Shown: in pieces, positions 1-64,000 of the stretch | Layout: each line of letters opens with the position of its first letter | How positions within the stretch are numbered: position 1 is the stretch's first letter | Virus record (IMG/VR): IMGVR_UViG_3300013426_000026 | Coordinates: 1-64,000 of that record | Origin: a virus | Taxonomy: Duplodnaviria > Caudoviricetes | Strand: one strand, 5' to 3' | DNA length: 64,000 nt | Translations under genes and position numbers: made by a program | The notes under the pieces: model-generated | Told to the model about the DNA's origin: nothing | The model's database searches: none | Seen by the model: only the letters and a program-made list of their open reading frames with translations

Positions 1-60
1 TATATAATATTTTTATTTAAATTTCAAGTGCCCCGCCGGAGGCATTTTCAAGTGGCATAT

Positions 61-336
61 TTACCAAGGGTCTACCATGCCAAAGTATTTAAAGTTAAAT
101 TCATTCCGTTCTTTGTTTTCGATTGCGCGTTCAATGTCCAGCCATTCAGATTTGGCTTTATTCCAAAAGTCAACAGATGTAAAAGTGAAGGTACAATCTT
201 GGCCCGAATGGTCATCTAGCATAAGATAAAGCTTGTAGGTGTCTTGGTAATAGTCGAAATTAACGCCTATGATTGCGCGAACCGGATAAGAAAGATAGTT
301 AGTGCCGTTGGTTGTAAAGCGAAAATAGGATTTCAT
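61..336 (-). CDS. hypothetical protein
   Basis: 91-aa ORF with GGAGGT RBS and TAA stop; tightly packed with the two upstream minus-strand ORFs. Confidence 0.7.
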   Translation of the reverse strand: MKSYFRFTTNGTNYLSYPVRAIIGVNFDYYQDTYKLYLMLDDHSGQDCTFTFTSVDFWNKAKSEWLDIERAIENKERNEFNFKYFGMVDPW

Positions 337-339
337 ATT

Positions 340-561
340 TTACCTCCAATCGTATGTAAGTTCTTCCCATATATCGCGCGTATCGGTAAAGTATTTATAT
401 TCGCTAAAACGATAAGTAATTACGCCGGATGAGCGTGTTGTAATTGCCATAAGGCTGGTATCATCTGATTCTGTTAGGAATTTAACCATAAGGATATCGT
501 CCAATAGGATTGAATAATCTTGCCCAGGAGCAATTGAGAAAGAGAAGAAGCGCGGTTGCAT
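340..561 (-). CDS. hypothetical protein
   Basis: 73-aa ORF with AGGAGG RBS, in an operon-like arrangement. Confidence 0.7.
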   Translation of the reverse strand: MQPRFFSFSIAPGQDYSILLDDILMVKFLTESDDTSLMAITTRSSGVITYRFSEYKYFTDTRDIWEELTYDWR

Positions 562-565
562 ATGG

Positions 566-1000
566 TCAATCCTCCTTAATGTTGGACATATAGGTGTCTA
601 CGACTCTAGTGTATTCGGCGTAGTCTACATTAATAGATGCTACAAAGATATTGAAGTCAAAGGTGGGTAAGCCGTCGTCATAAGGTTTTCTAGACGAACC
701 TGATGTTCGCGCGAAAAGGGAAATAGTCTTGCGCACTTCCTTGGGCATATGCACTTTGCCACTATTGGTAATATAGCCGACATAAAGTTGATGATTAGTG
801 TCTCCTGGAATGGCTAAGAAAGCCGGCATTTTTTCTTCGGTAAGTAGGTCCGCAATTGGGCAAAAGTCTTTAAGGCAATAGACGGTATCTTCGCGCAGTT
901 TGGTTTTGCGCATTGCGCCGTAGGTTGTGATGTATACGGTGTATTGAATATTATCTAGGCGAATAGAACCTACGTCGCCGGATTGGGTTCTGTAATTCAT
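566..1000 (-). CDS. hypothetical protein
   Basis: 144-aa ORF with AAGGAG RBS and a TATAAT box upstream near 1051-1056. Confidence 0.75.
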   Translation of the reverse strand: MNYRTQSGDVGSIRLDNIQYTVYITTYGAMRKTKLREDTVYCLKDFCPIADLLTEEKMPAFLAIPGDTNHQLYVGYITNSGKVHMPKEVRKTISLFARTSGSSRKPYDDGLPTFDFNIFVASINVDYAEYTRVVDTYMSNIKED

Positions 1001-1227
1001 TTTTATTATCTCCTTATTGGATAATTATATCTTTATTCTTTTTATATAAATATTATATAATATTTTTTTTATAAAAGCGAATAAATTAAAGTAAGTAAAC
1101 TTGTAGAAAGAAACTGATATCCAGGGTATGACAAACATTTCTACAAGTTTATCATAAGACTTTCTAGAAAGACCTGATGTTCGCGCGAATCTTTAATGTG
1201 TGGTCATAAAAAGTTGGACAAAACCAA

Positions 1228-1460
1228 AGTGTTAAAAAAATATGTTAAAAAAACTCATCCTTATATAAAAGAGGTAAAAAATGAGGGTAATTTTTAATAG
1301 TTGCTTATGAAAAGAGTGTTAATAAAAAGTGTTAAAAAAACTCATTTGTGGATAAAAGAGGTAAAATTTATGGGTAATTTTTAATAGTTGATGATAATCT
1401 ATTATATATTGTTAATAAAAAGTGTTAAAAAAACTCATTTTATAATAAATAGTTAAAAAA
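1228..1460. repeat. AT-rich imperfect ~90-bp tandem repeat with GTGTTAA(T/A)AAAA iteron-like boxes (candidate origin or operator)
   Basis: TGTTAAAAAAA(A)CTCAT occurs near 1243, 1330 and 1423; ATAAAAGAGGTAAAA...GGGTAATTTTTAATAGTTG occurs near 1265 and 1352; a further box lies near 2195. Confidence 0.7.
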
Positions 1461-1529
1461 ATTTTGGACAAAATGTTAAAATTGACAATGTAGAAATTTT
1501 ATAGTATTATAGAGAAAGGAGATGGCAAA

Positions 1530-2177
1530 ATGGTAAATAAAAAAATTTTTAAGCCTGAAAAAAATTCAAGATAGTTGCCAAGCGTAATGAAATATTGTGC
1601 AGATAAAAAATATAATGATTTAATGTATGGTTATTTGTAGAATATTTCGGATTATAATAAAGATAAACCAGAAGATAGAATAGTAAAAAAATCTGAGATT
1701 AATTTTACCCGTATTGGAGAAATGCTTAAAATTAGTAGGCAAACTGCATCTAAATATTTTAAAAATTTAGTTATGTTAGGATTAGTTGAAGAAGATATAT
1801 AGAATAAATAGTATTTATTAAAGAAATTGCCTATGGATTGTGCATATTTAATTCCAAAAGCTACATTATAGTTATTAATAGATACGTTAAGTGAAAAGTG
1901 TATTTCTACTTATATGTTTTTATTTGGGTTATATTGTAGTAATAATTTATAGCCATATACTGTATCATTAAGTGCTATTAAAACATTTGTTGGTATGAGT
2001 GATGATAATGGTCATAGCAATAGTGTTTTTACTAATATATTTTTTGCATTAAAACGTCTTGGCTTATTAGATTATCATTTATCAACTTAGGTTAAAAGTG
2101 GTTTTGAAAATACGAAGACTTAGTATGTTATTGATTGCGTGAGACATAAGGTTGATATGACTGACCCTAATGGTTAA
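1530..2177 (+). CDS. winged-HTH DNA-binding protein, possible replication initiator (TAG=Gln, 215 aa)
   Basis: AAAGGAG RBS; open from ATG1530 to TAA2177 if 8 in-frame TAG are read through; HTH-like INFTRIGEMLKISRQTASKYFKNLVMLGLV; absent from the ORF track. Confidence 0.75.
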
Positions 2178-2443
2178 CAAAGCTCATCCTGAGAGTGTTA
2201 ATAAAACTCACCATCGTTGTTAAAAAAAATACAATCTTAATAAATAGAAATATGGGTTGAATAAATACGCCTCCCGCGGGGCTAGAATGTTATATCTTTT
2301 CGCTACGCTCAAGATATAACATTCTAGACGAGTTGTTTCTGGTTGAGTCGGTCTGGGGCTTATGTTTGAGGTGAATAGACTTGATGTAGAAAATGAAATG
2401 AAAAAATCATATTTGAAAAAGAAAGAAAGAGAGAGATTAAGTA

Positions 2444-2743
2444 ATGAGTTATTATCATTATGCTCCTGATGAATATATTATAGTTGGTAAAGATAATATT
2501 GATAAGGTATATAACATAATTTAGTATTTACCATTAGATACTTAGATGAAGATTATATTTGGTTGGTTAGCATCTGAGGGTAATAAGAGTGAGTGGTTAT
2601 ATGAAAGATTTGATTTTGATGAACCATTAAGTGTATATATTGATTTAGTTAAAGAAATATTAACTTAGGACGCTCCTGACTATGGTTATGACCATATATT
2701 GGAGGAATTAAACAAAAAGGATGAATAGAATGTTATTAATTGA
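2444..2743 (+). CDS. hypothetical protein (TAG=Gln)
   Basis: MSYYHYAPDEY... stays open to TGA2743 only with TAG readthrough. Confidence 0.6.
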
Positions 2744-3053
2744 TGAAAAGAAGTTATCATAGACGACTATTGAGGCTATTGGTCATAATTATGGCATAAG
2801 TGATGCAGGATTAATGTTTGATGAATATGCTAAGAAGGTATGTTAGGTATTGTAGGTCAAGAAGAAGAAAGGTATTGATAATAAAGTAATAGGGCAATTA
2901 AAACTTTGTGGATTAAGGGTTTATCTTTATAGCTTAACGGGGAAAGAAATGAATGCAAGGTCATATGCTGAATGGTTAGGAAAAGAATGCACATAGAGTA
3001 TTAGAAAAGATTTTAATAATGGATTAGAGGATTTAAAGGCTAATGGAGAATAA
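2721..3053 (+). CDS. hypothetical protein (TAG=Gln)
   Basis: MNRMLLIDEKK... stays open to TAA3053 with TAG readthrough; overlaps the end of the previous gene. Confidence 0.6.
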
Positions 3054-3358
3054 TTTTTATTTATAAGAGTAAAAATTGGTAAGGAGTGGTAGTAAAATGA
3101 TAACAAAATGGATAAAAAATGGAATAAATTGATGCCGATTGGTGAAAGTTGCCTGCCCTTATGCACAATATGTATTTTAATTTTTTAATCTATATTCGAC
3201 CATTATCAATCACAAAATTTTAATTACCATATATTACCATTTCTTCCATCTTTTGGAATTTGAATTTTAAAAAAAATTTTGTTATAATATATATACAAAA
3301 AATAAATAATAAAGAAAGAAGGAGTAAGACCTCTTTTACGAGGTCTGAAAGACCGAGT

Positions 3359-3748
3359 ATGTATGATTTTTATGAACGCCTGAAGAATGGCGAAAGTGCT
3401 GAAGATATTGCCAAGAGTATCACTGATGAATTGAATAAGGCTCAGGCCAAGAGAGATGAAGAAAAGGCTAAGGCCGAAGAAGCTTCCAAGAGAAACGCAA
3501 CAAAGAAGGCGGATGCCGAGGTTATCGCTAACGCGCTTAACGCTTATCTTGAAAAGTATTATGGACATAAGGATAAGATTGCCGTTGAAGATTTCATGTC
3601 TACTATTGACGCTTCTGTAAAGCTTGCCGATAAGTTTGGTAGTATCTTTGAAGAAGTTAAGGCTACGCCCAAGAAGGTAAAGGTATCTCTCAAGGATAAG
3701 GATATTGATGAAGTATTTGATAACCTTTTTGAAAAAATGGGTTGGTGA
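3359..3748 (+). CDS. hypothetical coiled-coil protein
   Basis: MYDFYERLK..., no TAG; TTGAAT-17-TATAAT promoter at 3260-3288; hairpin terminator at 3751-3778. Confidence 0.8.
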   Translation: MYDFYERLKNGESAEDIAKSITDELNKAQAKRDEEKAKAEEASKRNATKKADAEVIANALNAYLEKYYGHKDKIAVEDFMSTIDASVKLADKFGSIFEEVKATPKKVKVSLKDKDIDEVFDNLFEKMGW

Positions 3749-3983
3749 GTGGAGGGTTAACACCCTCCCCTCTTTTTTATATATGGGTGAATGAATTGGA
3801 CGCTTGTCGGCCAATTCCTTCACCCGAAAGGTCCTACTCAGCCCGAATGGGATGAGCTAGGGCCTTGTTTTTCTATGCGCGCAAGTAATGATTTAAAAAA
3901 TCAAAAGAAAATTCTAAAAAACCAAATGAAAGCGCGCAATTTGATTATTTATATATAATATGTTATAATATAGTGGGAGTTTG

Positions 3984-4682
3984 TTATTCAGCCTTTTCCT
4001 ACCATGCCTTTAATTTCCATAAAGATACACTATCAGGCACAAATTTATACTATGAATAGAACTAATCTTTTGCTCTTTCCCAGCATGCTCTATGTATTTT
4101 ATAAATATAATCTTTAACTTCTTTCTCAGTCAATTCACCATTATCGCCTAAGCTTTGATATTCAGCTATTAATTCAGCTCGGCCTTCGCCATCTTCACTA
4201 ATATATATCTATATTAATTTTTTCCAAGTAGCTAATTGGCCAGGAGTTAACGGAATAAAATCAACTTCTTCGCCATAATATCTATGACACCAAACTCGCC
4301 TATCTGTAATAGCTATTTTCGGCAAATTCTCTCTTACATATTTATAAGAAGTATCAAATGAATGATTGAGCTTTTTTATTTCTTTACCCTATTGGATTAC
4401 TCGTCCCGTGCAAGTTTTATACATTTGTAAGGGCGTTTCTTTAATAACATTTTCTATACCACGTTGGTATAATTCATTATTACTTTCTTTGTCTCTTGGA
4501 TTAATATAATTTGGTTCATAAACTTTTATTATTTTTATTTTACGTTTTACTTCTTCAAAATCAGCAAAATATTTTAGATATTCCAATTTTTTTCTTTTGG
4601 TTTTTGTAAATGATGGGGGTTTTATCTAAAACCATTCTGCTAATTCTTCATTAGTATATATTTTTCCTTCTTCTAATATCAT
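3984..4682 (-). CDS. hypothetical protein, possibly DNA-binding (TAG=Gln, 232 aa)
   Basis: GGAGG RBS; MILEEGKIYTNEELAEWFQIKP... open to TAA with 6 TAG read through; includes track ORF 4389..4586. Confidence 0.75.
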
Positions 4683-4913
4683 TTTATCCTCCAAGCAATT
4701 TTATACCACGAAAATCCACAGTACATATTTCTTAGGAGTGGATTTTCGTGGTATGTTTTATTAGATTTTTAAGTGGTAGCGCGCGTTTCTATGGTATAAA
4801 AATGTCCTTTATACCATTATATATTAAAATCTATAGTATGGCCATTATCCTAACGTGCCCAATTTGATTTTTAATAAAAAATATGATATAATAAAAGAGA
4901 GAATTATTTTTAA

Positions 4914-4945
4914 AAGGGAAGGCTATTTCGGCCTTCCCTTTCTTT
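4914..4945. terminator. intrinsic terminator-like hairpin
   Basis: AAAGGGAAGGC-loop-GCCTTCCCTTT flanked by A/T runs. Confidence 0.55.
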
Positions 4946-5220
4946 TATCTACTGGCAATATAGCGGATACTTTATTTAAAAAACTTATGTCTTTTATCAA
5001 AACTTCTGCATTTATAAAGCTATTGAAAGGCGCAAGAAGTTTTATTTATATGTGATATTTTTACAATAGGGCTAATACGATACTAATGTCCCGAAATTTT
5101 TCGCCTTAAATATATCTTAGTACGAAAAGAAATGGGACATTGCGGAAAGACCTTGTGCAAATTTATTAAGAATTTTGCAATATTTTTGGAGTCTATAGGG
5201 ATAAACTATATTGCTAAAAT

Positions 5221-5307
5221 CCTAACTAGTAAAAATTGCGTTTCCTAACTAGTAAAAATTGCGTTTCCTAACTAGTAAAAATTGCGTTTCCTAACTAGTA
5301 AAAATTG
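5221..5307. repeat. perfect 23-bp tandem repeat (3.8 copies)
   Basis: CCTAACTAGTAAAAATTGCGTTT at 5221, 5244 and 5267, with a partial copy at 5290; no spacers. Confidence 0.95.
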
Positions 5308-5630
5308 TCATAAAAATTTAAATAGAAATATTTATTCTATATATCTCCCCATTATATTATAACAAATAATTTTATAAAAGTCAAATAGTAAATAAGGCAC
5401 TGGATTCCGGGAAAAGGGCGCATATGATAAAATCCTGCTAGATTGAGCAAAAAATTGCCATATGATGGGTTGGAGGGAAATACGGCACATTGCGCCAGCA
5501 ACGTGCCGACCAGATATTACCATATGTGTAAATGAATACCAAATCCAAAATCTACCAGCGCTTCCAAAAATTTCCTTGGAAAAATTTTCCAGTAGATGGC
5601 AGAAAAAGGATGGGAATTTCTCCCATCCAT

Positions 5631-5990
5631 TTATTTCCTTGGGCGCATCAGGGTCAATCGGTATTTTCTTCCATTGTAAGTAAATTCCATTTCTCTCTCA
5701 GGATTTGTAATTACAATATTATCCAAATCCATATCGTAGTGATGAGCATCTTCCAGCTTATCTTCCAAATACTGGATAAGGTCGCGCTTATCTTCATCGG
5801 CTTTCTTTTCGCGCTTCACATGGTCAACCTGTTTCCGGTCTGCTCTTCGCGCCTTTTTAGCTCCGGCTTCAAGCTCCGGTGGTAGCTCGAAAAGCTTTTC
5901 CCCTCTGTCTATTCTCTTATCTGTCTCTTGGACTTTGCGCGCTTCATCTTCTGTAATGTTAAGCGCCTGCGCCAACTCTTTCAAATCCAT
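5631..5990 (-). CDS. hypothetical protein, paralog of 8131..8514
   Basis: shares DK.IDR..K.F.L.PE and N..RE..FT....KY..TL...RK with 8131..8514; AGAGGA RBS. Confidence 0.85.
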   Translation of the reverse strand: MDLKELAQALNITEDEARKVQETDKRIDRGEKLFELPPELEAGAKKARRADRKQVDHVKREKKADEDKRDLIQYLEDKLEDAHHYDMDLDNIVITNPEREMEFTYNGRKYRLTLMRPRK

Positions 5991-6152
5991 ATGTTTTTCA
6001 TCCTCTTTTGGCTCTAAACGCCAAAATTTTTTCCGGCGCGGTTTCTCGTTCGTGCGCGCTCAAAAAGTAGATAATCTTAAACCGATTCGTAGGTAAAAAT
6101 CTATATGTTTTGAGCGTGGGGAGAGAGTTTTTGCGCCCTCTCCCCGCAAGCC

Positions 6153-6551
6153 TTACGCAATAACCTTGGTGTAGAACATCTTGCGCTTTTCAATGGTCTT
6201 ACTGACCTTACCATCACCAACAAGCACCGCCATAATAGACGCCATACGCTGATTAGACATCGGCGTTTCATGCGCGCCATCATATTCTGCCACAAGCGGA
6301 AGTTCCTTGAGCAGGTCGGGCATGCCGTAGACTCTGTTCTCTTCCATCTGGTCATATACCTTACTGGCGAGTTCCAGCTTTTCGGTGTTTACCTTGGGTG
6401 TGCCATCCTTATTCTTGTTGCTCTTGGAAACACTTGCCAAAAGCGCTTCAAGCTTCTCGCGCACTTCATCGGTAATAGGTTCGCCGTTCAGGACAACATT
6501 CAGAGCGTTCGCATAAGTCATTTGATTCTTCTTCATGGTATCATTCTCCAT
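6153..6551 (-). CDS. putative winged-helix DNA-binding protein, paralog of 8562..8993
   Basis: C-terminal QM...R.Y...DL.KELP.V...Q.MAS.M..LV.DG.V.KT.EKRK shared with 8562..8993; true start may be ATG6536. Confidence 0.8.
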   Translation of the reverse strand: MENDTMKKNQMTYANALNVVLNGEPITDEVREKLEALLASVSKSNKNKDGTPKVNTEKLELASKVYDQMEENRVYGMPDLLKELPLVAEYDGAHETPMSNQRMASIMAVLVGDGKVSKTIEKRKMFYTKVIA

Positions 6552-6764
6552 TCTAGCGGTAGGACGCTACCCTAATTTTTTTTTGTTCCTCTCTTGGAAC
6601 AATTATATTGTATCACAAACTCTTGTGTTTGTCAATACCTTTTGGAAAATTTACTTAGGAAAATTTTTCGTGGCGGTTAGAACTTCGCGCGTTTCATTTT
6701 TTTGTTCGCTCTAGCTCTCATCTATGGTCAAAATGCTTAATTCCGCGCTGTGGGGAGAGGACTA

Positions 6765-7631
6765 TTAAAAGTCCTCTAAGCCCCAATCCTTGTCAAATCT
6801 TCCCAGCTTACGGAACGGGAAATATTCAATGCCCATTTCAAACTTGTGCTTGGTCTTTTTGGTAATGAGCGCGAACAGCATAGATTCAATCATAGCATCT
6901 TCAAGTGCAGTATGCGCTTCTTCAAAATCTACGTTATCAAAGCAGAAAGCGAAAGCTTTTTCCGCATTTGTCGGATAATACTTTCCGCTTGCGCTTCTCC
7001 AACCATTATCATAACAAGCTTGTTTGTATTCCGGCGTATTAAGCAAGTGTTCACAGGACAAGCCCCACAAATCAAACAGCGGATATTCCTTACCACGGAA
7101 ACGGAAAATAGTAGGTTCAAATTCTTTCTGCCCGCGCGGTTTATATCCCTTTGCGATATCATCACATCTTGACTTCTGGAACTCATACCACTTGAAATAA
7201 TCCGGCGAATACAATTCACTGATATAGAGGTCAGTAAACGGAATTGCTTTCTTAAAGTCAAACATGGAGTTATAAGCGCCAACTGCTTCAACCGCGTCCA
7301 AATCTTCTACAAGTTCCGCAACTGCCTTTTTCCAATCGGTCAACTGGATTTCGCCTTTGTCCAAACGCTCAAGATAAATCGGACGCTTGCTTGCATAGTA
7401 TGCGGTATTGAAAACATCCGGCACGCTAAAAATCTCAGAAATAAGATAAGACGCGCGCTTGTAGACATTGCCTTTAACATCTACAATCTGCCAACCTAAA
7501 TCATAAATAAGCGGTTTAGCGATTGCAATATTCTTACGCTGTTCCGCGCCATACTTGATTGCATACGGAAGCGTAGCAGTTTCGCAGTCGAGGATAAGAT
7601 AATACTTTCTTCTTTTGTCAAGCTTAGTCAT
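6765..7631 (-). CDS. DEDDh (DnaQ-like) 3'-5' exonuclease
   Basis: ExoI LILDCETA, ExoII AYNSMFD and ExoIII AHTALEDA motifs. Confidence 0.85.
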   Translation of the reverse strand: MTKLDKRRKYYLILDCETATLPYAIKYGAEQRKNIAIAKPLIYDLGWQIVDVKGNVYKRASYLISEIFSVPDVFNTAYYASKRPIYLERLDKGEIQLTDWKKAVAELVEDLDAVEAVGAYNSMFDFKKAIPFTDLYISELYSPDYFKWYEFQKSRCDDIAKGYKPRGQKEFEPTIFRFRGKEYPLFDLWGLSCEHLLNTPEYKQACYDNGWRSASGKYYPTNAEKAFAFCFDNVDFEEAHTALEDAMIESMLFALITKKTKHKFEMGIEYFPFRKLGRFDKDWGLEDF

Positions 7632-8130
7632 AGGTTTAACCGTCCTTTAATATAGTCAATAGGGCTTGCCATCGCTTCCCTTATTGCTCTTTAATTATAT
7701 CATGGAAATAAGCATTTGTCAAGAAGTTTTTTTTATATCTTGAAAATTCTTTTTAATGCTTTAACCACTCGCGCCCAAACGCGCTTCTTTTTTTATCTAT
7801 AGATAGTTTATCACACTTTGCCCAATTTGTCAACAAGTATTTTTATCCATTTTTTGTGCATGAATATACAATACCATTAAATGGAAGTGTGCGCCGTGCG
7901 CGGACACTTTAGCGCTTTAGCGTATTAAAGTGGCGCACTTTAGGGATTTAATACTTTAGTCAAATGAAGTTGGATTTCGCTGGAAAAATTGGTAGAAGCT
8001 GGAAAAATCTAAAATTCTGCGCGTGGTGTCCCATCACGCGCAGGCCAAATGTCAATAGGCAAAATGCACAAATTTTATGGAAAAACATAGAAAAAATGGT
8101 AGAAAATACAAATTTTCTACCATTTTCTTC

Positions 8131-8514
8131 TTATTTTCTGTTTTTAATGAGTGTAATTGTGTATTTATTCGCGCCAACCGTGAATTTTATCTCCCTATCC
8201 ACGTTAGAAATGGAAATATTTTCACAATCTACATCACATTGCGCTAAAAAATCAGCAATTCCGGCAATTACAGCTTTCTTTTCATCGTCAATCTTCTTTG
8301 TTTTGACCGTTTTCTTTGTCATTGTGTGTTCCGTCACGTTTGCCAACTTCATAGCTTTCTTATGCTCTTCTGGACTAAGGTCAAAATCAACTTTCTGATT
8401 GCGGTCAATAGCTTTGTCGGCATCCAGAATGTCAACTGCTTCTTCAATCGAACATTCTAGTTTTTCAACTAGATTATCAACTTTTGCCCATTCCTTTTCA
8501 GACAAATTTCTCAT
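8131..8514 (-). CDS. hypothetical protein, paralog of 5631..5990
   Basis: sequence similarity to 5631..5990; GGAG RBS. Confidence 0.85.
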   Translation of the reverse strand: MRNLSEKEWAKVDNLVEKLECSIEEAVDILDADKAIDRNQKVDFDLSPEEHKKAMKLANVTEHTMTKKTVKTKKIDDEKKAVIAGIADFLAQCDVDCENISISNVDREIKFTVGANKYTITLIKNRK

Positions 8515-8561
8515 TCTTCACTCTCTCCTACTGGTTCAGGGTGGGGCATATGCCCCATCCC

Positions 8562-8993
8562 TTACGACTTCTTGTAGCTCACCTTACGCTTTTCCGTAGT
8601 CTTAATAACGCGCCCATCATCTACAAGAGGCTTCATCAGAGACGCCATCTTCTGCGTGTTCATTTCCTTGCCGGTAATTTCCAGATACTCTTCAACCACC
8701 GGAAGCTCTTTCATCAGGTCGGACGTGCTGTATGTGCGGTCTGCGTCCATCTGCTCCCAAATATGCTCAGTAAACACAAGGTTCTGTTCCTGTTCCTTGG
8801 ACAACTTCTTTTCGCCGTCTGCGCTACTCTTCTTACGATTATCGAGCATCTCAATCTGGTGATTGATAAAGTCAATCATTTCTGTCTGATTCTTCTGGAA
8901 ATCCTCTTCATCGCTTTCAACGCTTGCAATGAAGTCAGAAATACGAACAAACATTTCACGACGCGTAATCTTATTCTTTTCCATTTTTATCAT
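8562..8993 (-). CDS. putative winged-helix DNA-binding protein, paralog of 6153..6551
   Basis: sequence similarity to 6153..6551; own promoter at 9037-9065. Confidence 0.8.
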   Translation of the reverse strand: MIKMEKNKITRREMFVRISDFIASVESDEEDFQKNQTEMIDFINHQIEMLDNRKKSSADGEKKLSKEQEQNLVFTEHIWEQMDADRTYSTSDLMKELPVVEEYLEITGKEMNTQKMASLMKPLVDDGRVIKTTEKRKVSYKKS

Positions 8994-9309
8994 TTCCTTT
9001 CTGGTGTTTAGGATTTTCCTTTCCTTTGTTGACTTAATTATATCATATCAGGTGGGGTTTGTCAAGACTTTTTTTAATTTTTTTTCAACCTTTTTCTTGA
9101 CTTCCTTATACGCTCGACAGGGTTTTGTTGCAAGACTTACTAGCCCCTCCTGACATTATGTAGTATAGCACATTTCAGGAATTCTGTCTATGGGCAAAAT
9201 ACACAAAATTTGCATGAAAAAATTGTGCAATCTGCTTAAAAATTAAAACTCCCGCCGTGTGGAGCGTACACGGCGGGGCGAAATCTTCAACCCCACCGCT
9301 TCCAATTAT

Positions 9310-9636
9310 TTACATTGAAATTTCTTCCTCTTCACAAGCCACTTCCAAAAGATTACAGATATTCAAAATATCGTAAAATTCCGGCTTTTCAAAATCATCA
9401 TCATCGTTAAATGTATCTTCCCAGCAAATACACCCGCAATATTCGCCATCAAGATTTATCGGATAACAGCACCAGCCATTTCCAATTTTTGACACCTCTT
9501 TCATGTTGTGTGGAAACCAGCAATCTTTTGCGCCGACATTATAGCTTGCAACTGGCGCTCCATCTGCGCCATGAATTGCAACTGGTACTTCGTTTCTTCT
9601 AAACCAAGCAATGATAACTTTAATAAGAAATTCCAT
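9310..9636 (-). CDS. hypothetical protein
   Basis: 108-aa acidic ORF with GAGGGG RBS. Confidence 0.7.
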   Translation of the reverse strand: MEFLIKVIIAWFRRNEVPVAIHGADGAPVASYNVGAKDCWFPHNMKEVSKIGNGWCCYPINLDGEYCGCICWEDTFNDDDDFEKPEFYDILNICNLLEVACEEEEISM

Positions 9637-9785
9637 GTTTTACCCCTCTACCAAATTCTGTCTAATGTATTCTTCATCTTCGTAAAAGAACTCGCCCCAA
9701 GGATATTTGCAAATGTAAAGAGCATCTGTATCATCCCAAGCCATTACAAGGGCGACGTGCGCGCCCTTGTTAAATTTCTTTCCTC

Positions 9786-10061
9786 TCATACATTAAGCCC
9801 TTTCTTTCCATCAAGAATAGCTTGAATATCTTCGGTACTCATGTTATTGAGCTTTTCTTCAATTTCGTGAAGAATTGTACCATCATCGCCGTAAATTGAT
9901 TCGGAAATATCCAACCATTCATTATAGCAATGAATAATGACTGCATCATCTTCATCTACTAAACCGCCACAGCAACCACAAATAATGTAGTGCAAATCAG
10001 GTACATAAATACCGCCCTGAACATTGCCCTCGCCATCCATGAAAATAACCTGTTTGTTCAT
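9786..10061 (-). CDS. hypothetical protein (CGCCG motif)
   Basis: 91-aa ORF with RBS; lies downstream of promoter 10289-10317. Confidence 0.7.
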   Translation of the reverse strand: MNKQVIFMDGEGNVQGGIYVPDLHYIICGCCGGLVDEDDAVIIHCYNEWLDISESIYGDDGTILHEIEEKLNNMSTEDIQAILDGKKGLNV

Positions 10062-10065
10062 TGTA

Positions 10066-10254
10066 TCAATTCCCTTCCTCTTTGACCAATTTACAGAATT
10101 CTTTATTCGGATTATTATGTTCGATATACCATTCTGGAATATCTCGCTTTTTATAAATTTTTATCGCTGTTGTTGGAGATTCAAGAGTTGTTAAATATTC
10201 AATAAAATAAGTTCGTGCCTTATAATAAGAGGCAAACGGTCCAATAGTAGTCAT
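10066..10254 (-). CDS. hypothetical protein
   Basis: MTTIGPF... follows an AAAGGA RBS and promoter 10289-10317. Confidence 0.6.
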   Translation of the reverse strand: MTTIGPFASYYKARTYFIEYLTTLESPTTAIKIYKKRDIPEWYIEHNNPNKEFCKLVKEEGN

Positions 10255-10313
10255 TGATTTTATTGTTTCCTTTCCTTTTGATAAATCAATTATACCACAG
10301 GTTAAGGGGCTTG

Positions 10314-10733
10314 TCAAGCCCCTTGATTAAATTTTTTCCCAATTTTCCGAACATCTTCAAATACTTCGCTGTAGTTTCTCCATTCACCATAATGATACTC
10401 AGGGTCATAATACCAAAGACCATAGGTTTCAACAATACCACAGTCAATACGAACCGGCGGTTCATAACCGCAGTATTCAAAATAATCATTGATGAATTGT
10501 GCCCAAGCGTAGGAATAAATTTCCACTGCACCAAGATTATCACAGATAGGATAATCAAAGCCTTCGACCTCAGTTCCGTCGATGTAATACAACTTCAACG
10601 GCTCGCAATTTTCATTTTTCAGCAGTTCTTCGTATCTGCATTCCCATTCGTGGCGGATACATTCTTCTTTATCCTCGAACACCTGCCCGCAATAATCGCA
10701 TTCGTAAGTAGTAATTTCAGTCATTATTATCAT
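10314..10733 (-). CDS. hypothetical protein with N-terminal zinc finger-like motif
   Basis: YECDYCGQVF...C..HE..C; own promoter and RBS. Confidence 0.75.
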   Translation of the reverse strand: MIIMTEITTYECDYCGQVFEDKEECIRHEWECRYEELLKNENCEPLKLYYIDGTEVEGFDYPICDNLGAVEIYSYAWAQFINDYFEYCGYEPPVRIDCGIVETYGLWYYDPEYHYGEWRNYSEVFEDVRKIGKKFNQGA

Positions 10734-10831
10734 TTCCTTTCCTTTTAGTACTATTATTATATCAAATTTTTTTTAATTTGTCAAGCCGGTTGGGAATTTT
10801 TTTTATAATTTTTTTCCCAACCGGCGACCGC

Positions 10832-11143
10832 TCAAATGTATATAATTCCCTGACCACCACCAGGCGGATTCGTACTGTCCACAGTGATTTCTGTTTCCGC
10901 GTCTTGCCCTTCTTCATCTTCATATTCAACATGGAAAGTCAAATCTCCAACATTATCCAGATAAGCTTGAATTGCCTTTCTGATTCCATCCATATATTTT
11001 TCTTCTTTCTCTTGGTCAAGTTTGTTAATACGCTTCTTTGCAAGGTCAATCAGGGTCTGCAATTCTTCCGGCGTCTTTTTATTCACATAATCGTGCAAAT
11101 CCTGTAAATTCATTGCTTCGACGATAGCGGTATCCATAATCAT
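10832..11143 (-). CDS. hypothetical protein
   Basis: AAAGGA RBS and own promoter at 11173-11201. Confidence 0.75.
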   Translation of the reverse strand: MIMDTAIVEAMNLQDLHDYVNKKTPEELQTLIDLAKKRINKLDQEKEEKYMDGIRKAIQAYLDNVGDLTFHVEYEDEEGQDAETEITVDSTNPPGGGQGIIYI

Positions 11144-11197
11144 AGTATCAATTCCTTTCCTTTGATAAATCAATTATACTACAATAGAGCTTGTTTG

Positions 11198-11533
11198 TCA
11201 AGCCCTATTATCACAAATTTTTTTAATCATTTCATATTGTTCATAAACGTACCCTTTTTTATTGGTATAGCTTGTATAAGCAAAATAGCCGTTTCTATTA
11301 TCACATTCTTTTGCACTTTTAAATTCTTCCAACGCTTCGGCAGTCTTAGCAGGAATATCAAGTTTAGATTCTCTGACAAGGAATTTAATTAAATCCCTAT
11401 ATCGGGCACTTAAACACTTAAAATGAGAAAGATTTTCTTCAAGTTCTGCGGTACGTTCTTCTACTTCATCAGAAATAAGGTCATCCAAGAGATTTGACAC
11501 TTTAGCTAAATTTTCTTTATTTTTTTTATTCAT
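11198..11533 (-). CDS. hypothetical protein
   Basis: AAAGGA RBS; its TGA stop lies inside the TTGACA box of the next promoter. Confidence 0.7.
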   Translation of the reverse strand: MNKKNKENLAKVSNLLDDLISDEVEERTAELEENLSHFKCLSARYRDLIKFLVRESKLDIPAKTAEALEEFKSAKECDNRNGYFAYTSYTNKKGYVYEQYEMIKKICDNRA

Positions 11534-11578
11534 CGTATCCAATTCCTTTCTTTTATGGTAGGCTGTTAAGCCTACCAT

Positions 11579-11992
11579 TTATTTAATCATCGGACAAGTG
11601 TTCATTCCATTGTCTTTCAACCAGCAGATAAAATCTTCGGCGGAAAGTTCTTCCGAAAGTCTCTTGAAACTCAGATCATAATTAAGCGGATTGTAAATTG
11701 TTTCACGTGAAACAGGGAAACTAATTTTTTCAGGCTTGTAATCATTGCCGTGCCAATCACGCATATTTTCAAGATGGAATTTCTTGATTCTATTGTTGAA
11801 AATGCCGCGTTTGATAGAACCATTGACATAGTGGCGGCTGATAGCTACGGCAAGGTCAGTTGCGTCTTTAATTGTCACTGTTTCATTGTCAGGCGGTTCA
11901 GGGCAATAAACAAGCTGAGTAGACCAATTCAGAATAGGTTCTTGATCATCGTTCATTTTCATGTAAATGCATTTCCAATACAGATTTTTCAT
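11579..11992 (-). CDS. hypothetical protein
   Basis: 137 aa with AAAGGA RBS and promoter at 12040-12068. Confidence 0.75.
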   Translation of the reverse strand: MKNLYWKCIYMKMNDDQEPILNWSTQLVYCPEPPDNETVTIKDATDLAVAISRHYVNGSIKRGIFNNRIKKFHLENMRDWHGNDYKPEKISFPVSRETIYNPLNYDLSFKRLSEELSAEDFICWLKDNGMNTCPMIK

Positions 11993-12228
11993 AATATATC
12001 AATTCCTTTCATTTGGTTATTCTCTCTTGGAACAATTATAGTATAACAGGTATCGGGAGAAAAGTCAACTGTCATTTTGCACAAAAATTTGGGCAAAAAT
12101 TTGTGGAAGTTGCTAAAAATCTTAAATTCCTCGCGCCTGGCCCGTGGGCGCGAGGCTCAAATGAAAATGTAAATCATTTCCAATAGACAAGGAAGAAAGG
12201 GAATCCAGAATTTGGATTCCCAAATTTT

Positions 12229-12516
12229 TCAAATAGGAAGTGAATTGTAAGGGACTGGAGAAACTGTAATACCAATTTTTGGATTTTTCAAAAATTTGGC
12301 ATCTTCTCCAATATAATCAAATGTATAGCTTGCCCATTCACAATCCAAAATTTCATCTTCAAGTTCCAGATTCTGCCAAGCGGAATTTAACGTGGAAACT
12401 TTGTTAAAAATTGTCAGGACAGCTTCTTTTGCTTTTTCAAATGTGTCAAACGCACAATCTAAATCATTAAAATCATGTTCTTCAAAATGAACTACCCAAA
12501 TAAATTTTGTTTCCAT
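12229..12516 (-). CDS. hypothetical protein
   Basis: 95 aa with GAGGA RBS. Confidence 0.7.
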   Translation of the reverse strand: METKFIWVVHFEEHDFNDLDCAFDTFEKAKEAVLTIFNKVSTLNSAWQNLELEDEILDCEWASYTFDYIGEDAKFLKNPKIGITVSPVPYNSLPI

Positions 12517-12651
12517 TTTTTACCAATCCTCTCTTTTAGCCCAACGCAATTAAAATTTTAATGTCAGTTGCTTCTTCAAGCAAAATTTCAAACTGTTCAT
12601 TATTTATTGTATTTACTCCCTTTTTTATCAGGGGACTTTTGTCCCCTGATT

Positions 12652-13134
12652 TTATTCAAGCCCATTCAAGATTTCTTTTAACACTTCCAGAATGTCAACC
12701 TTTGTAGGGTCAATCGCGCCACCCAAGTTCCAATCTCTGCGCACGTTTGCATCATCATCAAACAAAAGTGCTTCTTCGTCTTCCTTTAAGCGCGGTTCTT
12801 CAATTTTATGCTTCGGCGTTCCATATGCTACACATCTAAGACTATCAAATGGAAAACCATAAAATTTAAGCCATTCACGTTTTGCGTGCCGAACTGCCTT
12901 ATCATATTCCGGTGTAGGCTGTTTAGAAAGCCAAGTGATAACCGAAACGCGGATACCGCTATTTTTGAGACTGCGCAAGAGACAGGCAAGTTCCGCCATA
13001 TCTACAAGCGGTTCAGCCACTTCATAGGGTGTGGGGTCATACGCGCGAAGCATATCAAGCCAATTTTCCACGCCGAACAAATCAGCCAAAGTGCCGTCCA
13101 TATCAAATGTAATTTCCTTAATCATAACTATCAT
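12652..13134 (-). CDS. HAD-superfamily phosphatase (5'-nucleotidase-like)
   Basis: motif I FDMDGT, motif II VITW, motif III K, motif IV LFDD. Confidence 0.8.
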   Translation of the reverse strand: MIVMIKEITFDMDGTLADLFGVENWLDMLRAYDPTPYEVAEPLVDMAELACLLRSLKNSGIRVSVITWLSKQPTPEYDKAVRHAKREWLKFYGFPFDSLRCVAYGTPKHKIEEPRLKEDEEALLFDDDANVRRDWNLGGAIDPTKVDILEVLKEILNGLE

Positions 13135-13155
13135 TTCCTTTCCTTTTGGTATGCC

Positions 13156-13659
13156 TTAATTATAGCATACCTTATTCAGCTTGTCAAGAGTTTTTTTATT
13201 GAAAATCCAAATTCCAATCCACATTGTAATAGTATCCACAAGACAAGCAACTAAATTTTTCGGCACTTTAATTGCAGTGGGAATATTGTAAAGCCGACAT
13301 TCAATTCCAGTCTTTACCAAGAGGATACCGAGTACACAAGCCACAAGCGCGCCAAACATATACCAAAACTGATTATAATTGCTTTTGGAAATGAACCAAG
13401 CAAGGAATAAGCCGACAATCAAATTTCCAGTAGCCCAAGAAATAGAAAAGCCGTATGCGGAGAATAGCAAGCTTTCAATGGAACAGCCAAGAACACCAAC
13501 TAGAACGCCTGAGTAGCCATATACCATAATAGCTACCGCGAAAGCAATATAGCCAAGGTCAAGACTAATGTTTCCAACAAATGGAATTTTCATCAGAGCG
13601 GATAGAGCAACATACAGGGCGGTCAGAATAGCAAGTCCACAAATCTTTTTCGTTTTCAT
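13156..13659 (-). CDS. ECF transporter substrate-specific (S) component
   Basis: 167-aa multi-pass membrane protein; MKTKK start, AxxxA (AILTA) in TM1, IP...ISLDLG loop and YG...G..VG..G pattern typical of S-components. Confidence 0.8.
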   Translation of the reverse strand: MKTKKICGLAILTALYVALSALMKIPFVGNISLDLGYIAFAVAIMVYGYSGVLVGVLGCSIESLLFSAYGFSISWATGNLIVGLFLAWFISKSNYNQFWYMFGALVACVLGILLVKTGIECRLYNIPTAIKVPKNLVACLVDTITMWIGIWIFNKKTLDKLNKVCYN

Positions 13660-14259
13660 TTGGTTTTTCTCCTTTCAAGAACCAATTAAAATAATTTTTC
13701 CGGCTTCGTCAAATTCAAAGATAATATCTTCACCCCAATGACCATTTTTGATTTCAACATATGTTTTATCATTTGCAATAATAGCTTGAAAATCCATATC
13801 CAAATGCGAGAGAATAATGTCAAGTGCTTCACGGTCAGTCATTTTGTATTCCCCTTTCCTTTTGTATCCTTATTATAGCACAGGGCATACCAGAAGTCAA
13901 GCATAAAATATTCGTCAAATTGCACAAACATTTTGGGAAAAATTTCCAAGAGCTAGATTGGAAAGATTTGGAAAACTTTTTTACTTTAGCACTTTAATTA
14001 ACTAAACTCCGGGCTTGGCGATTGTGAATTTATTCACCTATTGTCGCCAAGCCCGGGCGAAAGCAATTTTCCAATAAATGGAATGGAAATCTTTGACAAT
14101 ATAAAAATTTTTATGTATAATAATAATATAAAAAATCTTTCCTTTTATTTCCTTTCTTTTATATTTATATTTTAATATATAATTATATAAATTTCAATAT
14201 AGAAAGAATGGAAATCATATCTAACGATATGATGTCCATTCTTTCGTGATAGTAAAAAA

Positions 14260-14490
14260 TCAATCTAAAATATTGAGTGTGGCGTTAACTGGAATTACTT
14301 CATCATCAGATGAAAAATATTCAAGCGCACCGTCTTCTAAATTGACGCAATTAAATTCTTCATCTTCATTTGCAACAAATTCAGTTCTCATATAAAAAGT
14401 TTCTGGCCGGTCTGAAGTAGCAAATACTGTTCCTTCATATAAATCTCCAAAAGGAGTAACTTCTTCATTTTTTTTCTTAATAATTTTCAT
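14260..14490 (-). CDS. hypothetical protein, paralog of 14503..14733
   Basis: both 76 aa and share F.DL..G..F, Y.R/K, N...L and YF......P.NA.L. Confidence 0.75.
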   Translation of the reverse strand: MKIIKKKNEEVTPFGDLYEGTVFATSDRPETFYMRTEFVANEDEEFNCVNLEDGALEYFSSDDEVIPVNATLNILD

Positions 14491-14502
14491 ATGGCGCGCT
14501 CC

Positions 14503-14733
14503 TTAATACAAATGTAATTCGGCGTTTCGTGGGACAATTTTAACTTCTCTGTTGAAATAAGTAAATTCGTTCATATCCAAATCGTAGGCGTTATATGTGA
14601 TAGGGTTGTTTACACTTTCGACTTCTGGAACTTTTATATAATGGTTTCCAGTAGATTCATAGAAAAATATATCCCCATTACAAAGGTTTCTGAAAAAGTC
14701 TTTCTTAAAATCTCGTTTTTCAACAATAGTCAT
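14503..14733 (-). CDS. hypothetical protein, paralog of 14260..14490
   Basis: tandem paralog with GAGGT RBS. Confidence 0.75.
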   Translation of the reverse strand: MTIVEKRDFKKDFFRNLCNGDIFFYESTGNHYIKVPEVESVNNPITYNAYDLDMNEFTYFNREVKIVPRNAELHLY

Positions 14734-14735
14734 TT

Positions 14736-15080
14736 TTATTTACCTCTTTTCTGTTTTTTCAAAGTGGACGCTACCAACTTTCGTTTTACATTACTTTCTA
14801 CGGCTTTTACAATTTTCGGTCTAATGTAATTATATTTGTCGGCGTGTAAATACTCTTGTACCTCTTCCGGCGTCAAATAATACATTGTAATTAAAACTGT
14901 TTTGTCTTCGTCAACAATGACCGCAACGCCGGTATTTGTGATATATAACCACCGCCCTTTCTTCCATGCCTTTAGTTCTACTACTGGTTCACCAATGCCG
15001 GTATTCATTTGAATTTTGATATAGCGCTCCATGCGCTCTTCGGTCATATGTGTGCTGATTGCTAAACTGGTAAAGTCCAT
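14736..15080 (-). CDS. hypothetical protein
   Basis: MDFTSLAISTH... follows an AAAGGA RBS. Confidence 0.7.
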   Translation of the reverse strand: MDFTSLAISTHMTEERMERYIKIQMNTGIGEPVVELKAWKKGRWLYITNTGVAVIVDEDKTVLITMYYLTPEEVQEYLHADKYNYIRPKIVKAVESNVKRKLVASTLKKQKRGK

Positions 15081-16071
15081 ATTATCATTTCCTTTCTTTG
15101 GAAGAGGGGTTAGCCCTCTTCCAACATGTCGCGCAAATACTGTTCGCAAGTTCTATTATCATCTGGATTTTCTTCGCTTGCGCTCCAGCATTTCTCTTTG
15201 AGTGGGCAATAATCACATTTTACACCATCCCGCAAAAGGGCAATCAGGGCTTCCATATCAAATGCGTTCTTGAACTCTGAGAATTTCATTTCCTTTTTCC
15301 TCCAATCAATCTACATAAGTGGTCAATGTGCAAATCCATTCGCGCTTCTGGTACTCAGGATATTTTTCCCGCACGTCTGAGAGGGAATATCCAAAAGCAA
15401 TTCTAATTTCCTTGGTGTTTACGTTGAACATTTCAAATTCATTCATTTTATTTACCTCTTTCATTTGGTTTACTTAATTATATCATATAGCCTACGGGAT
15501 GTCAATAGGCTATATGAAATTTTTCATTTTAATATTCAATGCAATCGCAAACTGTGTACCACAACCCCTGATATTCATCATATGTATGGGCATATGTCAA
15601 ACAGAACTGGTGAATACTTTCTTCTGAAAAGTCGTGGTCATTATCAATCCATTCGTTCAACTTGCTGGCAATCATTTCCATATCCATTTTTTGTATCCTC
15701 GTTTCATTTTTATTTCGTTCCCTTTGGAACAATTATAGTATAGCATACCAGCTACCAGAAGTCAAGACATAAAATGGAAATTTCATTCGTCATATTGCAC
15801 AAAGATTCTGGATATATTTGGAATGGAAATATATGCCATAAAGTGGTAGATTATGGGATATGGAACATATTGTCAGATATGGTAGAATTTGGTTGGAAAT
15901 ATGTGGAAAACTGGTAAAATATGGAAATCGTGGCGTGGCGAGTTGCCCGAAGGATTTTGCAACTCGTCCGCGCCCCGGCGCGCTTTAACCATATGAAGTG
16001 CTAAAGCGTTAAAGTAAATGTATAAATATTCATCCCAGGAATTGGAATTACCAATCCCTGGGATTATGGGA

Positions 16072-16392
16072 TTAGATTGCCATGTGTGCCAGATTCTTCC
16101 ATTCATATACGATGGAACGATTGTATTTTTCTGCCAGTTCCTTCGCTTGCGGTTTAGTGTAGGCGTGCTCCGTCCCACTGACGTAATATTTACCATTTTT
16201 GAACTGAATTTGACAATTCTTTGAAAAAATTCTGGTCAAACGTCTTACCCATTGAATAGCTAAGTCGGCATCGGCAAATTCAATTACTATATGGGGTACT
16301 TCAAAACCGCCCTTGTACTTTTTGATATTGCCGTTTCTAAGGCTGATGGTATCGCCGTCTACCATTTTCCGAATCGTTCTAACGTTAATCAT
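16072..16392 (-). CDS. hypothetical protein, paralog of 16414..16725
   Basis: MINVRTIRKM..GD...L.NG.IK.YK.G aligns along the full length; near-identical leader. Confidence 0.8.
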   Translation of the reverse strand: MINVRTIRKMVDGDTISLRNGNIKKYKGGFEVPHIVIEFADADLAIQWVRRLTRIFSKNCQIQFKNGKYYVSGTEHAYTKPQAKELAEKYNRSIVYEWKNLAHMAI

Positions 16393-16413
16393 TTCAAGAA
16401 CTCCTTTCAAATC

Positions 16414-16725
16414 TTAAAGCCAAATAACTGCCTGATTCCCGCGCCACCGGTAAATTGATAGTTGATTATGTGCATTTCCAATTTCTACCGCCTCGCGCTT
16501 GGTGCTGACGCGCTGGGAAATATCAACGTAATATCTTCCATTTTCAACCCAAATCCCACATGTGCCTTTGAACTCACGCACCGCCTGTATTGCCATTTCG
16601 GGAGATAAAACCTCGACGCCATTTGTAGCAACCTGATAACCGCTCTTGTACCTCTTGATTTTTCCATTTTTAAGGGTAAGTCCATCGCCATTAGACAGTT
16701 TCTTGATTGTGCGAATGTTAATCAT
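16414..16725 (-). CDS. hypothetical protein, paralog of 16072..16392
   Basis: MINIRTIKKL...GIWVENGRYYVDIS...EA..IG...NQLSIY. Confidence 0.8.
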   Translation of the reverse strand: MINIRTIKKLSNGDGLTLKNGKIKRYKSGYQVATNGVEVLSPEMAIQAVREFKGTCGIWVENGRYYVDISQRVSTKREAVEIGNAHNQLSIYRWRGNQAVIWL

Positions 16726-16915
16726 TTCAAAAACTCCTTCCATTTATTAGCGAGAGGGCATTAGCCCTCTTCGCTCATCATTTGAAACATGTTCCAACTT
16801 GAATACTGCGGGCGTCCGGTGGCTGGCTTGTTCTGCGCAACCACCTGCCCAAAGGACATAGCAAACCAAATTATAACCGCTATGCCTGTGATAGTCAAAG
16901 CAACTCTGATATTTT

Positions 16916-17116
16916 TCATGCCAAACCCTCCAAATACTGGCGATATGCACCTCGCGCGTTCGCACGTCTAAATTCTGCGTTGAAACGCTTTTCGCTTCTG
17001 GAAAAGTACCAGAAGCCATGCGAGGTAAAACGTTTCATGGCTCTTCTGGAGTGAAACCCCAGAACGTAGCCTGAATACGGGTCAAAACAGACGTAGTTGT
17101 TGGCTCTAGTTTTCAT
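16916..17116 (-). CDS. small basic hypothetical protein
   Basis: GGAGG RBS, 66 aa. Confidence 0.6.
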   Translation of the reverse strand: MKTRANNYVCFDPYSGYVLGFHSRRAMKRFTSHGFWYFSRSEKRFNAEFRRANARGAYRQYLEGLA

Positions 17117-17187
17117 TTGAAAATCCTCCAAATCTCAAATAGTTTCCTGTGGTCGGATGTGTAGCTTGTGAATGGTTAGGGCATTTA

Positions 17188-17526
17188 TTATACCCTAACC
17201 GAATAATGATCGTATTTGCTCTGTTCTACATTCTCGACCATGCTTGCCACTTGCCACTGCTCATCGCTAATGGATTTGAGTGCAATGTAGAGGTGCTTAA
17301 TTGCATGCCTGTATTCGCACATTTCATCAGCCACGCGGTTGTATTCCTGTACGGCTTCCCAATGAATGAAATAATCATCTACGTCTTCAGGTAAATCGGG
17401 GTCTTCCATGCGGTTGAGGGCTTCACTGTAGTCCGCCTGAAGATCTTCGGCTATGGCGTAGCAAGTGAAATACATTGCGGTCAGCTTCTTGATGTCGTTG
17501 ATGAGATTGTTGATAATGTTTTCCAT
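17188..17526 (-). CDS. acidic helical hypothetical protein
   Basis: AAAGG RBS, 112 aa. Confidence 0.7.
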   Translation of the reverse strand: MENIINNLINDIKKLTAMYFTCYAIAEDLQADYSEALNRMEDPDLPEDVDDYFIHWEAVQEYNRVADEMCEYRHAIKHLYIALKSISDEQWQVASMVENVEQSKYDHYSVRV

Positions 17527-17543
17527 AATTGACCTTTCCTTTC

Positions 17544-17726
17544 TTATCCTCTGTATGTTTCCGTACCGTTTTCATAGATGCGCAAGACCTCGCCTGTCTC
17601 GCTGTCCACAACACAATGTGTGCTGTGGAACTCTTTGCTGAAGTAGCGGACTGCCGTACAAGCTTCCGCCAAATTGTGCCATATGACACCATAAGCGCCA
17701 TAGGTTGCATTATAAGACTGATACAT
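17544..17726 (-). CDS. hypothetical protein
   Basis: MYQSYNATY...VVDSETGEVLRIY follows a GAGGT RBS. Confidence 0.65.
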   Translation of the reverse strand: MYQSYNATYGAYGVIWHNLAEACTAVRYFSKEFHSTHCVVDSETGEVLRIYENGTETYRG

Positions 17727-17754
17727 AGTTCTACCTCTTGGAGAACGTGGTCGC

Positions 17755-18081
17755 TTAAAGCGACCACATTTCCTCGTAGCAGGCAATATGCCAGTATCTC
17801 CGGCTTCTTGCCATTTCCTTGATGACACTTCTGGCGTAGTAGTCATCGATGTCCGCAATGGCGTTTGCTAGTTCTTTGGCATCATTGCGTGCGCTGTCTT
17901 CCGTGTAGGTGGCTTCGGCAATCTGCTTCGCCAGGTAAGCTTGCTGGTCATACAGCTTAGACCCTGTGTCATTGCGCTTATAGTCTGCCGTGCCGACTAA
18001 ATAACGCCAGTCTTCTTGTATCTTGCGGATGGTCTTCTGCATAGCCTTGCTTCTGATGGTTCTGCGTTCTGTTCTGTTCAT
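17755..18081 (-). CDS. hypothetical protein
   Basis: GGAGG RBS; MNRTERR... Confidence 0.7.
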   Translation of the reverse strand: MNRTERRTIRSKAMQKTIRKIQEDWRYLVGTADYKRNDTGSKLYDQQAYLAKQIAEATYTEDSARNDAKELANAIADIDDYYARSVIKEMARSRRYWHIACYEEMWSL

Positions 18082-18134
18082 AATAAATCCTCCATATATT
18101 GTCAAAAGTGTTGATAGTGTGTGCCGGAAGAGGT

Positions 18135-18530
18135 TTAGCCCTCTTCCGGATATAGTGCCTGTTCAAGGGCATCCCAGAGCTTATTATACTCTGCCTCATA
18201 GAGGCTCGCCCACTCTTCAGCATCGTCCCGCAAGTCCGCGAGATACTCAGATAGAACGTCATAACGTCCAGTCGGATAGCCAGTTTCCCAGTCTATATGG
18301 CGTGGCGTATCCTCTAGTTCATCCTCTGTGCGCTCTATCTCAAGACGTAAGTCTTGCCACGCGTCAATAGCTTCTGCGTCTTGAGAGTACGCGCGCTCAT
18401 AGGTGCGTTCCCAGTCGTAGCTATTGCCTAAGATATGATAACGCTTTACCTCTGTTATTATGTCTTCTGCGCGCTCAAGAAGCGCGTTTTTTATGATTGC
18501 CTGCTTGTTTTCTGTAGTCATGTTTACCAT
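18135..18530 (-). CDS. highly acidic helical protein (first gene of the leftward early unit)
   Basis: AAAGGA RBS; D/E-rich; downstream of tandem promoters at 18766 and 18870. Confidence 0.75.
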   Translation of the reverse strand: MVNMTTENKQAIIKNALLERAEDIITEVKRYHILGNSYDWERTYERAYSQDAEAIDAWQDLRLEIERTEDELEDTPRHIDWETGYPTGRYDVLSEYLADLRDDAEEWASLYEAEYNKLWDALEQALYPEEG

Positions 18531-19211
18531 TCCTTTACATATTATTTGACTGTCAGTGGTCAGCTGTCCGTGTCGCTATCTGCCATAGGCGTTGGACTGC
18601 CCTATAGCTTGCACCGCTCTTTTCCATGTTCTACCATCGCGCCCGCTGAGCGGTGCAGGCGTTCGGCTTAAATTCACTTGTCAAGGTGCAGTCCGGAGTT
18701 TCCTAATTTTTTCTTATCCCCCTCTTTCTCCGGCGGTCTTGTGTTTGGCTTGTTTCGTTGTACTCATTGTAGCACCTTGTGTTCTGCTTGTCAAGAACTT
18801 TTTTTCTGGAAATTTTCTGGAAAAGTTCTCGGCTTGCGTTTCGCGGTGTCCCTTGCTGAGTACACGCCTATTATAGCGCCGGAGTTTTCAAAAGTCAACA
18901 CTAAAATCTGGAAAATGAGAACTTTTTTTTGAGGGGAGTTGATTCGCGCCGACCATGCGCACGCACGCACGCGCGTATACATTATATACATTTTCTGCTT
19001 TAATACTTTAGCGAAATAAAGTAGGGGCGGGGTGTTTTCAGGATGGAAATTTCTGGAAATGGTAAATACTGGTTTGCCTGGAAAATAAAAATCCTAAAGT
19101 CATTTTCAATTTTAAATTACGAGTAAAAATCAAATCAAAAATAAATCCTAAAGTTATTTCTAGTTTGGAAATATAATTATTAAATTATAAATAAAAAAAA
19201 TGGAGCAAGAA

Positions 19212-19445
19212 TTAATCTTGCTCCTTAATTACTTTGTATCCGTTCTGCTCTAATGCTTCTTTAGCTTTGGCCAATTCATCGCTAGCTTCCGGACATTCGA
19301 TACATAAATAAACTTTACCGTCTTTTTGTTCCAAGAAAAACTCATAATTGCGTCCTAAAGTCATATGTAAATCAGAACGCAATTTAGAAGGAATCATTAG
19401 TCTACCTACGGTATCAAGTTTTCTTGTATAGGAAGTCGTTTCCAT
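19212..19445 (-). CDS. AbrB/SpoVT/MazE-family transcription regulator
   Basis: TRKLDTVGRLMIPSKLRSDL matches the AbrB RKVDxLGRxVIPxELR signature. Confidence 0.85.
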   Translation of the reverse strand: METTSYTRKLDTVGRLMIPSKLRSDLHMTLGRNYEFFLEQKDGKVYLCIECPEASDELAKAKEALEQNGYKVIKEQD

Positions 19446-19559
19446 ACATTGCTCACTCCTTTTCTATAGTCTTATTAGGGAAGAGTACGAGCCATTCCCT
19501 TTTTCTAATAATATTATACAAAATTTTTCACCCTTTGTCAATTTTTTCTTAACAAAATC

Positions 19560-19973
19560 TTAACATGGAGAAATTACTCCTTTGTCTTGGTCGAATCTAT
19601 AACTAAAATGTCCATTGGCAAATTTATATACTTCAACTTCGGAGATAATATATTGTTCTTCTCTTTTTATTTGATTATCTCCAAAAGTAATGCCAATTGG
19701 GTCGCCCTCATTTTCATATTTAGATAAATCAAATTGCGTAAAAATATCTTTACTTTTTACTGCGCGAACTATACCTGTTCCTTTATAAATGCCTTCCAAT
19801 CCGCCGTTAAATTCTATCAATTTTTTATCATCTTTAAAATTTAAAAAATCTTCATATGCCTTATTATATTCTTTAAAATACTTCTCGCGCTTAATCGCTT
19901 TTATAATGGCTTTCGCGCCTTCATAGATACCAAGCGCGCATATACCTCCAAGAAGGCCTTGGGCAAACTTCAT
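19560..19973 (-). CDS. hypothetical protein with N-terminal hydrophobic anchor
   Basis: AGGAGG RBS, 137 aa. Confidence 0.7.
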   Translation of the reverse strand: MKFAQGLLGGICALGIYEGAKAIIKAIKREKYFKEYNKAYEDFLNFKDDKKLIEFNGGLEGIYKGTGIVRAVKSKDIFTQFDLSKYENEGDPIGITFGDNQIKREEQYIISEVEVYKFANGHFSYRFDQDKGVISPC

Positions 19974-20291
19974 TAATCGTTCCTCCTTAATTCTTATATT
20001 ATATAAGTATAATTATTTTTTCTTATGCTTATCCTCGCCAGTATAAACTCCTTTTCTTTTGGGTTTTTCTCCCCACAAAGCAATATAAACAGCGGAAGTT
20101 GCGCTATTAGTTGCTCTTCTTTTGGCATTAGATGCCATACTACCAAGGATACCTCTAGGTTTTCTCATAATTATTACTCCTTTTTTTATTATCTATTTGT
20201 TAATTATATTATATAAAAAAATAGGAAATTTTTCAATTAATACTTTTTATATAAAATTAAATAGCTGTCAATTATCACGCTTTGGCCAAGG

Positions 20292-20320
20292 TTGACATTG
20301 AAAAAATTTTGTGTTATAAT
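20292..20320 (+). promoter_or_regulatory. sigmaA consensus promoter opening the rightward unit
   Basis: TTGACA-17bp-TATAAT with extended TG. Confidence 0.85.
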
Positions 20321-20350
20321 AAATTATAAAAGGATTGGAGGGAAATAATC

Positions 20351-21406
20351 TTGATAAAATTAGATTATACTCTTGAAACTCCTGAAGAAAGAAATGAATT
20401 AGTCAGAAAAATTTTAGAAGAAAATCCCGACCCAAATGATAAATATTTGGAAATTCTTGCAGACTATTTAATTCTTTGTATGGAGAAACAAGAAAAAAAA
20501 GAAAAAAAGATATTAACTGATAATAGATTAATGACAGTTAATAAACGTGAAACTTCTTTTGAAGGTCTTGTTTCCCAATTAGAAAATGGTGAAGATGGTA
20601 TTTATAATTTAATTAATAGCGATAAAAATATGATATTTTAGCCTAAAATAACAATTACAAAGAAAGATTTAGAAGATATTCCATGTTTACAATAGTTAAA
20701 AGATACTATTACCCTTTGGGAAACAAAAATGAAAACAGTAAGTGGTAAAGATGCCTTTACTATGAAGCGCGCGCTTATTGAAATGCGCAAAGACCAATAT
20801 GTAATTAAAAATGCTTATCGGAAACCAATAGTGCCGATTAAATTAACTCGTTCTAAATACAAAGTTGTTTTGGATGAAGATGTTAAGACATTTGATGATG
20901 ACGGCTATCCTATTCCAGAAGGCGTATCATTAATGAATCCTGATATTTGCTCTTGTATTTTATGCAATTATTCGCGTTTAAAAGAAGATAGCTGGGACCG
21001 CTTTGAAGATGATACTTGGTATTTAATTTATGATTTTGAACAAACTTGCGATGAAGCCTTGGCTGACCATCCTATGTTAATGCGTATCGTAGAATATAAA
21101 ATTGATGGTTTGTCTAACGCCGATATACAAGAAGCAATTGAAGCGGAATTTGGTATAAAACATAGCCTTGAATATATTTCAAGTTTATTCCGTAATAAAA
21201 TTCCTAAGTTAATTGCGAGTAAAGCCATCGATAAATATTTAGAATGGTATTATTCAACTTAGGCACAAGGCACTTATAAAAAATGTAGCCGATGTGGGCA
21301 AGTTAAGTTAGCGCATAATAAGTATTTTTCTTTAAATAAAACAAGTAAAGATGGTTTTTATTCTATCTGTAAAGAGTGCCGGAATAAAAGCCGTAAACTT
21401 AATTAA
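20351..21406 (+). CDS. putative transcription regulator, HTH-like segment plus C-terminal CxxC..CxxC zinc finger (TAG=Gln, 351 aa)
   Basis: joins track ORFs 20351 and 20729 through TAG at 20639, 20693 and 21260; GLSNADIQ...SLEYISSL; CSRC...CKEC. Confidence 0.7.
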
Positions 21407-21429
21407 TTTAGAGAAAGGAGCGAATTAAT

Positions 21430-22987
21430 TTGGCCGATAATAGTAAATTATATTATTGTGAAAAATGCCATAAAACGATGGATGGTGCTCAATTTTACAC
21501 TTCAAACAATTTAGAAAAATATCCTAATGACGGCAAATTGCCTCAATGTAAAAAATGTATAACTATGCATGTAAATAATTGGGACCCAAGTACGTATTTA
21601 TGGATTTTACAAGAGGCTGATGTTCCATATATTCCCGACCAATGGAATCAGCTTATGGCGAAATTCGCTAAAGACCCTAAGAAAGTAGGCGGAACTACTA
21701 TTATGGGGCGCTATCTTTCAAAAATGAAACTTAATCAGTGGAAAGAGTATCGTTGGAAAGATAGTTAGTTTTTACAAGATTTAAAAAATAAAGAAATTTC
21801 CGAAACAATGAAAAATCAAGGCTATGACATTTAGGAAATAACTAAAGTTATTACTTAGACTTCATTCGATATGCCGACCGAGGAACTTGCTTAGCCGGAA
21901 GTACCTGCGGCGATTGGTGAAGCAAACATAGCTGATTATTCAATTCAACCACCTCCTCCGCCTCCTGGAATGAGTACCGCGGATGAAGATTATTTTAAAG
22001 ATAAACTTGATTTTGATGTGCCGGATCTAGGTGCGGAATTAACTGATGAAGATAAGCGTTATCTTTATTTAAAGTGGGGTAAAGGTTATACTCCTGATGA
22101 ATGGGTGCGCTTAGAGCAATTATTTAATGAAATGATGTAGTCTTATGATATTTAGTCGGCAGGCCACATTGATACATTAAAACTTGCTTGTAAGACATCA
22201 TTAAAATCTAATCAATTGCTCGATATAGGCGATAAATAATATCTATGTCGCCTTTAAACTCTTTTAATTGCTGGAAACCCCTTAGAGCTACATCAACCAC
22301 AACGTAGTCATGAAATATGGGCAAGCGTGATGGTTTGAAAATGATATGGATTGGGCAATCAGCAACTAAGGCTCGAATAGAGCAAAGCTCAACGACTAGT
22401 CGAAAGACGTAGGGGCAAGCGCCTCGAAATGGAGAGCATCTTTTTAAATTATTGGTAAAAGATGAAGATATAGTCTGAACTTTATAGAAATATAAAGAAA
22501 AAGCAGTAGCGATGCTTTAAACAAAATTATGGTAGACGGCGCCCAAAAGATGGTAAAAATGTATGATTAGTTGATGAAGAGTGGTAAATTTACTGCTGCT
22601 CAAAATAAAGAAGAATCGGGCGATTTTGTTGACTCTGTTGGTGAATTAATAGAAATGTGTGAAAAACAAGGATACATTGAACGATTTTATATTGATTCAC
22701 CAAATGATAAAGTAGATTTTACTATTCAAGATATGCAAAAATATACAAGAACTTTAATTGAGCGAGAAACTAATCTTGGACCTATGATTGAATAGGCTTT
22801 AACTCAAAATGCTAAAGAAGATGCAGCAGCTAAAGAAAATACAGAAGATACCATCGTCGATGATGCTGATTTATCTATTGAGGATATGGAAAAAACATTA
22901 AATGACAATGATTATGTTGCTTTTGACGAATTTTTAGATAATGAAGCTGAATTAGATATAGATGCTTTCTCTGATAGGGAGGATTAA
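21430..22987 (+). CDS. putative terminase small subunit-like protein, spliced (21430-22233 + 22532-22987; TAG=Gln)
   Basis: N-terminal CxxC..CxxC; lies immediately upstream of TerL; removing the intron restores the frame LLDIGD|VDGAQKM. The function is inferred from position only. Confidence 0.65.
22234..22531 (+). ncRNA. group I intron without ORF (298 nt)
   Basis: P1 GGCGAU/GUCGCC with U.G; P AATTGCTGGAAAC, Q AATCAGCAACT, R TCAACGACTA, S AAGATATAGTCT; terminal G; P10 GUAGA/UCUAU. Confidence 0.9.
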
Positions 22988-22990
22988 TTT

Positions 22991-25900
22991 ATGGCTTTAC
23001 AAGACTTATTAGATTTATCATAGACTCATAAAAAAATTGGTCTATCGGAAGAGCGCGTAAATGCGGTAATGCCTGTTATTAGAAAATATACAGCTTTTTG
23101 GCGCGAATACCCTGATTTATTTGTAGATTTTATGGTAAGAGGAACTCGCGTAGAAGCTAAAGAAGGAGAATTTAAATTTTATTTTTATCAAAGAGTTTTT
23201 CTTCGTTCGGTTATGCGATATTAGTACATATACTGTGTGTTTCCCCGAGCCTACAGCAAGTCCTTTTTATCAGTTATGGCTTTAATGGTTAGGTGTATTC
23301 TTTATCCTGGCGTCCATTTATTTGTTACTTCTGGTGGCAAAGAGCGAACTACTTTGCTCTGCATTATAGCAATATAGTGAAAAATAAAGTTTTTGAACTG
23401 CTGGAAAATCTGAAAGCTTCGTGACTACAATATGAATAATTACTCTAAATTTATATGAATGTGTTGAAAAACAGAAAAAACAACGAAGATGAGATATGAA
23501 GAAATTCTAAGTCTTAATAAAAGATAATCAGCAACTAAGCAAGGAGAGTAAATAAATGAGAAAATTAATATTAAAAGAATTTTAGGATAGAGTTAATAAA
23601 GCTCATCCAAAAGAATAGCTATTAGTGATTAAGTATACTTCTCGATTGGAAAATTGTGAAGTAAAATGTTTAAAATGCAATTCTATTTATATTAAAAAGG
23701 GTTATAATTTTTTAGATGATAGGAAAGTAAGTATCTGTAAGAAATGTTTTCCCACTCAAGAAGGTGTGTTTAAAAATGGTTATGTCCCTCCGGAGGGGTA
23801 TACTTTGATAGAACCATACTAGGGCGCCCATAAAAATATCCTCGTAAGACATAAATGTGGATTTATTTGGAAAGTCAAACCTAATAATTTAAATTTTGGT
23901 AAAGGATGTCCTAAATGTAGTAAAAAAATGTCTAAAGGCGAACAAAAAATTATTAATTATTTAGAAAAAAATTAGATAGAATATAAATTTTAGATACCTA
24001 TTTAGTTAGAAGGACATAGTTTAGTTGTGGATTTTTATTTACCAGATTTTGATTTATATATAGAATATAACGGAGAATAGCATTATCGTCCTATAGAGCA
24101 TTTTGGCGGTATCGAAAAATTTAATAAATAGATTGAAAATGATAAATTAAAATAGAGGCATTTTAATAATTTATTGGTAATTTCTTATTTAGATTTTGAT
24201 AAAATAGATCAAATCCTTGAAAGCTCAACGACCATCCCAATTGGGAGTAGGGACAAGCGTCCCGAAGTGGAAACTATCTAAATTTAGATAATGATATGGT
24301 CTAATCTATATAGAAATATATAGCATTCTTTTGAAGAATGGCTAAAAAGTAGCGACTTTTAGTTAATAAAATGAAGGTGCTAGTATTTTGCATGATAAGG
24401 TTCACGAAATATGTGATTTAATTCCAAGCTTTAAACGCGAAATAGTCTGGGGCCGTGGACAAAAGTCTACTCAAGAAGGTAAGGATAGAGTGCGTTATGT
24501 GTTTAAAAATGGCTCCGTCCTTGATAATTTAGCGGCTAGAGAAAGTACTCGTGGTTAGCGTCGCAATGGCGGCTTGATGGAAGAATGCGTAGGTATTGAT
24601 GATTAGATTTTGCGCGAAGTTATTATTCCTGTTATGGCTATTGATAGACGTGCAAAAGATGGCACTACGCATGAAGAAGAACCAGTTAATAAGAGCCAAA
24701 TTTATATTACCACAGCAGGCTATAAAAATACATATCCTTATGATAGACTTATTGGTTTATTAGTTCGTATGGTTACATAGCCTGACCGTTGTATGGTTCT
24801 TGGGGGTACTTGGCGTACTCCAGTGGCGGTTGGCTTACAAAGAAAAACTTTTATTGAAGACCAAAAACAAGAAGGAACATTTAATGAAGCTTCGTTCGAA
24901 CGTGAGTATAAAAATGACTTGTACTCATTAAATATCGTGAATTGCTGGGAACTCCTTAGAGCTTCATAAACTACAGCATAGCTATGAAAAATAAGCAAGT
25001 GCGAATGTATAAAAATTATGAAGATTGGATAATCAGCATCTAAGACCCGAATAGGGTAAAGATCAACGACTATTTTTTAACAATGCGTTAAAAAGCGCGA
25101 TACTACATAGAAAGAAGGTTGTTATTATTGAAACAAATAGTTGTCAATAATTTTAGTACCTGGTATTATATTACCGAAGATGGCAAATGCTATAATAAGA
25201 AAACAAATAGATATTTAAAAGGATAGATTAACTATAAAACTGGTTATTTAACTTATTGGATAACTTTACCTGATGGAACTAAAAAACGCATTTCTGCTCA
25301 TCGAGCAGTGGCTAATGCATTTATTTTAAATTCAGAAAATAAAAAAGAAGTAAACCATAAAGATGGAAATAAGTTGAATAATTGTGCTGATAATTTGGAA
25401 TGGGCAACGCCTAAAGAAAATTAGCAACATGTTTTAGAGAAAGAACTAAGAAAATTTAAACATATTTTTTGTTTTAATAAAAATTAGCAATTGGTAGCTG
25501 AATATAAAAATATTATAGAAGCATCTAATGCTACTGGAATTGCAAAATCTATTATTGTCTAGGAAGTTAATAAAGAGATTAAAACATTAAGTGGCGGTTT
25601 TTATTGGTCTTATGAAAAAGAGTTAGGTCAAATAAAAAACTATAAAAATTTGGGTAAAAGTAAAAAAGTTAATCAATATACTTTAAATGGAAAATATATT
25701 AATACTTATAATTCTGTTGGTGAGGCTAGTAGATCATTGGGTATTAATCATTCTCATATTAGCGAATGCTGCCGTGGTAAAATTAAATCATATAAAAATT
25801 TTATATGGAGATATGTAGATGATATAGTCTTAACTCTTAATGAAAATTAAGAGAAGGTTATGCGAACCTTGTAAAATAATTAGAGTCTTTATGGACAGGC

Positions 25901-27140
25901 GCCGTAGAAGATGCTTTCTTTAATGTAGAAACTTTTAATAACAATAGAGTTTTAAATCAACCCGAGTATGAAGCATCAGGCCGTTCAAGTAAGTTATCTT
26001 ATTATATTTTGGCTGTTGATGTTGGCCGAAAAGGGTAGATTATACATGCCCTTGTAAAATCTCTTTAATTGCTGGAAACTCTTATATTAATATTTAATAT
26101 AAGACAATCAGCAACCAAGAATTAAAAAGTGTGTGATAATGTTGGATAGCATTGTATAATTGTTTTACCATGATTTTCATTATTATATGAAAGGTGGTAT
26201 AAAATTGAATATAAATGAAATGCATGAAATTAAAGTAAAAAATTATACTTTTTAATTAAGGCTCAACGACTATCCCGGAAGGGAGTACATTACAAGCGAT
26301 TGGTAATGGAAAAGGGAGACATTTATTAAATAAATAAATGAAGATATAGTCTCATCTCTATGGCGACATAGAGCAGTTCATAAGAGAACGTATTTAGCGT
26401 AGCGAACTAAGTAGAAGATAAATGGTGATACTGTTATTTGTGTTTTTAAAGTAACTCCACAACCGCATGGCGATCCTATTAAAAGTTTAGTTAATATATA
26501 TACAATGAGCGATACTCATTTTGAAGATTAGGCAATTAAACTTAAAAAGCTATATTATAAATATAAAGCTCGTAGAATAGTAATAGACGCTAACGGCTTA
26601 GGCGTTGGATTAGTTGATTTTATGGTTAAACCACAAATTAATCCCGATACTTTAGAAGTTATTCCTGATTTTGGCGTTTATGGTGGCACTTAGGATGATG
26701 CCGTTTAGGAATATAAAAAATATAAAACAGCAGGAACTGAAGTTGATGCTTTATATTTAATGAAGGCTAATGCCCCAGTTAATACCGAAGCCCATACTAT
26801 TACTCAGTCTGTACTTAATTCAGGTAAAATTAAATTTTTAATTGATGAAAGAACAGCTAAATAGAAATTATTATCAACAAAAGTTGGATAGAATATGACT
26901 ACTGAAGCTCGTTAGGATTATTTAAGGCCTTTTACATTAACTACGGCTCTGCGTGAAGAAATAATGAATTTGCGCGAAGAAAATGAAGGATTAAATATTA
27001 TTTTAAAACAAGCAAATAAAACTATTAAAAAGGATAAATTTTCAGCTTTAGAATATGGATTATATTATATTAAAAAAGAAGAAGAAGATAAAAAGAAAAA
27101 GAAAAAATTTAGAGCTTCAGATTGGATGTTTATGAATTAA
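22991..27140 (+). CDS. terL: terminase large subunit, 4 exons (22991-23345, 24374-24909, 25883-26036, 26425-27140; ~586 aa; TAG=Gln)
   Basis: Walker A-like PRAYSKS, RGQR...LMEE Walker B, ITTAG coupling motif, nuclease LAVDVGR, VIDANGLG and KDKFSALEY. Confidence 0.9.
23346..24373 (+). ncRNA. group I intron 1 of terL carrying an endonuclease ORF
   Basis: P GAACTGCTGGAAA, Q AATCAGCAACT, R TCAACGACCA and S GATATGGTCT (compensatory P7 change); removal gives GGKE-Q-GASIL. Confidence 0.85.
23556..24281 (+). CDS. intron-encoded zinc-ribbon plus Vsr-like/PD-(D/E)XK homing endonuclease (TAG=Gln, 241 aa)
   Basis: AAGGAG RBS; CxxC pairs, GCPKC..SKGE, DFYLP and IEYNGE[TAG]HY. Confidence 0.8.
24910..25882 (+). 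ncRNA. group I intron 2 of terL carrying an HNH ORF
   Basis: P1 UGAGUAU/GUACUCA with U.G; P AATTGCTGGGAA, Q AATCAGCATC, R TCAACGACTA, S GATATAGTCT; 3' boundary is 25882 or 25885 (see findings). Confidence 0.85.
25128..25850 (+). CDS. intron-encoded HNH homing endonuclease with NUMOD1-like C-terminal repeats (I-HmuI-like; TAG=Gln, 240 aa)
   Basis: AHRAVANAF...VNHKDGNKLNNCADNLEW; VNQYTLNGKYINTYNSVGEA...ISECCRG. Confidence 0.85.
26037..26424 (+). ncRNA. group I intron 3 of terL (388 nt, only a remnant ORF)
   Basis: P1 AAGGGU/GCCCUU with U.G; P, Q, R and S elements present; terminal G; removal gives DVGRKG-C-DTVICVFKV. Confidence 0.9.
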
Positions 27141-27228
27141 ATTTAGGGCAACTCTTATTATTCCTTTAAGCTTATTTTTAAAGGAATAATAAGGGGAAAT
27201 TTATTAAAATAGAGAGGAGGCCTAAAGG

Positions 27229-27585
27229 ATGAATGCCAGTAGAGGCGAAATTAAGATAAGAGAAATACTTGAAGAAGCCGGATTAAATTTTAAAATGGAA
27301 TACATTTTTCCTGATTTAAAAACAAGTCATGGGCGTCCTTTGCGTTTTGATTTTGTTATATTTGATGATGATGGGAATATTGATTTTCTTATTGAATATC
27401 AAGGGAAATAGCATTATGAGCCAAGCAATAAGTTTGGAGGAAAAAGAGGTTTTTTCCAATAGCAATATAACGATAATTAGAAACGTCGATTTTGTGCTTT
27501 GCACGATTTACGTTTAATAGAAATCCCGTACACTGAAGAAAATTTAATTTCTTATGATTATATCATGAAGAAAGCTGGATATTAA
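27229..27585 (+). CDS. small free-standing Vsr-like/PD-(D/E)XK endonuclease (TAG=Gln, 118 aa)
   Basis: SRGE..I, LRFDF, IEYQGK[TAG]HY, D..K..FC and LIEIPY. Confidence 0.8.
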
Positions 27586-27609
27586 ATATAAAGAAGGTGA
27601 AGTATAAAA

Positions 27610-29262
27610 TTGGAGAATAATAGAAATGAGCAAATCCATAAAAAGGGATTTGATATGACTTCTGGAGTAAAAGAATACTCTGTAGCTCCTGGGGAATATA
27701 AAAAAATCAAAGTTGGAGTAAAATCTCTTGATGATGCTGTATTAAATCTTGGCTCATTCAAGTGGGATACCTATGGACGTAGGAATGAAAAATATAGTCG
27801 AGAACGTATTTATACTAAACCAATGGTTATGGATGCTCTTATTAGAAATGATATAACCGAATTACGCAAAATATCTCGTTTCTTTTATAGAGTAAGCGGT
27901 ATTTATCAAACTGTATGTAATTATTTTGCTAATATGTATAGATATGATTGGTATATTGCTATATAGCATTAGCCTGGTGAAACTATTGTAGAAAGTAAAG
28001 CTTTAAAAGATTTCTGGCGTATACTTGATTTTTTAGATAATTCATACATTAGGAAAATTTGTGGGGATATTGCTTTAGAGGTTATTAAATGCGGAGCTTA
28101 CTATGGTTATATTTTGCCCTCACTAAATGGATTAGTTATTTAGCAATTGCCTATTGAGTATTGCCGTTCTAGATATAATGTAGGTAATATGCCTACTGTA
28201 GAATTCGATATGCGCTATTTTGATACTTTTGTAGATACAAATTACCGTAATAGAATTTTAAAATTATTTCCTGATGAATTTGAAACAGGCTATAGATTAT
28301 ATAAAGCTGGAAAATTAAAAGCGGATGTTGCTGGAGATAATACCGGTAGTTGGTATTTATTAGACCCTCAAAGTACTTTTAAATTTAGTTTAAATGGAAC
28401 TAATAGCACTCCTATATTTATTAATGCCATACCGGCGATTTTAGATTTAGATGCTGCGCAAGATTTAGATAGACGCAAATAGATGCAAAAATTACTTAAA
28501 ATATTGGTTTAGAAATTACCTACTGACAAAAATGGTGATTTAATTTTTGACGTTGATGAAGCAAGAGATATACATAATAATGCTGTTGAAATGCTTCGTA
28601 GAGCTGTTGGTGTTGATGTATTAACTACTTTTGCCGATGTTGATGCAATTGATACTTCTGATAAGAATACATCAGCCACAACTGATGAATTAGAACGAGT
28701 TGAACGTACAGTTTATAATGCTTTAGGCGTTTCGCGCAACTTGTTTAACACTGATGGCAATTTGTCTTTGGAAAAATCTATTTTAGATGATGAATCAACA
28801 ATGCGTAATTTGTTGTTGCAATTTCAGATATTTTTTGATAAAATAGTATAGGTGTTAAACATAAACAAGAAAAAATATAGTTTTAAATTTTATATGTTAG
28901 AAACAACACAGTATAATTATAAAGAGTTATCTAAAATGTATAAAGAACAAACATAGATTGGTAATTCTAAAATGTTAGCTCAAATTGCTCTTGGACAATC
29001 GCAAAGCTTTATTCTTAATGCCGCTCATTTTGAGAATGAAGTATTACATTTGAGTGAAATTATGATACCTCCTCTTATGAGTTCAACATTAAATGGCGAA
29101 GATATTTTGGGTAAAAAGGATTAGAGTAGTTCTAGTACTTCTCAAAATAATACAGGGACTAAAGTTGCTTCTACGGAAACTAAAGAAGCGGGTCGCCCGG
29201 AAAAACCCGATGATTAGAAAAGTGAAAAAACTATAGCTAATCGTGAATCAAGTGCAAATTAA
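27610..29262 (+). CDS. portal protein (TAG=Gln, 550 aa)
   Basis: three track ORFs in one frame joined by TAG; size and position after TerL; C-terminal AGRP motif. Confidence 0.75.
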
Positions 29263-29275
29263 AGGAGGGGAGCTT

Positions 29276-30004
29276 ATGGGGAAATCTATTGATATTTCAG
29301 GAAATAAATATAATAGATTATTAGTTTTAAGGAAAACTAATAAGAAGATGGGAACTAATTATTTATGGGAATGTCAATGTGATTGCGGAAATATAACTTA
29401 TGCCTCTAAAAGTGCTTTAGAAACCGGCCATAAAAAATCCTGTGGTTGTTTACATACTGAGCAAAGAAGCGGCCTTGGTAAAAGCAAAAAGAAAGAATTA
29501 AAAGATCAAAAGTTTGGAATGCTAACAGTTATTTCAGAAAGTAATAAACGCAAAGATGGAAGAGTGATTTGGAATTGTTTATGCGATTGTGGAAATACAG
29601 TTGCTCTCACTTCTCATGATTTATTAATTAACAAAAGGAATAATTGCGGTTGCTAGATGGTTAGGTCTAAAGGCGAATAGAAAATTGCTACTATTTTAAA
29701 GCAATATAATATTCCATTTGAATAGGAAAAAATTTTTTCTGATTTAAAATATAATGGAAAAAATTTGCGATTTGATTTTTTCGTAAATAATTAGTATTTA
29801 ATAGAATATGATGGAAAATAGCATTTTATTAAAGATAGTGGTTATGGTTCAGACCTTGAGAATATTTAGAGAAGAGACCGAATAAAAAATCAATATGCTA
29901 AAGAAAACAATATTCCTTTAATTAGGATTAATTATTTAGACTATAATAATATAACTATTAATGATTTGATTTTGAATGGAAAGGAGGAAGTCATTAATGC
30001 ATGA
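29276..30004 (+). CDS. free-standing homing-type endonuclease: two W.C.CDCG repeats plus Vsr-like domain (TAG=Gln)
   Basis: WECQCDCG...SCGC and WNCLCDCG...NCGC, then SKGE, LRFDF and IEYDGK[TAG]HF. Confidence 0.8.
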
Positions 30005-31547
30005 AAGTATTCCTATATCTCCCGTTGAATTAATCAATATGGAACCAACTGATATTTCTCCTTTAATTTCCAAATGTTAGATAAAAGTGTGTTATGTAGG
30101 AGATGGTCCTAATAGGAATAAAAGTATCATAACTAAAGATGTAGCTAAAAAAATGGCCCCATCTTTAAGGGGCGCGGCTATTGTTGGTTATTATAATGAG
30201 TTAAAAGAAGATTATGAAGAACATAATCGTGTTATTGATATTTCAAATGGATAGTTTGATATTAAAGATACTACGTTCCCTTATGGATTCGTAGATATCG
30301 GCGCGAAGGTATGGTTTTAGAAATTTCTTGATGATGGAAAAAATGAACATGAATATCTTATGACTGAGGGATATATATGGAGTGATATTTATCCAGAAAG
30401 TAAACGCATTATTGAAAAGGGCAATAACCAATCAATGGAATTAGACGATAAAAAAATTAAGGCACATTGGTCAAAAGACGAGAATGGAATGCCTGAATTT
30501 TTTATTATAAATGAAGCGATAATTAAGAAACTTTGTATTCTTGGAGAAGATTGCGAACCTTGCTTTGAAGGTGCAAATATTACGGCGCCGTCAATTCACT
30601 TTTCTTTTAGTGATAAATTTAATGAGCAATTATTCTCTATGATGAAAGACTTAAAAGAATTATTAGAAGATAAAGGAGGAACAAAAGTGTTCACAAGATA
30701 CAATGTGGAGATTAATGATCCCATCTGGACTTCTCTTTATTCTTACATTAAAGACTTTGGCACTGGCAATGCGGTGATTGAAGAAGTTTGCGAAGATAAT
30801 GGTAATTTATTTGCCGTTGTTAAGGAAGACGATAAGTTCGTTCGTTTAGATTTTTCTATGAAGAACGATATTTTCACTCCTGGCGAAGTTTCTGAATTAA
30901 CTGATTATACTGTTGCCGAAGAGCCTCAATTCGATCCGGCTAAAGTGGCAGAATTTGTTGAAAATTTTGCGAAAAAAAAGGACGAAAAAGGTAAAGACAA
31001 TAAAGAGAATAATGATAATAATTAGAAGGATAATTCTGAAGAAGAAAATGAATCTACAGAAAATCCTGACAATAAGCCAGAAGATGATTCTAATGAAGAA
31101 GAAGATAAGAAAAAGAAAAAAGTTAAATATTCATTAGAAGATGTTGTAGAATATGGTTTGTTAAAAAAAGATTTTGATGAATTAGAAGCTAAATATAATG
31201 CTTTAGTTTCTGAAAAAGAAAATCTTGATAAAGAACTTGCTTCTCTTTCTCAGTTTAAGAAAAATATTGAGAAAAAAGAAAAAGAAGAAATGATTAAAAG
31301 TTTCTATATGTTATCTGATGATGATAAAAAAGATGTTATTGATAATATTGATACTTATTCATTGGATGATATTGAAGCAAAGCTTTCTATTATCTGTGTG
31401 CGCAACAAAGTAAGCTTTGAATTAGATAAAGGGACCGATACGAATAATCCATTAACTTATAATATTAATGAAGATAGTGGAAATAATGAAGATGAAGTTC
31501 CAGCTTGGTTTAAAGCAGCTCGAGATGTTGCAAAATCTATGAATTAA
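29997..31547 (+). CDS. prohead protease/scaffold protein (TAG=Gln, 516 aa)
   Basis: NRNKS, QSMEL and LCILG..EPCFEGA motifs, then an acidic linker and coiled coil; lies between portal and capsid genes. Confidence 0.75.
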
Positions 31548-31572
31548 TTATAAATAAGGAGGAAAAACTTAT

Positions 31573-32346
31573 ATGCTTTTAAAAGATATGCTTAAAGACG
31601 TAAGTGGCGTGTCTGCTGTTAAGGGCGGTTATGTTGAATTTGGTTATGGCCAGGTTGAACCCAACCACTTAAGCGCGCAACGCACTGGTTAGATTTATGC
31701 TCAATTACCTGCTAATAAGAATATCCAGCTCCTCGAAAATGGTCAGTTCGTTAAGTATGACTATGCTGCTGGCGATATTGGTGAAGTTGATTTCGTGGGT
31801 AAAGGCGAATGGATGCTCGTTTATAATGAGATTAAACTTTATCGTGAAGAACAGGCTGATTGCGAATTTGCTATGCGCAAAGATGATTATCAGGCTCGTT
31901 ATTACAGCCCCTATGATGGTCAGCCTCAAGCCGATAAGCAGGCACGTTATTTGAATGGTAAGGACGCTGCGGGTAAGACGTCTATGACTATTACTGATAG
32001 CCAAGGCGTAGAACATACTTATGAATATGATGATGTCACTGCTGGTCCCGATATTCGTGAACTTTTCTATGAGGAAGATCCTTTCCACTTCCCTGGCAAG
32101 TATAATGCTCGTAGAATGCCTGCTGGTACTACTATGGTTCCTCGTGTCTTTAAGACCAATGTTGGTGATATTTTTACTACTAATACTATTGCTGAAACTA
32201 CTTTAGCGGTTGGCGATGTTTTAAGTCCCCGCGCTGCTGATGGTATGCTTTCTAAGTCTGGTGATGGCTCTATTCAGTGGTAGGTTGTTAAGGTTTATGA
32301 AATGCCCGATCATCAGAAGGGCGTTAAAGTTATGAGAATTGCGTAA
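31573..32346 (+). CDS. putative capsid decoration/stabilising protein (2 TAG, 257 aa)
   Basis: strong RBS; GYGQVEPNHL and ENG.FV motifs; directly upstream of the major capsid gene. Confidence 0.65.
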
Positions 32347-32363
32347 GAAAGGAGAGAAGTATA

Positions 32364-33497
32364 ATGTTAGATAGAAAAAATCTTGTTCAATTAATGAAAA
32401 CTGTAGCTAAGGCCGATCCTGCTTCTCCCGTTGCTTACAGTTATGGCGGTGAAAGTCTTTCTTATGAAGCTCTTAATGAAACGCTTCGTAGAGAAATGAA
32501 TGAACTCGCTGGTACTTATTCTCTTTATCGTGAAAATAAGAATTTAATTTATTCCATGATTGAAGAGACTATTGATGAAGTTCTTCCCAAGAAGGTTGAG
32601 GAACAATATAATCAGTTCGCTGAAGTTAAGACTTTCAAGCAGGGCGATAAGCCTATCTTCCGTAGAAAGTTCAGCAACAATACTCGCGCCAAGCAGTTTA
32701 TTACTCGCGTTGGTCTTGCTGGCATCTATGAAGTCTTTAAGCTTGGTAAGAACGAAGAAAGCTTTGAAGTCCGTACATCTGCTATCGGCGGTGCTGCCCA
32801 GATTGGCTTTGAGGAATTCCTTGATGGCCGTGTTGATTTTGGTACTGTAACTCAGATTATCATGGAAGGTATGGATGAGCTTATTTATAAGGAGATCGCT
32901 GGTGCCCTTAAGGCTTCTATCAATCAGCTCCCTCCTGCTAACCGTGTTGTTGGTAATGGTTTTGATGAACCCGCATTTGATAAACTTCTTATGATTGCTT
33001 CAGCTTATGGTACTCCTACTATTTATTGTACTTATGAGTTTGCTGTTCGTATGATTCCGAAGGATGCATGGCGTTATACTGAAGCTATGAAAAATGAGCT
33101 TTGGAATACTGGTCGTCTTGCTTCTTATAAGGGCTATAAGGTTGTTATTCTTGAACAGGGCTTTGAAGATGCTACCAATGAAACCAAGGTTATCGATCCT
33201 GGCTATGCTTGGATTATTCCTACTGGTGCTGATAATAAGCCTGTAAAAGTTGCTATGGAAGGTAACACCATTGTTGATGAATATACTAACTATGACCGTA
33301 GTCGTGAAATTCAGGTTTATAAGAAGGTTGGCGTTATTGCCATGTTAGCTAACAACATTTGCTGCTATTGTGATACTGAACTTCTTGGCGATATGAAGAC
33401 TTGGCATCTTGATGGCGTAACTGGTAAGGTCCGTGACTATGCTGGCCAGCTTACTGGTTCTCATGATGTTGATGGCGGTACAGTTGATAAGCCGTAA
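32364..33497 (+). CDS. major capsid protein
   Basis: 377 aa, strongly biased codons, no TAG; position after protease and decoration genes; terminator downstream. Confidence 0.8.
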   Translation: MLDRKNLVQLMKTVAKADPASPVAYSYGGESLSYEALNETLRREMNELAGTYSLYRENKNLIYSMIEETIDEVLPKKVEEQYNQFAEVKTFKQGDKPIFRRKFSNNTRAKQFITRVGLAGIYEVFKLGKNEESFEVRTSAIGGAAQIGFEEFLDGRVDFGTVTQIIMEGMDELIYKEIAGALKASINQLPPANRVVGNGFDEPAFDKLLMIASAYGTPTIYCTYEFAVRMIPKDAWRYTEAMKNELWNTGRLASYKGYKVVILEQGFEDATNETKVIDPGYAWIIPTGADNKPVKVAMEGNTIVDEYTNYDRSREIQVYKKVGVIAMLANNICCYCDTELLGDMKTWHLDGVTGKVRDYAGQLTGSHDVDGGTVDKP

Positions 33498-33532
33498 TTT
33501 TGACAATTACTAAAAATTAATATATAATATTT

Positions 33533-33572
33533 TTAGGGGAGAGTGGGGTATTCCCCTTCTCCCCCTATTTTT
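33533..33572 (+). terminator. intrinsic terminator after the major capsid gene
   Basis: TAGGGGAGA...TCTCCCCTA followed by a T run. Confidence 0.75.
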
Positions 33573-33598
33573 GTTTATGAGTAAAAGGAGAAATAAAT

Positions 33599-34174
33599 AT
33601 GGGAAATAATAATAATGCAATGATTACAGTATGTAATCGTAGCGCGGGCATGGTAGTATATAATATTCATGATACTGGAGTCCGTAGAGAATTTATGCCG
33701 GGTGAAGTAAAAAAGGTTCCGTATAGTGAATTGCAAATGCTTGCTTATCAAAGTGGCGGACGCACGTTAATGGAAAATTTTTTACAAATTACTGATATTG
33801 AGGCTGTTGATGATTTAGGAGTTAGGACAGAACCGGAATATTATCTTGATGAACAGGGTGTTATTGATTTATTAAAAAATGGTTCTCTTGATAGTTTTCT
33901 TGATTGCCTTGATTTTGCACCTATTGGAGTAATTGATTTGGTAAAACAGTATGCTGTTTCTCTTCCTTTAGACAATTATGATAAGAGAAAAGCTTTAAAG
34001 GAAAAGACTGGTTTTGATGTTGATAAGGCTATCGCCAATTTGGAAGCTGAAAAAGCTGATACTGATGAGCAAATTATGTCAAAAGCCCCAGAGCGTAGAG
34101 TAAAGCCGGCTACAGAAACTGTTCCTGCAGGTCGTAGAGTTGCTCCAAAATATAATATTGTAAAGAAAGATTAA
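33599..34174 (+). CDS. hypothetical head-associated protein
   Basis: 191 aa, AAGGAG RBS, no TAG. Confidence 0.75.
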   Translation: MGNNNNAMITVCNRSAGMVVYNIHDTGVRREFMPGEVKKVPYSELQMLAYQSGGRTLMENFLQITDIEAVDDLGVRTEPEYYLDEQGVIDLLKNGSLDSFLDCLDFAPIGVIDLVKQYAVSLPLDNYDKRKALKEKTGFDVDKAIANLEAEKADTDEQIMSKAPERRVKPATETVPAGRRVAPKYNIVKKD

Positions 34175-34193
34175 TTTTTTTGGAGGGTTTTAT

Positions 34194-34805
34194 ATGACAT
34201 ATTTTTTTGAAATTTATGAACGTTTTTTAGGTAAAATTACAGATGATATGTATTTAGAACTTACTCCTCGTGATACTTTAAGAGATTTGCGCCAATTATT
34301 AATAGACAGTATACCGGGTTTTGAATTTCCGCGAAAAAGGCTAGATTACACTTTAGTTAGTGATGATGCACCTTCTTATGTAGTCGGACGAATTGATGGT
34401 GGAGATTTAGATTTACCATTGGGCGGAGATTTATCTAATGAAGTTCGTGGCGCAAATATTGATATAGATGATGCTTTTTAGGAGATATTCTCGAAGGAGA
34501 ATACCTCCTATTTTAATGCCGATTTGGATGATGAAGAAATTAATATTTTAGCTTTGATTATGGTTGAAGCTTGGGTAGAACGTCAATTAGCATCTATTGA
34601 AGTTACTCGTATGAAATATTCAGGGACTGATTTTAAATTTACTTCACAAGCTAATCATATGTCAAAATTATTATCATTGAGAACAGAGGTAAGACGGCAA
34701 GCATTTCATATGTAGAGATTATACAAACGTCGTAAAACTGATGAAGATGGATATATCCGTTCCAATTGGTCAGTATTAAGGGAGGTAAGTGCCCTTGATG
34801 ACTAA
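34194..34805 (+). CDS. putative head-tail adaptor (TAG=Gln)
   Basis: joins track ORFs 34194 and 34524; DF..TSQANH motif; position in the operon. Confidence 0.65.
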
Positions 34806-35097
34806 ATATAATTTTAATATTGATAATGATTTAATTAATACTAATATTAATAGATTAACTAACCAAATTTGGAAGTTAATTCCGATGTGGGAAAACCATG
34901 AGGATTGGCGTAATTAGTTAGAAACCGTGTTGGTTGAGTTGACTGGATTAAATGAATTATTTAATTTTAATGGGCAATATTTAATTCTTTTAAGCAAATT
35001 AGAAGGATTAAAAGTTTATGCTATTGATTTCTTAATTTATAGAAAAACTGTTTTTGAAGCAATTACCTTATTAAGGGGGTTGCGCATTGAAGAATAA
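34798..35097 (+). CDS. hypothetical virion morphogenesis protein (1 TAG)
   Basis: GGAGGT RBS; overlaps both neighbours; 99 aa. Confidence 0.65.
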
Positions 35098-36085
35098 TGA
35101 ATATCTAAATAGTATGTATTTCCGCGTTCCTAAAGCTAATATGCTCACTCGATATTTATACACTAATGGAGTGACTGGCCAATAGGATAGAATGATTAGA
35201 GATAAACGCAAGTCTTTAAGTCGGGCTTTATTATATTCTTATCAAGCTGCCGAAGTAAAAAAACTTTATGACGAAAATGATACTATTGAACGAAGAGCAT
35301 TGATTAATCCTAATAAAGTAAAATAGGACTATGATGAAAAGATAATTTCTATAGGTTCTGAAAGTAATTTTAAAACTGGTGATATTTTTCAATGGCTTGG
35401 TACTAATACTTATTGGTTAATCTATTTACAAGATTTAACTGAATTAGCTTATTTTCGTGGTAATATTAGACGTTGCTCTTATGAGATTGCATGGGAAGAT
35501 GAAGATAGAAATTATCATCGGACTTATGTGGCTTTGCGCGGACCAGTAGAAACAAAAATAAATTATATTCAAAAGCATGAAATCAGTGTAGATATTCCAA
35601 ACCATTCTTTAAATATTTTACTACCTTACAACGAAGATAATGTAAAATTATGTTAGCGCTATAATAAATTTTATTTATAGGATGATCCTAATAAAATTTG
35701 TTGGCGTATTGAAGCAACAGATTTATATTCTACTCCTGGTATAATAGAGATTAATGCCGTTGAATATTATTCTAATGAAACTGAGGATGATATTGAAAAT
35801 GGTATTGTTGGTGGTAAAATTGAACCAATAAAAAGTCCAAATGATAGTACAGATAAAAATATTATTGGTGATACTTTTATTAAACCTAAAGTAGTTTATG
35901 AATATAAATATGAAGGCTCTCAAGGCGGAGAGTGGAAATGGGATAATAAATTACCATTAACTGTTAAAGTCGATAAAGATACTAATGTTTTAAAATTACG
36001 CTGGGAAACTACATATTCTGGGCAATTTACATTATATTATAACGCTTCAGAATATAAAACTATTGTGGTTGAATCTTTATTTTAA
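35087..36085 (+). CDS. putative head-closure/neck protein (TAG=Gln)
   Basis: frame open to TAA36085 with TAG readthrough; exact start uncertain. Confidence 0.6.
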
Positions 36086-36106
36086 AAATAAAGGAGAAAA
36101 TGGAGT

Positions 36107-36697
36107 ATGAAGATTGATAATGTAAAAAATCCAGAGTCTGCATTTTTGGCTCAAGAAAAAGATATGCGCATTATAGTTGATCGTATGGCCGCGAATCAGC
36201 GCTTGCGCAAACTACTTTATTATACTACAGCCGATGCTTTAAAACGTCCCGAAGTAAGTGATAAATTATTTGCGGAAATGTTTGGGAAAAATATTAAAAA
36301 TTTACCGAAACTTTATGTGGATAAAGATGTATTAAATTACATTGTTATTAGTTTTGATAATTTTGCTCCTAATGGAGAAAATCCCGAATTTAGAGATAAT
36401 ACTATTGAATTTGATATTGTTTGTCACTATAGCTAGTGGCAATTAGCTGATTCTTTTTAGTTAAGACCTTATCGTATTGCGGCGGAATTAGATAGTATGC
36501 TAGATAAAAAGCACTTAACTGGTATTGGACAATTAAATTTCATTGGCGCATAGCAAATTATATTAACTGATGAATTTGCTGGACTCTGTTTATTATATGA
36601 TACTATACATGGAGGAGAAGATAAAAAATTTATGCCTAATCCTGTGGACGAACAAATGTTTATCGAGGATTATTTTAAAATGCCTAAGATGAATTAA
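36107..36697 (+). CDS. putative tail terminator/completion protein (TAG=Gln)
   Basis: FDIVCH..QW...RPYRIA.ELD; position before the tail tube gene. Confidence 0.6.
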
Positions 36698-37431
36698 TGG
36701 ATTACAGATTAGGTTTAATGTGTGGAATTGATTTACCAATTCCCGATATTCCTTTAGTTATTCATTAGCCTAAAATAAAGGAAATAGCATTAATTGGCGA
36801 GAAAGAATTTTTTATTGGCGCTCAATGTTTATGTATTAATAAAAATAGTATAGTCGCGTAGGACAAAAATGATTTAGGCACTACTACTAATTTTTAGATA
36901 TTTATGATGGTAATGCTACAAAACGATAAAGCGGATAGAAAGAAAGCCACATCTTAGGTATTATCATTATTATTCCCTAATTCAAAATCTATTTTTACAC
37001 CACGTTCTATTATTTTATAGTTTTTAGATAACGAATAGTAGATATTAATTGACGAAAATAATTTTGATTTAATTTAGTAGGTAGCAAGACAAATTTTTTG
37101 TTTTGATACTAATAAAAATGGGCAAGATAGTTATAATCCTGCTAACAAAAAAGCTCAAGAGATAGCTAATAAATTAATGAAAGGGCGTCAAAGAGTTGCC
37201 GAACTTAAAGGGGTTACCGATTCAAGCGTTTTGAGCCAATACATTTCATCATTGACTATTGGATTAAATTCAATGTCGTTGGAAGATTGTATGAATCTAA
37301 CATTATATTAGTTATATGATTTAATAGAAAGATTCTCTTTATATACTAATTGGGATATAGATATGAAGAGTCGTTTGGCAGGAGCTAAGTCTGATAAAAA
37401 GCCCGAAAATTGGATGAAAAATATCCATTAA
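36697..37431 (+). CDS. hypothetical tail-region protein (TAG=Gln, 244 aa)
   Basis: TAATG-coupled start; open to TAA37431 only with readthrough. Confidence 0.65.
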
Positions 37432-37448
37432 AGAAAGGAAGAGTAATA

Positions 37449-38234
37449 TTGCCAATATTACCGGAACATAAGGAGATTCTATTGACATAGAGCAATAGTA
37501 AAACTTTGCCTGAATGGTAGCAATTTTTTAATAATTAGTATACTAAAAATTAGATTTATAGTTTTTGTTATCATAATAAAAAACCTATAAAAAAATTAAC
37601 TCAATAGGAGTTAAGTATTAAACAAAGTTAGAATGCTCGAAAGTACAATATAAATAAAGATTATTTTAAAACATGGAGTCATAATATGGCCTATGTTTTT
37701 GGCTTTTGGTGCGCTGATGGATGTATTTATAGTGGTAGGTTATTTGATATAACTATTCATAAGAAAGATAAGTATTTAATTAAAAAAATTGCGAAGGAAT
37801 TGGGATATGAGGGACCTTTATATGATTATGTAGATCGCCAAGCTTCAAGATTAAATTTTAGTTGTAAAGAAATTTATGATGATATAATTAATCTTGGTGG
37901 CGTAGAAAATAAAAGTAATATATTAGAGTTTCCTAATATACCTAATGAGTATTTACCCGATTTTATAAGAGGATATTTTGATGGTGATGGCTGCATTACG
38001 AACTTGAAGGGTGGACGCGTTAATAGCGTATTTACTTCTGGCAGTCAAAAATTTTTAGAAAAATTACATCAAATTTTAAAAGAGTATGCCGGTGTTATTG
38101 GAGGCAGTTATGATGTTTCCAGTCAATCATTACGTTTTGGCAAAAAGGATACTTATAAAATTGGTGAATATATATATAGAAATAACCCTGAGTTATTTTT
38201 ATTAAGAAAAAAACAAAAATTTTATAATTTTTAA
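37449..38234 (+). CDS. free-standing double-motif LAGLIDADG homing endonuclease (TAG=Gln in the N-terminus)
   Basis: AYVFGFWCADG and DFIRGYFDGDG motifs; AAAGGA RBS before TTG37449. Confidence 0.85.
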
Positions 38235-38251
38235 AGGAGGAAAATATACCT

Positions 38252-39575
38252 ATGAAATTTGGTGTGAATCGCTTGCACTAATATACCCTATCCTTTATCA
38301 AAGGGGTTTGTTTAAATAACAAGCTAACGGGGAATGTCCTTAAGAAGGAAGAATCCCGTGTCATGTTTATTTTATAATAAACGCGATGTAGAGACTAAAT
38401 ATTTTAATCAATATTGTAAGTCCACTATTGATACGTGGGCTGAAAAGGGTATAATAATGGCTTTGACCATTATTAAGAGATAGTCCATAATTTAATAATT
38501 ATGACGCGAAATATGCGATGTAGTATTAAAAGCTCGTGCTCCTATGAAGGTTGGTAATAAAGTTTTCTATGCTAATGAGCCTGTTCTTTATTTCGATACG
38601 TTAAAAACTTCTAGCCTTGAAGGCGCTTCTACTACGGTTTATGCGCAAGGTGGTCGTGGTAATGCTCGTTTAGTTGCATGGGATGGCGACCGTACTTTAA
38701 CGTTTACAATGGAAGATGCTCTTATTTCGGCGGAAGGCTTTATGATTCTTGCTGGCGCCGGTCTTATTGATGCTTCTAAGCAGAATACTATTAAACAGCA
38801 TGTAACCGAAAAGACTACGGCTGTTGTTCTTGCGGAAGACAAGAAGAGTGTTCAAATTTTTACCAAGAATTTACCTTACGAGCAGATTGATGCTACTACT
38901 GGTGCGCACAAGGGTGAATTCTATATCTATGCTATGCGTGTTGACAATGATGAGCCTGTAACTGAGCCTTATCTTCCTACTGTTATTCGTCAGGCTGAGG
39001 AAACCACTAAGCCTCAGAAGTTCTATTTTGATGAAGACGAAATGAAGTATAAGACTTGCACTGACGCTGAAGCTGAGACTAAGGCTAAGGCAGGTGTCCA
39101 GATTTATTATGGTCTTCAGATTAAGGAAATCACTTCTACTTATAGTATTGTAGATGAAACTGATGCCGATGCCGAACATAAGATGGAACTTTTTGATGGT
39201 GCGGTTGTTCTTCTTGATTATTACATCGAAAGAGCAAGTAAGGCTCGTCAGATTGAAATTACTGCCGAATCTTTTGGTGGCAACTTCTATCTTGAAGCTT
39301 CTACCTTATTCCGTACTCAGGATGGCGTTGATCTTCCTGCGGAATTTATAATCCCGAATTGCAAGATTCAGTCTAACTTTACCTTTAGTATGGCTGCTAC
39401 TGGTGATCCTGCGACTTTCACTTTTACGCTTGATGCTTTCCCTGGAACCACTCGTTTCAATCCTACTAAGAAAGTGCTTGCTGCTGTTCAGATCATTGAA
39501 GATATTGATAACGATAGTGTTTATCGTACTCAGACTATCCATGATCCGGCTCATGACAGCTACTTTGATATTTAA
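38252..39575 (+). CDS. major tail (tube) protein, spliced (38252-38265 + 38504-39575; 361 aa)
   Basis: AAGGAGG RBS; splicing gives MKFGVREICDVVLKA; GGRGN..L..W and IPNCKIQSNFTFSMAATGDP; no TAG. Confidence 0.8.
38266..38503 (+). ncRNA. compact group I intron without ORF (238 nt)
   Basis: P1 UUUGGUGU/GCACUAAA with U.G; P CTAACGGGGAA, Q AATCCCGTG, R GTAGAGACTA, S AAGAGATAGTCC; terminal G. Confidence 0.88.
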
Positions 39576-39730
39576 TTATGATTATTAGTTCTAATGCTCC
39601 AAGACCTATTAAAGCATCTGAAGTAGAAAAAGTCGTAATTAAAAAGTCAAAGAAAGAGAATAAAGTTTCTCAAGAAAAAGAGAATAAAACTCCTCTCACA
39701 GAGGATGAACTTATTGAAAAGATTATTAAA

Positions 39731-39760
39731 GGAGAGGGTTAATCCCTCTCCTTTTTTTTA
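39731..39760 (+). terminator. intrinsic terminator after the tail tube unit
   Basis: GGAGAGGG-TTAAT-CCCTCTCC followed by a long T run. Confidence 0.8.
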
Positions 39761-39781
39761 TTTTGTGCAAAAGGAGATAAT

Positions 39782-41014
39782 ATGATAACTAATGTTGATA
39801 AAAATAAATTAGCGCGACGAGCTAATTCAGACCCTTCTAGATCAGTCAATACTTTAGTCTATTTAAAAAATATTTATGATAGTATGTTATCATCCATACC
39901 TGCCAAATCCAGAAAATAGGGTAACAGCAAAGATACAAATGCGCAAATATTAGAAAATTTTTTAAATGGAATAAAGTATATGCAGATGCATAATGATGAT
40001 AACGGCAATCCTACTATTGATGGGTATTAGAGTATTTTAAAAGAGGTCGAACAAGAATCTTTTAATTAGCTGCTTAAGAATATGGTAGAGATTAATCCTT
40101 CCTTAGCTAAATATAAGTATTTTACTTGGAGCGCGGACAGAGATAATGGGATTGGCATTCAAAAAGGTATTGATAGAGCGAGAGATGCATTATTAAAAAC
40201 TATACATACCGCCACGATGATAGATTAGTATAATATTACATCATCTAAAGGGTTAAAAGCAACAAAGCAAGATTATAAAACATCAAATTCTTTATTATAG
40301 ATGTCTATGACAATTCCAAATTTAGATTTTAGTAATATAGCTGATAATATAGCGCGTGATTTAATTTAGAATTAGATTTATGAAAAAATGGGATTGAGTA
40401 AACCAATTGAAAATACAAAAACTCAAAATGGTATTACCACGCATTCTTCCGCTTTTGGAGCAATCACAAATGTAGGATTAAGTGCGGAAGTTTAGTATAC
40501 AAGTAATTCAACTGTTTTAAATTAGATACTAGATGCTTTAACCGAGGCTACTTTTACCACCGCTTATAAAGCAATAGCACCTAAAATGAATTTTTAGATT
40601 AACGGTATAAATCCTTATTTAGTTTTTATGAATACAGCTCCTGGTAATAGTATGATACGTAGCGGCAGATATTATAGAATGTTAAATTGTTTTGATAGAC
40701 ATGATGGCGGCGACCCTGACCATTCTGAGGCTCCTAGTTATTTTTATAGAATATAGCAAATTTATGCTTTAACAAGATGGAATAATAATTAGATTATTAG
40801 AGATTAGATATTGCAACAAGTATTAGGTAATTAGATGTTTAGCGCAAAATATTTAGTTGTTAATGACCCTAACGCTGATTAGATAAAAGTATATTCTACC
40901 ACGGATATAGTTAATGATTATTTGAGTGATTTAAATATTATGGGTAAGCTTAAAAAGTCATAGAGAGTTGATAAAGATTAGGCTTTATCCGGAAATATTA
41001 AAATAGAATTTTAA
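39782..41014 (+). CDS. hypothetical tail-region protein (TAG-rich, 410 aa)
   Basis: AAGGAG RBS; start and TAA stop are in the same frame; invisible in the standard-code track. Confidence 0.65.
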
Positions 41015-41130
41015 AAATTTTTTTGACTTTGAAAAAATTTTTTGTTATAATATATTTATAAAGAAATGAAAATTAAAAAATTTACTTAAATGTAAAATTT
41101 TTAAAATATAATAAAGAGGGAGATGAAGTA

Positions 41131-41658
41131 ATGGCAAAAATAGCCTTTACAAAATTATAGCTCCAGAAGAATAGTGATGTTAGAAATTGGCAAGTTAATG
41201 AGTAGACTATAGAGGTAAAATAGTATCTGCCAGTAGAACAAAGAATAGAACTTGCTAAACAGGTCATTCAACAAGTTATTGATTTCAATAATGACTTTTT
41301 GAATGAATTCGCATTCCATGTATATATGGATTTAGCGATTGTATTTAATTATACAAATTTAACTTTTACTGACAAACAAAAAGAAGATTTGTATAAGCTT
41401 TATGATTTACTTGCCGGTTCGGGCTTTATTGTGGAATTGAAGAAGCAAGTAGATTGTAATCAAACTGATGACTTGGAAGTATATATCTATGAGACCTTAA
41501 ATAGCTATTATAAATATCGTAATAGCGTTTATGGTATTATGAATACTATGAGTCAAGATTATGGCTCTTTAGCGGAAGACGCAGAAAGATTAAGAGCTGA
41601 TCTCACTAATCCTAGTTCTTTAGGAATCTTAAAAGAAACTTTAACCAAATTAGGATAA
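41131..41658 (+). CDS. putative tail assembly chaperone (TAG=Gln)
   Basis: IEVKQYLP motif; directly precedes the tape measure gene; TTGACT-17-TATAAT promoter at 41022-41050. Confidence 0.65.
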
Positions 41659-41768
41659 AGTATTTAAAGGGTTTCCTAAATTAATTAGGAATATGTAAGG
41701 GTATGAGGATATTCCTCATACCCTTTTACTTTTATATAAATATTATAAAGAGAGAAAGGAGCAAATTC

Positions 41769-44700
41769 ATGGCTAATAGAAATAATAGTGCTTCATATGA
41801 TGTAAAACTTGCTTTTACGGCTGATACTGCGTAGGCGAGACAATAGCTAGAAAATTTATAGAATGAGCTTACTAAATTAGCTAATTTTAAATCCACAGAT
41901 ACTTTAACTCATGGATTAAATAAAGAGCTAGCAGAAGCATCTATTCAAGCTAATCAATTGAAGAATAGTTTAGAGAAAGCTACTGATATTAATACGGGAA
42001 AATTAAATTTAACTGCTTTTTCTAACGAATTAACCAAAAATGGTAAAAGCATAGACGATTATAGAAAAGCTCTTGTTGCATTAGGTCCTTCTGGGGAAGA
42101 AGCTTTTTTACAATTAACGTAGAGTATAATTACTGCCGATGCGGCTTTAACCACCGGTAATAAGAAATTAAATGATTTTAAGAAAACTTTAGCTAATACT
42201 GTTAAATGGTAGATTTCTTCTAGCATGATGCATAATTTTATAGGTGGTATTGAAACGGCTTATAACTATGCAAAAGATTTAGATAGATCTCTAACTGATA
42301 TTAAAATAGTTACTGAAAGTAGTTCATAGTCAATGGCCGATTTTGCCTAGAAAGCTAATAAGGCGGCATAGGCTTTAAGTACAACTACTAATAATTATGC
42401 TTAGGCCTCCTTAATTTATTATCAGTAGGGCTTAAGTGGTAAAGAAGTAGAGGATAGAACTGCGGTTACTATCAAAATGGCTAATGCCGCTGGCGAAAGT
42501 GCATCTAAAGTTTCTGATCAATTAACCGCGGTTTGGAATAACTTTTATGATGGTAGTAAGTCTCTTGAATATTATGCTGATGTAATGACGAAGCTTGGTG
42601 CCTATACGGCGTCTAGTACTGATGAAATTTCAGAAGGTATTCAAAAGTTTGCATCTGTTGCTAATACTATCGGTCTTAGTTATGAATATGCCACTTCGGC
42701 ATTGGCTACATTAACTGCTCGTACTCGTGAAAGTGCAGATACAGTAGGTAATAGCCTTAAGACTCTTTTCGCGCGTATTCAAGGTCTTAGTTTGGGTGAA
42801 ACACTTGAAGATGGTACCGATTTAAACAAGTATTCTAAAGCTCTGATGAAGGCTGGCATTGATATCAAGGATTAGAATGGTGAATTAAAAGAAATGAATA
42901 CTATCCTTGATGAAATGATGGATAAGTGGGATGGACTTAGCCGAGCTGAACAAGTTGCATTAGCATAGACGGTTGGCGGTGTTCGCCAATATACTCAACT
43001 TGTTAATCTTATGGAAAATAAAGATTACTTTAAAGAATTGGTTGGCGTTGCTGAAAATTCTACTGGTTCTTTAGAGACTCAAGCAGAAATTTATGCTGAT
43101 AGTTGGGAAGGCGCTCGTAAAAGAGTCTAGGCCGCTGCTGAGGGTATTTATGATAGCTTAATTGATGAAAATTTCTTTAAAACTGTTGATGATGTAACAG
43201 CCACTACTTTAAATGGTATTAATGCTATTATTACAGGTTTGGGCGGAATTAAAGGCGTTGTTTCAAGTTTAGGGGCTTTAGTATTTAATATTTATCGTAA
43301 AGAAATATCTACGAGTTTAAATTCTTTCGGTAATATGATTTATAATATGACCCCCCAAGGACAAAAAGCAGTTGAAAATCGTAGGCAAGAAGCATTGGCT
43401 TCTGAAAAGAAAATGTTTGAAAGCTTTTATAATAGTCCTGCAGAAGATAGAACGGCGGATGATGTGGCTCGTATTAATAAGTATCAAACAATTTATGAAT
43501 TTTCTCAAAAGATTTATGATGTATCAGAAAAATTAACTGATGAAGAAAAGAAGTAGGCCGCATAGCATTTAGACATTATAAATTCTTTAAGCCAAGAGGC
43601 TATTAAATATGGAGAAATTTATGAAAAAGCTAATAATGCAACTGAAGAAACTAGATTAAAATTATTTTAGACTATTCGGGCTAAAGAAAATGGTAATCTT
43701 TTTACAAATGTAGATGAAGAAAGATTTTTTACTGCATAGAATTAGGCGATAGCAGCGAGTGTTTATCGTAAATAGGCTTCACGGACTGGTGCTTTTGGAT
43801 ATAATACCGATAAAGACGATTTAATTTTTTATTTAGATCACTTAGAAAAATCAACATAGAATTTTTTAAGAGCGAATGATAATTTAATTGGCGGTGAGGG
43901 CTTTTAGAACTATCGATTAGCGGACAATGCTCAAGTTTTAAAAATAATTCAAAATTTAAAAGCTGAAATTAATTCTTTAGATAAAGATGGTAGCTTAAAT
44001 AATGTAATAGATAAAATCAATTTATTAATTACTGGTGACAGAAAAATAGAAGATAAATTTAATGGCCAAGAAGGTAAAAAAGAATTAATTAAGGCTGGAT
44101 TTATAGATAGTAATAATAAAAATCATTATTTTGCTGGCGTAAGAAATTTAGCTCGTAATCAAGAAGAAAATTATAATTAGAGTTTTACGAGCAGATTTGA
44201 GAAGGTTGCTGGAACATTTAATTTACGCCCATAGGAGATAGAGGCTGTATATAATTCTATGACTAAATTATCATAGGCTGAGTATGACAGTGCTATGGCC
44301 GCTGGAAATGTGTCTAGAGCCAATTAGATTATGGGAGAATGGCTTGATAAAGTTTCTCAAAAGACTACATCAACCTCCGAAGCTATGGTAGCATTTGCAG
44401 GTGCATGTATGAATTTAGCCTCTTTTTCAAATTAGATAAAAGGATTTTTTGATACGTTAGCTAACCCTAATACTACTGCGTTAGAAAAAACAGTAAGTAT
44501 TTTAACTTCTATTGGCATGTTAGTTCCATAGTTTATTAATTTATAGAAGAATTTATAGTCTATCGGAAATAGTAAAGTTATTCAAAAAATAAAAGATTAT
44601 TTCGCTTCTTCTTTGGATACTTAGGAAACAGCTCGAAATACTACAGAAGAATTAAAAAATGCTGAAGCAAAAAGATAGGCCACTAGAGCTTCTAAAGGCA

Positions 44701-47700
44701 AAGCACAAGCCTTATAGCAAGAAGCAAGCGCTGAAAGTGCAGACACTGCGGCTACAGGTTCACGAGGATTACTTTCTAACATATCCGGAGCCACTTCACT
44801 TGCGATTGGTTTAGGCTCTGTTATAGCTATTTTAACTCTTATTAATTAGTTGTTTGAGGCTCATAAAAATAAATTAATAGAAACTGCATAGACTAGTTAG
44901 GAATATTTATAGACTTTAAAATCAGAAATAGATACTAATAATGAGTTAATTGACAGCTATGAAGAAACTTTAAAGACTTACCAAAAGACCGGAGAAGGAA
45001 AAGCGGAATTACGAGAAGTAGGCAGTAAATTATGTGATAGCTTAGATATTGAAAATTCAGCTTTATTAATTCAGCAAGGACGGTATGAAGAGTTAGCGAA
45101 AAAAATTAAAGAAGCTAATTAGGCTAAATTAAATGGCTCAATATAGTCAGCCGACCAGGCTATTAATGATAATTTTTCCGCGGGAATTTTACAAGGTTCA
45201 TACACAAAGTATAATTCTACTCAAGGAACTCATAGAATTTATAGTGGTAATAAAAATAAGTTTACTAAAGATTTTGAAATAGAGTTATTAGCTGATAATC
45301 CTAATTTAATTGGATGGGACAATTATACTTCGATTAGTAATTCTAATGATTTTGTTAATTGGTATGAAAAAGCTTAGAATATACAACAAGCTACTTTAGA
45401 AAAAGCCGGAAAACAAGGAATTAAAACAGAAGATATTTCTTATCTTAAAAAATTAAATGAATTTTTAGCTGATAATAAAGAATTTTATGAAAATACAAAA
45501 GCTTTATTAGATAATGAAAATTCTTTAATATTAGATAAAGCGTGGTTTGGTTCAGATTCAGAAAATGTAAATTCTTTAAAAGAGTATACAAATTTTCTTA
45601 AAGAATTTAAGAGTGAGACTTTAAGTTTAAATTCTGAAGATTCTGATGGAATTATTAATAGTTATTTATTTGGTAAAGAGGGTATTGGGAACTATGCCCT
45701 TTAGTATTCTGCTTTGGAAGAGTGGTTAAAAAATGCTAATGTTACTTCCGCAGTTACTCCTGAAGATATAATAAATAATTTTTCTGATTAGGATATTGAA
45801 ATATTATTAAATTTACGTACTGAGGCTACTGGAGTTATTAGCGGAAATGATTGGATTTCTTCTTTTTAGAATTTAATTAAACTATCTCAAAAAATAGCTG
45901 ATAATTCGCCCATTGAATTTAATATTTCAATTGCAAAAAAAGCAAAAGAAAAATTAAAAAAAGAAATGGACGAAGATGATTGGACTAAATATTTTAAAGA
46001 TGTAGATATTCCTTGGGGACAAAAAGGTTGGGTTACATAGTCTGGTTTTTAGTCTATGACTGATAATCAAAGATAGCAATATTTATCATAGAAATAGATT
46101 GAAGAAAATCAAACAAATTATGAATTAATTTAGAATAAAGATGCTTGGATTGCTAATTAGCAAAGTATTTATGATGAATTAATAGCTAATAATACGGCTA
46201 AAATATAGGATTTAAATAATTCAGCACCGACTGATGAAGATATTCAAAGAGCACAAAATACAATAAATAATGATGAACAAAGATAGTCTAACCTTAAGTG
46301 GTTAGAAGAAATGACTAATACTTATAATTAGATTTTAGAAGATGCTGGATTAAAAGATTAGAATGCTATTGATAAAGCCTTAGATGCTAAATCAGATGAA
46401 GCAAATAATGCTTTAATACAAGCTTATAATCTTATGTCTTTAGCTTAGGCGACTGTAGATAGAGATAATTAGAATTTAATTAATGCATAGGATACAATTT
46501 CATTATCTGAAACTTATAGTGAATTAGTTACCGATGCTGAAAAATATGGTGAACAATTAGCCTCTGAAAGAAATAATATTGAAGATTCTTATAATGCTAT
46601 TATTCAATCTTTTGAGAATTCTCGTAGTTAGATGCTTTCATCGATTAATCTTTAGAATTTAGATATCGGCGATACTATTACTGCTGATGCGTATTCAACA
46701 TTAGAGTCTTTTGGAATTCATGTAGAAGATTATTTTTCAGAAATGGATGATGGTACTTACAAATTAATTGCAAAAGCATAGGAATTAAATAAAATTTTAG
46801 GAGTAGCTTCTATTGAAAATGCTTATAATGCTGCTGATAATTTTGTTAGCTCTATTTATAAATCTTAGAATCTTGAGCTTCCTGAAAATATGCAAATTCC
46901 GCGAGATACTTTTTTAACTATAACCAATAGTATAATAGATAAAGGTATTCCATCGAATTGGGATAATGAGTATAAGGAATCTTGGATCAAAGCTGCCGGT
47001 TTGAATGTTGAAGAGTATAAAAATAAATTGGATGAAGGCGTTGTTGAAGCTGCTAAACATTATCAAGAATTAATTAATAACGGCGATTATCAAATCGATG
47101 TTACAGTTCTTAATTCTGATAATATGCTTGATTTAAACAAAAATGCTAAAGCTGCCGGAATAGATACAACGGATAAACGGTATACAGATGCTATGGTTAG
47201 TATGGCTTCAGAAGCGGGCATAGAGTATGACGCTACAGTAACTGCTGTTATTGATGCACAATCAAAATATGATGAAGCTATAAGTAATTATGGTGAAAAC
47301 TCAGAATTAGCCAAAAAAGCCACAGAAGATTTATCGAAAGCTCAAGATAATTTAGCTAAAAATATTCGTACTATTTAGTTTTATAAAGCAACAGAAGATT
47401 TAGCTAATTATATGAAAACTTTAAAAACTACTAAAGATAATACTGAAAAAATGACTACGGCAACTAAAGCCGCAGAAGCCATTAGTAAAGCTTTTGGTAA
47501 AACTGTTGATTCTTCTTTTGTTTTAGATAAGGAAAATTAGAAGTTAATTGATAAATTAATTAATGGCACTTAGAAGCAAAAAAATGAGGCAGCATTTAAG
47601 ATTGATTTAAAAATCGATAATACAGAATTTACAAAAGACGTGAAAGATGCAGTAAAAGATGCTTCGGGAGATGCTGGAGAAGAAATAAATAGATCTTTTG

Positions 47701-50700
47701 CTACTCAATTTGAATAGGTAGATTTAAGTGAATCTATAACTAATGGTATGGAACAAGGAGTCCAAACTGGGGCCGATGCGGTAAGGGCTACAATAAATAG
47801 TTTAAATGGATTAACTTTTAATGCAGATGGTTCTATTAATATGGATAATTCTTCGGCTGTTAGTGCCTTGCAAGGTCTTCAGACCGCTTTAGGTAATACT
47901 ACTGGAGAAGCTGGACCATTAGCTGGTATATTAAGCAGTATTTTATAGACCAGTATGACTCTTGATTCTGCTCAAATTCAAACTTTAGTAGATTTTTTAA
48001 CAGATTTATTTAATGCTTTATAGGGCGACGCAAGCGCCTTAGAGAGTATCGCTAGTAAAGGGGCTACTCAATTAACAAATGCTGGTATTGACATGACTGG
48101 CATGGGCCCAGGAGAAAACGAATGGACTAATATTACTACTAAAGGACCTTCTGGTGGAGGTGGAGGCTCTTCCTCTAAAAAGTCTGCTTCTGATATAGGT
48201 AAAGAAATTCAAGATAAACGTATTGCAGTTAATGAAAAAAAGCGTGAGTTATTAGAAACAAAACGTGAAGGTGCTAATCCAGAAGATGCACAAAAATATA
48301 TTAAAGAAGAAATTGACTTACTCGAAGAAGAACAATAGCTTCTTGAAGAATAGATTAAATCTTGGAAAACTTTATTAAAGACTAAAGTTCAAGAATTTAA
48401 TGCTAAACATCCAGAATTAGAAATTACTCTTGATGACAATGGCGAAATTGCTAATGCTTCTGAACTTTGGGGTAAAGTTTGGGCTGAATATGAAAAAAAT
48501 ATGCAAGAGGGCATGTCTGGCGAAGAACTCAATGAATGGTTTACTAAAATCAGTAATGATATTAATGGGCCTATGGGTATCCAAGAGAATATTGATGAAA
48601 ATGTCGCGGCCATTGCTTAGAAAGAAAAAGAGTAGGCTGAGCTTGAGCTTGAATCAATAACTAAAGCCATTGATTGGAAAGTCAAACAAATTGATTTCTA
48701 GATTAAGCGTCTTAATTATTATCAAGAAAAGCTTCTTAAATAGGCTCATGGCAATAAACAAACTATTGAAGCAATGCTTGAAGGATTTGCTTACCAAGAG
48801 CAAGAAATGCTTTAGTTGTTTGATAAAGGTGCTACATTGCGCAGTGGCATTGATCAATTAAATTCGGCGAAAGCACAATATCCAGATTATGCGCAAATGT
48901 TTGATGAATAGATACTTGATTATCAAAGTGATTTGATTGATGTTAATGAAGCTATTCTTGATTTGCGTAATGACATTGAAGACCTTGTGCAAAATGTTAT
49001 GGATTTGGCGCTTGATGAGATTGATAAATAGATAGAACGTCTTGATACTTATACATCAATGCTTGACCATCTTAATAATATTATTGATTTGTCTGGTCGT
49101 TCAATGCTTGATATGGGCCTGAAGACTTAGATTGGTGCTACTAAAGTCCAAACTATGATTGGCAAAATGACCACTCTCAAAGGTCAAATGGATGGTTTGG
49201 TTAAAGCGCAAAAAGAAGCCGAAGAAGCATTGGCCGATCGTAGGGCTGATGGAGATGAATCTTCTGTTAAGTTCTGGGAAAACCAAGTTGAGGTTATTAA
49301 ACAAGAAGTTGAAAAGGCATCCGATGAATTCCTTGGTTCTTGGGAAGAAACTCTTGAAGCTGCGCAAGATTTATTTGAAATGCGCGTGGAGATGGCAATT
49401 AATACATTAAGTAATGCCCTTTCGCCCTTTGAGACTCTTGAAGATTTTTAGGATAAATACGAGAAAGCCAAAACTATTAATGACCAATATCTTGATGATG
49501 CAGAACGCCTCTATGAATTAAATAAACTCAATCGCCAGCTCAATTTATAGATGAAAGATACTGATGACCTTTTGGCTCAAGAAAAACTTAAAGAGATTTA
49601 GAAAGAGATTAACGATCTTCAGGCCGATGGCGTCTAGATGAGTCAATATGACCTTGAGTATTTGCAAAAGAAATATGATTTACAACTTGCCGAAATTGCC
49701 CTTATGGAGCAATAGAATTCAAAGACTTCAATGCGTTTAGTACGTGATGCCGCGGGCAACTGGACTTATGCCTATGATGCCGATGAAGAAAAAATTGAGG
49801 ATGCTACATAGAAATATGAAGATGCGGTTCATGATTTAGGTGAGTTAAGTAAAGATTATATTAATGATGTAAGTGAATAGTTAATCCAAAATTAGATTGA
49901 TTTTAAAGAAGCCTTACAAGATCTTGATAAGAATTCGGCAGATTATTCCAATTAGCTGTTAGCTTTACAAGAATACTACGTTGAAAGACAAAGATATTTG
50001 CTTGATGAATTAAATAAAGGTGTTGTAAATAGTGGCCAAACCTTCCATGATACTTTATATGGTCAAATGACTGATTTGTATGATTACAATGATGCTTATA
50101 TGCAATTTGTTAATAATTCTAATATTACAATTAGTGAATTATAGACTAATTATAAAGATTGGCAAAAAGTTGTTGAAACTGCAATGAACGTTGCTGGTAC
50201 GTCTTGGGACAATTTTGGTACAGACATGGGAGGAACTCTTGATAGTCTTGAAGAACATATCCAAAAGCTTTGTGATGAAATTGAAGAACTCGTTGATGTA
50301 TTAATGGGTTATATTTCATAGTCTATTGGTATGGTTCTTGATTGGGAATAGAAATATTCCAAGAGAACTGACCAAGAGCTTGCCAAGAACGAAAGCTATA
50401 TTGATGGTAATTTTAGTGGCGGTGGGGGGAGGTATACTGACGTTGATATGCGTACTGATTGGAATCGTGTTATAGCTGAAATTACAGCTACTGGTACCTC
50501 AAAAGATGCCTATGGTAATATTGTTACAGATATTAATTAGGCTTATGAAAATCGTTAGGCAAAGTAGGATAAGATGAAGGAAGGCGTAAAAGCTGAACAT
50601 GAAAAGTCTGGTGAAAGCTTTACCGATGATGAGCAGGCAGCTGCAATTGCTAAATCCAATAAAGACGTAGCTGACGAAATGCATAAGAAATATGGTTCTG

Positions 50701-51086
50701 GCGCCGCAACAGGTGCTTATACTGGTGATTGGGGTTTTGGTCAAGGATTCGGTCCTGATAATGGCAAGTTAATTAAAGTCCATCCAAAGGAATTAATTCT
50801 TAATAAAAAGGATACTTCTAATATATTGCGCGCGGTTGATATTGTACGTAATATGAATACTTGGGTGGATGATTAGATTAAGCGCATGAACCAACAAAGT
50901 CAATCTGCGATTAGTGATTTAATGACTGATATTATGCCTCCTGTTTATAATGATTAGCCCATTCAATAGGACGTTAAGATAGAAGCTAATTTTCCGAATG
51001 TCACTGATCATTATGAAATTGAAGAAGCATTGTCTAATCTTAGTAATGATGCTGCATAGTACATCAGCGCGAATAGAAATAGATGA
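41769..51086 (+). CDS. tail tape measure protein (~3105 aa; TAG=Gln)
   Basis: seven track ORFs share one frame; TP901-type core (ESADTVGNSLKTLFARI); helical composition; C-terminal HPKELILN. Confidence 0.85.
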
Positions 51087-51131
51087 GGAGATTAATTTCT
51101 CCTCATCTATTTAGGAGTGAAAGGAGATAAT

Positions 51132-54100
51132 ATGGCTCACAATAGAAAAGAAGAATATCTGGCTGTTGTAAAATAGCCAAAAGAAATATCTAATACATTA
51201 TTAGAAACAATTGATTATATAGCGCAATAGCGTGATGCGGAATTATCTTTTGATAAAACCATTATTGCCGAAATAGTTAGTCTTAATAATGCGGATACTG
51301 GTGAATATTTTGTAGAATATCAAAAAGGCAAATTTCGTGCTTACACACCGACTAATTTAAATTATACATACTCTAAGGGAACTAATATATATGTTAAAAT
51401 CCCTGGAGGGGATTTTACTTAGAAGAAAATTATTGAAGGTAAGGTATCGGCCTCTTCTTATAGTGCTGAAGAATATGAAGCATTAGCTCAATAGGTAGTT
51501 GATATTAGTGATATTTATACTAATGCTAATGAATACTCTTTATTAGCCTATGCACAAGAAGATAGTGAATATTATCAAAAAGTAATCTATGAAAATCCTA
51601 GTTTAGAAGAAGATATAGCATTTACTAGCTTATTGAGTACTTACCCTAATATTAAAATTTCGGCTAATTTTAGGACTAAATTTTATGGGTCTATGGTAGC
51701 CGGTAATTATGGCATAATTGTAGATTTTTTAGAAAAAGATAGTGGAATTACTTATTCACGTAGATTAGATATAAATAATTTTTCAGGTAGTATATACAAT
51801 TATGAAGTAAATTCTCCATAGTATGCAATTTATGATATGTCAGGAATTAACCTTTTAGGTATTCAAAAAATTACTTTTTTTCAAGAACGTTTTATTAGAT
51901 ATGATACTGTTTTTAATGCTTATAATGAACCAGTAGAAGTATATAATAAAGAACCAAATATATTTGTAAATAATATAAAAATTAACTTTGTTGATATCCA
52001 AGATAGTTCCAAAGATTTATATTATGTAGGCATTAGCGCGCCTCAAGGCTTATCTTTAATTCAAGATACTGATAAAATTAAATTAACTGGCGTTTTATAT
52101 TATGCTGGGAAAGATATAATGGATAAAACCAACTGTATTTGTAGATGGTATAAGCAGAATCCGTCGGTTTTATCCGGAAGTGAAAAATATGATAAAGCTG
52201 CGGGTCCAGGTTGGGAAATGATAAATGATGGAATTAATTTAAATTTTAATGAACTTATTGTTTCTGGTAAAGATGTTTACTAGCAAATGCGTTATAAATT
52301 AGTTGTAATATATAATTCATCAGTAACTCTGAGCAAAGATGTACGAGTAGTTAAATATTATAATGAGCGCTTTACAATTATTCGAAATGATATTAGTGAT
52401 ACAGAGGTCAAATTGACTATTGTTGATTCATAGTCCAAAATAGAAGGCGCGGATTGGTATGTTGATTTATAGGATGGTTCTTATCTTGCTTTAAATAAGA
52501 ATACACTTGAAATAGATATTAGTCAATATTTAAGTTATGGCACAATAATGTTTTATGCCGTCGCTAAAATTAATGAAGATAGCGATGATTATGTTCCTTG
52601 CGAATACAAATTAGTTAATTATCTTAAAGATTCACCAGTACGAGTAGTATTTGATGGCAATGATACATTTTAGTATGACGAAAATGGTAGCATTACTTAC
52701 GACTAGTCAATTATGGAAATTATTATAAAACCGACGATTACTGTTGATAAAGAGAATATCGGCGTAAAAACTATAACCTGGTTTTCACCCGATGGTGCGG
52801 AATTAGTTGAATATCCTACTACTAAAATTACTAATTCTATGATTTCTAAATTATGGATTGATAAAGCCACTAATTCAGTACATTATAATATACGTCAAAA
52901 GTATTATGCTAATTATACCAATAATACTTTATCGTTACGAATTATTACTTTGGCCGATAAAGAATTTTATTTTAGTAAAGGTATTATATTTACAAAACAA
53001 GGATAGTATAAAATTAATGGTCAAGACTATTCTTTTACTATTAAACAATGTTCTGCGGATGGTAGCGAAATTAGTCAACGGCCATTAAATAAAATGAAGG
53101 CAGAAGATGAATATGAACCTATTTATTTTAAACCTGAATTGCGTTTAAATGGGGAAATAATAAAAAATGGAACATCTTATAAAGATGAAGATGGCAATTT
53201 ATTAAGTACCTATAAGATATAGATAAGCACAAAAGATATTAATATTACTAGTGAATTATCAAATGCTGAATAGAATATCTATAAAATTACAAAAGCTACT
53301 GATGATTGTGACGGTTAGTATTTTATTAAATTTACTGCCTCTATTGGATTAAGTGGCAATCAAGTAAAAAAGCAATATTTGCATTAGTATCAACCAATTA
53401 TGGTTAGTTTAGGCGCGGAAATAGATAATATCGGAACAATTTCTATACCTTCTAAAATAATATATGATGCTTCTGGTACGCCCGCTTATTCTTCATCTAC
53501 CGCAATCTCTTTTAAATATAAAACTTCTAAAAAGAAAGAAAAAGAATTAATTGGTAAAAATACAAAATCGTTAACCAGTAATATTTTTCTCTATCCTATT
53601 ACTTATGGAGATGGCAAAGGCGGATATTATTTACGTCCTGTAGATAGTTATAGTGGTGCTTACTTTGCTGGTAGCACGGACACAGTAAAAACAACACCTA
53701 TGGGAGCTTTACAGATTACTATTTCTAAAAAGGCTTATATTATTTATCCAATAGTAATGTTGACTAGTAAAGATACCGGCGTAACTGATAGTAATACTGA
53801 TGGTACAAAAACAAGTACAGTTGATGATGAAGATGCAGAAAAAACTTCTCCAGTGAATGGAGTTTTAAATATAAATAATGAAAATGGCTAGAACATAATT
53901 GGCGCAATAGATAAAGTTACTACTCCTGGTGCTTTTACTTAGTCTTTAGAAGGTGTAGAGTAGAATTATTAGTCCATCCCCGGATTATTTTAGTATGATA
54001 CCGATGGTATTCCTACTAATGTACTGCGCTCTGATGGATTTGTTAGATTGGGCGGAAATGGTATAGTTATTAAAGATGGAAATGTAAAAGTGAATGATGC

Positions 54101-54179
54101 GGATATTTTAACCACTAAAAGTATTATTGCATGGATTTAGGCACATAAAGATGAAGTTAAATAGATATTAGAATTATAA
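51132..54179 (+). CDS. tail tip/baseplate protein (~1015 aa; TAG=Gln)
   Basis: four track ORFs in one frame; beta-rich; follows the tape measure gene. Confidence 0.7.
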
Positions 54180-54212
54180 TGGAATAGATTTTAATCTATT
54201 CCATTTTTTTAT
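54178..54212 (+). terminator. intrinsic terminator
   Basis: AATGGAATAGA-loop-TCTATTCCATT followed by a T run. Confidence 0.7.
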
Positions 54213-54285
54213 TTGGTCCAAAGACGTATATTTATTACAATTGATTTTTAAAAATAAATAGAATAGAGTTAAAGGAGGCAAATAA

Positions 54286-57200
54286 ATGGCTGAAAGCACA
54301 ATTAATATAAATCGAGTATATCCGCCAATTGTTGGTAGTTCTATACCGGCTTTTTTGGCTAGTGATGCTACTTTAAATATAGAATTTTCTTTACCAAAAT
54401 CATTAAATTATGATGATGTAAAGAACATATCAATTAAATTTACTCAATAGTCAAATAATAAAAGTGTTGTAGATACTGATGTATACTATGATGGTATTAT
54501 TTATATGGAAAAGCCGGCTTATTCATCTACTGGTGTATATACAGTTACTATAAACAGTTCTGATATAAAATTAGGTGATACTTATGGTTGGATGGCAAAC
54601 ACTTTTTATAAAATTCAATTGCGTTTTGGATATAGTACTTTAAATTATACTGATAAAGTTAGTTTCTTTAAATGGAAAAAAGCTCAAAATACCGCGACGG
54701 CTTTTTCAGAATGGTCTAATGTAATTATTACGAAAGCTATCCAAGAGCCTATAGTTGATATTTTAAATAATCAAGATACTACTTCATTAGATGTTGGTTT
54801 TATCCTTGTTTCTAGCCAAAATGTAGAAAGTAGCAGATTTCCTAAATTCCAAGGCGGTTATTATAATGTAGCTGAAGAGCCTATGGATAAATATAGATTT
54901 AGATTGTATGAAGGCTCTTATACCTCTGAATTATTACCAACATCTGACCCTTATTTGCAAACAGAGTGGTTACAATTTAATGGTTCGGGCAATAATAAAT
55001 ATAGTGGTTTAGTAGAATATAGTTTTAATCAATAGTTAGATTATACTGGCTTAAAGACTTATTCAATTATTTTTGATATTATTACGGCGAATGGCTATCA
55101 AAAATCTTCTGAATTTTATAATTTTACAATTACAGAAAATTATTTAAAGCAATTTAAATCTTTGGTGTTCGTAGTTAAAGATAACACCGAAAGAACTACT
55201 TATAAAGATTTATTCTATGTGGCGGATGAAAATAATTTTAATAATTATTTATCTTATTTTGAATTAGATGGCGTAAATCCTACTTATGATGCAAATACTA
55301 CGAACAAGGCTACTGGAGATATTGGTTATATTGTAAATGATACTGAACATCGTATTTTAACGCGCGAGATGCGCGAATAGGCTGTTTAGGATTTTAATAA
55401 TCAATTGCGCGTAGATGAAAATGCTTCGTTAGAGATTTATATTAAGAATACTCCCTATTGGCAAGAAGTAGAAAAAATTGCTTATGATGAAGATGGCAAT
55501 TAGATTACTTATTATGCGCGTGAAAAGCAATATGAATCATTAGATGGTACTTTTATTTTATCTCGTGCTTGTGAAAAAGATAATTATACTCAATGGGAAG
55601 ACATTGCTGAATTTAATTGGTATAATGAAACAACTTATGATAATAAATTGACTTTGCTCTATGAAGATTTTACAATAGAAAGTGGAGTCAAATATAAATA
55701 TGCTTTATAGAAAATAAATACTGCAGGCATTCGCTCGGCTCCTAAATATGAATTTGATACCTTGGAGCAATCTCCGGAGCATTGGTCTAATTTCCAATAT
55801 AGTTATATTTATAATAATGGTATTTAGGTTAGATTAAATTATGATTGTAAAATGAATAGTTATAAACATACTACTTTATTTCAAAAACAAGATAGCCTTA
55901 ATTCTAAATATCCTATTATATTACGTAATGGGCTTGCGCATTATGCTGAATTTTAGCTTGGCGCAAAAATTTCATTATTAAGTGATGAAGATTTATCTTT
56001 CTTATTAAGAAATGATTTATATGGTGGATATTTTCATAATGGTGAATTAGTTATTTCTACAGATAAATATTTGAGATAGTTTAAGCGACAATTGGAAGTT
56101 ACTAGTAAAACATCACAAACTTTAATAGATGCGCCATCCGTTTTTAATAATTAGTTTACTAATGATAATATATATATGGAAAGAATATATCGACATTGTG
56201 TTGAGGAATTTCTTAATGATGGTGGATATAAATTATTTAAATCGGCCACAGAGGGTAATCATATTATTACTTTAACTAATGTCACTTGGACTCCTCAAGC
56301 CACTTTGGGACGTATGATTTATGATTTTAATTCTACGGCTTATGAAGTTGCTGATTGTACTCCGGCAAATATCAAATTATATAATATAAATCCATTAGAT
56401 AGTTTATCCAATAATAGTAAATTGGCAATACAAGAGGCCAATACTAAAAATAAAACAGTTATTGGGCAAATTGCTAAAGTATTTACTGGTGTTCTTGACA
56501 AAAAAAATAGTGATAATTTATAGAATATAGAAATTTTTTCTAATCCTCTTTTTAATTCAACTTATGATGATATTTATACTTCAATAAAAATTTAGGAAGA
56601 GAAAGAAATTAGTGAAGATAGAAAATATGTATTAAAAAAAATAAAAGCAATATGGATAGAAGCTTATCCAAAATTATAGCTTAAAAATAAAATTATTGCT
56701 TTAGAAGCAAAAACAACAGGGACTAGAGTAGAAATGCTAGAAAATGCTTTAGAAATTTTAAAGTATAAATAGTTGTTAGCCGAATATGATAAAAATTAGA
56801 GTAATGTTATTACTGTGATTATAAATGGTAAAGAAATTTCTATGTTCCCTAATCGAATTTATCATTTGGATGATGTAGATTTAAAAAATATGTATTTAAA
56901 ATTTACTAGACCTGTTTTGATAAATTATATCGCTGATTTAGAAGAAGAAGATTATCTCGAGAAGGTAACTATTGCAAAACGAGAATTGTTACAAATGGGA
57001 TAGCTTCACGGTATTTTTACTGAAACTTAGGACATATTAGATAATTATCAATTCTTTAGAAATGATGATAGTTCTATTGTTAATGAAAAATATAATTATG
57101 GACTTTATTCTACTTTGGATGTTATGAAAATAATTAAAGAAAAAAATCATAATTATATTTTAAATGCGTATACTGATACTAAGATACCTTCATCTTTTGA

Positions 57201-57648
57201 AAAATTAAAAAATAAAATAGATGAATATTTATAGAAAATTAGAAACAAAGATGAAGAATATAGCGTTGAAAATTTAATTATTGAAGGCGTTTAGCTTTTA
57301 GAAGAATATAAACCTTTATCTAGCATTCAAGAAAATAGCCAAACAGATGTATGGGAAAATGGTAGCTAGCAATTAGTTATTTATAATTTTGATGGTATTG
57401 ATAGTATTGAAATAGAAGCAGATGAGGGTACGGATTTAATGATGTATCGTTAGACTACCTATGACCCAGATAGTGGGACTTATAAAGTAGACAGAATCGG
57501 CACTCGTATTAGAATTGGTTCTACAAATAAATATGTATTAAAACCAATAGAGAATGAAGTTACGGATTTATATTTTTTATTGCCTAGTTATGCGATTATA
57601 AATTATAAAGCAATTGCTTCAATTGAAATTAAAGGGCTTCAAACTTAA
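54286..57648 (+). CDS. tail/baseplate protein (~1120 aa; TAG=Gln)
   Basis: AAGGAGG RBS; four track ORFs in one frame; KLFKSATEGN..I.LTNV. Confidence 0.7.
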
Positions 57649-57671
57649 CAGAAAGGAGAAAACAGGAGTTT

Positions 57672-60600
57672 ATGAGAGAATATTTAAAAGATAGTAAATT
57701 TTTATCTATGTTAGATGAAATGCGCATTAAAAAGCATTACGCTAAAATAACTGTCTTAACTTTTGTTGACGAAAAACCTCTGCGCGAGATTTAGGGTATT
57801 GCGACGGCGGGTTCAGTTACTGTTAATGGTGAAGCCTCATTACGTAGAACAATTAGTCTAACTGTTAGTAGTATCGAAGATGAAAATGATATTACCAATA
57901 TAAAAAATATTATTTCAATGAATAAAAAAGTAAAAGTAGAAATTGGTCTTGAGAATCCTTTTCGAGAATATGCTGATTATGGAGAAATTATCTGGTTTCC
58001 TATTGGAACTTATGTAATTAATCAAGCTACTACTTCTATCTCAGCCTCTTCGGCAAATATATCTATCTCTGGTAAAGATAAAATGTGTATGTTAGATGGT
58101 ACCTGTGGAGGTACATTGCCTTCGTCAGTTACATTTCATGAAAGTCAATATGAAGATGAAAATGGGGATATCCGCACCGAAGATGTTCCCATTTTTACAA
58201 TTATTAAGGAGTGTGTTACACATTTTGGGAAAGAACCAGAATAGAATGTTATTATTAATGATGTAGATATGACGGCTAAATTAAGTACTAAATATATAGG
58301 TCAAGATCCAATTTGGTTTTCAAAAGATTATCAAAGTTTTATTATTAGCAAAGATGCACCAACTGATGAAAATTTTTTATAGCATAAATTTGTATATGGC
58401 CAAGATGCTGGCTATCAAGAAACTGATTTAACTTATCCCGGCGAATTAGTATTTTCTGCGGGGGACACAGTAACTGCGGTTTTAGATAAAATTATTGAAG
58501 CTCTTGGCAACTATGAATATTTTTACGATTTAGATGGTCATTTTGTATTTCAATAGAAAAAGAATTATTTAAATTATTATTATACACCAATTACTTAGAT
58601 TAATGATAATTATTATATAAAAGCTTTCTCCGATAGCAAATATTATTATACTTTTATTAATGCTAAGGATGCTTTATCTTATTATAATAGTCCTAAGTAT
58701 GAAAATATAAAAAATGATTTTATTGTTTGGGGCGATAAAACAAACTCAGAAGGCATTACAAAAACTATTCAATATCATTTGGCGATTGATGAAAAACCTA
58801 TTATAGATCTAGCTAATCAATATATGTGGGAAGTTAAAAATGGAAAAGATGAACATTGTTATTATTTGTTTGAGTATGAACGAAATAATTATGATAATCT
58901 TCCAGAACCAAAACCAATAGAGATTAAATATGATAATAATGCCTCTGAGACTAAAGATGAAACTATTGAAAATGATATTCGTAATTATGTTGCTGAAAAT
59001 CTTTTATAGAATTATTCTTTTACAACTGATGATTATTTCATAGTTTATTTTAAAGTTATTTTTTTAAATGAAATCAGATATTATTCAATTAAACTTTAGA
59101 GCAAAGAAATAATTGAATATAAATATTTAGAGGAATATACAGAAACTATTGCTTTTACTTATTTGGCTTTTGCGGTTTATCCTAAAAAGGAAGATGGGAC
59201 AACCATTGCTGATGATGATACTTCAACTGGGGATACTTCAGGAGGCAATTATGGTGGTTTCGGCGGAGATGATGATTTTAATTAGATTTAGCCTAGAGAT
59301 AATGTTAATTCAACAATATCAAGCACCTCTTCTTCATCGGCTTTATTTGGAACAAAAGATAGCGAAGAAAAGGATGAAGAGAAAGTAAAGGCTTATTTTT
59401 TAGCAATAATTCGACGAGTTGATAATAAAGTAGAATTAGGATATTACGATAGTGAAAAGCAATGGACTAAAGTTTATGAAATAAATGAAGATTTATCTTT
59501 AGATAATTTAGAAAATTTAATAAAAAGAATTTAGAATGGTTTTTATCTTAAAATATTGCAAGATAAAAAATTTAACGAAGAAAATAAAGATTATGATTTT
59601 TCAATCATTGAATTAACTAATACAGTTTCTTCTATGAACAGTGAGATTATTAACTATAAACTTGTTTCTTATGATGAAAATGGGGTTTTAAAAGAATATG
59701 ATTATATTCTTCCAACAGATTATGAAGAAATTAAAGATAAAGAAGATAAAATATTGTTATCTTAGGAATAGCATAATAATATAATCGCCTCTTTATTAAA
59801 ATACTATAAAGAGAATAAAGAAGATTTAATCTCTGATTTAAATTTAATTTTTGATTATGAAGTTGATGAAGAAGATAATGATAAAGATGAAAGTCAAGAT
59901 AATACTGACCCAGTGATGCTTTTGCCGTTTCTAGACCCAGTAGATGGCGAAAAAGAAAATTTAAAAATATTGAAAGACGAAGATGAGTTAATAAAGTAGA
60001 TATTTATTCTTCGGGATAGTGGGAATTATTTAATTGAAGATTTATTAACGGAAATTTTAAAAGCCTATAATTCTAATATAATAGATTTTCCTATTTTGCC
60101 TGATAACAGTAAAAATAAAATTATTGTTAATATCCCAGAAGAACCGGAATTAGATTACGAGGATAATTTTTATTTTACCTTAATTGGTAGTCCTTGCGGT
60201 GAATGGCGCGAAGAGCTATTCCGGCAAGCGCTTTTAAATAATGAAAATGGCGCACAAAAAGGAGATTATGATGATGAACTTTTGGCTAAAGTTAATCAAG
60301 AATATCTTTGGCGCGCACAGCTATTTAATCCATTAAATGAAGAATGGCATGAAGAGTGGAAAGCGCAAGTTGATATTGAAGGTGAAGATACATGGCAAGG
60401 ATGGAACCCAGCTATTTATATTGACCCTAGTCTAATTACTTATTGGTTAGATTTTATTGATGCCGATTAGTTGGTATCAAATTATTCTGTTAATTAGATT
60501 GGTCGAAGAACGAAAACTTTGACTAAGACAAATTTAAGTTTATTATATAAGTTAGAAGTTCCTGATATTATTTTCTTTGAAAATACTAATGAAGCGGATT

Positions 60601-60926
60601 CGATTTAGAAAATAGAATAGTATCAATTAGAAGGATAGGCTTATTGCGCGTTAAAACCTGCCCAAATGAAGTTGTTTAGTTCTAGTGCTACTGGTAGCAC
60701 AGCTTTTGATTATATTAGAGATATGTTATATCAGTATCTTATTTATAATCTTACAATTACTATAAATTGTACGCCAAGATATTATTTGGAACCAAATAAT
60801 TTAATTTACATAGATGATAAAAAAAGTAATATTAAAGGTGAGTTCGTAATTACTCAATATACTTTACCATTAACTTATAATGGTAATATGTCAATTACAA
60901 CTAATGAAACTTTAACAAGAGTATAA
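57672..60926 (+). CDS. baseplate hub/tail tip protein (~1084 aa; TAG=Gln)
   Basis: five track ORFs in one frame; WFPIGTYV..GKDKMCMLDG, YEYFYDLDG and PRYYLEPN..I hub-like motifs. Confidence 0.7.
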
Positions 60927-60939
60927 GGAGGGAAATAAA

Positions 60940-61674
60940 TTGGCTCAAAATTTTGCATAGATAGTATATAATCTTGAAGATTACAGCGGGTCTGGCGGTT
61001 TAATTTCTACTAAAAAATTTGGTGATACAAATTCATAGATTGTAAATGTAGTGTATAGTGATGTACCAGCACCTATTAAAAATTTTGATAATTTAAATGG
61101 TTAGATTACCGAAGTCATTAATAGTTTTGAAGAATATGAAAACGCTAAAATAGATATATATAATTCTAATGTATTAGGCCCATGGGAAGGCACGTTGATT
61201 AAAAAAATTGGTATTCAAGGGCCTCCTGGAACTAAATTTATTATTGGCGATAGTGGGACTACCAATAGTATGGATCATGTGATTATGATTGGCCGAACTG
61301 GCATATATGAATTAAATGATGATATAGTAATTAAAAAATTATAGTTTATTAGACCTCTCATTTATAAAATTGACGAAATTGCTAGTAAGAGTTTAACTAC
61401 TACTGGATTAGCCCAAATGACGAAGGCAAGAGATGATTTTTTGGCTAATGTAGAAGGTATTTCTTACCAAGGTAATGTACCGCCTTATTCTGAAACTAAT
61501 AGTGAATATTGGGATTAGTATTAGCAATATCATAAACAATATGTTTCAGCTTATCGAAATGGTTTGGCTTTGTATTTAAAAGGCAAGGCCGGTATTTATA
61601 CTGAAGATGGCAGTAATAGTGATTTATATAATATTATAATTGATTTTACATATGAAGGAGTGAGAGTAGGCTAA
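60940..61674 (+). CDS. hypothetical tail protein (244 aa; TAG=Gln)
   Basis: AGGAGG RBS; KIGIQGPPGTKF and IGRTGIYEL; TAATG-coupled to the next gene. Confidence 0.65.
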
Positions 61675-64000
61675 TGTATAGTTTTTATGGTGGCCAAAAA
61701 GGTCAAGATTTTAAAATAAGTCGAATTTTTTCTAACCGAGCTGTAGATATGCTTGGAGATTTAAAAATGCGATGGACATCACCAGTTGGTGTTGGCGAAT
61801 ATGTTTTTATTAGTTATGGCGATCCTTCATATATGAATGAAGAAGATTCGGTCTATAATGAAAATTTATAGATTGATTTAAAAGCTTCGGGTAAATCTTT
61901 TACTAATTCTTTGTGGCAAAAAATTTATGTTGATAAAAATTTAGAGGTTTCTCCTGACTTTCCCGATGGAGACAATAATGTTTATATCTTTTTGAATCTG
62001 GACGATACAGAAAGTGAAGAATACGGCAATTCTTTAAAAGAGACATCGGATTTAGAAACTGAAGAAAACTTCGGTTTGGGATATAGATTAATCGCTTGTA
62101 TAACTGGCGTTACGCCTCGTATTAGAGTTTTTCATCAAACAATTAATCTTGAAGATGGAGACCCTTATGTGACTTTGGATTTGACTAATCCTGATACACC
62201 AAAAATTAAATTCTATTTATAGCGTGGATAGAGAATTAATGATTTATATAAAACAATGATAGGTTCCTAGGAAGAGCCTTCTATTGATTATATTGTTGAT
62301 TCTAACTTTTATTATAAAGATAAAGATGGAAATAATAAATAGGCAACTTTAACAAATCCTTATGTTAATTTTAATTTGCCAAAAGCGCCAACATTTTTTA
62401 CTGGTGGTTTATTTGGCGCCGGTGCGTTATCAAGATTTCGTAATATTGGATATATTAATGATGATTTAACTAAATACGTTAGTGATGAATATACCTTATA
62501 TCAAAGTGATTGTAAATTAATTAGTGATATTAGTTGGTTTTTACGCAGAATGCTATATGCGGATAATGTAGAATATACTTATAATGAAACCACAGATACA
62601 ATAATTATAGATAATGGAAATCATTTTAATTTACAACTTCCAGAAAATTATAAAGGAACTGCTTATAAATCTGGCATTTGGATTTAGAGCGATAACCAAA
62701 TTATTTTTAATATTTTAAATAATACTTCTCTTAAAAATGAAATTGCTGAATTTAGATAGAATTTAATTGATACTTATAAAATTAGTGATAATTTTGAAGA
62801 TGGTGATGAAAGCGACCAAAGAACAAAATGGTATTGGATAAGACCTGAGACTGGGGAATAGATTAGTCTTTGGAATACAATGATTAACTTTTACCCAACT
62901 TTATTAAATTCAATTCATGAATTAGCTTATGCAATTTTTTGTTATTTAATGGTTATTGAGAGCTAGACTTAGCCATTTTATATTGATAATATAAATATTT
63001 GTAATTATTTAGTTTCTGTTTTTAATTTATATGCTAGTATAGATGTTCATTTTAATGAGATATTAGAAAAAGGATTTAAAGGTGATTTTTATATTAATGA
63101 ACCAACTGGTAAAATTTATGAGATTGCTGAGGTTGGGAAAAAATATATTATTGTTTTATATTTGGGAGCATTAACGGCGCCTGCTCCGGTTCCTGAGAAT
63201 ATATTTATTTCTAGTTTTTATAAAGCCAAAGATGGTACTTATTAGAAGAATCAGTTTTCTGTTTCATCATCTATACAAGAATTAAATAATGATAAATATT
63301 AGGAAATTTATAAATTTGAACTTCCTAAACTTCCCGTATCTAAATTTACTACTACAAGGACTGATAATTTAAATAGTTATGAAATTGATGAACCAGTGCC
63401 TTTAAATGAAAATGATCAGGAAATAAACGTAAAGACCCCAATGCCTATACATATTTTTACTCCCGATGATGAGTATAATATGTATATAACTGTTAATGGT
63501 GAGTTTGGTTTTAAGAAAGGTAAAAATATTTTTTCTTTAATTGATGCTCCAATAGGAAAAGGTGATTTATTTATAAATATTACATCTAATGGTTCTAGTG
63601 CGTATTAGGGTAATGTTTATCAATGTAAATTATCTTATGACGAAATTCAAGAAAGAATTAAAAATTATCAAGGCCCAACTATTACGCTTAAAGATATCTG
63701 GGATTAGGATAATCCTCTTGGGAATATCTAGGGGCAATCTGGTATCCCTATTGCAACTTAGGTAGTTAATTTATATAGTAAATTACCGGCGGATTTTGCG
63801 AATGATTTTGGTAATAATAAGGTTATGTATGTCGGTTTCGTAGATGGAACTACTGATAATTTTATTTATTATATTAACCCATCAGTAATAGAAGACGACG
63901 AATTCAACTTAGAGATTTTAATTAAGAATAATGTATTAAATGGATAGCAACGTGGTATTAAAACTAGCGATGATATACCATTATTTAATATTGATTTTAA
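61674..64000 (+). CDS. putative tail fibre/minor tail protein, partial (runs off the window; TAG=Gln)
   Basis: four track ORFs in one frame from MYSFYGGQKG; no TAA or TGA seen before the window end. Confidence 0.65.

Follow-up and report, generated by a model that had tools for sequence, protein, structure and literature searches.

The window analysed here, which covers the initial 64 kb of a fragment 103 kb long, comes from a phAss-1-like phage of a gut phage group in which TAG is recoded to Gln, and it carries several sites that resemble one another upstream of genes of different kinds. The first, S1 (1453..1528, + strand), consists of an A-tract with a TTGGAC box at 1464-1469, TTGACA at 1482-1487, ATTTT at 1496-1500 and a TATTAT -10 at 1505-1510, and is followed by a ribosome-binding site and by ATG 1530 of a strain-specific wHTH gene that contains 8 TAG codons; two relatives, G1 and G2, lack a homolog of it. 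S2 (4798..4873, - strand) carries a TTGGGC box at 4862-4857, a weak -35 (TGGCCA) at 4844-4839, ATTTT at 4830-4826 and TATAAT at 4821-4816, upstream of a strain-specific gene (3984-4682, 6 TAG). The close relatives G1 and G2 lack this gene and have, in the corresponding genomic slot, HNH endonuclease genes that follow a homologous promoter. In a sigma-70 scan, S1 (TTGACA-17-TATTAT) scores 11/12 and S2 10/12. S6 (54206..54285, +), which lies directly after a terminator at 54178-54205, has no -35; it comprises a palindromic TTTGGTCCAAA box at 54212-54222, ATTTT at 54244-54248 and ATAAAT/TAGAAT at 54254-54264, a weaker -10 than those of S1 and S2, and leads through a ribosome-binding site to ATG 54286 of a recoded 1120-aa tail-fibre-like gene. 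S6 is kept in four relatives (G1, G2, L082/L083).

These three sites are half of the six at which a preliminary description had reported TWGG(A/G/T)(C/T) followed, 30-32 nt after the first T, by ATTTT, and had proposed a phage-specific late promoter tied to the genetic code switch. The pattern is present at all six sites. It is nevertheless loose and of low information content: counting both strands, the window has 13 matches where dinucleotide shuffles give 6.2 +/- 2.6 (13 or more in 4 of 200), and 7 of the 13 matches fall in coding DNA. The pattern is enriched in intergenic DNA alone, where 5 matches are found against 0.63 expected (P about 0.001). Of the 13, the preliminary description had listed only matches that look non-coding.

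Membership was evaluated with a leave-out profile, R2, a sequence-only Infernal model trained on nine similar sites taken from other genomes and on none from the window, and run without filters across the whole window; its E-values are rough, since the model calibration was shortened. The seed sites were chosen by eye among pattern matches. S1 (1454-1522; 32.3 bits, E 7e-9, rank 1), S2 (4807-4871; 23.8 bits, E 3e-6, rank 2) and S6 (54210-54274; 19.1 bits, E 1e-4, rank 5) are members. S3 (26136-26197, +; 11.2 bits, E 0.033, rank 11) and S4 (27139-27201, +; 10.0 bits, E 0.081, rank 14) are borderline, and S5 (36861-36902, +; 8.4 bits, E 0.26, rank 21) is coding sequence with no element.

As predicted from sequence, the family in the window also includes three sites that had not been listed, and a further one lies just beyond it. 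The first, at 19959..20006 (+), has E 9e-5 with profile R1 and 2e-5 with R2 and orthologous matches in G2 and L057; it stands at the head of the late block on the + strand, with a consensus promoter about 290 nt further downstream at 20292, and overlaps the ribosome-binding site and start of the divergent gene 19560-19973. The second, 7730..7779 (-), is a regular-expression match with R2 E 4e-4, of which G1 has both an ortholog and a paralog, the latter at G1 103178; downstream of it come a perfect sigma-A promoter (7722) and the TAG-free early gene 6765-7631. The third and weaker one, 20229..20289 (-; R2 E 0.005), is built on a TTGGCCAA palindrome at 20282-20289, itself kept in G1 and G2, and sits between divergent promoters at 20236(-) and 20292(+). 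The site beyond the window, at 64.76 kb (R2 E 2e-5), is kept in at least 8 recoded relatives; in the G2 lineage its box is TTGACA, not TTGGCA.

The remaining originally listed sites are of other kinds. S5 (36859..36912, +), which had been taken for upstream non-coding DNA, sits inside the conserved gene 36697-37431 (a full-length phrog_4051 match) and was rejected as a promoter element because it encodes protein (…Q D K N D L G T T T N F Q I F M…); the TAGs of its TAGGAC and TTTTAG are in-frame Gln codons, and a non-recoded relative has CAA at the second. S3 and S4 are best graded as borderline look-alikes, the one in a mobile insertion and the other in a hairpin. The insertion around S3 (24910-26425), missing from G1 and G2, contains an HNH ORF (25128-25850) and is presumed to be a group I intron; an Rfam scan of it matched no intron model, and S3 precedes nothing but a 16-codon ORF. 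In S4, TAGGGC leads into an AT-rich hairpin of 19 bp (27152-27195) of which ATTTT is the loop, placed between the stop of gene 26505-27140 (terL in the preliminary description) and a 118-aa HNH-like gene. This junction is only 10-26 nt long in most relatives; hairpins with different stems occupy it in L057, L036 and the three non-recoded relatives L022, L024 and L025, and the pairing is kept while the sequence changes, through a compensatory change in L057 and unrelated stems in the other four. The hairpin was rejected as a typical intrinsic terminator, having no T-run.

The element defined by the members is an A-tract and a T(T/C/A)GG(A/G)C(A)A box (in the form TTGGRCAA) with a sigma-A-type -10 (TATWAT) about 41 nt downstream, an ATTTTA T-tract immediately before the -10, and a -35 that is weak or absent. 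In 597 non-redundant upstream regions, a -10-like hexamer follows T[TA]GG at a distance of 41 nt in 13 cases, the figure for each other offset being about 3.3. A refined motif has 16 occurrences at offsets 38-42, where control offsets give 3-5. The 11 aligned members show no variation at T12, G14, G15 and C17 in the box, nor at A2 and T6 in the -10. Most members from relatives have -35 scores of 1-4 of 6, and in most members there is neither a good -35 nor an extended -10. That the pattern is a chance product of AT-rich DNA without function would suit its low information, its many coding matches and the fates of S3, S4 and S5, but it is contradicted by the intergenic enrichment, the 41-nt spacing peak, leave-out E-values down to that of S1, the association with endonuclease genes described below and the conservation of S6 and the 64.76-kb site in relatives, and must be considered very improbable. 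The earlier observation is thus confirmed in part, in that half of the reported sites belong to a real, repeated bipartite promoter-like element, different from the TTGACA-N17-TATAAT of the TAG-free early cassettes. The description of it as phage-specific is not supported, as its downstream half is a standard sigma-A-type -10, its A/T-tract spacer is shared with 77 consensus sigma-A promoters of the phage family, and S1 even has a consensus-type -35.

Alternatively, the members might simply be ordinary weak sigma-A promoters with a UP-like A/T tract, alike through common descent and the copying of cassettes (endonuclease genes, morons), and the GG box would have no role of its own. Some pairs do share long identical runs (S1 and G2 72993 have ATTTTATAGTATTAT in common), members occupy accessory slots and precede mobile genes, and an A-tract followed by a T-tract stands before the box. 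Copying of this kind is nevertheless hard to reconcile with boxes that are kept, while the 22-nt spacer between them is free to vary, across four endonuclease families and non-homologous downstream genes, or with the invariance of G14, G15 and C17; TTGG, moreover, occurs upstream of only 3/61 of the family's consensus promoters and so is no general feature of them. This explanation is judged unlikely.

In the relatives, the motif stands in front of 7/22 endonuclease-like genes and 9/522 other genes (Fisher P 6e-7), and it is common to LAGLIDADG genes and at least three HNH families; its strongest association is with homing-endonuclease and accessory cassettes, rather than with recoding. The reading that we prefer, at a probability of roughly 0.55, is that these sites are a promoter-like element family of the phage clade, formed by a sigma-A-type -10 and an upstream box, which serves mainly accessory and mobile cassettes and which nothing in these data marks as a late class coupled to the code switch. 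The host sigma-A RNA polymerase would recognise the -10, and the upstream box, centred near -50, would offset the poor -35 through a bound factor or a contact with the alpha subunit. By its position, the element serves mainly the expression of homing-endonuclease and strain-specific genes, together with some restarts after terminators.

The model that follows from the preliminary description is instead a dedicated late promoter class that works only with a phage-coded factor, available once TAG has switched to Gln, so that transcription of the recoded units would depend on the code switch. Several observations agree with this. Members without a good -35 or extended -10 probably need a helper, and they are unlike the consensus promoters of the TAG-free cassettes; TAG codons occur in the genes behind S1, S2, S6 and the 64.76-kb site and in most of the endonuclease genes that follow the element; and the member at 19959 is at the head of the late block. 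A complete non-recoded relative has weak matches only (best 17.1 bits, E 0.0013), which would also fit a link to recoding, though this relative is distant. The element is not, however, confined to TAG-recoded genes. It had been said not to stand before TAG-free cassettes, yet the members at 7730-7779(-) and 20229-20289(-) precede TAG-free genes, as does one in front of a TAG-free HNH gene in G2 (G2 2149). By the author's count, TAG-containing genes lie behind about 10/14 independent members, against a baseline of roughly 59%, which is not significant; by a similar count in the window, the element stands at 4-5 of some 10 starts of recoded transcription units and at 2 of some 20 TAG-free ones (P about 0.03-0.14), and some preference for recoded units is therefore possible.

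The promoters of the late block bear on the same question. The recoded + strand block is headed by a consensus sigma-A promoter at 20292..20320 (+; TTGACA-17-TGtTATAAT), which scores 10-12 of 12 in 33/37 relatives examined, recoded and non-recoded; within the block, sigma-A promoters lie at 33500, 38428 and 41023, of which 33500 and 41023 are kept in G1 and G2. The suppressor tRNA-CUA of G2 is about 115 nt behind a sigma-A-type promoter. Since the recoded late block begins with conserved promoters of this type, translation, through TAG suppression, may be the main level at which late proteins are timed. A promoter of the T4 late type, which has TATAAATA about 10 nt before the start, no -35 and a gp55-type sigma, was also considered as the late signal and rejected: intergenic TATAAATA occurs 15 times against 7.8 expected, and the box is lost in G2 at 2/3 sites. 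Three late start codons (41736, 54254, 64799) have ATAAATA 32-43 nt upstream.

The candidate for a phage-coded factor is a conserved 351-aa gene at 20351..21406 (+) with 3 in-frame TAG codons, whose product has a sigma-region-4/GerE-like HTH and a C-terminal zinc ribbon. Its family has 1-6 in-frame TAG codons in 44/44 recoded relatives, as might be wanted of a factor that follows the code switch, but as is also expected of any gene of the recoded set. The PHROG label "sigma factor" derives solely from a match to phrog_5767 (E 5.5e-51). The sequence tests for sigma-70 fail: PF04542, PF04545 and PF08281 have no match in the genome, no Pfam sigma domain is matched in 57 members of the candidate's family, and hhalign of that family against an RpoD-like alignment gives a probability of 1.3%. 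In structural alignment, residues 217-300 match numerous domains of the sigma region 4 type (Z 6-7.6) and nothing clearly matches the N-terminal half; the language-model neighbours of the homolog P0004 are GerE/LuxR HTH regulators (scores 0.91-0.94). The product, predicted to bind DNA, is treated as a candidate regulator. With members before TAG-free genes and a late block that starts with a conserved sigma-A promoter, a late switch coupled to recoding is not supported, and the dedicated late class, which must also accommodate a sigma-A-like -10 and a candidate without a sigma-70 sequence signal, appears doubtful; the earlier interpretation as a whole is partly supported.

Comparison with known systems helps to place the preferred reading, a sigma-A-type -10 with an upstream box. 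Like sigma-70/sigma-A promoters with a UP-like or activator element, these sites have a TATWAT -10 (A2, T6), an A/T-tract upstream region, in some members a weak TTG-type -35 at 17 nt (S1 TTGACA, S2 TGGCCA), and a short leader that runs into a strong Shine-Dalgarno sequence; unlike them, they have a specific GG(A/G)C core at about -50, which is not known to form part of the UP consensus, and in most members neither a -35 nor an extended -10 is present. Activator-dependent phage promoters without a -35 include T4 middle promoters (MotA box), P2/P4 late promoters (Ogr/Delta site near -55), the Mu Mor/C promoters and phi29 A3 with p4. The element resembles these in its good -10, poor -35 and conserved box at a fixed distance, and by analogy it would work as they do if a phage factor binds the box; it differs in that its box sequence is unrelated to the known boxes, its activator is only a candidate, it is not limited to one temporal class as judged from sequence, and it stands mainly before endonuclease and accessory genes. 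The homing-endonuclease genes of T4-like phages (seg, mob, I-TevI), free-standing and intron-borne, have their own promoters, and here too selfish nuclease cassettes bring or acquire a phage-adapted promoter upstream of the ORF; the difference is that, in this Bacillota-type siphovirus clade, LAGLIDADG genes and three or more HNH families share one bipartite element.

Stop-codon recoding has been described as post-transcriptional control of late genes (bioRxiv 10.1101/2021.08.26.457843), and the phAss-1 group is described in PMC10607447. The present phage resembles the recoded phages of these reports in its tape measure of about 3100 aa, in the TAG codons of its structural and lysis genes and in the suppressor tRNA of its complete relatives. 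Consensus promoters of the host type stand at the head of the recoded block, and the data therefore agree with translational gating. A word search of the two reports found no mention of "promoter" or "sigma", and the element described here is absent from both.

A further step, which we regard as quite unlikely, is that the TTGGRCAA box is the site of a phage-coded factor, for example the product of 20351-21406, which would require the suppressor tRNA for its completion, so that the code switch licenses a second wave of transcription. If this were true, that wave would arise from box-bearing promoters without a -35 that precede genes for tail fibres, the lysis cassette, endonucleases and accessory functions, and it would constitute a transcriptional relay wired to the change of genetic code.

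The preliminary description proposed, as a late promoter of TAG-recoded transcription units, a bipartite pattern in which TWGG(A/G/T)(C/T) is followed by ATTTT starting 30-32 nt after the first T, and this pattern is indeed present at all six of the sites for which it was listed: 1464(+), 4862(-), 26142(+), 27144(+), 36859(+) and 54213(+). It is loose as written: 13 places in the window fit it, compared with 6.2 +/- 2.6 in shuffled sequence, and 16 do so in the whole record, but when only intergenic DNA is counted it is enriched (5 matches against 0.63, P about 0.001). The pattern was first read as sigma-A promoter spacers plus chance, because the sites at 1464 (TTGACA-17-TATTAT, 11/12) and 4862 (TGGCCA-17-TATAAT, 10/12) are near the sigma-A consensus and because the spacers of the family have the same A-tract and T-tract appearance: the order in 77 non-redundant consensus promoters is A-tract, T-tract, TG, and ATTTT starts 14-15 nt after the start of the -35 in 21% of them. 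This reading was dropped after the spacing, alignment and leave-out tests.

Spacing was counted in 597 non-redundant upstream regions, drawn from this genome, from two full relatives and from 67 portal neighbourhoods. Among them T[TA]GG precedes a -10-like hexamer by 41 nt in 13 cases, against a background of about 3.3 per offset. The sharper form of this upstream box is an A-tract followed by T(T/C/A)GG(A/G)C(A)A. When eleven members (sites of the shared element) are aligned on the -10, the sigma-A-type hexamer TATWAT, the box positions T12, G14, G15 and C17 are kept, and so are the AA immediately ahead of the -35 position and, in TATWAT, the A and T; the spacer of about 22 nt is free to vary. 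The searchable consensus, represented by the Infernal profile models R1 and R2, is AAAAAWTTTGGRCAA, about 22 nt, ATTTTA, 2-4 nt and TATWAT. In the leave-out test, R2 was a sequence-only model whose nine seed sites all came from other genomes, and the window was scored with filters off; although its E-values are only approximate, it orders the sites clearly. The ranking descends from 1464(+) (7e-9) and 4862(-) (3e-6), through a site at 64.76 kb just outside the window and 19959-20006(+) (both 2e-5), 54213(+) (1e-4) and 7730-7779(-) (4e-4), to 20229-20289(-) (0.005), a coding match at 30451 (0.008), 26142(+) (0.033), 27144(+) (0.081) and 36859(+) (0.26). The claim that the six sites share one motif is thus largely correct for 1464, 4862 and 54213, borderline for 26142 and 27144, and wrong for 36859. 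Judged from sequence, the favoured reading is that the element is a promoter of the sigma-A type that also carries an upstream box specific to the clade and would be used mainly by accessory and mobile cassettes. The possibility that the box is a generic UP-element flank was rejected, since TTGG is uncommon upstream of consensus promoters.

Several other formulations were rejected. A T4-like TATAAATA late promoter showed weak enrichment and no conservation, and a two-block form taken from the 64.76-kb site, TTGRYA-N15-17-WATRRA, matches no second site in any genome. The nhmmer profiles built from early seed sets recovered only their own seeds, a weight matrix of the downstream block alone was unspecific (27 of its top 40 matches were coding), and dyad enumeration with sigma-A promoters masked returned mainly group I intron core motifs.

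The member at 1464 does stand ahead of a wHTH gene, which is ScpB-like and contains 8 TAG, and a second TGGACAAAA box occurs at 1214. The gene downstream of 4862 has no assigned function and contains 6 TAG. Neither gene has a homolog in the related genomes G1 and G2, and no relatives of either were found in IMG/VR; the slot of the 4862 site is occupied in G1 (99685) and G2 (72993) by HNH endonuclease genes, each preceded by a copy of the element that is homologous. The member at 54213 immediately follows a terminator, as had been described (54178-54205), and precedes a gene of 1120 aa with 21 TAG; its -35 is absent, its box is the palindrome TTTGGTCCAAA, and G1, G2 and L082/L083 conserve the box as well as the block ATTTTTAAAAATAAATAGAA. 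Palindromes of the form TTGG(N)CCAA, at 20282-20289, at 54213-54221 and at 75.78 kb of G0, lie in intergenic DNA beside promoters (3 of the record's 4 copies are intergenic), and may be an operator-type binding site. The 64.76-kb member also follows a terminator, lies before a gene cassette following a holin gene, and is kept in at least 8 recoded relatives with the box variants TTGGCA, TTGACA, TAGGAC and TTGGAC.

The three remaining sites have other local explanations or contexts. The site at 26142 lies inside an insertion (24910-26425) that is missing from G1 and G2, downstream of an HNH ORF (25128-25850), and nothing but an ORF of 16 codons comes after it. Because Rfam gave no match on 23300-26500 even at E 1, this insertion is a presumed third intron by its synteny and its HNH ORF. 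The stretch 26170-26197, TTTCATTATTATATGAAA, contains the inverted repeat TTTCAT...ATGAAA and reads similarly on either strand, so that the profile matches on both. The surrounding region, 21430-27140(+), had been taken for a terL gene with three introns; PHROG matches suggest instead two genes, one (phrog_3314) split at 22240-22528 and the other (phrog_15503 and phrog_24618) split by two insertions, and only the first insertion is matched by the Rfam group I intron model. At 27144 the ATTTT forms the loop of a hairpin with a 19-bp stem, 27152-27195(+). The junction here, from the stop of the preceding gene to a 118-aa HNH-like gene ahead of portal, is merely 10-26 nt in most relatives, and the hairpin belongs to a lineage-specific insertion of 60-70 nt that forms a perfect long AT-rich hairpin. 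Hairpins with unrelated stems occupy the same place in a few lineages (L057, in which a compensatory change is seen, L036, and the non-recoded L022, L024 and L025). The site at 36859 is not an upstream promoter: it is coding sequence within 36697-37431, a gene that matches phrog_4051 over its full length, and both TAGs of the supposed motif are in-frame Gln codons. The conserved AATTTT(TAG)ATATTTATG encodes N-F-Q-I-F-M, and CAA replaces that TAG in the non-recoded L010.

The genes downstream of the element are frequently endonucleases. Each of five members identified independently in relatives stands ahead of a homing-endonuclease gene, LAGLIDADG in one case and HNH in four, with several PHROG families represented. 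In non-redundant upstream regions the refined motif precedes 7 of 22 endonuclease-like genes against 9 of 522 others (Fisher P 6e-7); at control offsets these boxes yield 3-5 matches in total. The alternative put forward originally, that the motif constitutes a transcriptional switch coupled to the genetic-code switch, appears unlikely. The motif had not been noticed before the TAG-free early cassettes, but TAG-free genes do follow the members at 7730-7779(-), ahead of the early gene 6765-7631, and at 20229-20289(-), as well as one member in G2, where the gene is an HNH gene. By our count, TAG-containing genes lie downstream of about 10 of 14 independent members, which does not differ significantly from a baseline near 59%. 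On the other side, about 10 recoded units start in the window and 4-5 of these starts carry the element, compared with 2 among about 20 starts of TAG-free units, a trend too weak to carry a conclusion, and the complete non-recoded relative G003 has only weak matches (best E 0.0013), a comparison that does not decide the link with recoding because G003 is distant.

The record itself, a 103,394-bp linear IMG/VR virus sequence with a CheckV completeness of 56%, contains no tRNA; its relatives are phages of 150-195 kb, and the complete relative G2 has a tRNA with anticodon CUA. TAG is plainly a sense codon in the plus-strand block from 20.3 kb on, where ORF 41769-51086 has 95 in-frame TAG in 3105 codons, and the minus-strand block at 5-20 kb has a higher G+C content and small, TAG-free genes, many of them with their own perfect TTGACA-N17-(TG)TATAAT promoter. 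The phage matches the phAss-1-like group, whose members encode a tape measure of roughly 3100 aa and are kin to Enterococcus phage EF1 (PMC10607447). A word search found neither "promoter" nor "sigma" in that paper or in a survey of recoding (bioRxiv 10.1101/2021.08.26.457843).

Near-consensus sigma-A promoters are also found in the late block. Its first plus-strand gene, at 20351, lies behind one (10-12/12) in 33 of 37 relatives examined, recoded or not, and others are found at 33500, 38428 and 41023, of which G1 and G2 conserve the first and last. About 115 nt separate the suppressor tRNA-CUA of G2 from its upstream promoter, which is of the sigma-A type and belongs to a repeated family. Promoters of this family (TTGAWT, an A-rich 17-nt spacer and TGnTATAAT) occur at 3257-3306 and 4861-4893(+) in the window and at many places in G1 and G2, and near tRNA genes in relatives. 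Since sigma-A-type promoters are found at early genes, tRNA-CUA and the late block, host-type promoters would serve all three alike, which fits translational gating. A complete RpoD-like primary sigma factor, with 56% identity to Lachnospiraceae RpoD, is present in the non-recoded G003 (L084 1255-2205), a hint as to the host group and to a dependence on promoters of the sigma-A type.

Some further features may be recorded. At 33500-33565(+), a perfect TTGACA-17-TATAAT promoter directly precedes a terminator-like G+C-rich hairpin and T-run; its transcripts would start within the 5' stem arm and might evade termination. Within the heavily recoded structural block, 32364-33497, 33599-34174 and 38544-39575 (all +) are TAG-free with a higher G+C of 0.36-0.41, the latter two downstream of the sigma-A-like promoters at 33500 and 38428 respectively; this avoidance possibly keeps the most abundant virion proteins independent of suppression. 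An inverted repeat, TGCACAA-N~18-TTGTGCA, occurs 9-10 times in the non-redundant intergenic regions of relatives.

A candidate regulator is the gene that opens the late block, 20351-21406(+), which encodes 351 aa with TAG at codons 97, 115 and 304 and matches phrog_5767, named "sigma factor", at E 5.5e-51; membership in the sigma-70 family, however, failed by sequence. The product has no Pfam sigma domains, hhalign against an RpoD-like alignment gave a probability of 1.3%, a PDB sequence search gave no match, and Foldseek against PDB and BFVD returned no named relative. The protein is highly conserved and contains an HTH like those of sigma region 4 and GerE, with over 6600 homologs that include genes of Enterococcus, Brevibacillus, Clostridioides, Geobacillus and Mammaliicoccus phages. 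Cultured relatives with this gene include the Enterococcus phages EF1 and VRE9 and the Enterocloster phage PMBT10. In an AlphaFold model (pLDDT 86.6) residues 217-300 resemble sigma region 4 (Z 6-7.6), a C-terminal CxxC...CxxC ribbon is present, and the language-model neighbours of a database homolog are GerE/LuxR regulators. Terminase genes lie nearby, and the product may be a packaging protein; fold and context together make a DNA-binding regulator probable. In each of 44 recoded relatives the gene carries 1-6 in-frame TAG, whereas 20 that are not recoded have none, as is expected of any gene in a recoded set.

Late timing in recoded gut phages is usually assumed to be translational only, and the identification of promoters that serve recoded genes is a test of that assumption. 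The promoter-like element is now defined and searchable, and marks endonuclease and accessory cassettes, together with some late restarts, in the phAss-1-like clade; the analysis also yields a candidate regulator gene, 20351-21406. If the box binds a recoded phage factor, transcription would be linked to the code switch; if it does not, the element would still help to annotate the transcription units and mobile cassettes of these uncultured phages.

What the first reader, a model, noticed from the sequence alone, without database searches (positions are those of the whole stretch)
20351..64000. Amber (TAG) reassignment to Gln in late genes, with a code-neutral early region
Seen: late genes are interrupted by in-frame TAG but keep one frame over kilobases and end in TAA or TGA. 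TAG sits at the conserved Gln of E-Y-x-G-x-Q-H in three separate nucleases (24078, 27409, 29819). About 30 early genes use neither TAG codons nor TAG stops, so they translate correctly under either code. Established: code-15 gut phages with late-biased recoding are described. Inference: a suppressor tRNA(CUA) and possibly a release factor or synthetase lie outside this window.
Basis: partly seen in the sequence, partly recalled or inferred. Interest (0 to 1): 0.8.

Follow-up and report, generated by a model that had tools for sequence, protein, structure and literature searches.

The report
Gut phage reads TAG as glutamine
This is part of a large uncultured gut phage that reads the stop codon TAG as glutamine in most structural genes, while about 37 early genes work under either code; such phages are already described, so it is a clear but ordinary example.

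Summary
The window is the first 64 kb of a 103-kb viral contig, about 56% complete.

- **Coding density.** In 20351-64000, reading through TAG raises it from 0.48 to 0.94. It also opens a 3127-aa tape-measure gene that holds 95 TAGs.
- **TAG means Gln.** Portal columns in 80 relatives hold only CAA, CAG or TAG. A likelihood test over 20 late genes favours Gln. The EYxGxQH site is CAA/CAG/TAG in 49 relatives. A TAG in NrdD is Q in 119 of 120 homologues.
- **Early block.** 37 minus-strand ORFs have no TAG and stop at TAA or TGA. Eight perfect host-type promoters sit among them.
- **Caveats.**
  - A TAG-bearing island lies at 1464-4694.
  - The zero count of TAG stops is only weakly significant (P about 0.06).
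  - The capsid gene and two other virion-module genes avoid TAG, here and across the family; a fourth avoids it in relatives.
  - Core replication genes are TAG-poor, and homing endonucleases are TAG-rich.
- **Suppressor.** The contig has no tRNA. Four of five complete recoded relatives carry tRNA(CUA), in the region this contig lacks. No release factor or Glu/Gln synthetase was found.

This is a new member of a known kind (Borges 2021; Babkin 2023). The scan has notes with these keywords in at least 509 other genomes.

The parts
5517..20168 (-). Early block: 34 small tightly packed ORFs with no in-frame TAG and only TAA/TGA stops. CAG is the commoner Gln codon across the 37 early ORFs, counted together with the three at 61-1000.
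   Evidence: Eight perfect TTGACA-17-TATAAT promoters lie on this strand at 7722-19541, and seven more match 11 of 12.
61..1000 (-). Three more TAG-free ORFs with strong Shine-Dalgarno sites
1464..3053 (+). TAG-bearing island inside the left arm. It holds a winged-helix/ScpB-like gene (1464-2177, 9 TAG) and two small ORFs (4 TAG each).
   Evidence: Coding score; PHROG 3396 at E 1e-7 across residues 43-205
3984..4694 (-). 236-aa ORF with 6 in-frame TAGs and a high coding score, no family match
20292..20320 (+). Perfect host-type promoter (TTGACA-17-TATAAT) directly upstream of the first recoded gene
   Evidence: A site matching at least 11 of 12 is conserved upstream of the homologue in 35 of 42 recoded and 18 of 22 standard or low-TAG relatives.
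20351..21406 (+). Protein of the PHROG 5767 'sigma factor' family with a C-terminal zinc ribbon; 3 in-frame TAGs
   Evidence: PHROG E 5.5e-51; no Pfam hit; weak fold likeness of residues 202-301 to sigma domains, Z 6.3-7.0. All 45 recoded relatives carry 1-6 TAGs in it.
20351..64000 (+). Late/structural block read with TAG=Gln: 30 genes, 290 TAG, stops TAA 27 and TGA 3. The last gene runs on to contig position 64247.
27610..29262 (+). Portal gene, 9 TAG. At four of them, 80 relatives hold only CAA, CAG or TAG.
   Evidence: PHROG 2739; codon alignment
41703..51086 (+). Tape-measure gene, 3127 aa, 95 in-frame TAG, ends in TGA
32364..33497 (+). Major capsid protein gene with 0 TAG (CAA 2, CAG 9)
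   Evidence: Homologues in 48 recoded relatives have TAG/(TAG+Q) of 0.01.
33599..34174 (+). TAG-free late gene preceded by a perfect host-type promoter at 33500-33528
38544..39575 (+). Virion structural protein gene (PHROG 2729) with 0 TAG (CAA 2, CAG 12). An 11-of-12 promoter starts at 38428.
24078..24080 (+). TAG at the Gln site of IEYNGE-Q-HY, in a homing endonuclease (23556-24281, 9 TAG) that is absent from relatives G001 and G003
27409..27411 (+). TAG at the Gln site of IEYQGK-Q-HY, in a conserved 118-aa nuclease-like gene (27229-27585)
29819..29821 (+). TAG at the Gln site of IEYDGK-Q-HF, in a homing endonuclease (29093-30004, 7 TAG) that is absent from relatives G001 and G003

Best explanation
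The window belongs to a large (probably 150-190 kb) siphovirus-like phage of gut Bacillota, most likely Clostridia. It is a distant relative of phAss-1.

The phage uses genetic code 15: TAG is a glutamine codon, and only TAA and TGA end genes.

Likely mechanism (inferred unless marked shown):
- On entry, the host's standard-code ribosomes and its sigma-A RNA polymerase express a block of about 37 small genes. These sit behind consensus promoters, contain no TAG and do not stop at TAG (sequence features shown; expression inferred).
- A phage tRNA with anticodon CUA then builds up. It is encoded in the part of the genome missing from this contig, as in relatives. It reads TAG as Gln.
- Only then can full-length products be made from genes that carry TAG. 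These are the sigma-like regulator, terminase pieces, portal, tail and tape-measure genes, and the homing endonucleases.
- TAG has taken over the share of Gln codons that CAG holds in early genes (shown by counts).
- The most abundant virion proteins avoid TAG, which suggests that suppression is costlier than ordinary decoding.
For: Code:
- Coding density rises from 0.48 to 0.94 when TAG is read through.
- Four portal columns in 80 relatives hold only CAA, CAG or TAG.
- A likelihood test over 20 late genes puts Gln ahead of Glu by more than 3,500 log units. The sequences are not independent.
- The motif site is Q or TAG only.
- The TAG at NrdD residue 21 is Q in 119 of 120 homologues, which include bacterial ones.
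- Opposite our TAGs, the closest relative has TAG 166, CAA 48, CAG 15 and about 23 other codons.
- TAG columns of our clade align to Q in the 21 standard-code relatives. Among conserved columns, 8 of 10 are Q.

Timing:
- The contig has 12 perfect sigma-70 consensus promoters against 0.05 expected per strand. Eight of them precede early genes.
- TAG per 1000 codons is 0 in early genes, 1.5 in core replication genes and 21 in late genes.

Codon shares: early genes have CAA 43, CAG 52, TAG 0. Late genes have CAA 321, CAG 57, TAG 290.

Suppressor:
- tRNA(CUA) is present in complete recoded relatives G003, G007, G008 and G009, and in the incomplete G002 and G010.
- It is absent from the two complete standard-code relatives G013 and G015.
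- Synteny places it outside this contig.

Literature: the same model is in Borges et al. (10.1101/2021.08.26.457843). Peptides that read TAG as Gln were found for crAss-like phages (PMC9523058). phAss-1 is described in PMC10607447.
Against: - No suppressor tRNA is present in the 103 kb available, so this phage's own decoding agent is unseen.
- One complete recoded relative (G006) has no tRNA(CUA). The closest relative, G001 (83% complete), shows none either.
- The 'early' and 'late' classes are inferred from promoters, gene content and strand, not from expression data.
- The absence of TAG stops in early genes is only weakly significant (P about 0.06).
- TAG-bearing genes lie inside the left arm (1464-4694).
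- The host is not identified.
- Some TAG sites align mainly with Glu or Lys in relatives, as expected for variable sites.
Confidence: 0.93

Rival explanations
1. TAG is read as an amino acid other than glutamine. Candidates are glutamate, pyrrolysine/lysine, or a class II tRNA residue such as Ser, Leu or Tyr.
For: - Glu and Lys are the next most common residues opposite TAG.
- Some portal TAG columns are mostly GAA/GAG in relatives.
- Hosts in Bacillota usually make Gln-tRNA through Glu-tRNA(Gln), so mis-charging with Glu is conceivable (my own knowledge).
- An earlier scan note (e1-5757069) reports a cattle-gut phage that seems to read TAG as Glu.
- Relatives G009 and G010 carry 89-nt tRNA(CUA) genes with a long variable arm.
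Against: - Gln beats Glu by more than 3,500 log units and Lys by more than 3,900.
- Every invariant column that contains TAG is CAA/CAG.
- The NrdD site is Q in 119 of 120 homologues.
- Of our clade's TAG columns that are conserved in standard-code relatives, 8 of 10 are Q.
- The type A tRNA(CUA) of the nearest relatives that have one carries U1, a mismatched 1-72 pair and G73. These are Gln-like identity features by my own knowledge.
- That tRNA folds as an ordinary cloverleaf; by my own reading it lacks the unusual shape of tRNA-Pyl.
Confidence: 0.04
2. TAG is still mainly a stop and is only leakily read through by the host, so the long frames are made at a low level. This would be programmed readthrough rather than a reassigned codon.
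For: - No suppressor tRNA or release-factor gene is seen in this contig.
- The abundant virion proteins avoid TAG, as expected if reading TAG is inefficient.
Against: - A tape-measure gene with 95 TAGs needs near-complete reading. At 95% per codon only about 0.8% of chains would finish (arithmetic).
- TAG is 43% of Gln-type codons in late genes and is spread evenly along them.
- No gene in the contig needs TAG as its stop.
- Most recoded relatives carry tRNA(CUA) and the standard-code ones checked do not.
Confidence: 0.02
3. The TAG-interrupted frames are decayed pseudogenes or assembly and sequencing artefacts.
For: The contig is a metagenome assembly, and many genes look broken under the standard code.
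Against: - Only TAG interrupts the frames, never TAA or TGA.
- The same pattern is seen in 59 of 80 independent relatives from many samples.
- TAG positions are conserved or exchanged with CAA/CAG.
- PHROG matches run across TAGs.
Confidence: 0.01

Closest known systems
phAss-1 and related gut phages (proposed Phassvirus and allies; Babkin et al. 2023, PMC10607447)
   Same: - Large siphovirus-like gut phages with TAG read as Gln.
- A tape-measure protein of about 3150 aa that carries TAGs, against 3127 aa here.
- No dedicated synthetase.
- Relatives of Enterococcus phage EF1, with Clostridia as the predicted host.
- The group mixes recoded and standard-code members.
- phAss-1 is the second-best match in the phage collection for the portal (39% identity) and the capsid protein (49%).
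   Different: - Only 39-49% protein identity, so this is not the same genus.
- Relatives of this phage reach 150-196 kb, against 133-138 kb.
- The suppressor tRNA is not on the available contig, whereas phAss-1 has three.
Alternatively coded gut phage clades of Borges et al. (crAss-like, Lak, Garnet, Amethyst, Topaz, and code-15 members of Agate/Sapphire/Jade; 10.1101/2021.08.26.457843)
   Same: - Stop-codon recoding is concentrated in structural and lysis genes.
- Use in replication genes is variable or low.
- Early genes are compatible with the standard code, and the host uses the standard code.
- Suppressor tRNAs are the usual agent.
- Genetic code varies among close relatives. Here the portal tree needs at least 5 changes of state.
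   Different: - I could not place this phage in one of their named clades.
- That paper's text, as searched, does not mention capsid genes or highly expressed genes. It therefore does not report the TAG avoidance in abundant virion proteins, nor the link to consensus host promoters seen here.
crAss-like phages with proteomic proof of code 15 (Peters et al. 2022, PMC9523058)
   Same: TAG is read as Gln in a human-gut phage.
   Different: - A different order (Crassvirales) with Bacteroidota hosts.
- Peptide evidence exists for those phages and not for this one.

Membership tests
Genetic code 15 (TAG=Gln) phage | In-frame TAGs in conserved genes; frames stay open and end at TAA or TGA | tested here: met
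   290 TAGs in 30 late genes; stops TAA 27, TGA 3; coding density rises from 0.48 to 0.94
Genetic code 15 (TAG=Gln) phage | TAG positions align with glutamine in homologues | tested here: met
   Invariant CAA/CAG/TAG columns; likelihood test favours Gln; NrdD site is Q in 119 of 120 homologues; standard-code relatives have Q at these columns
Genetic code 15 (TAG=Gln) phage | A phage-encoded suppressor tRNA with anticodon CUA | tested here: inconclusive
   None in the 103-kb contig, which is 56% complete. Present in 4 of 5 complete recoded relatives and absent from 2 of 2 complete standard-code relatives. Synteny places it outside the contig.
Genetic code 15 (TAG=Gln) phage | Peptides that span TAG with Gln | not testable with these tools
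   No proteomic data are available
Code-switch model (standard-code early genes, recoded late genes; Borges et al.) | A set of genes free of the recoded codon and of its use as a stop, placed to be expressed first | tested here: met
   37 ORFs with 0 TAG and TAA/TGA stops. Eight perfect sigma-70 promoters lie among them, against 0.05 expected per strand. Actual timing was not measured.
Code-switch model (standard-code early genes, recoded late genes; Borges et al.) | Phage-encoded release factor or aminoacyl-tRNA synthetase that helps the switch (present in only some clades) | tested here: not met
   No PF00472 or PF00749 match in this contig or in four close relatives, including the complete G003
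Proposed genus Phassvirus | High nucleotide identity and shared synteny with phAss-1 (members are 80-86% identical to one another) | tested here: not met
   Portal 39% and capsid protein 49% amino-acid identity to phAss-1. This phage belongs at most to the wider family-level group.
Sigma factor (gene 20351-21406) | Recognisable sigma-70 regions 2 and 4 | tested here: inconclusive
   PHROG 5767 'sigma factor' at E 5.5e-51. No Pfam hit even at E 0.1. Foldseek finds nothing below E 0.001. VIA-align gives Z 6.3-7.0 to sigma-H, WhiG and SigB over residues 202-301, below the tool's level of trust.

The most novel reading that the evidence does not exclude
The code switch may sit upstream of late transcription.

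The first recoded gene (20351-21406, a 'sigma factor'-family protein) is transcribed from a perfect host-type promoter like the early genes, yet it carries TAGs in this phage and in all 45 recoded relatives. Its protein could therefore appear only once the suppressor tRNA is active. That would make the genetic code a timer that licenses the late programme.

In parallel, the most abundant virion proteins are kept TAG-free across the family, and some have host-type promoters of their own. This implies that suppressor capacity limits expression.
Probability: 0.2. Interest if true: 0.6.

Novelty: new member of a known kind. Interest (0 to 1): 0.3.

Why it matters
For annotation, the whole late half of this genome, and of more than 50 IMG/VR relatives, is shredded into fragments under table 11. 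Table 15 has to be used.

For biology, it is a clean example of a phage that keeps its first-expressed genes readable by the host code and writes most of the rest in another code.

The side results could be tested in any culturable member of this large Bacillota-phage family. They bear on how costly stop-codon suppression is and how the code flips back and forth:
- CAG has been replaced by TAG in late genes.
- Abundant virion proteins avoid TAG.
- Homing endonucleases are TAG-rich.
- The code state changed at least five times on the portal tree.
- The family holds three unrelated types of tRNA(CUA).

Tried and rejected
- **Other readthrough codes.** Reading TGA through gives no real gain in the late block (0.524 against 0.478).
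- **tRNA search.** ARAGORN, with and without introns and in linear and circular mode, and Rfam RF00005 found nothing on the whole contig. A blastn search with relatives' tRNA(CUA) and tRNA-Gln found only 10-11-nt chance matches.
- **Rfam on the contig.** It gave only two group I introns.
- **Solved-structure search for the endonuclease 23556-24281.** Only chance hits.
- **Sigma-like protein.** There was no Pfam hit and no Foldseek hit. VIA-align gave weak sigma-domain rows only, so I do not call it a sigma factor.
- **TAG positions in the sigma-like gene.** They are not conserved. One or more TAGs per gene is what the general rate predicts, so this gives no specific support for gating.
- **Late-promoter motif.** K-mer counting found nothing convincing. 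The GTGTTAAWAAAA boxes cluster only at 1229-2228 and are not general.
- **Anticodon-arm scan of viral contigs with the type A tRNA(CUA).** It hit 50 mostly unrelated contigs and was uninformative.
- **CTCTAAA pattern search in standard-code relatives.** Uninformative.
- **Origin of the tRNA(CUA).** It is not a close copy of any other tRNA in these phages (at most 73% identity). A simple origin from tRNA-Gln(CUG) could not be shown.
- **Long tRNA-like genes in G001 and G003.** They are not suppressors. ARAGORN reads anticodon CAU in G001 and CCA in G003, each with an insert in the anticodon loop.


Full report
**What the window is.** The window is the first 64 kb of a single 103,394-bp viral contig. 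IMG/VR classes the contig as linear and CheckV estimates it as 56% complete. GC content is 33%. PHROG matches identify the following:
- On the plus strand from 20.3 kb: a sigma-factor-family protein, portal, virion proteins and a 3127-aa tape-measure protein.
- Beyond the window, on the minus strand from 68 to 103 kb: a replication and nucleotide-metabolism module with NrdD, DNA polymerase, Dda-like helicase, primase, DnaB, Sak4, ligase and topoisomerase II.

The best matches in the phage collection are an unannotated faecal fragment and phAss-1. More distant matches are large siphoviruses of Enterococcus, Lactococcus, Bacillus and Clostridioides. IMG/VR holds at least 150 relatives of the portal gene, on contigs of up to 196 kb.

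**The observation.** Reading TAG through raises the longest open frame from 1170 to 9402 nt. It raises coding density in 20351-64000 from 0.478 to 0.939, whereas reading TGA through gives only 0.524. Thirty plus-strand genes (20351-64247) hold 290 in-frame TAGs in 13,873 codons and end in TAA (27) or TGA (3). The tape-measure gene alone has 95. TAGs are spread evenly along the genes.

**Which amino acid.** Six tests point to glutamine.
- In a codon alignment of the portal gene with 80 relatives, four of our nine TAG columns hold only CAA, CAG or TAG.
- Over 20 late genes with matches in relatives (TAG masked as X in the queries), the residues opposite TAG are Q 1536, stop 744, E 371 and K 337. 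A likelihood comparison with every amino acid's own substitution profile puts Gln ahead of Glu by more than 3,500 log units. The sequences are related, so this figure overstates independence.
- The site before His in [ILVFM]E[YFV]xGx?H is CAA 31, TAG 16, CAG 2 in 49 distinct contexts in relatives.
- Outside the phage family, the TAG in GRFN-TAG-GVVT of NrdD is Q in 119 of 120 full-length homologues. These include bacterial ones at about 77% identity, one of them named 'uncultured Clostridium sp.'. Two distant PDB homologues have Leu at this site.
- Against the closest relative, our TAGs face TAG 166, CAA 48, CAG 15 and about 23 other codons.
- Prompted by an earlier scan note about a Glu-decoding phage, I checked Glu specifically. 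In the 21 standard-code relatives, the portal TAG columns of our clade are mostly Q, and 8 of the 10 conserved columns are Q.

**The early block.** On the minus strand I count 37 ORFs (61-1000 and 5517-20168; 3,983 codons). They have RBS and ATG starts and tight packing, no in-frame TAG, and stops of TAA 27 and TGA 10. At the late-gene rate, 83 TAGs would be expected.

The 'early' label gains independent support. The contig has 12 perfect TTGACA-17-TATAAT sites against 0.05 expected per strand. Eight of them lie on the minus strand between 7.7 and 19.5 kb, each followed by an RBS and a start codon. Fifteen of the 32 sites that match at least 11 of 12 lie in this block and strand. The matching part of the complete relative G003 is also TAG-poor, at about 1 per 1000 codons.

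Three cautions apply.
- The ORFs were defined under the standard code.
- Zero TAG stops in 37 genes is only weakly significant, because standard-code relatives use TAG for just 33 of 439 stops (P about 0.06).
- TAG-bearing genes lie inside the left arm. They are 1464-2177 (9 TAG, with a PHROG 3396 match running across them), 2444-3053 and 3984-4694.

**Finer pattern.**
- Gln codon shares are CAA 43, CAG 52, TAG 0 in early genes and CAA 321, CAG 57, TAG 290 in late genes. The CAA share is the same (45% against 48%), so TAG occupies the place of CAG.
- Three late genes have no TAG and prefer CAG: the capsid gene 32364-33497, 33599-34174 and the virion protein gene 38544-39575.
- Their homologues in 43-49 recoded relatives, and those of 31573-32346 (which itself has 2 TAGs here), have TAG/(TAG+Q) of 0.01-0.02. 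Neighbouring genes have 0.19-0.54.
- Two of these genes are preceded by host-type promoters, at 33500 and 38428.
- In the replication module, twelve core genes hold 8 TAGs in 5,372 codons (1.5 per 1000). Seven homing endonucleases across the contig hold 46 in 1,938 codons (24 per 1000).

**The decoding agent.** The contig has no tRNA. It is collinear with 73.7-165.1 kb of the complete 188-kb relative G003. That relative's tRNA clusters, at 1-7 kb (including tRNA(CUA) at 2466-2540) and at 31-37 kb, fall in the part our contig lacks.
- tRNA(CUA) is present in complete recoded relatives G003, G007, G008 and G009, and in the incomplete G002 and G010.
- It is absent from the complete recoded G006.
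- It is absent from the two complete standard-code relatives G013 and G015.
- No release-factor domain or Glu/Gln-tRNA synthetase domain occurs in this contig or in four close relatives.

The release-factor or synthetase idea has no support.

**Mechanism.** The data fit the published code-switch model (Borges et al., 10.1101/2021.08.26.457843). Host machinery first expresses the TAG-free genes. The suppressor tRNA then allows translation of TAG-bearing genes.

A tape-measure gene with 95 TAGs implies very efficient reading. At 95% per codon, fewer than 1% of chains would finish.

The first recoded gene (20351-21406) has a perfect host-type promoter and 3 TAGs. That promoter is conserved in relatives, and all 45 recoded relatives carry TAGs in the gene. 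This is consistent with translational gating of a late regulator. It is not specific evidence, though, because the TAG positions vary and the count matches the general rate. The protein's identity as a sigma factor rests on a PHROG label only.

**Comparison and novelty.** TAG=Gln phages with late-biased recoding and standard-code-compatible early genes are described (Borges et al.; Peters et al., PMC9523058). A related group with a tape-measure protein of about 3150 aa is described as phAss-1 and allies (PMC10607447).

This phage is too distant for the proposed Phassvirus genus (portal 39% identity). It is a new member of a known kind. On a quick portal tree the code state needs at least 5 changes, in line with the published finding that code varies within clades. 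The scan index holds 788 notes with these keywords in at least 509 genomes. Interest is therefore modest. The side results listed under 'Finer pattern' are the parts worth keeping.

Noticed in passing
window 22211-22497 (+): Group I intron (Rfam RF00028, 91.8 bits) between ORFs 21430-22239 and 22529-22987. The stretch 22234-22531 is missing from the closest relative G001, where the flanking sequences abut.
   Followed up: partly
L002 2957-3251 (-), which is contig 86957-87251: Second group I intron (RF00028, 66 bits), next to the DnaB-like helicase gene.
   Followed up: no
window 23556-24281, 25119-25850, 29093-30004 (+): Free-standing homing endonucleases in the packaging region. Two are PD-(D/E)xK-like with the EYxGxQH motif, and one is HNH plus NUMOD1. 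The first and third are absent from relatives G001 and G003. All are TAG-rich (9, 4 and 7), so they are adapted to, or confined to, TAG-recoded phages.
   Followed up: partly
contig 72518-75695 (-), which is L001 8518-11695: NrdD is split into N- and C-terminal ORFs by a GIY-YIG homing endonuclease gene (5 TAG). This NrdD is about 77% identical to bacterial Clostridia NrdD and only 26% identical to the NrdD of close relatives G001 and G003. It therefore looks like a separate acquisition and a hint to the host.
   Followed up: partly
window 1229-1433 and 2195-2228 (+): Eight GTGTTAAWAAAA boxes flank the TAG-bearing winged-helix gene 1464-2177. The window has 15 matches against 3.9 expected, and they cluster here. 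They look like iterons and are not a general late promoter.
   Followed up: partly
window 13156-13659 (-): An ECF-transporter S-component-like membrane protein (PF07155, E 1.4e-8) in the early block, next to a HAD/nucleotidase-like gene (12652-13134).
   Followed up: no
window 23375-23380 (+): Gene 22991-23380 ends in TAG-TGA. The TAG directly before the stop could be a sense codon or a tandem stop.
   Followed up: no
L186 2729-2817 (-) in relative G009; L188 2173-2261 (-) in relative G010: These are 89-nt tRNA(CUA) genes. Their long variable arm forms a hairpin, GCC-UUCUGAG-GGC, that copies a tRNA-Gln(CUG) anticodon loop. TAG still aligns with Gln in these clades. The family holds three unrelated tRNA(CUA) types.
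   Followed up: partly
relatives G001:C1:140786-140915, G003:C1:37015-37159 (-), G004:C1:135752-135897: tRNA-like genes with a structured insert in the anticodon loop, 58 nt in G001 and 73 nt in G003. ARAGORN reads anticodon CAU in G001 and CCA in G003 once the insert is removed. The G004 gene was not examined further. The inserts are too short for a group I intron.
   Followed up: partly
relative G013 (L189-L198), contig position 123974: A complete standard-code relative carries a tRNA with anticodon UUA (ochre-suppressor-like), along with both tRNA-Gln(UUG) and tRNA-Gln(CUG). It uses TAG for 15% of its stops.
   Followed up: no
relative G006 (L013, L181): A complete 176-kb TAG-recoded relative with terminal repeats (11 TAGs in its portal gene) has only 8 tRNAs and none with anticodon CUA.
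   Followed up: no
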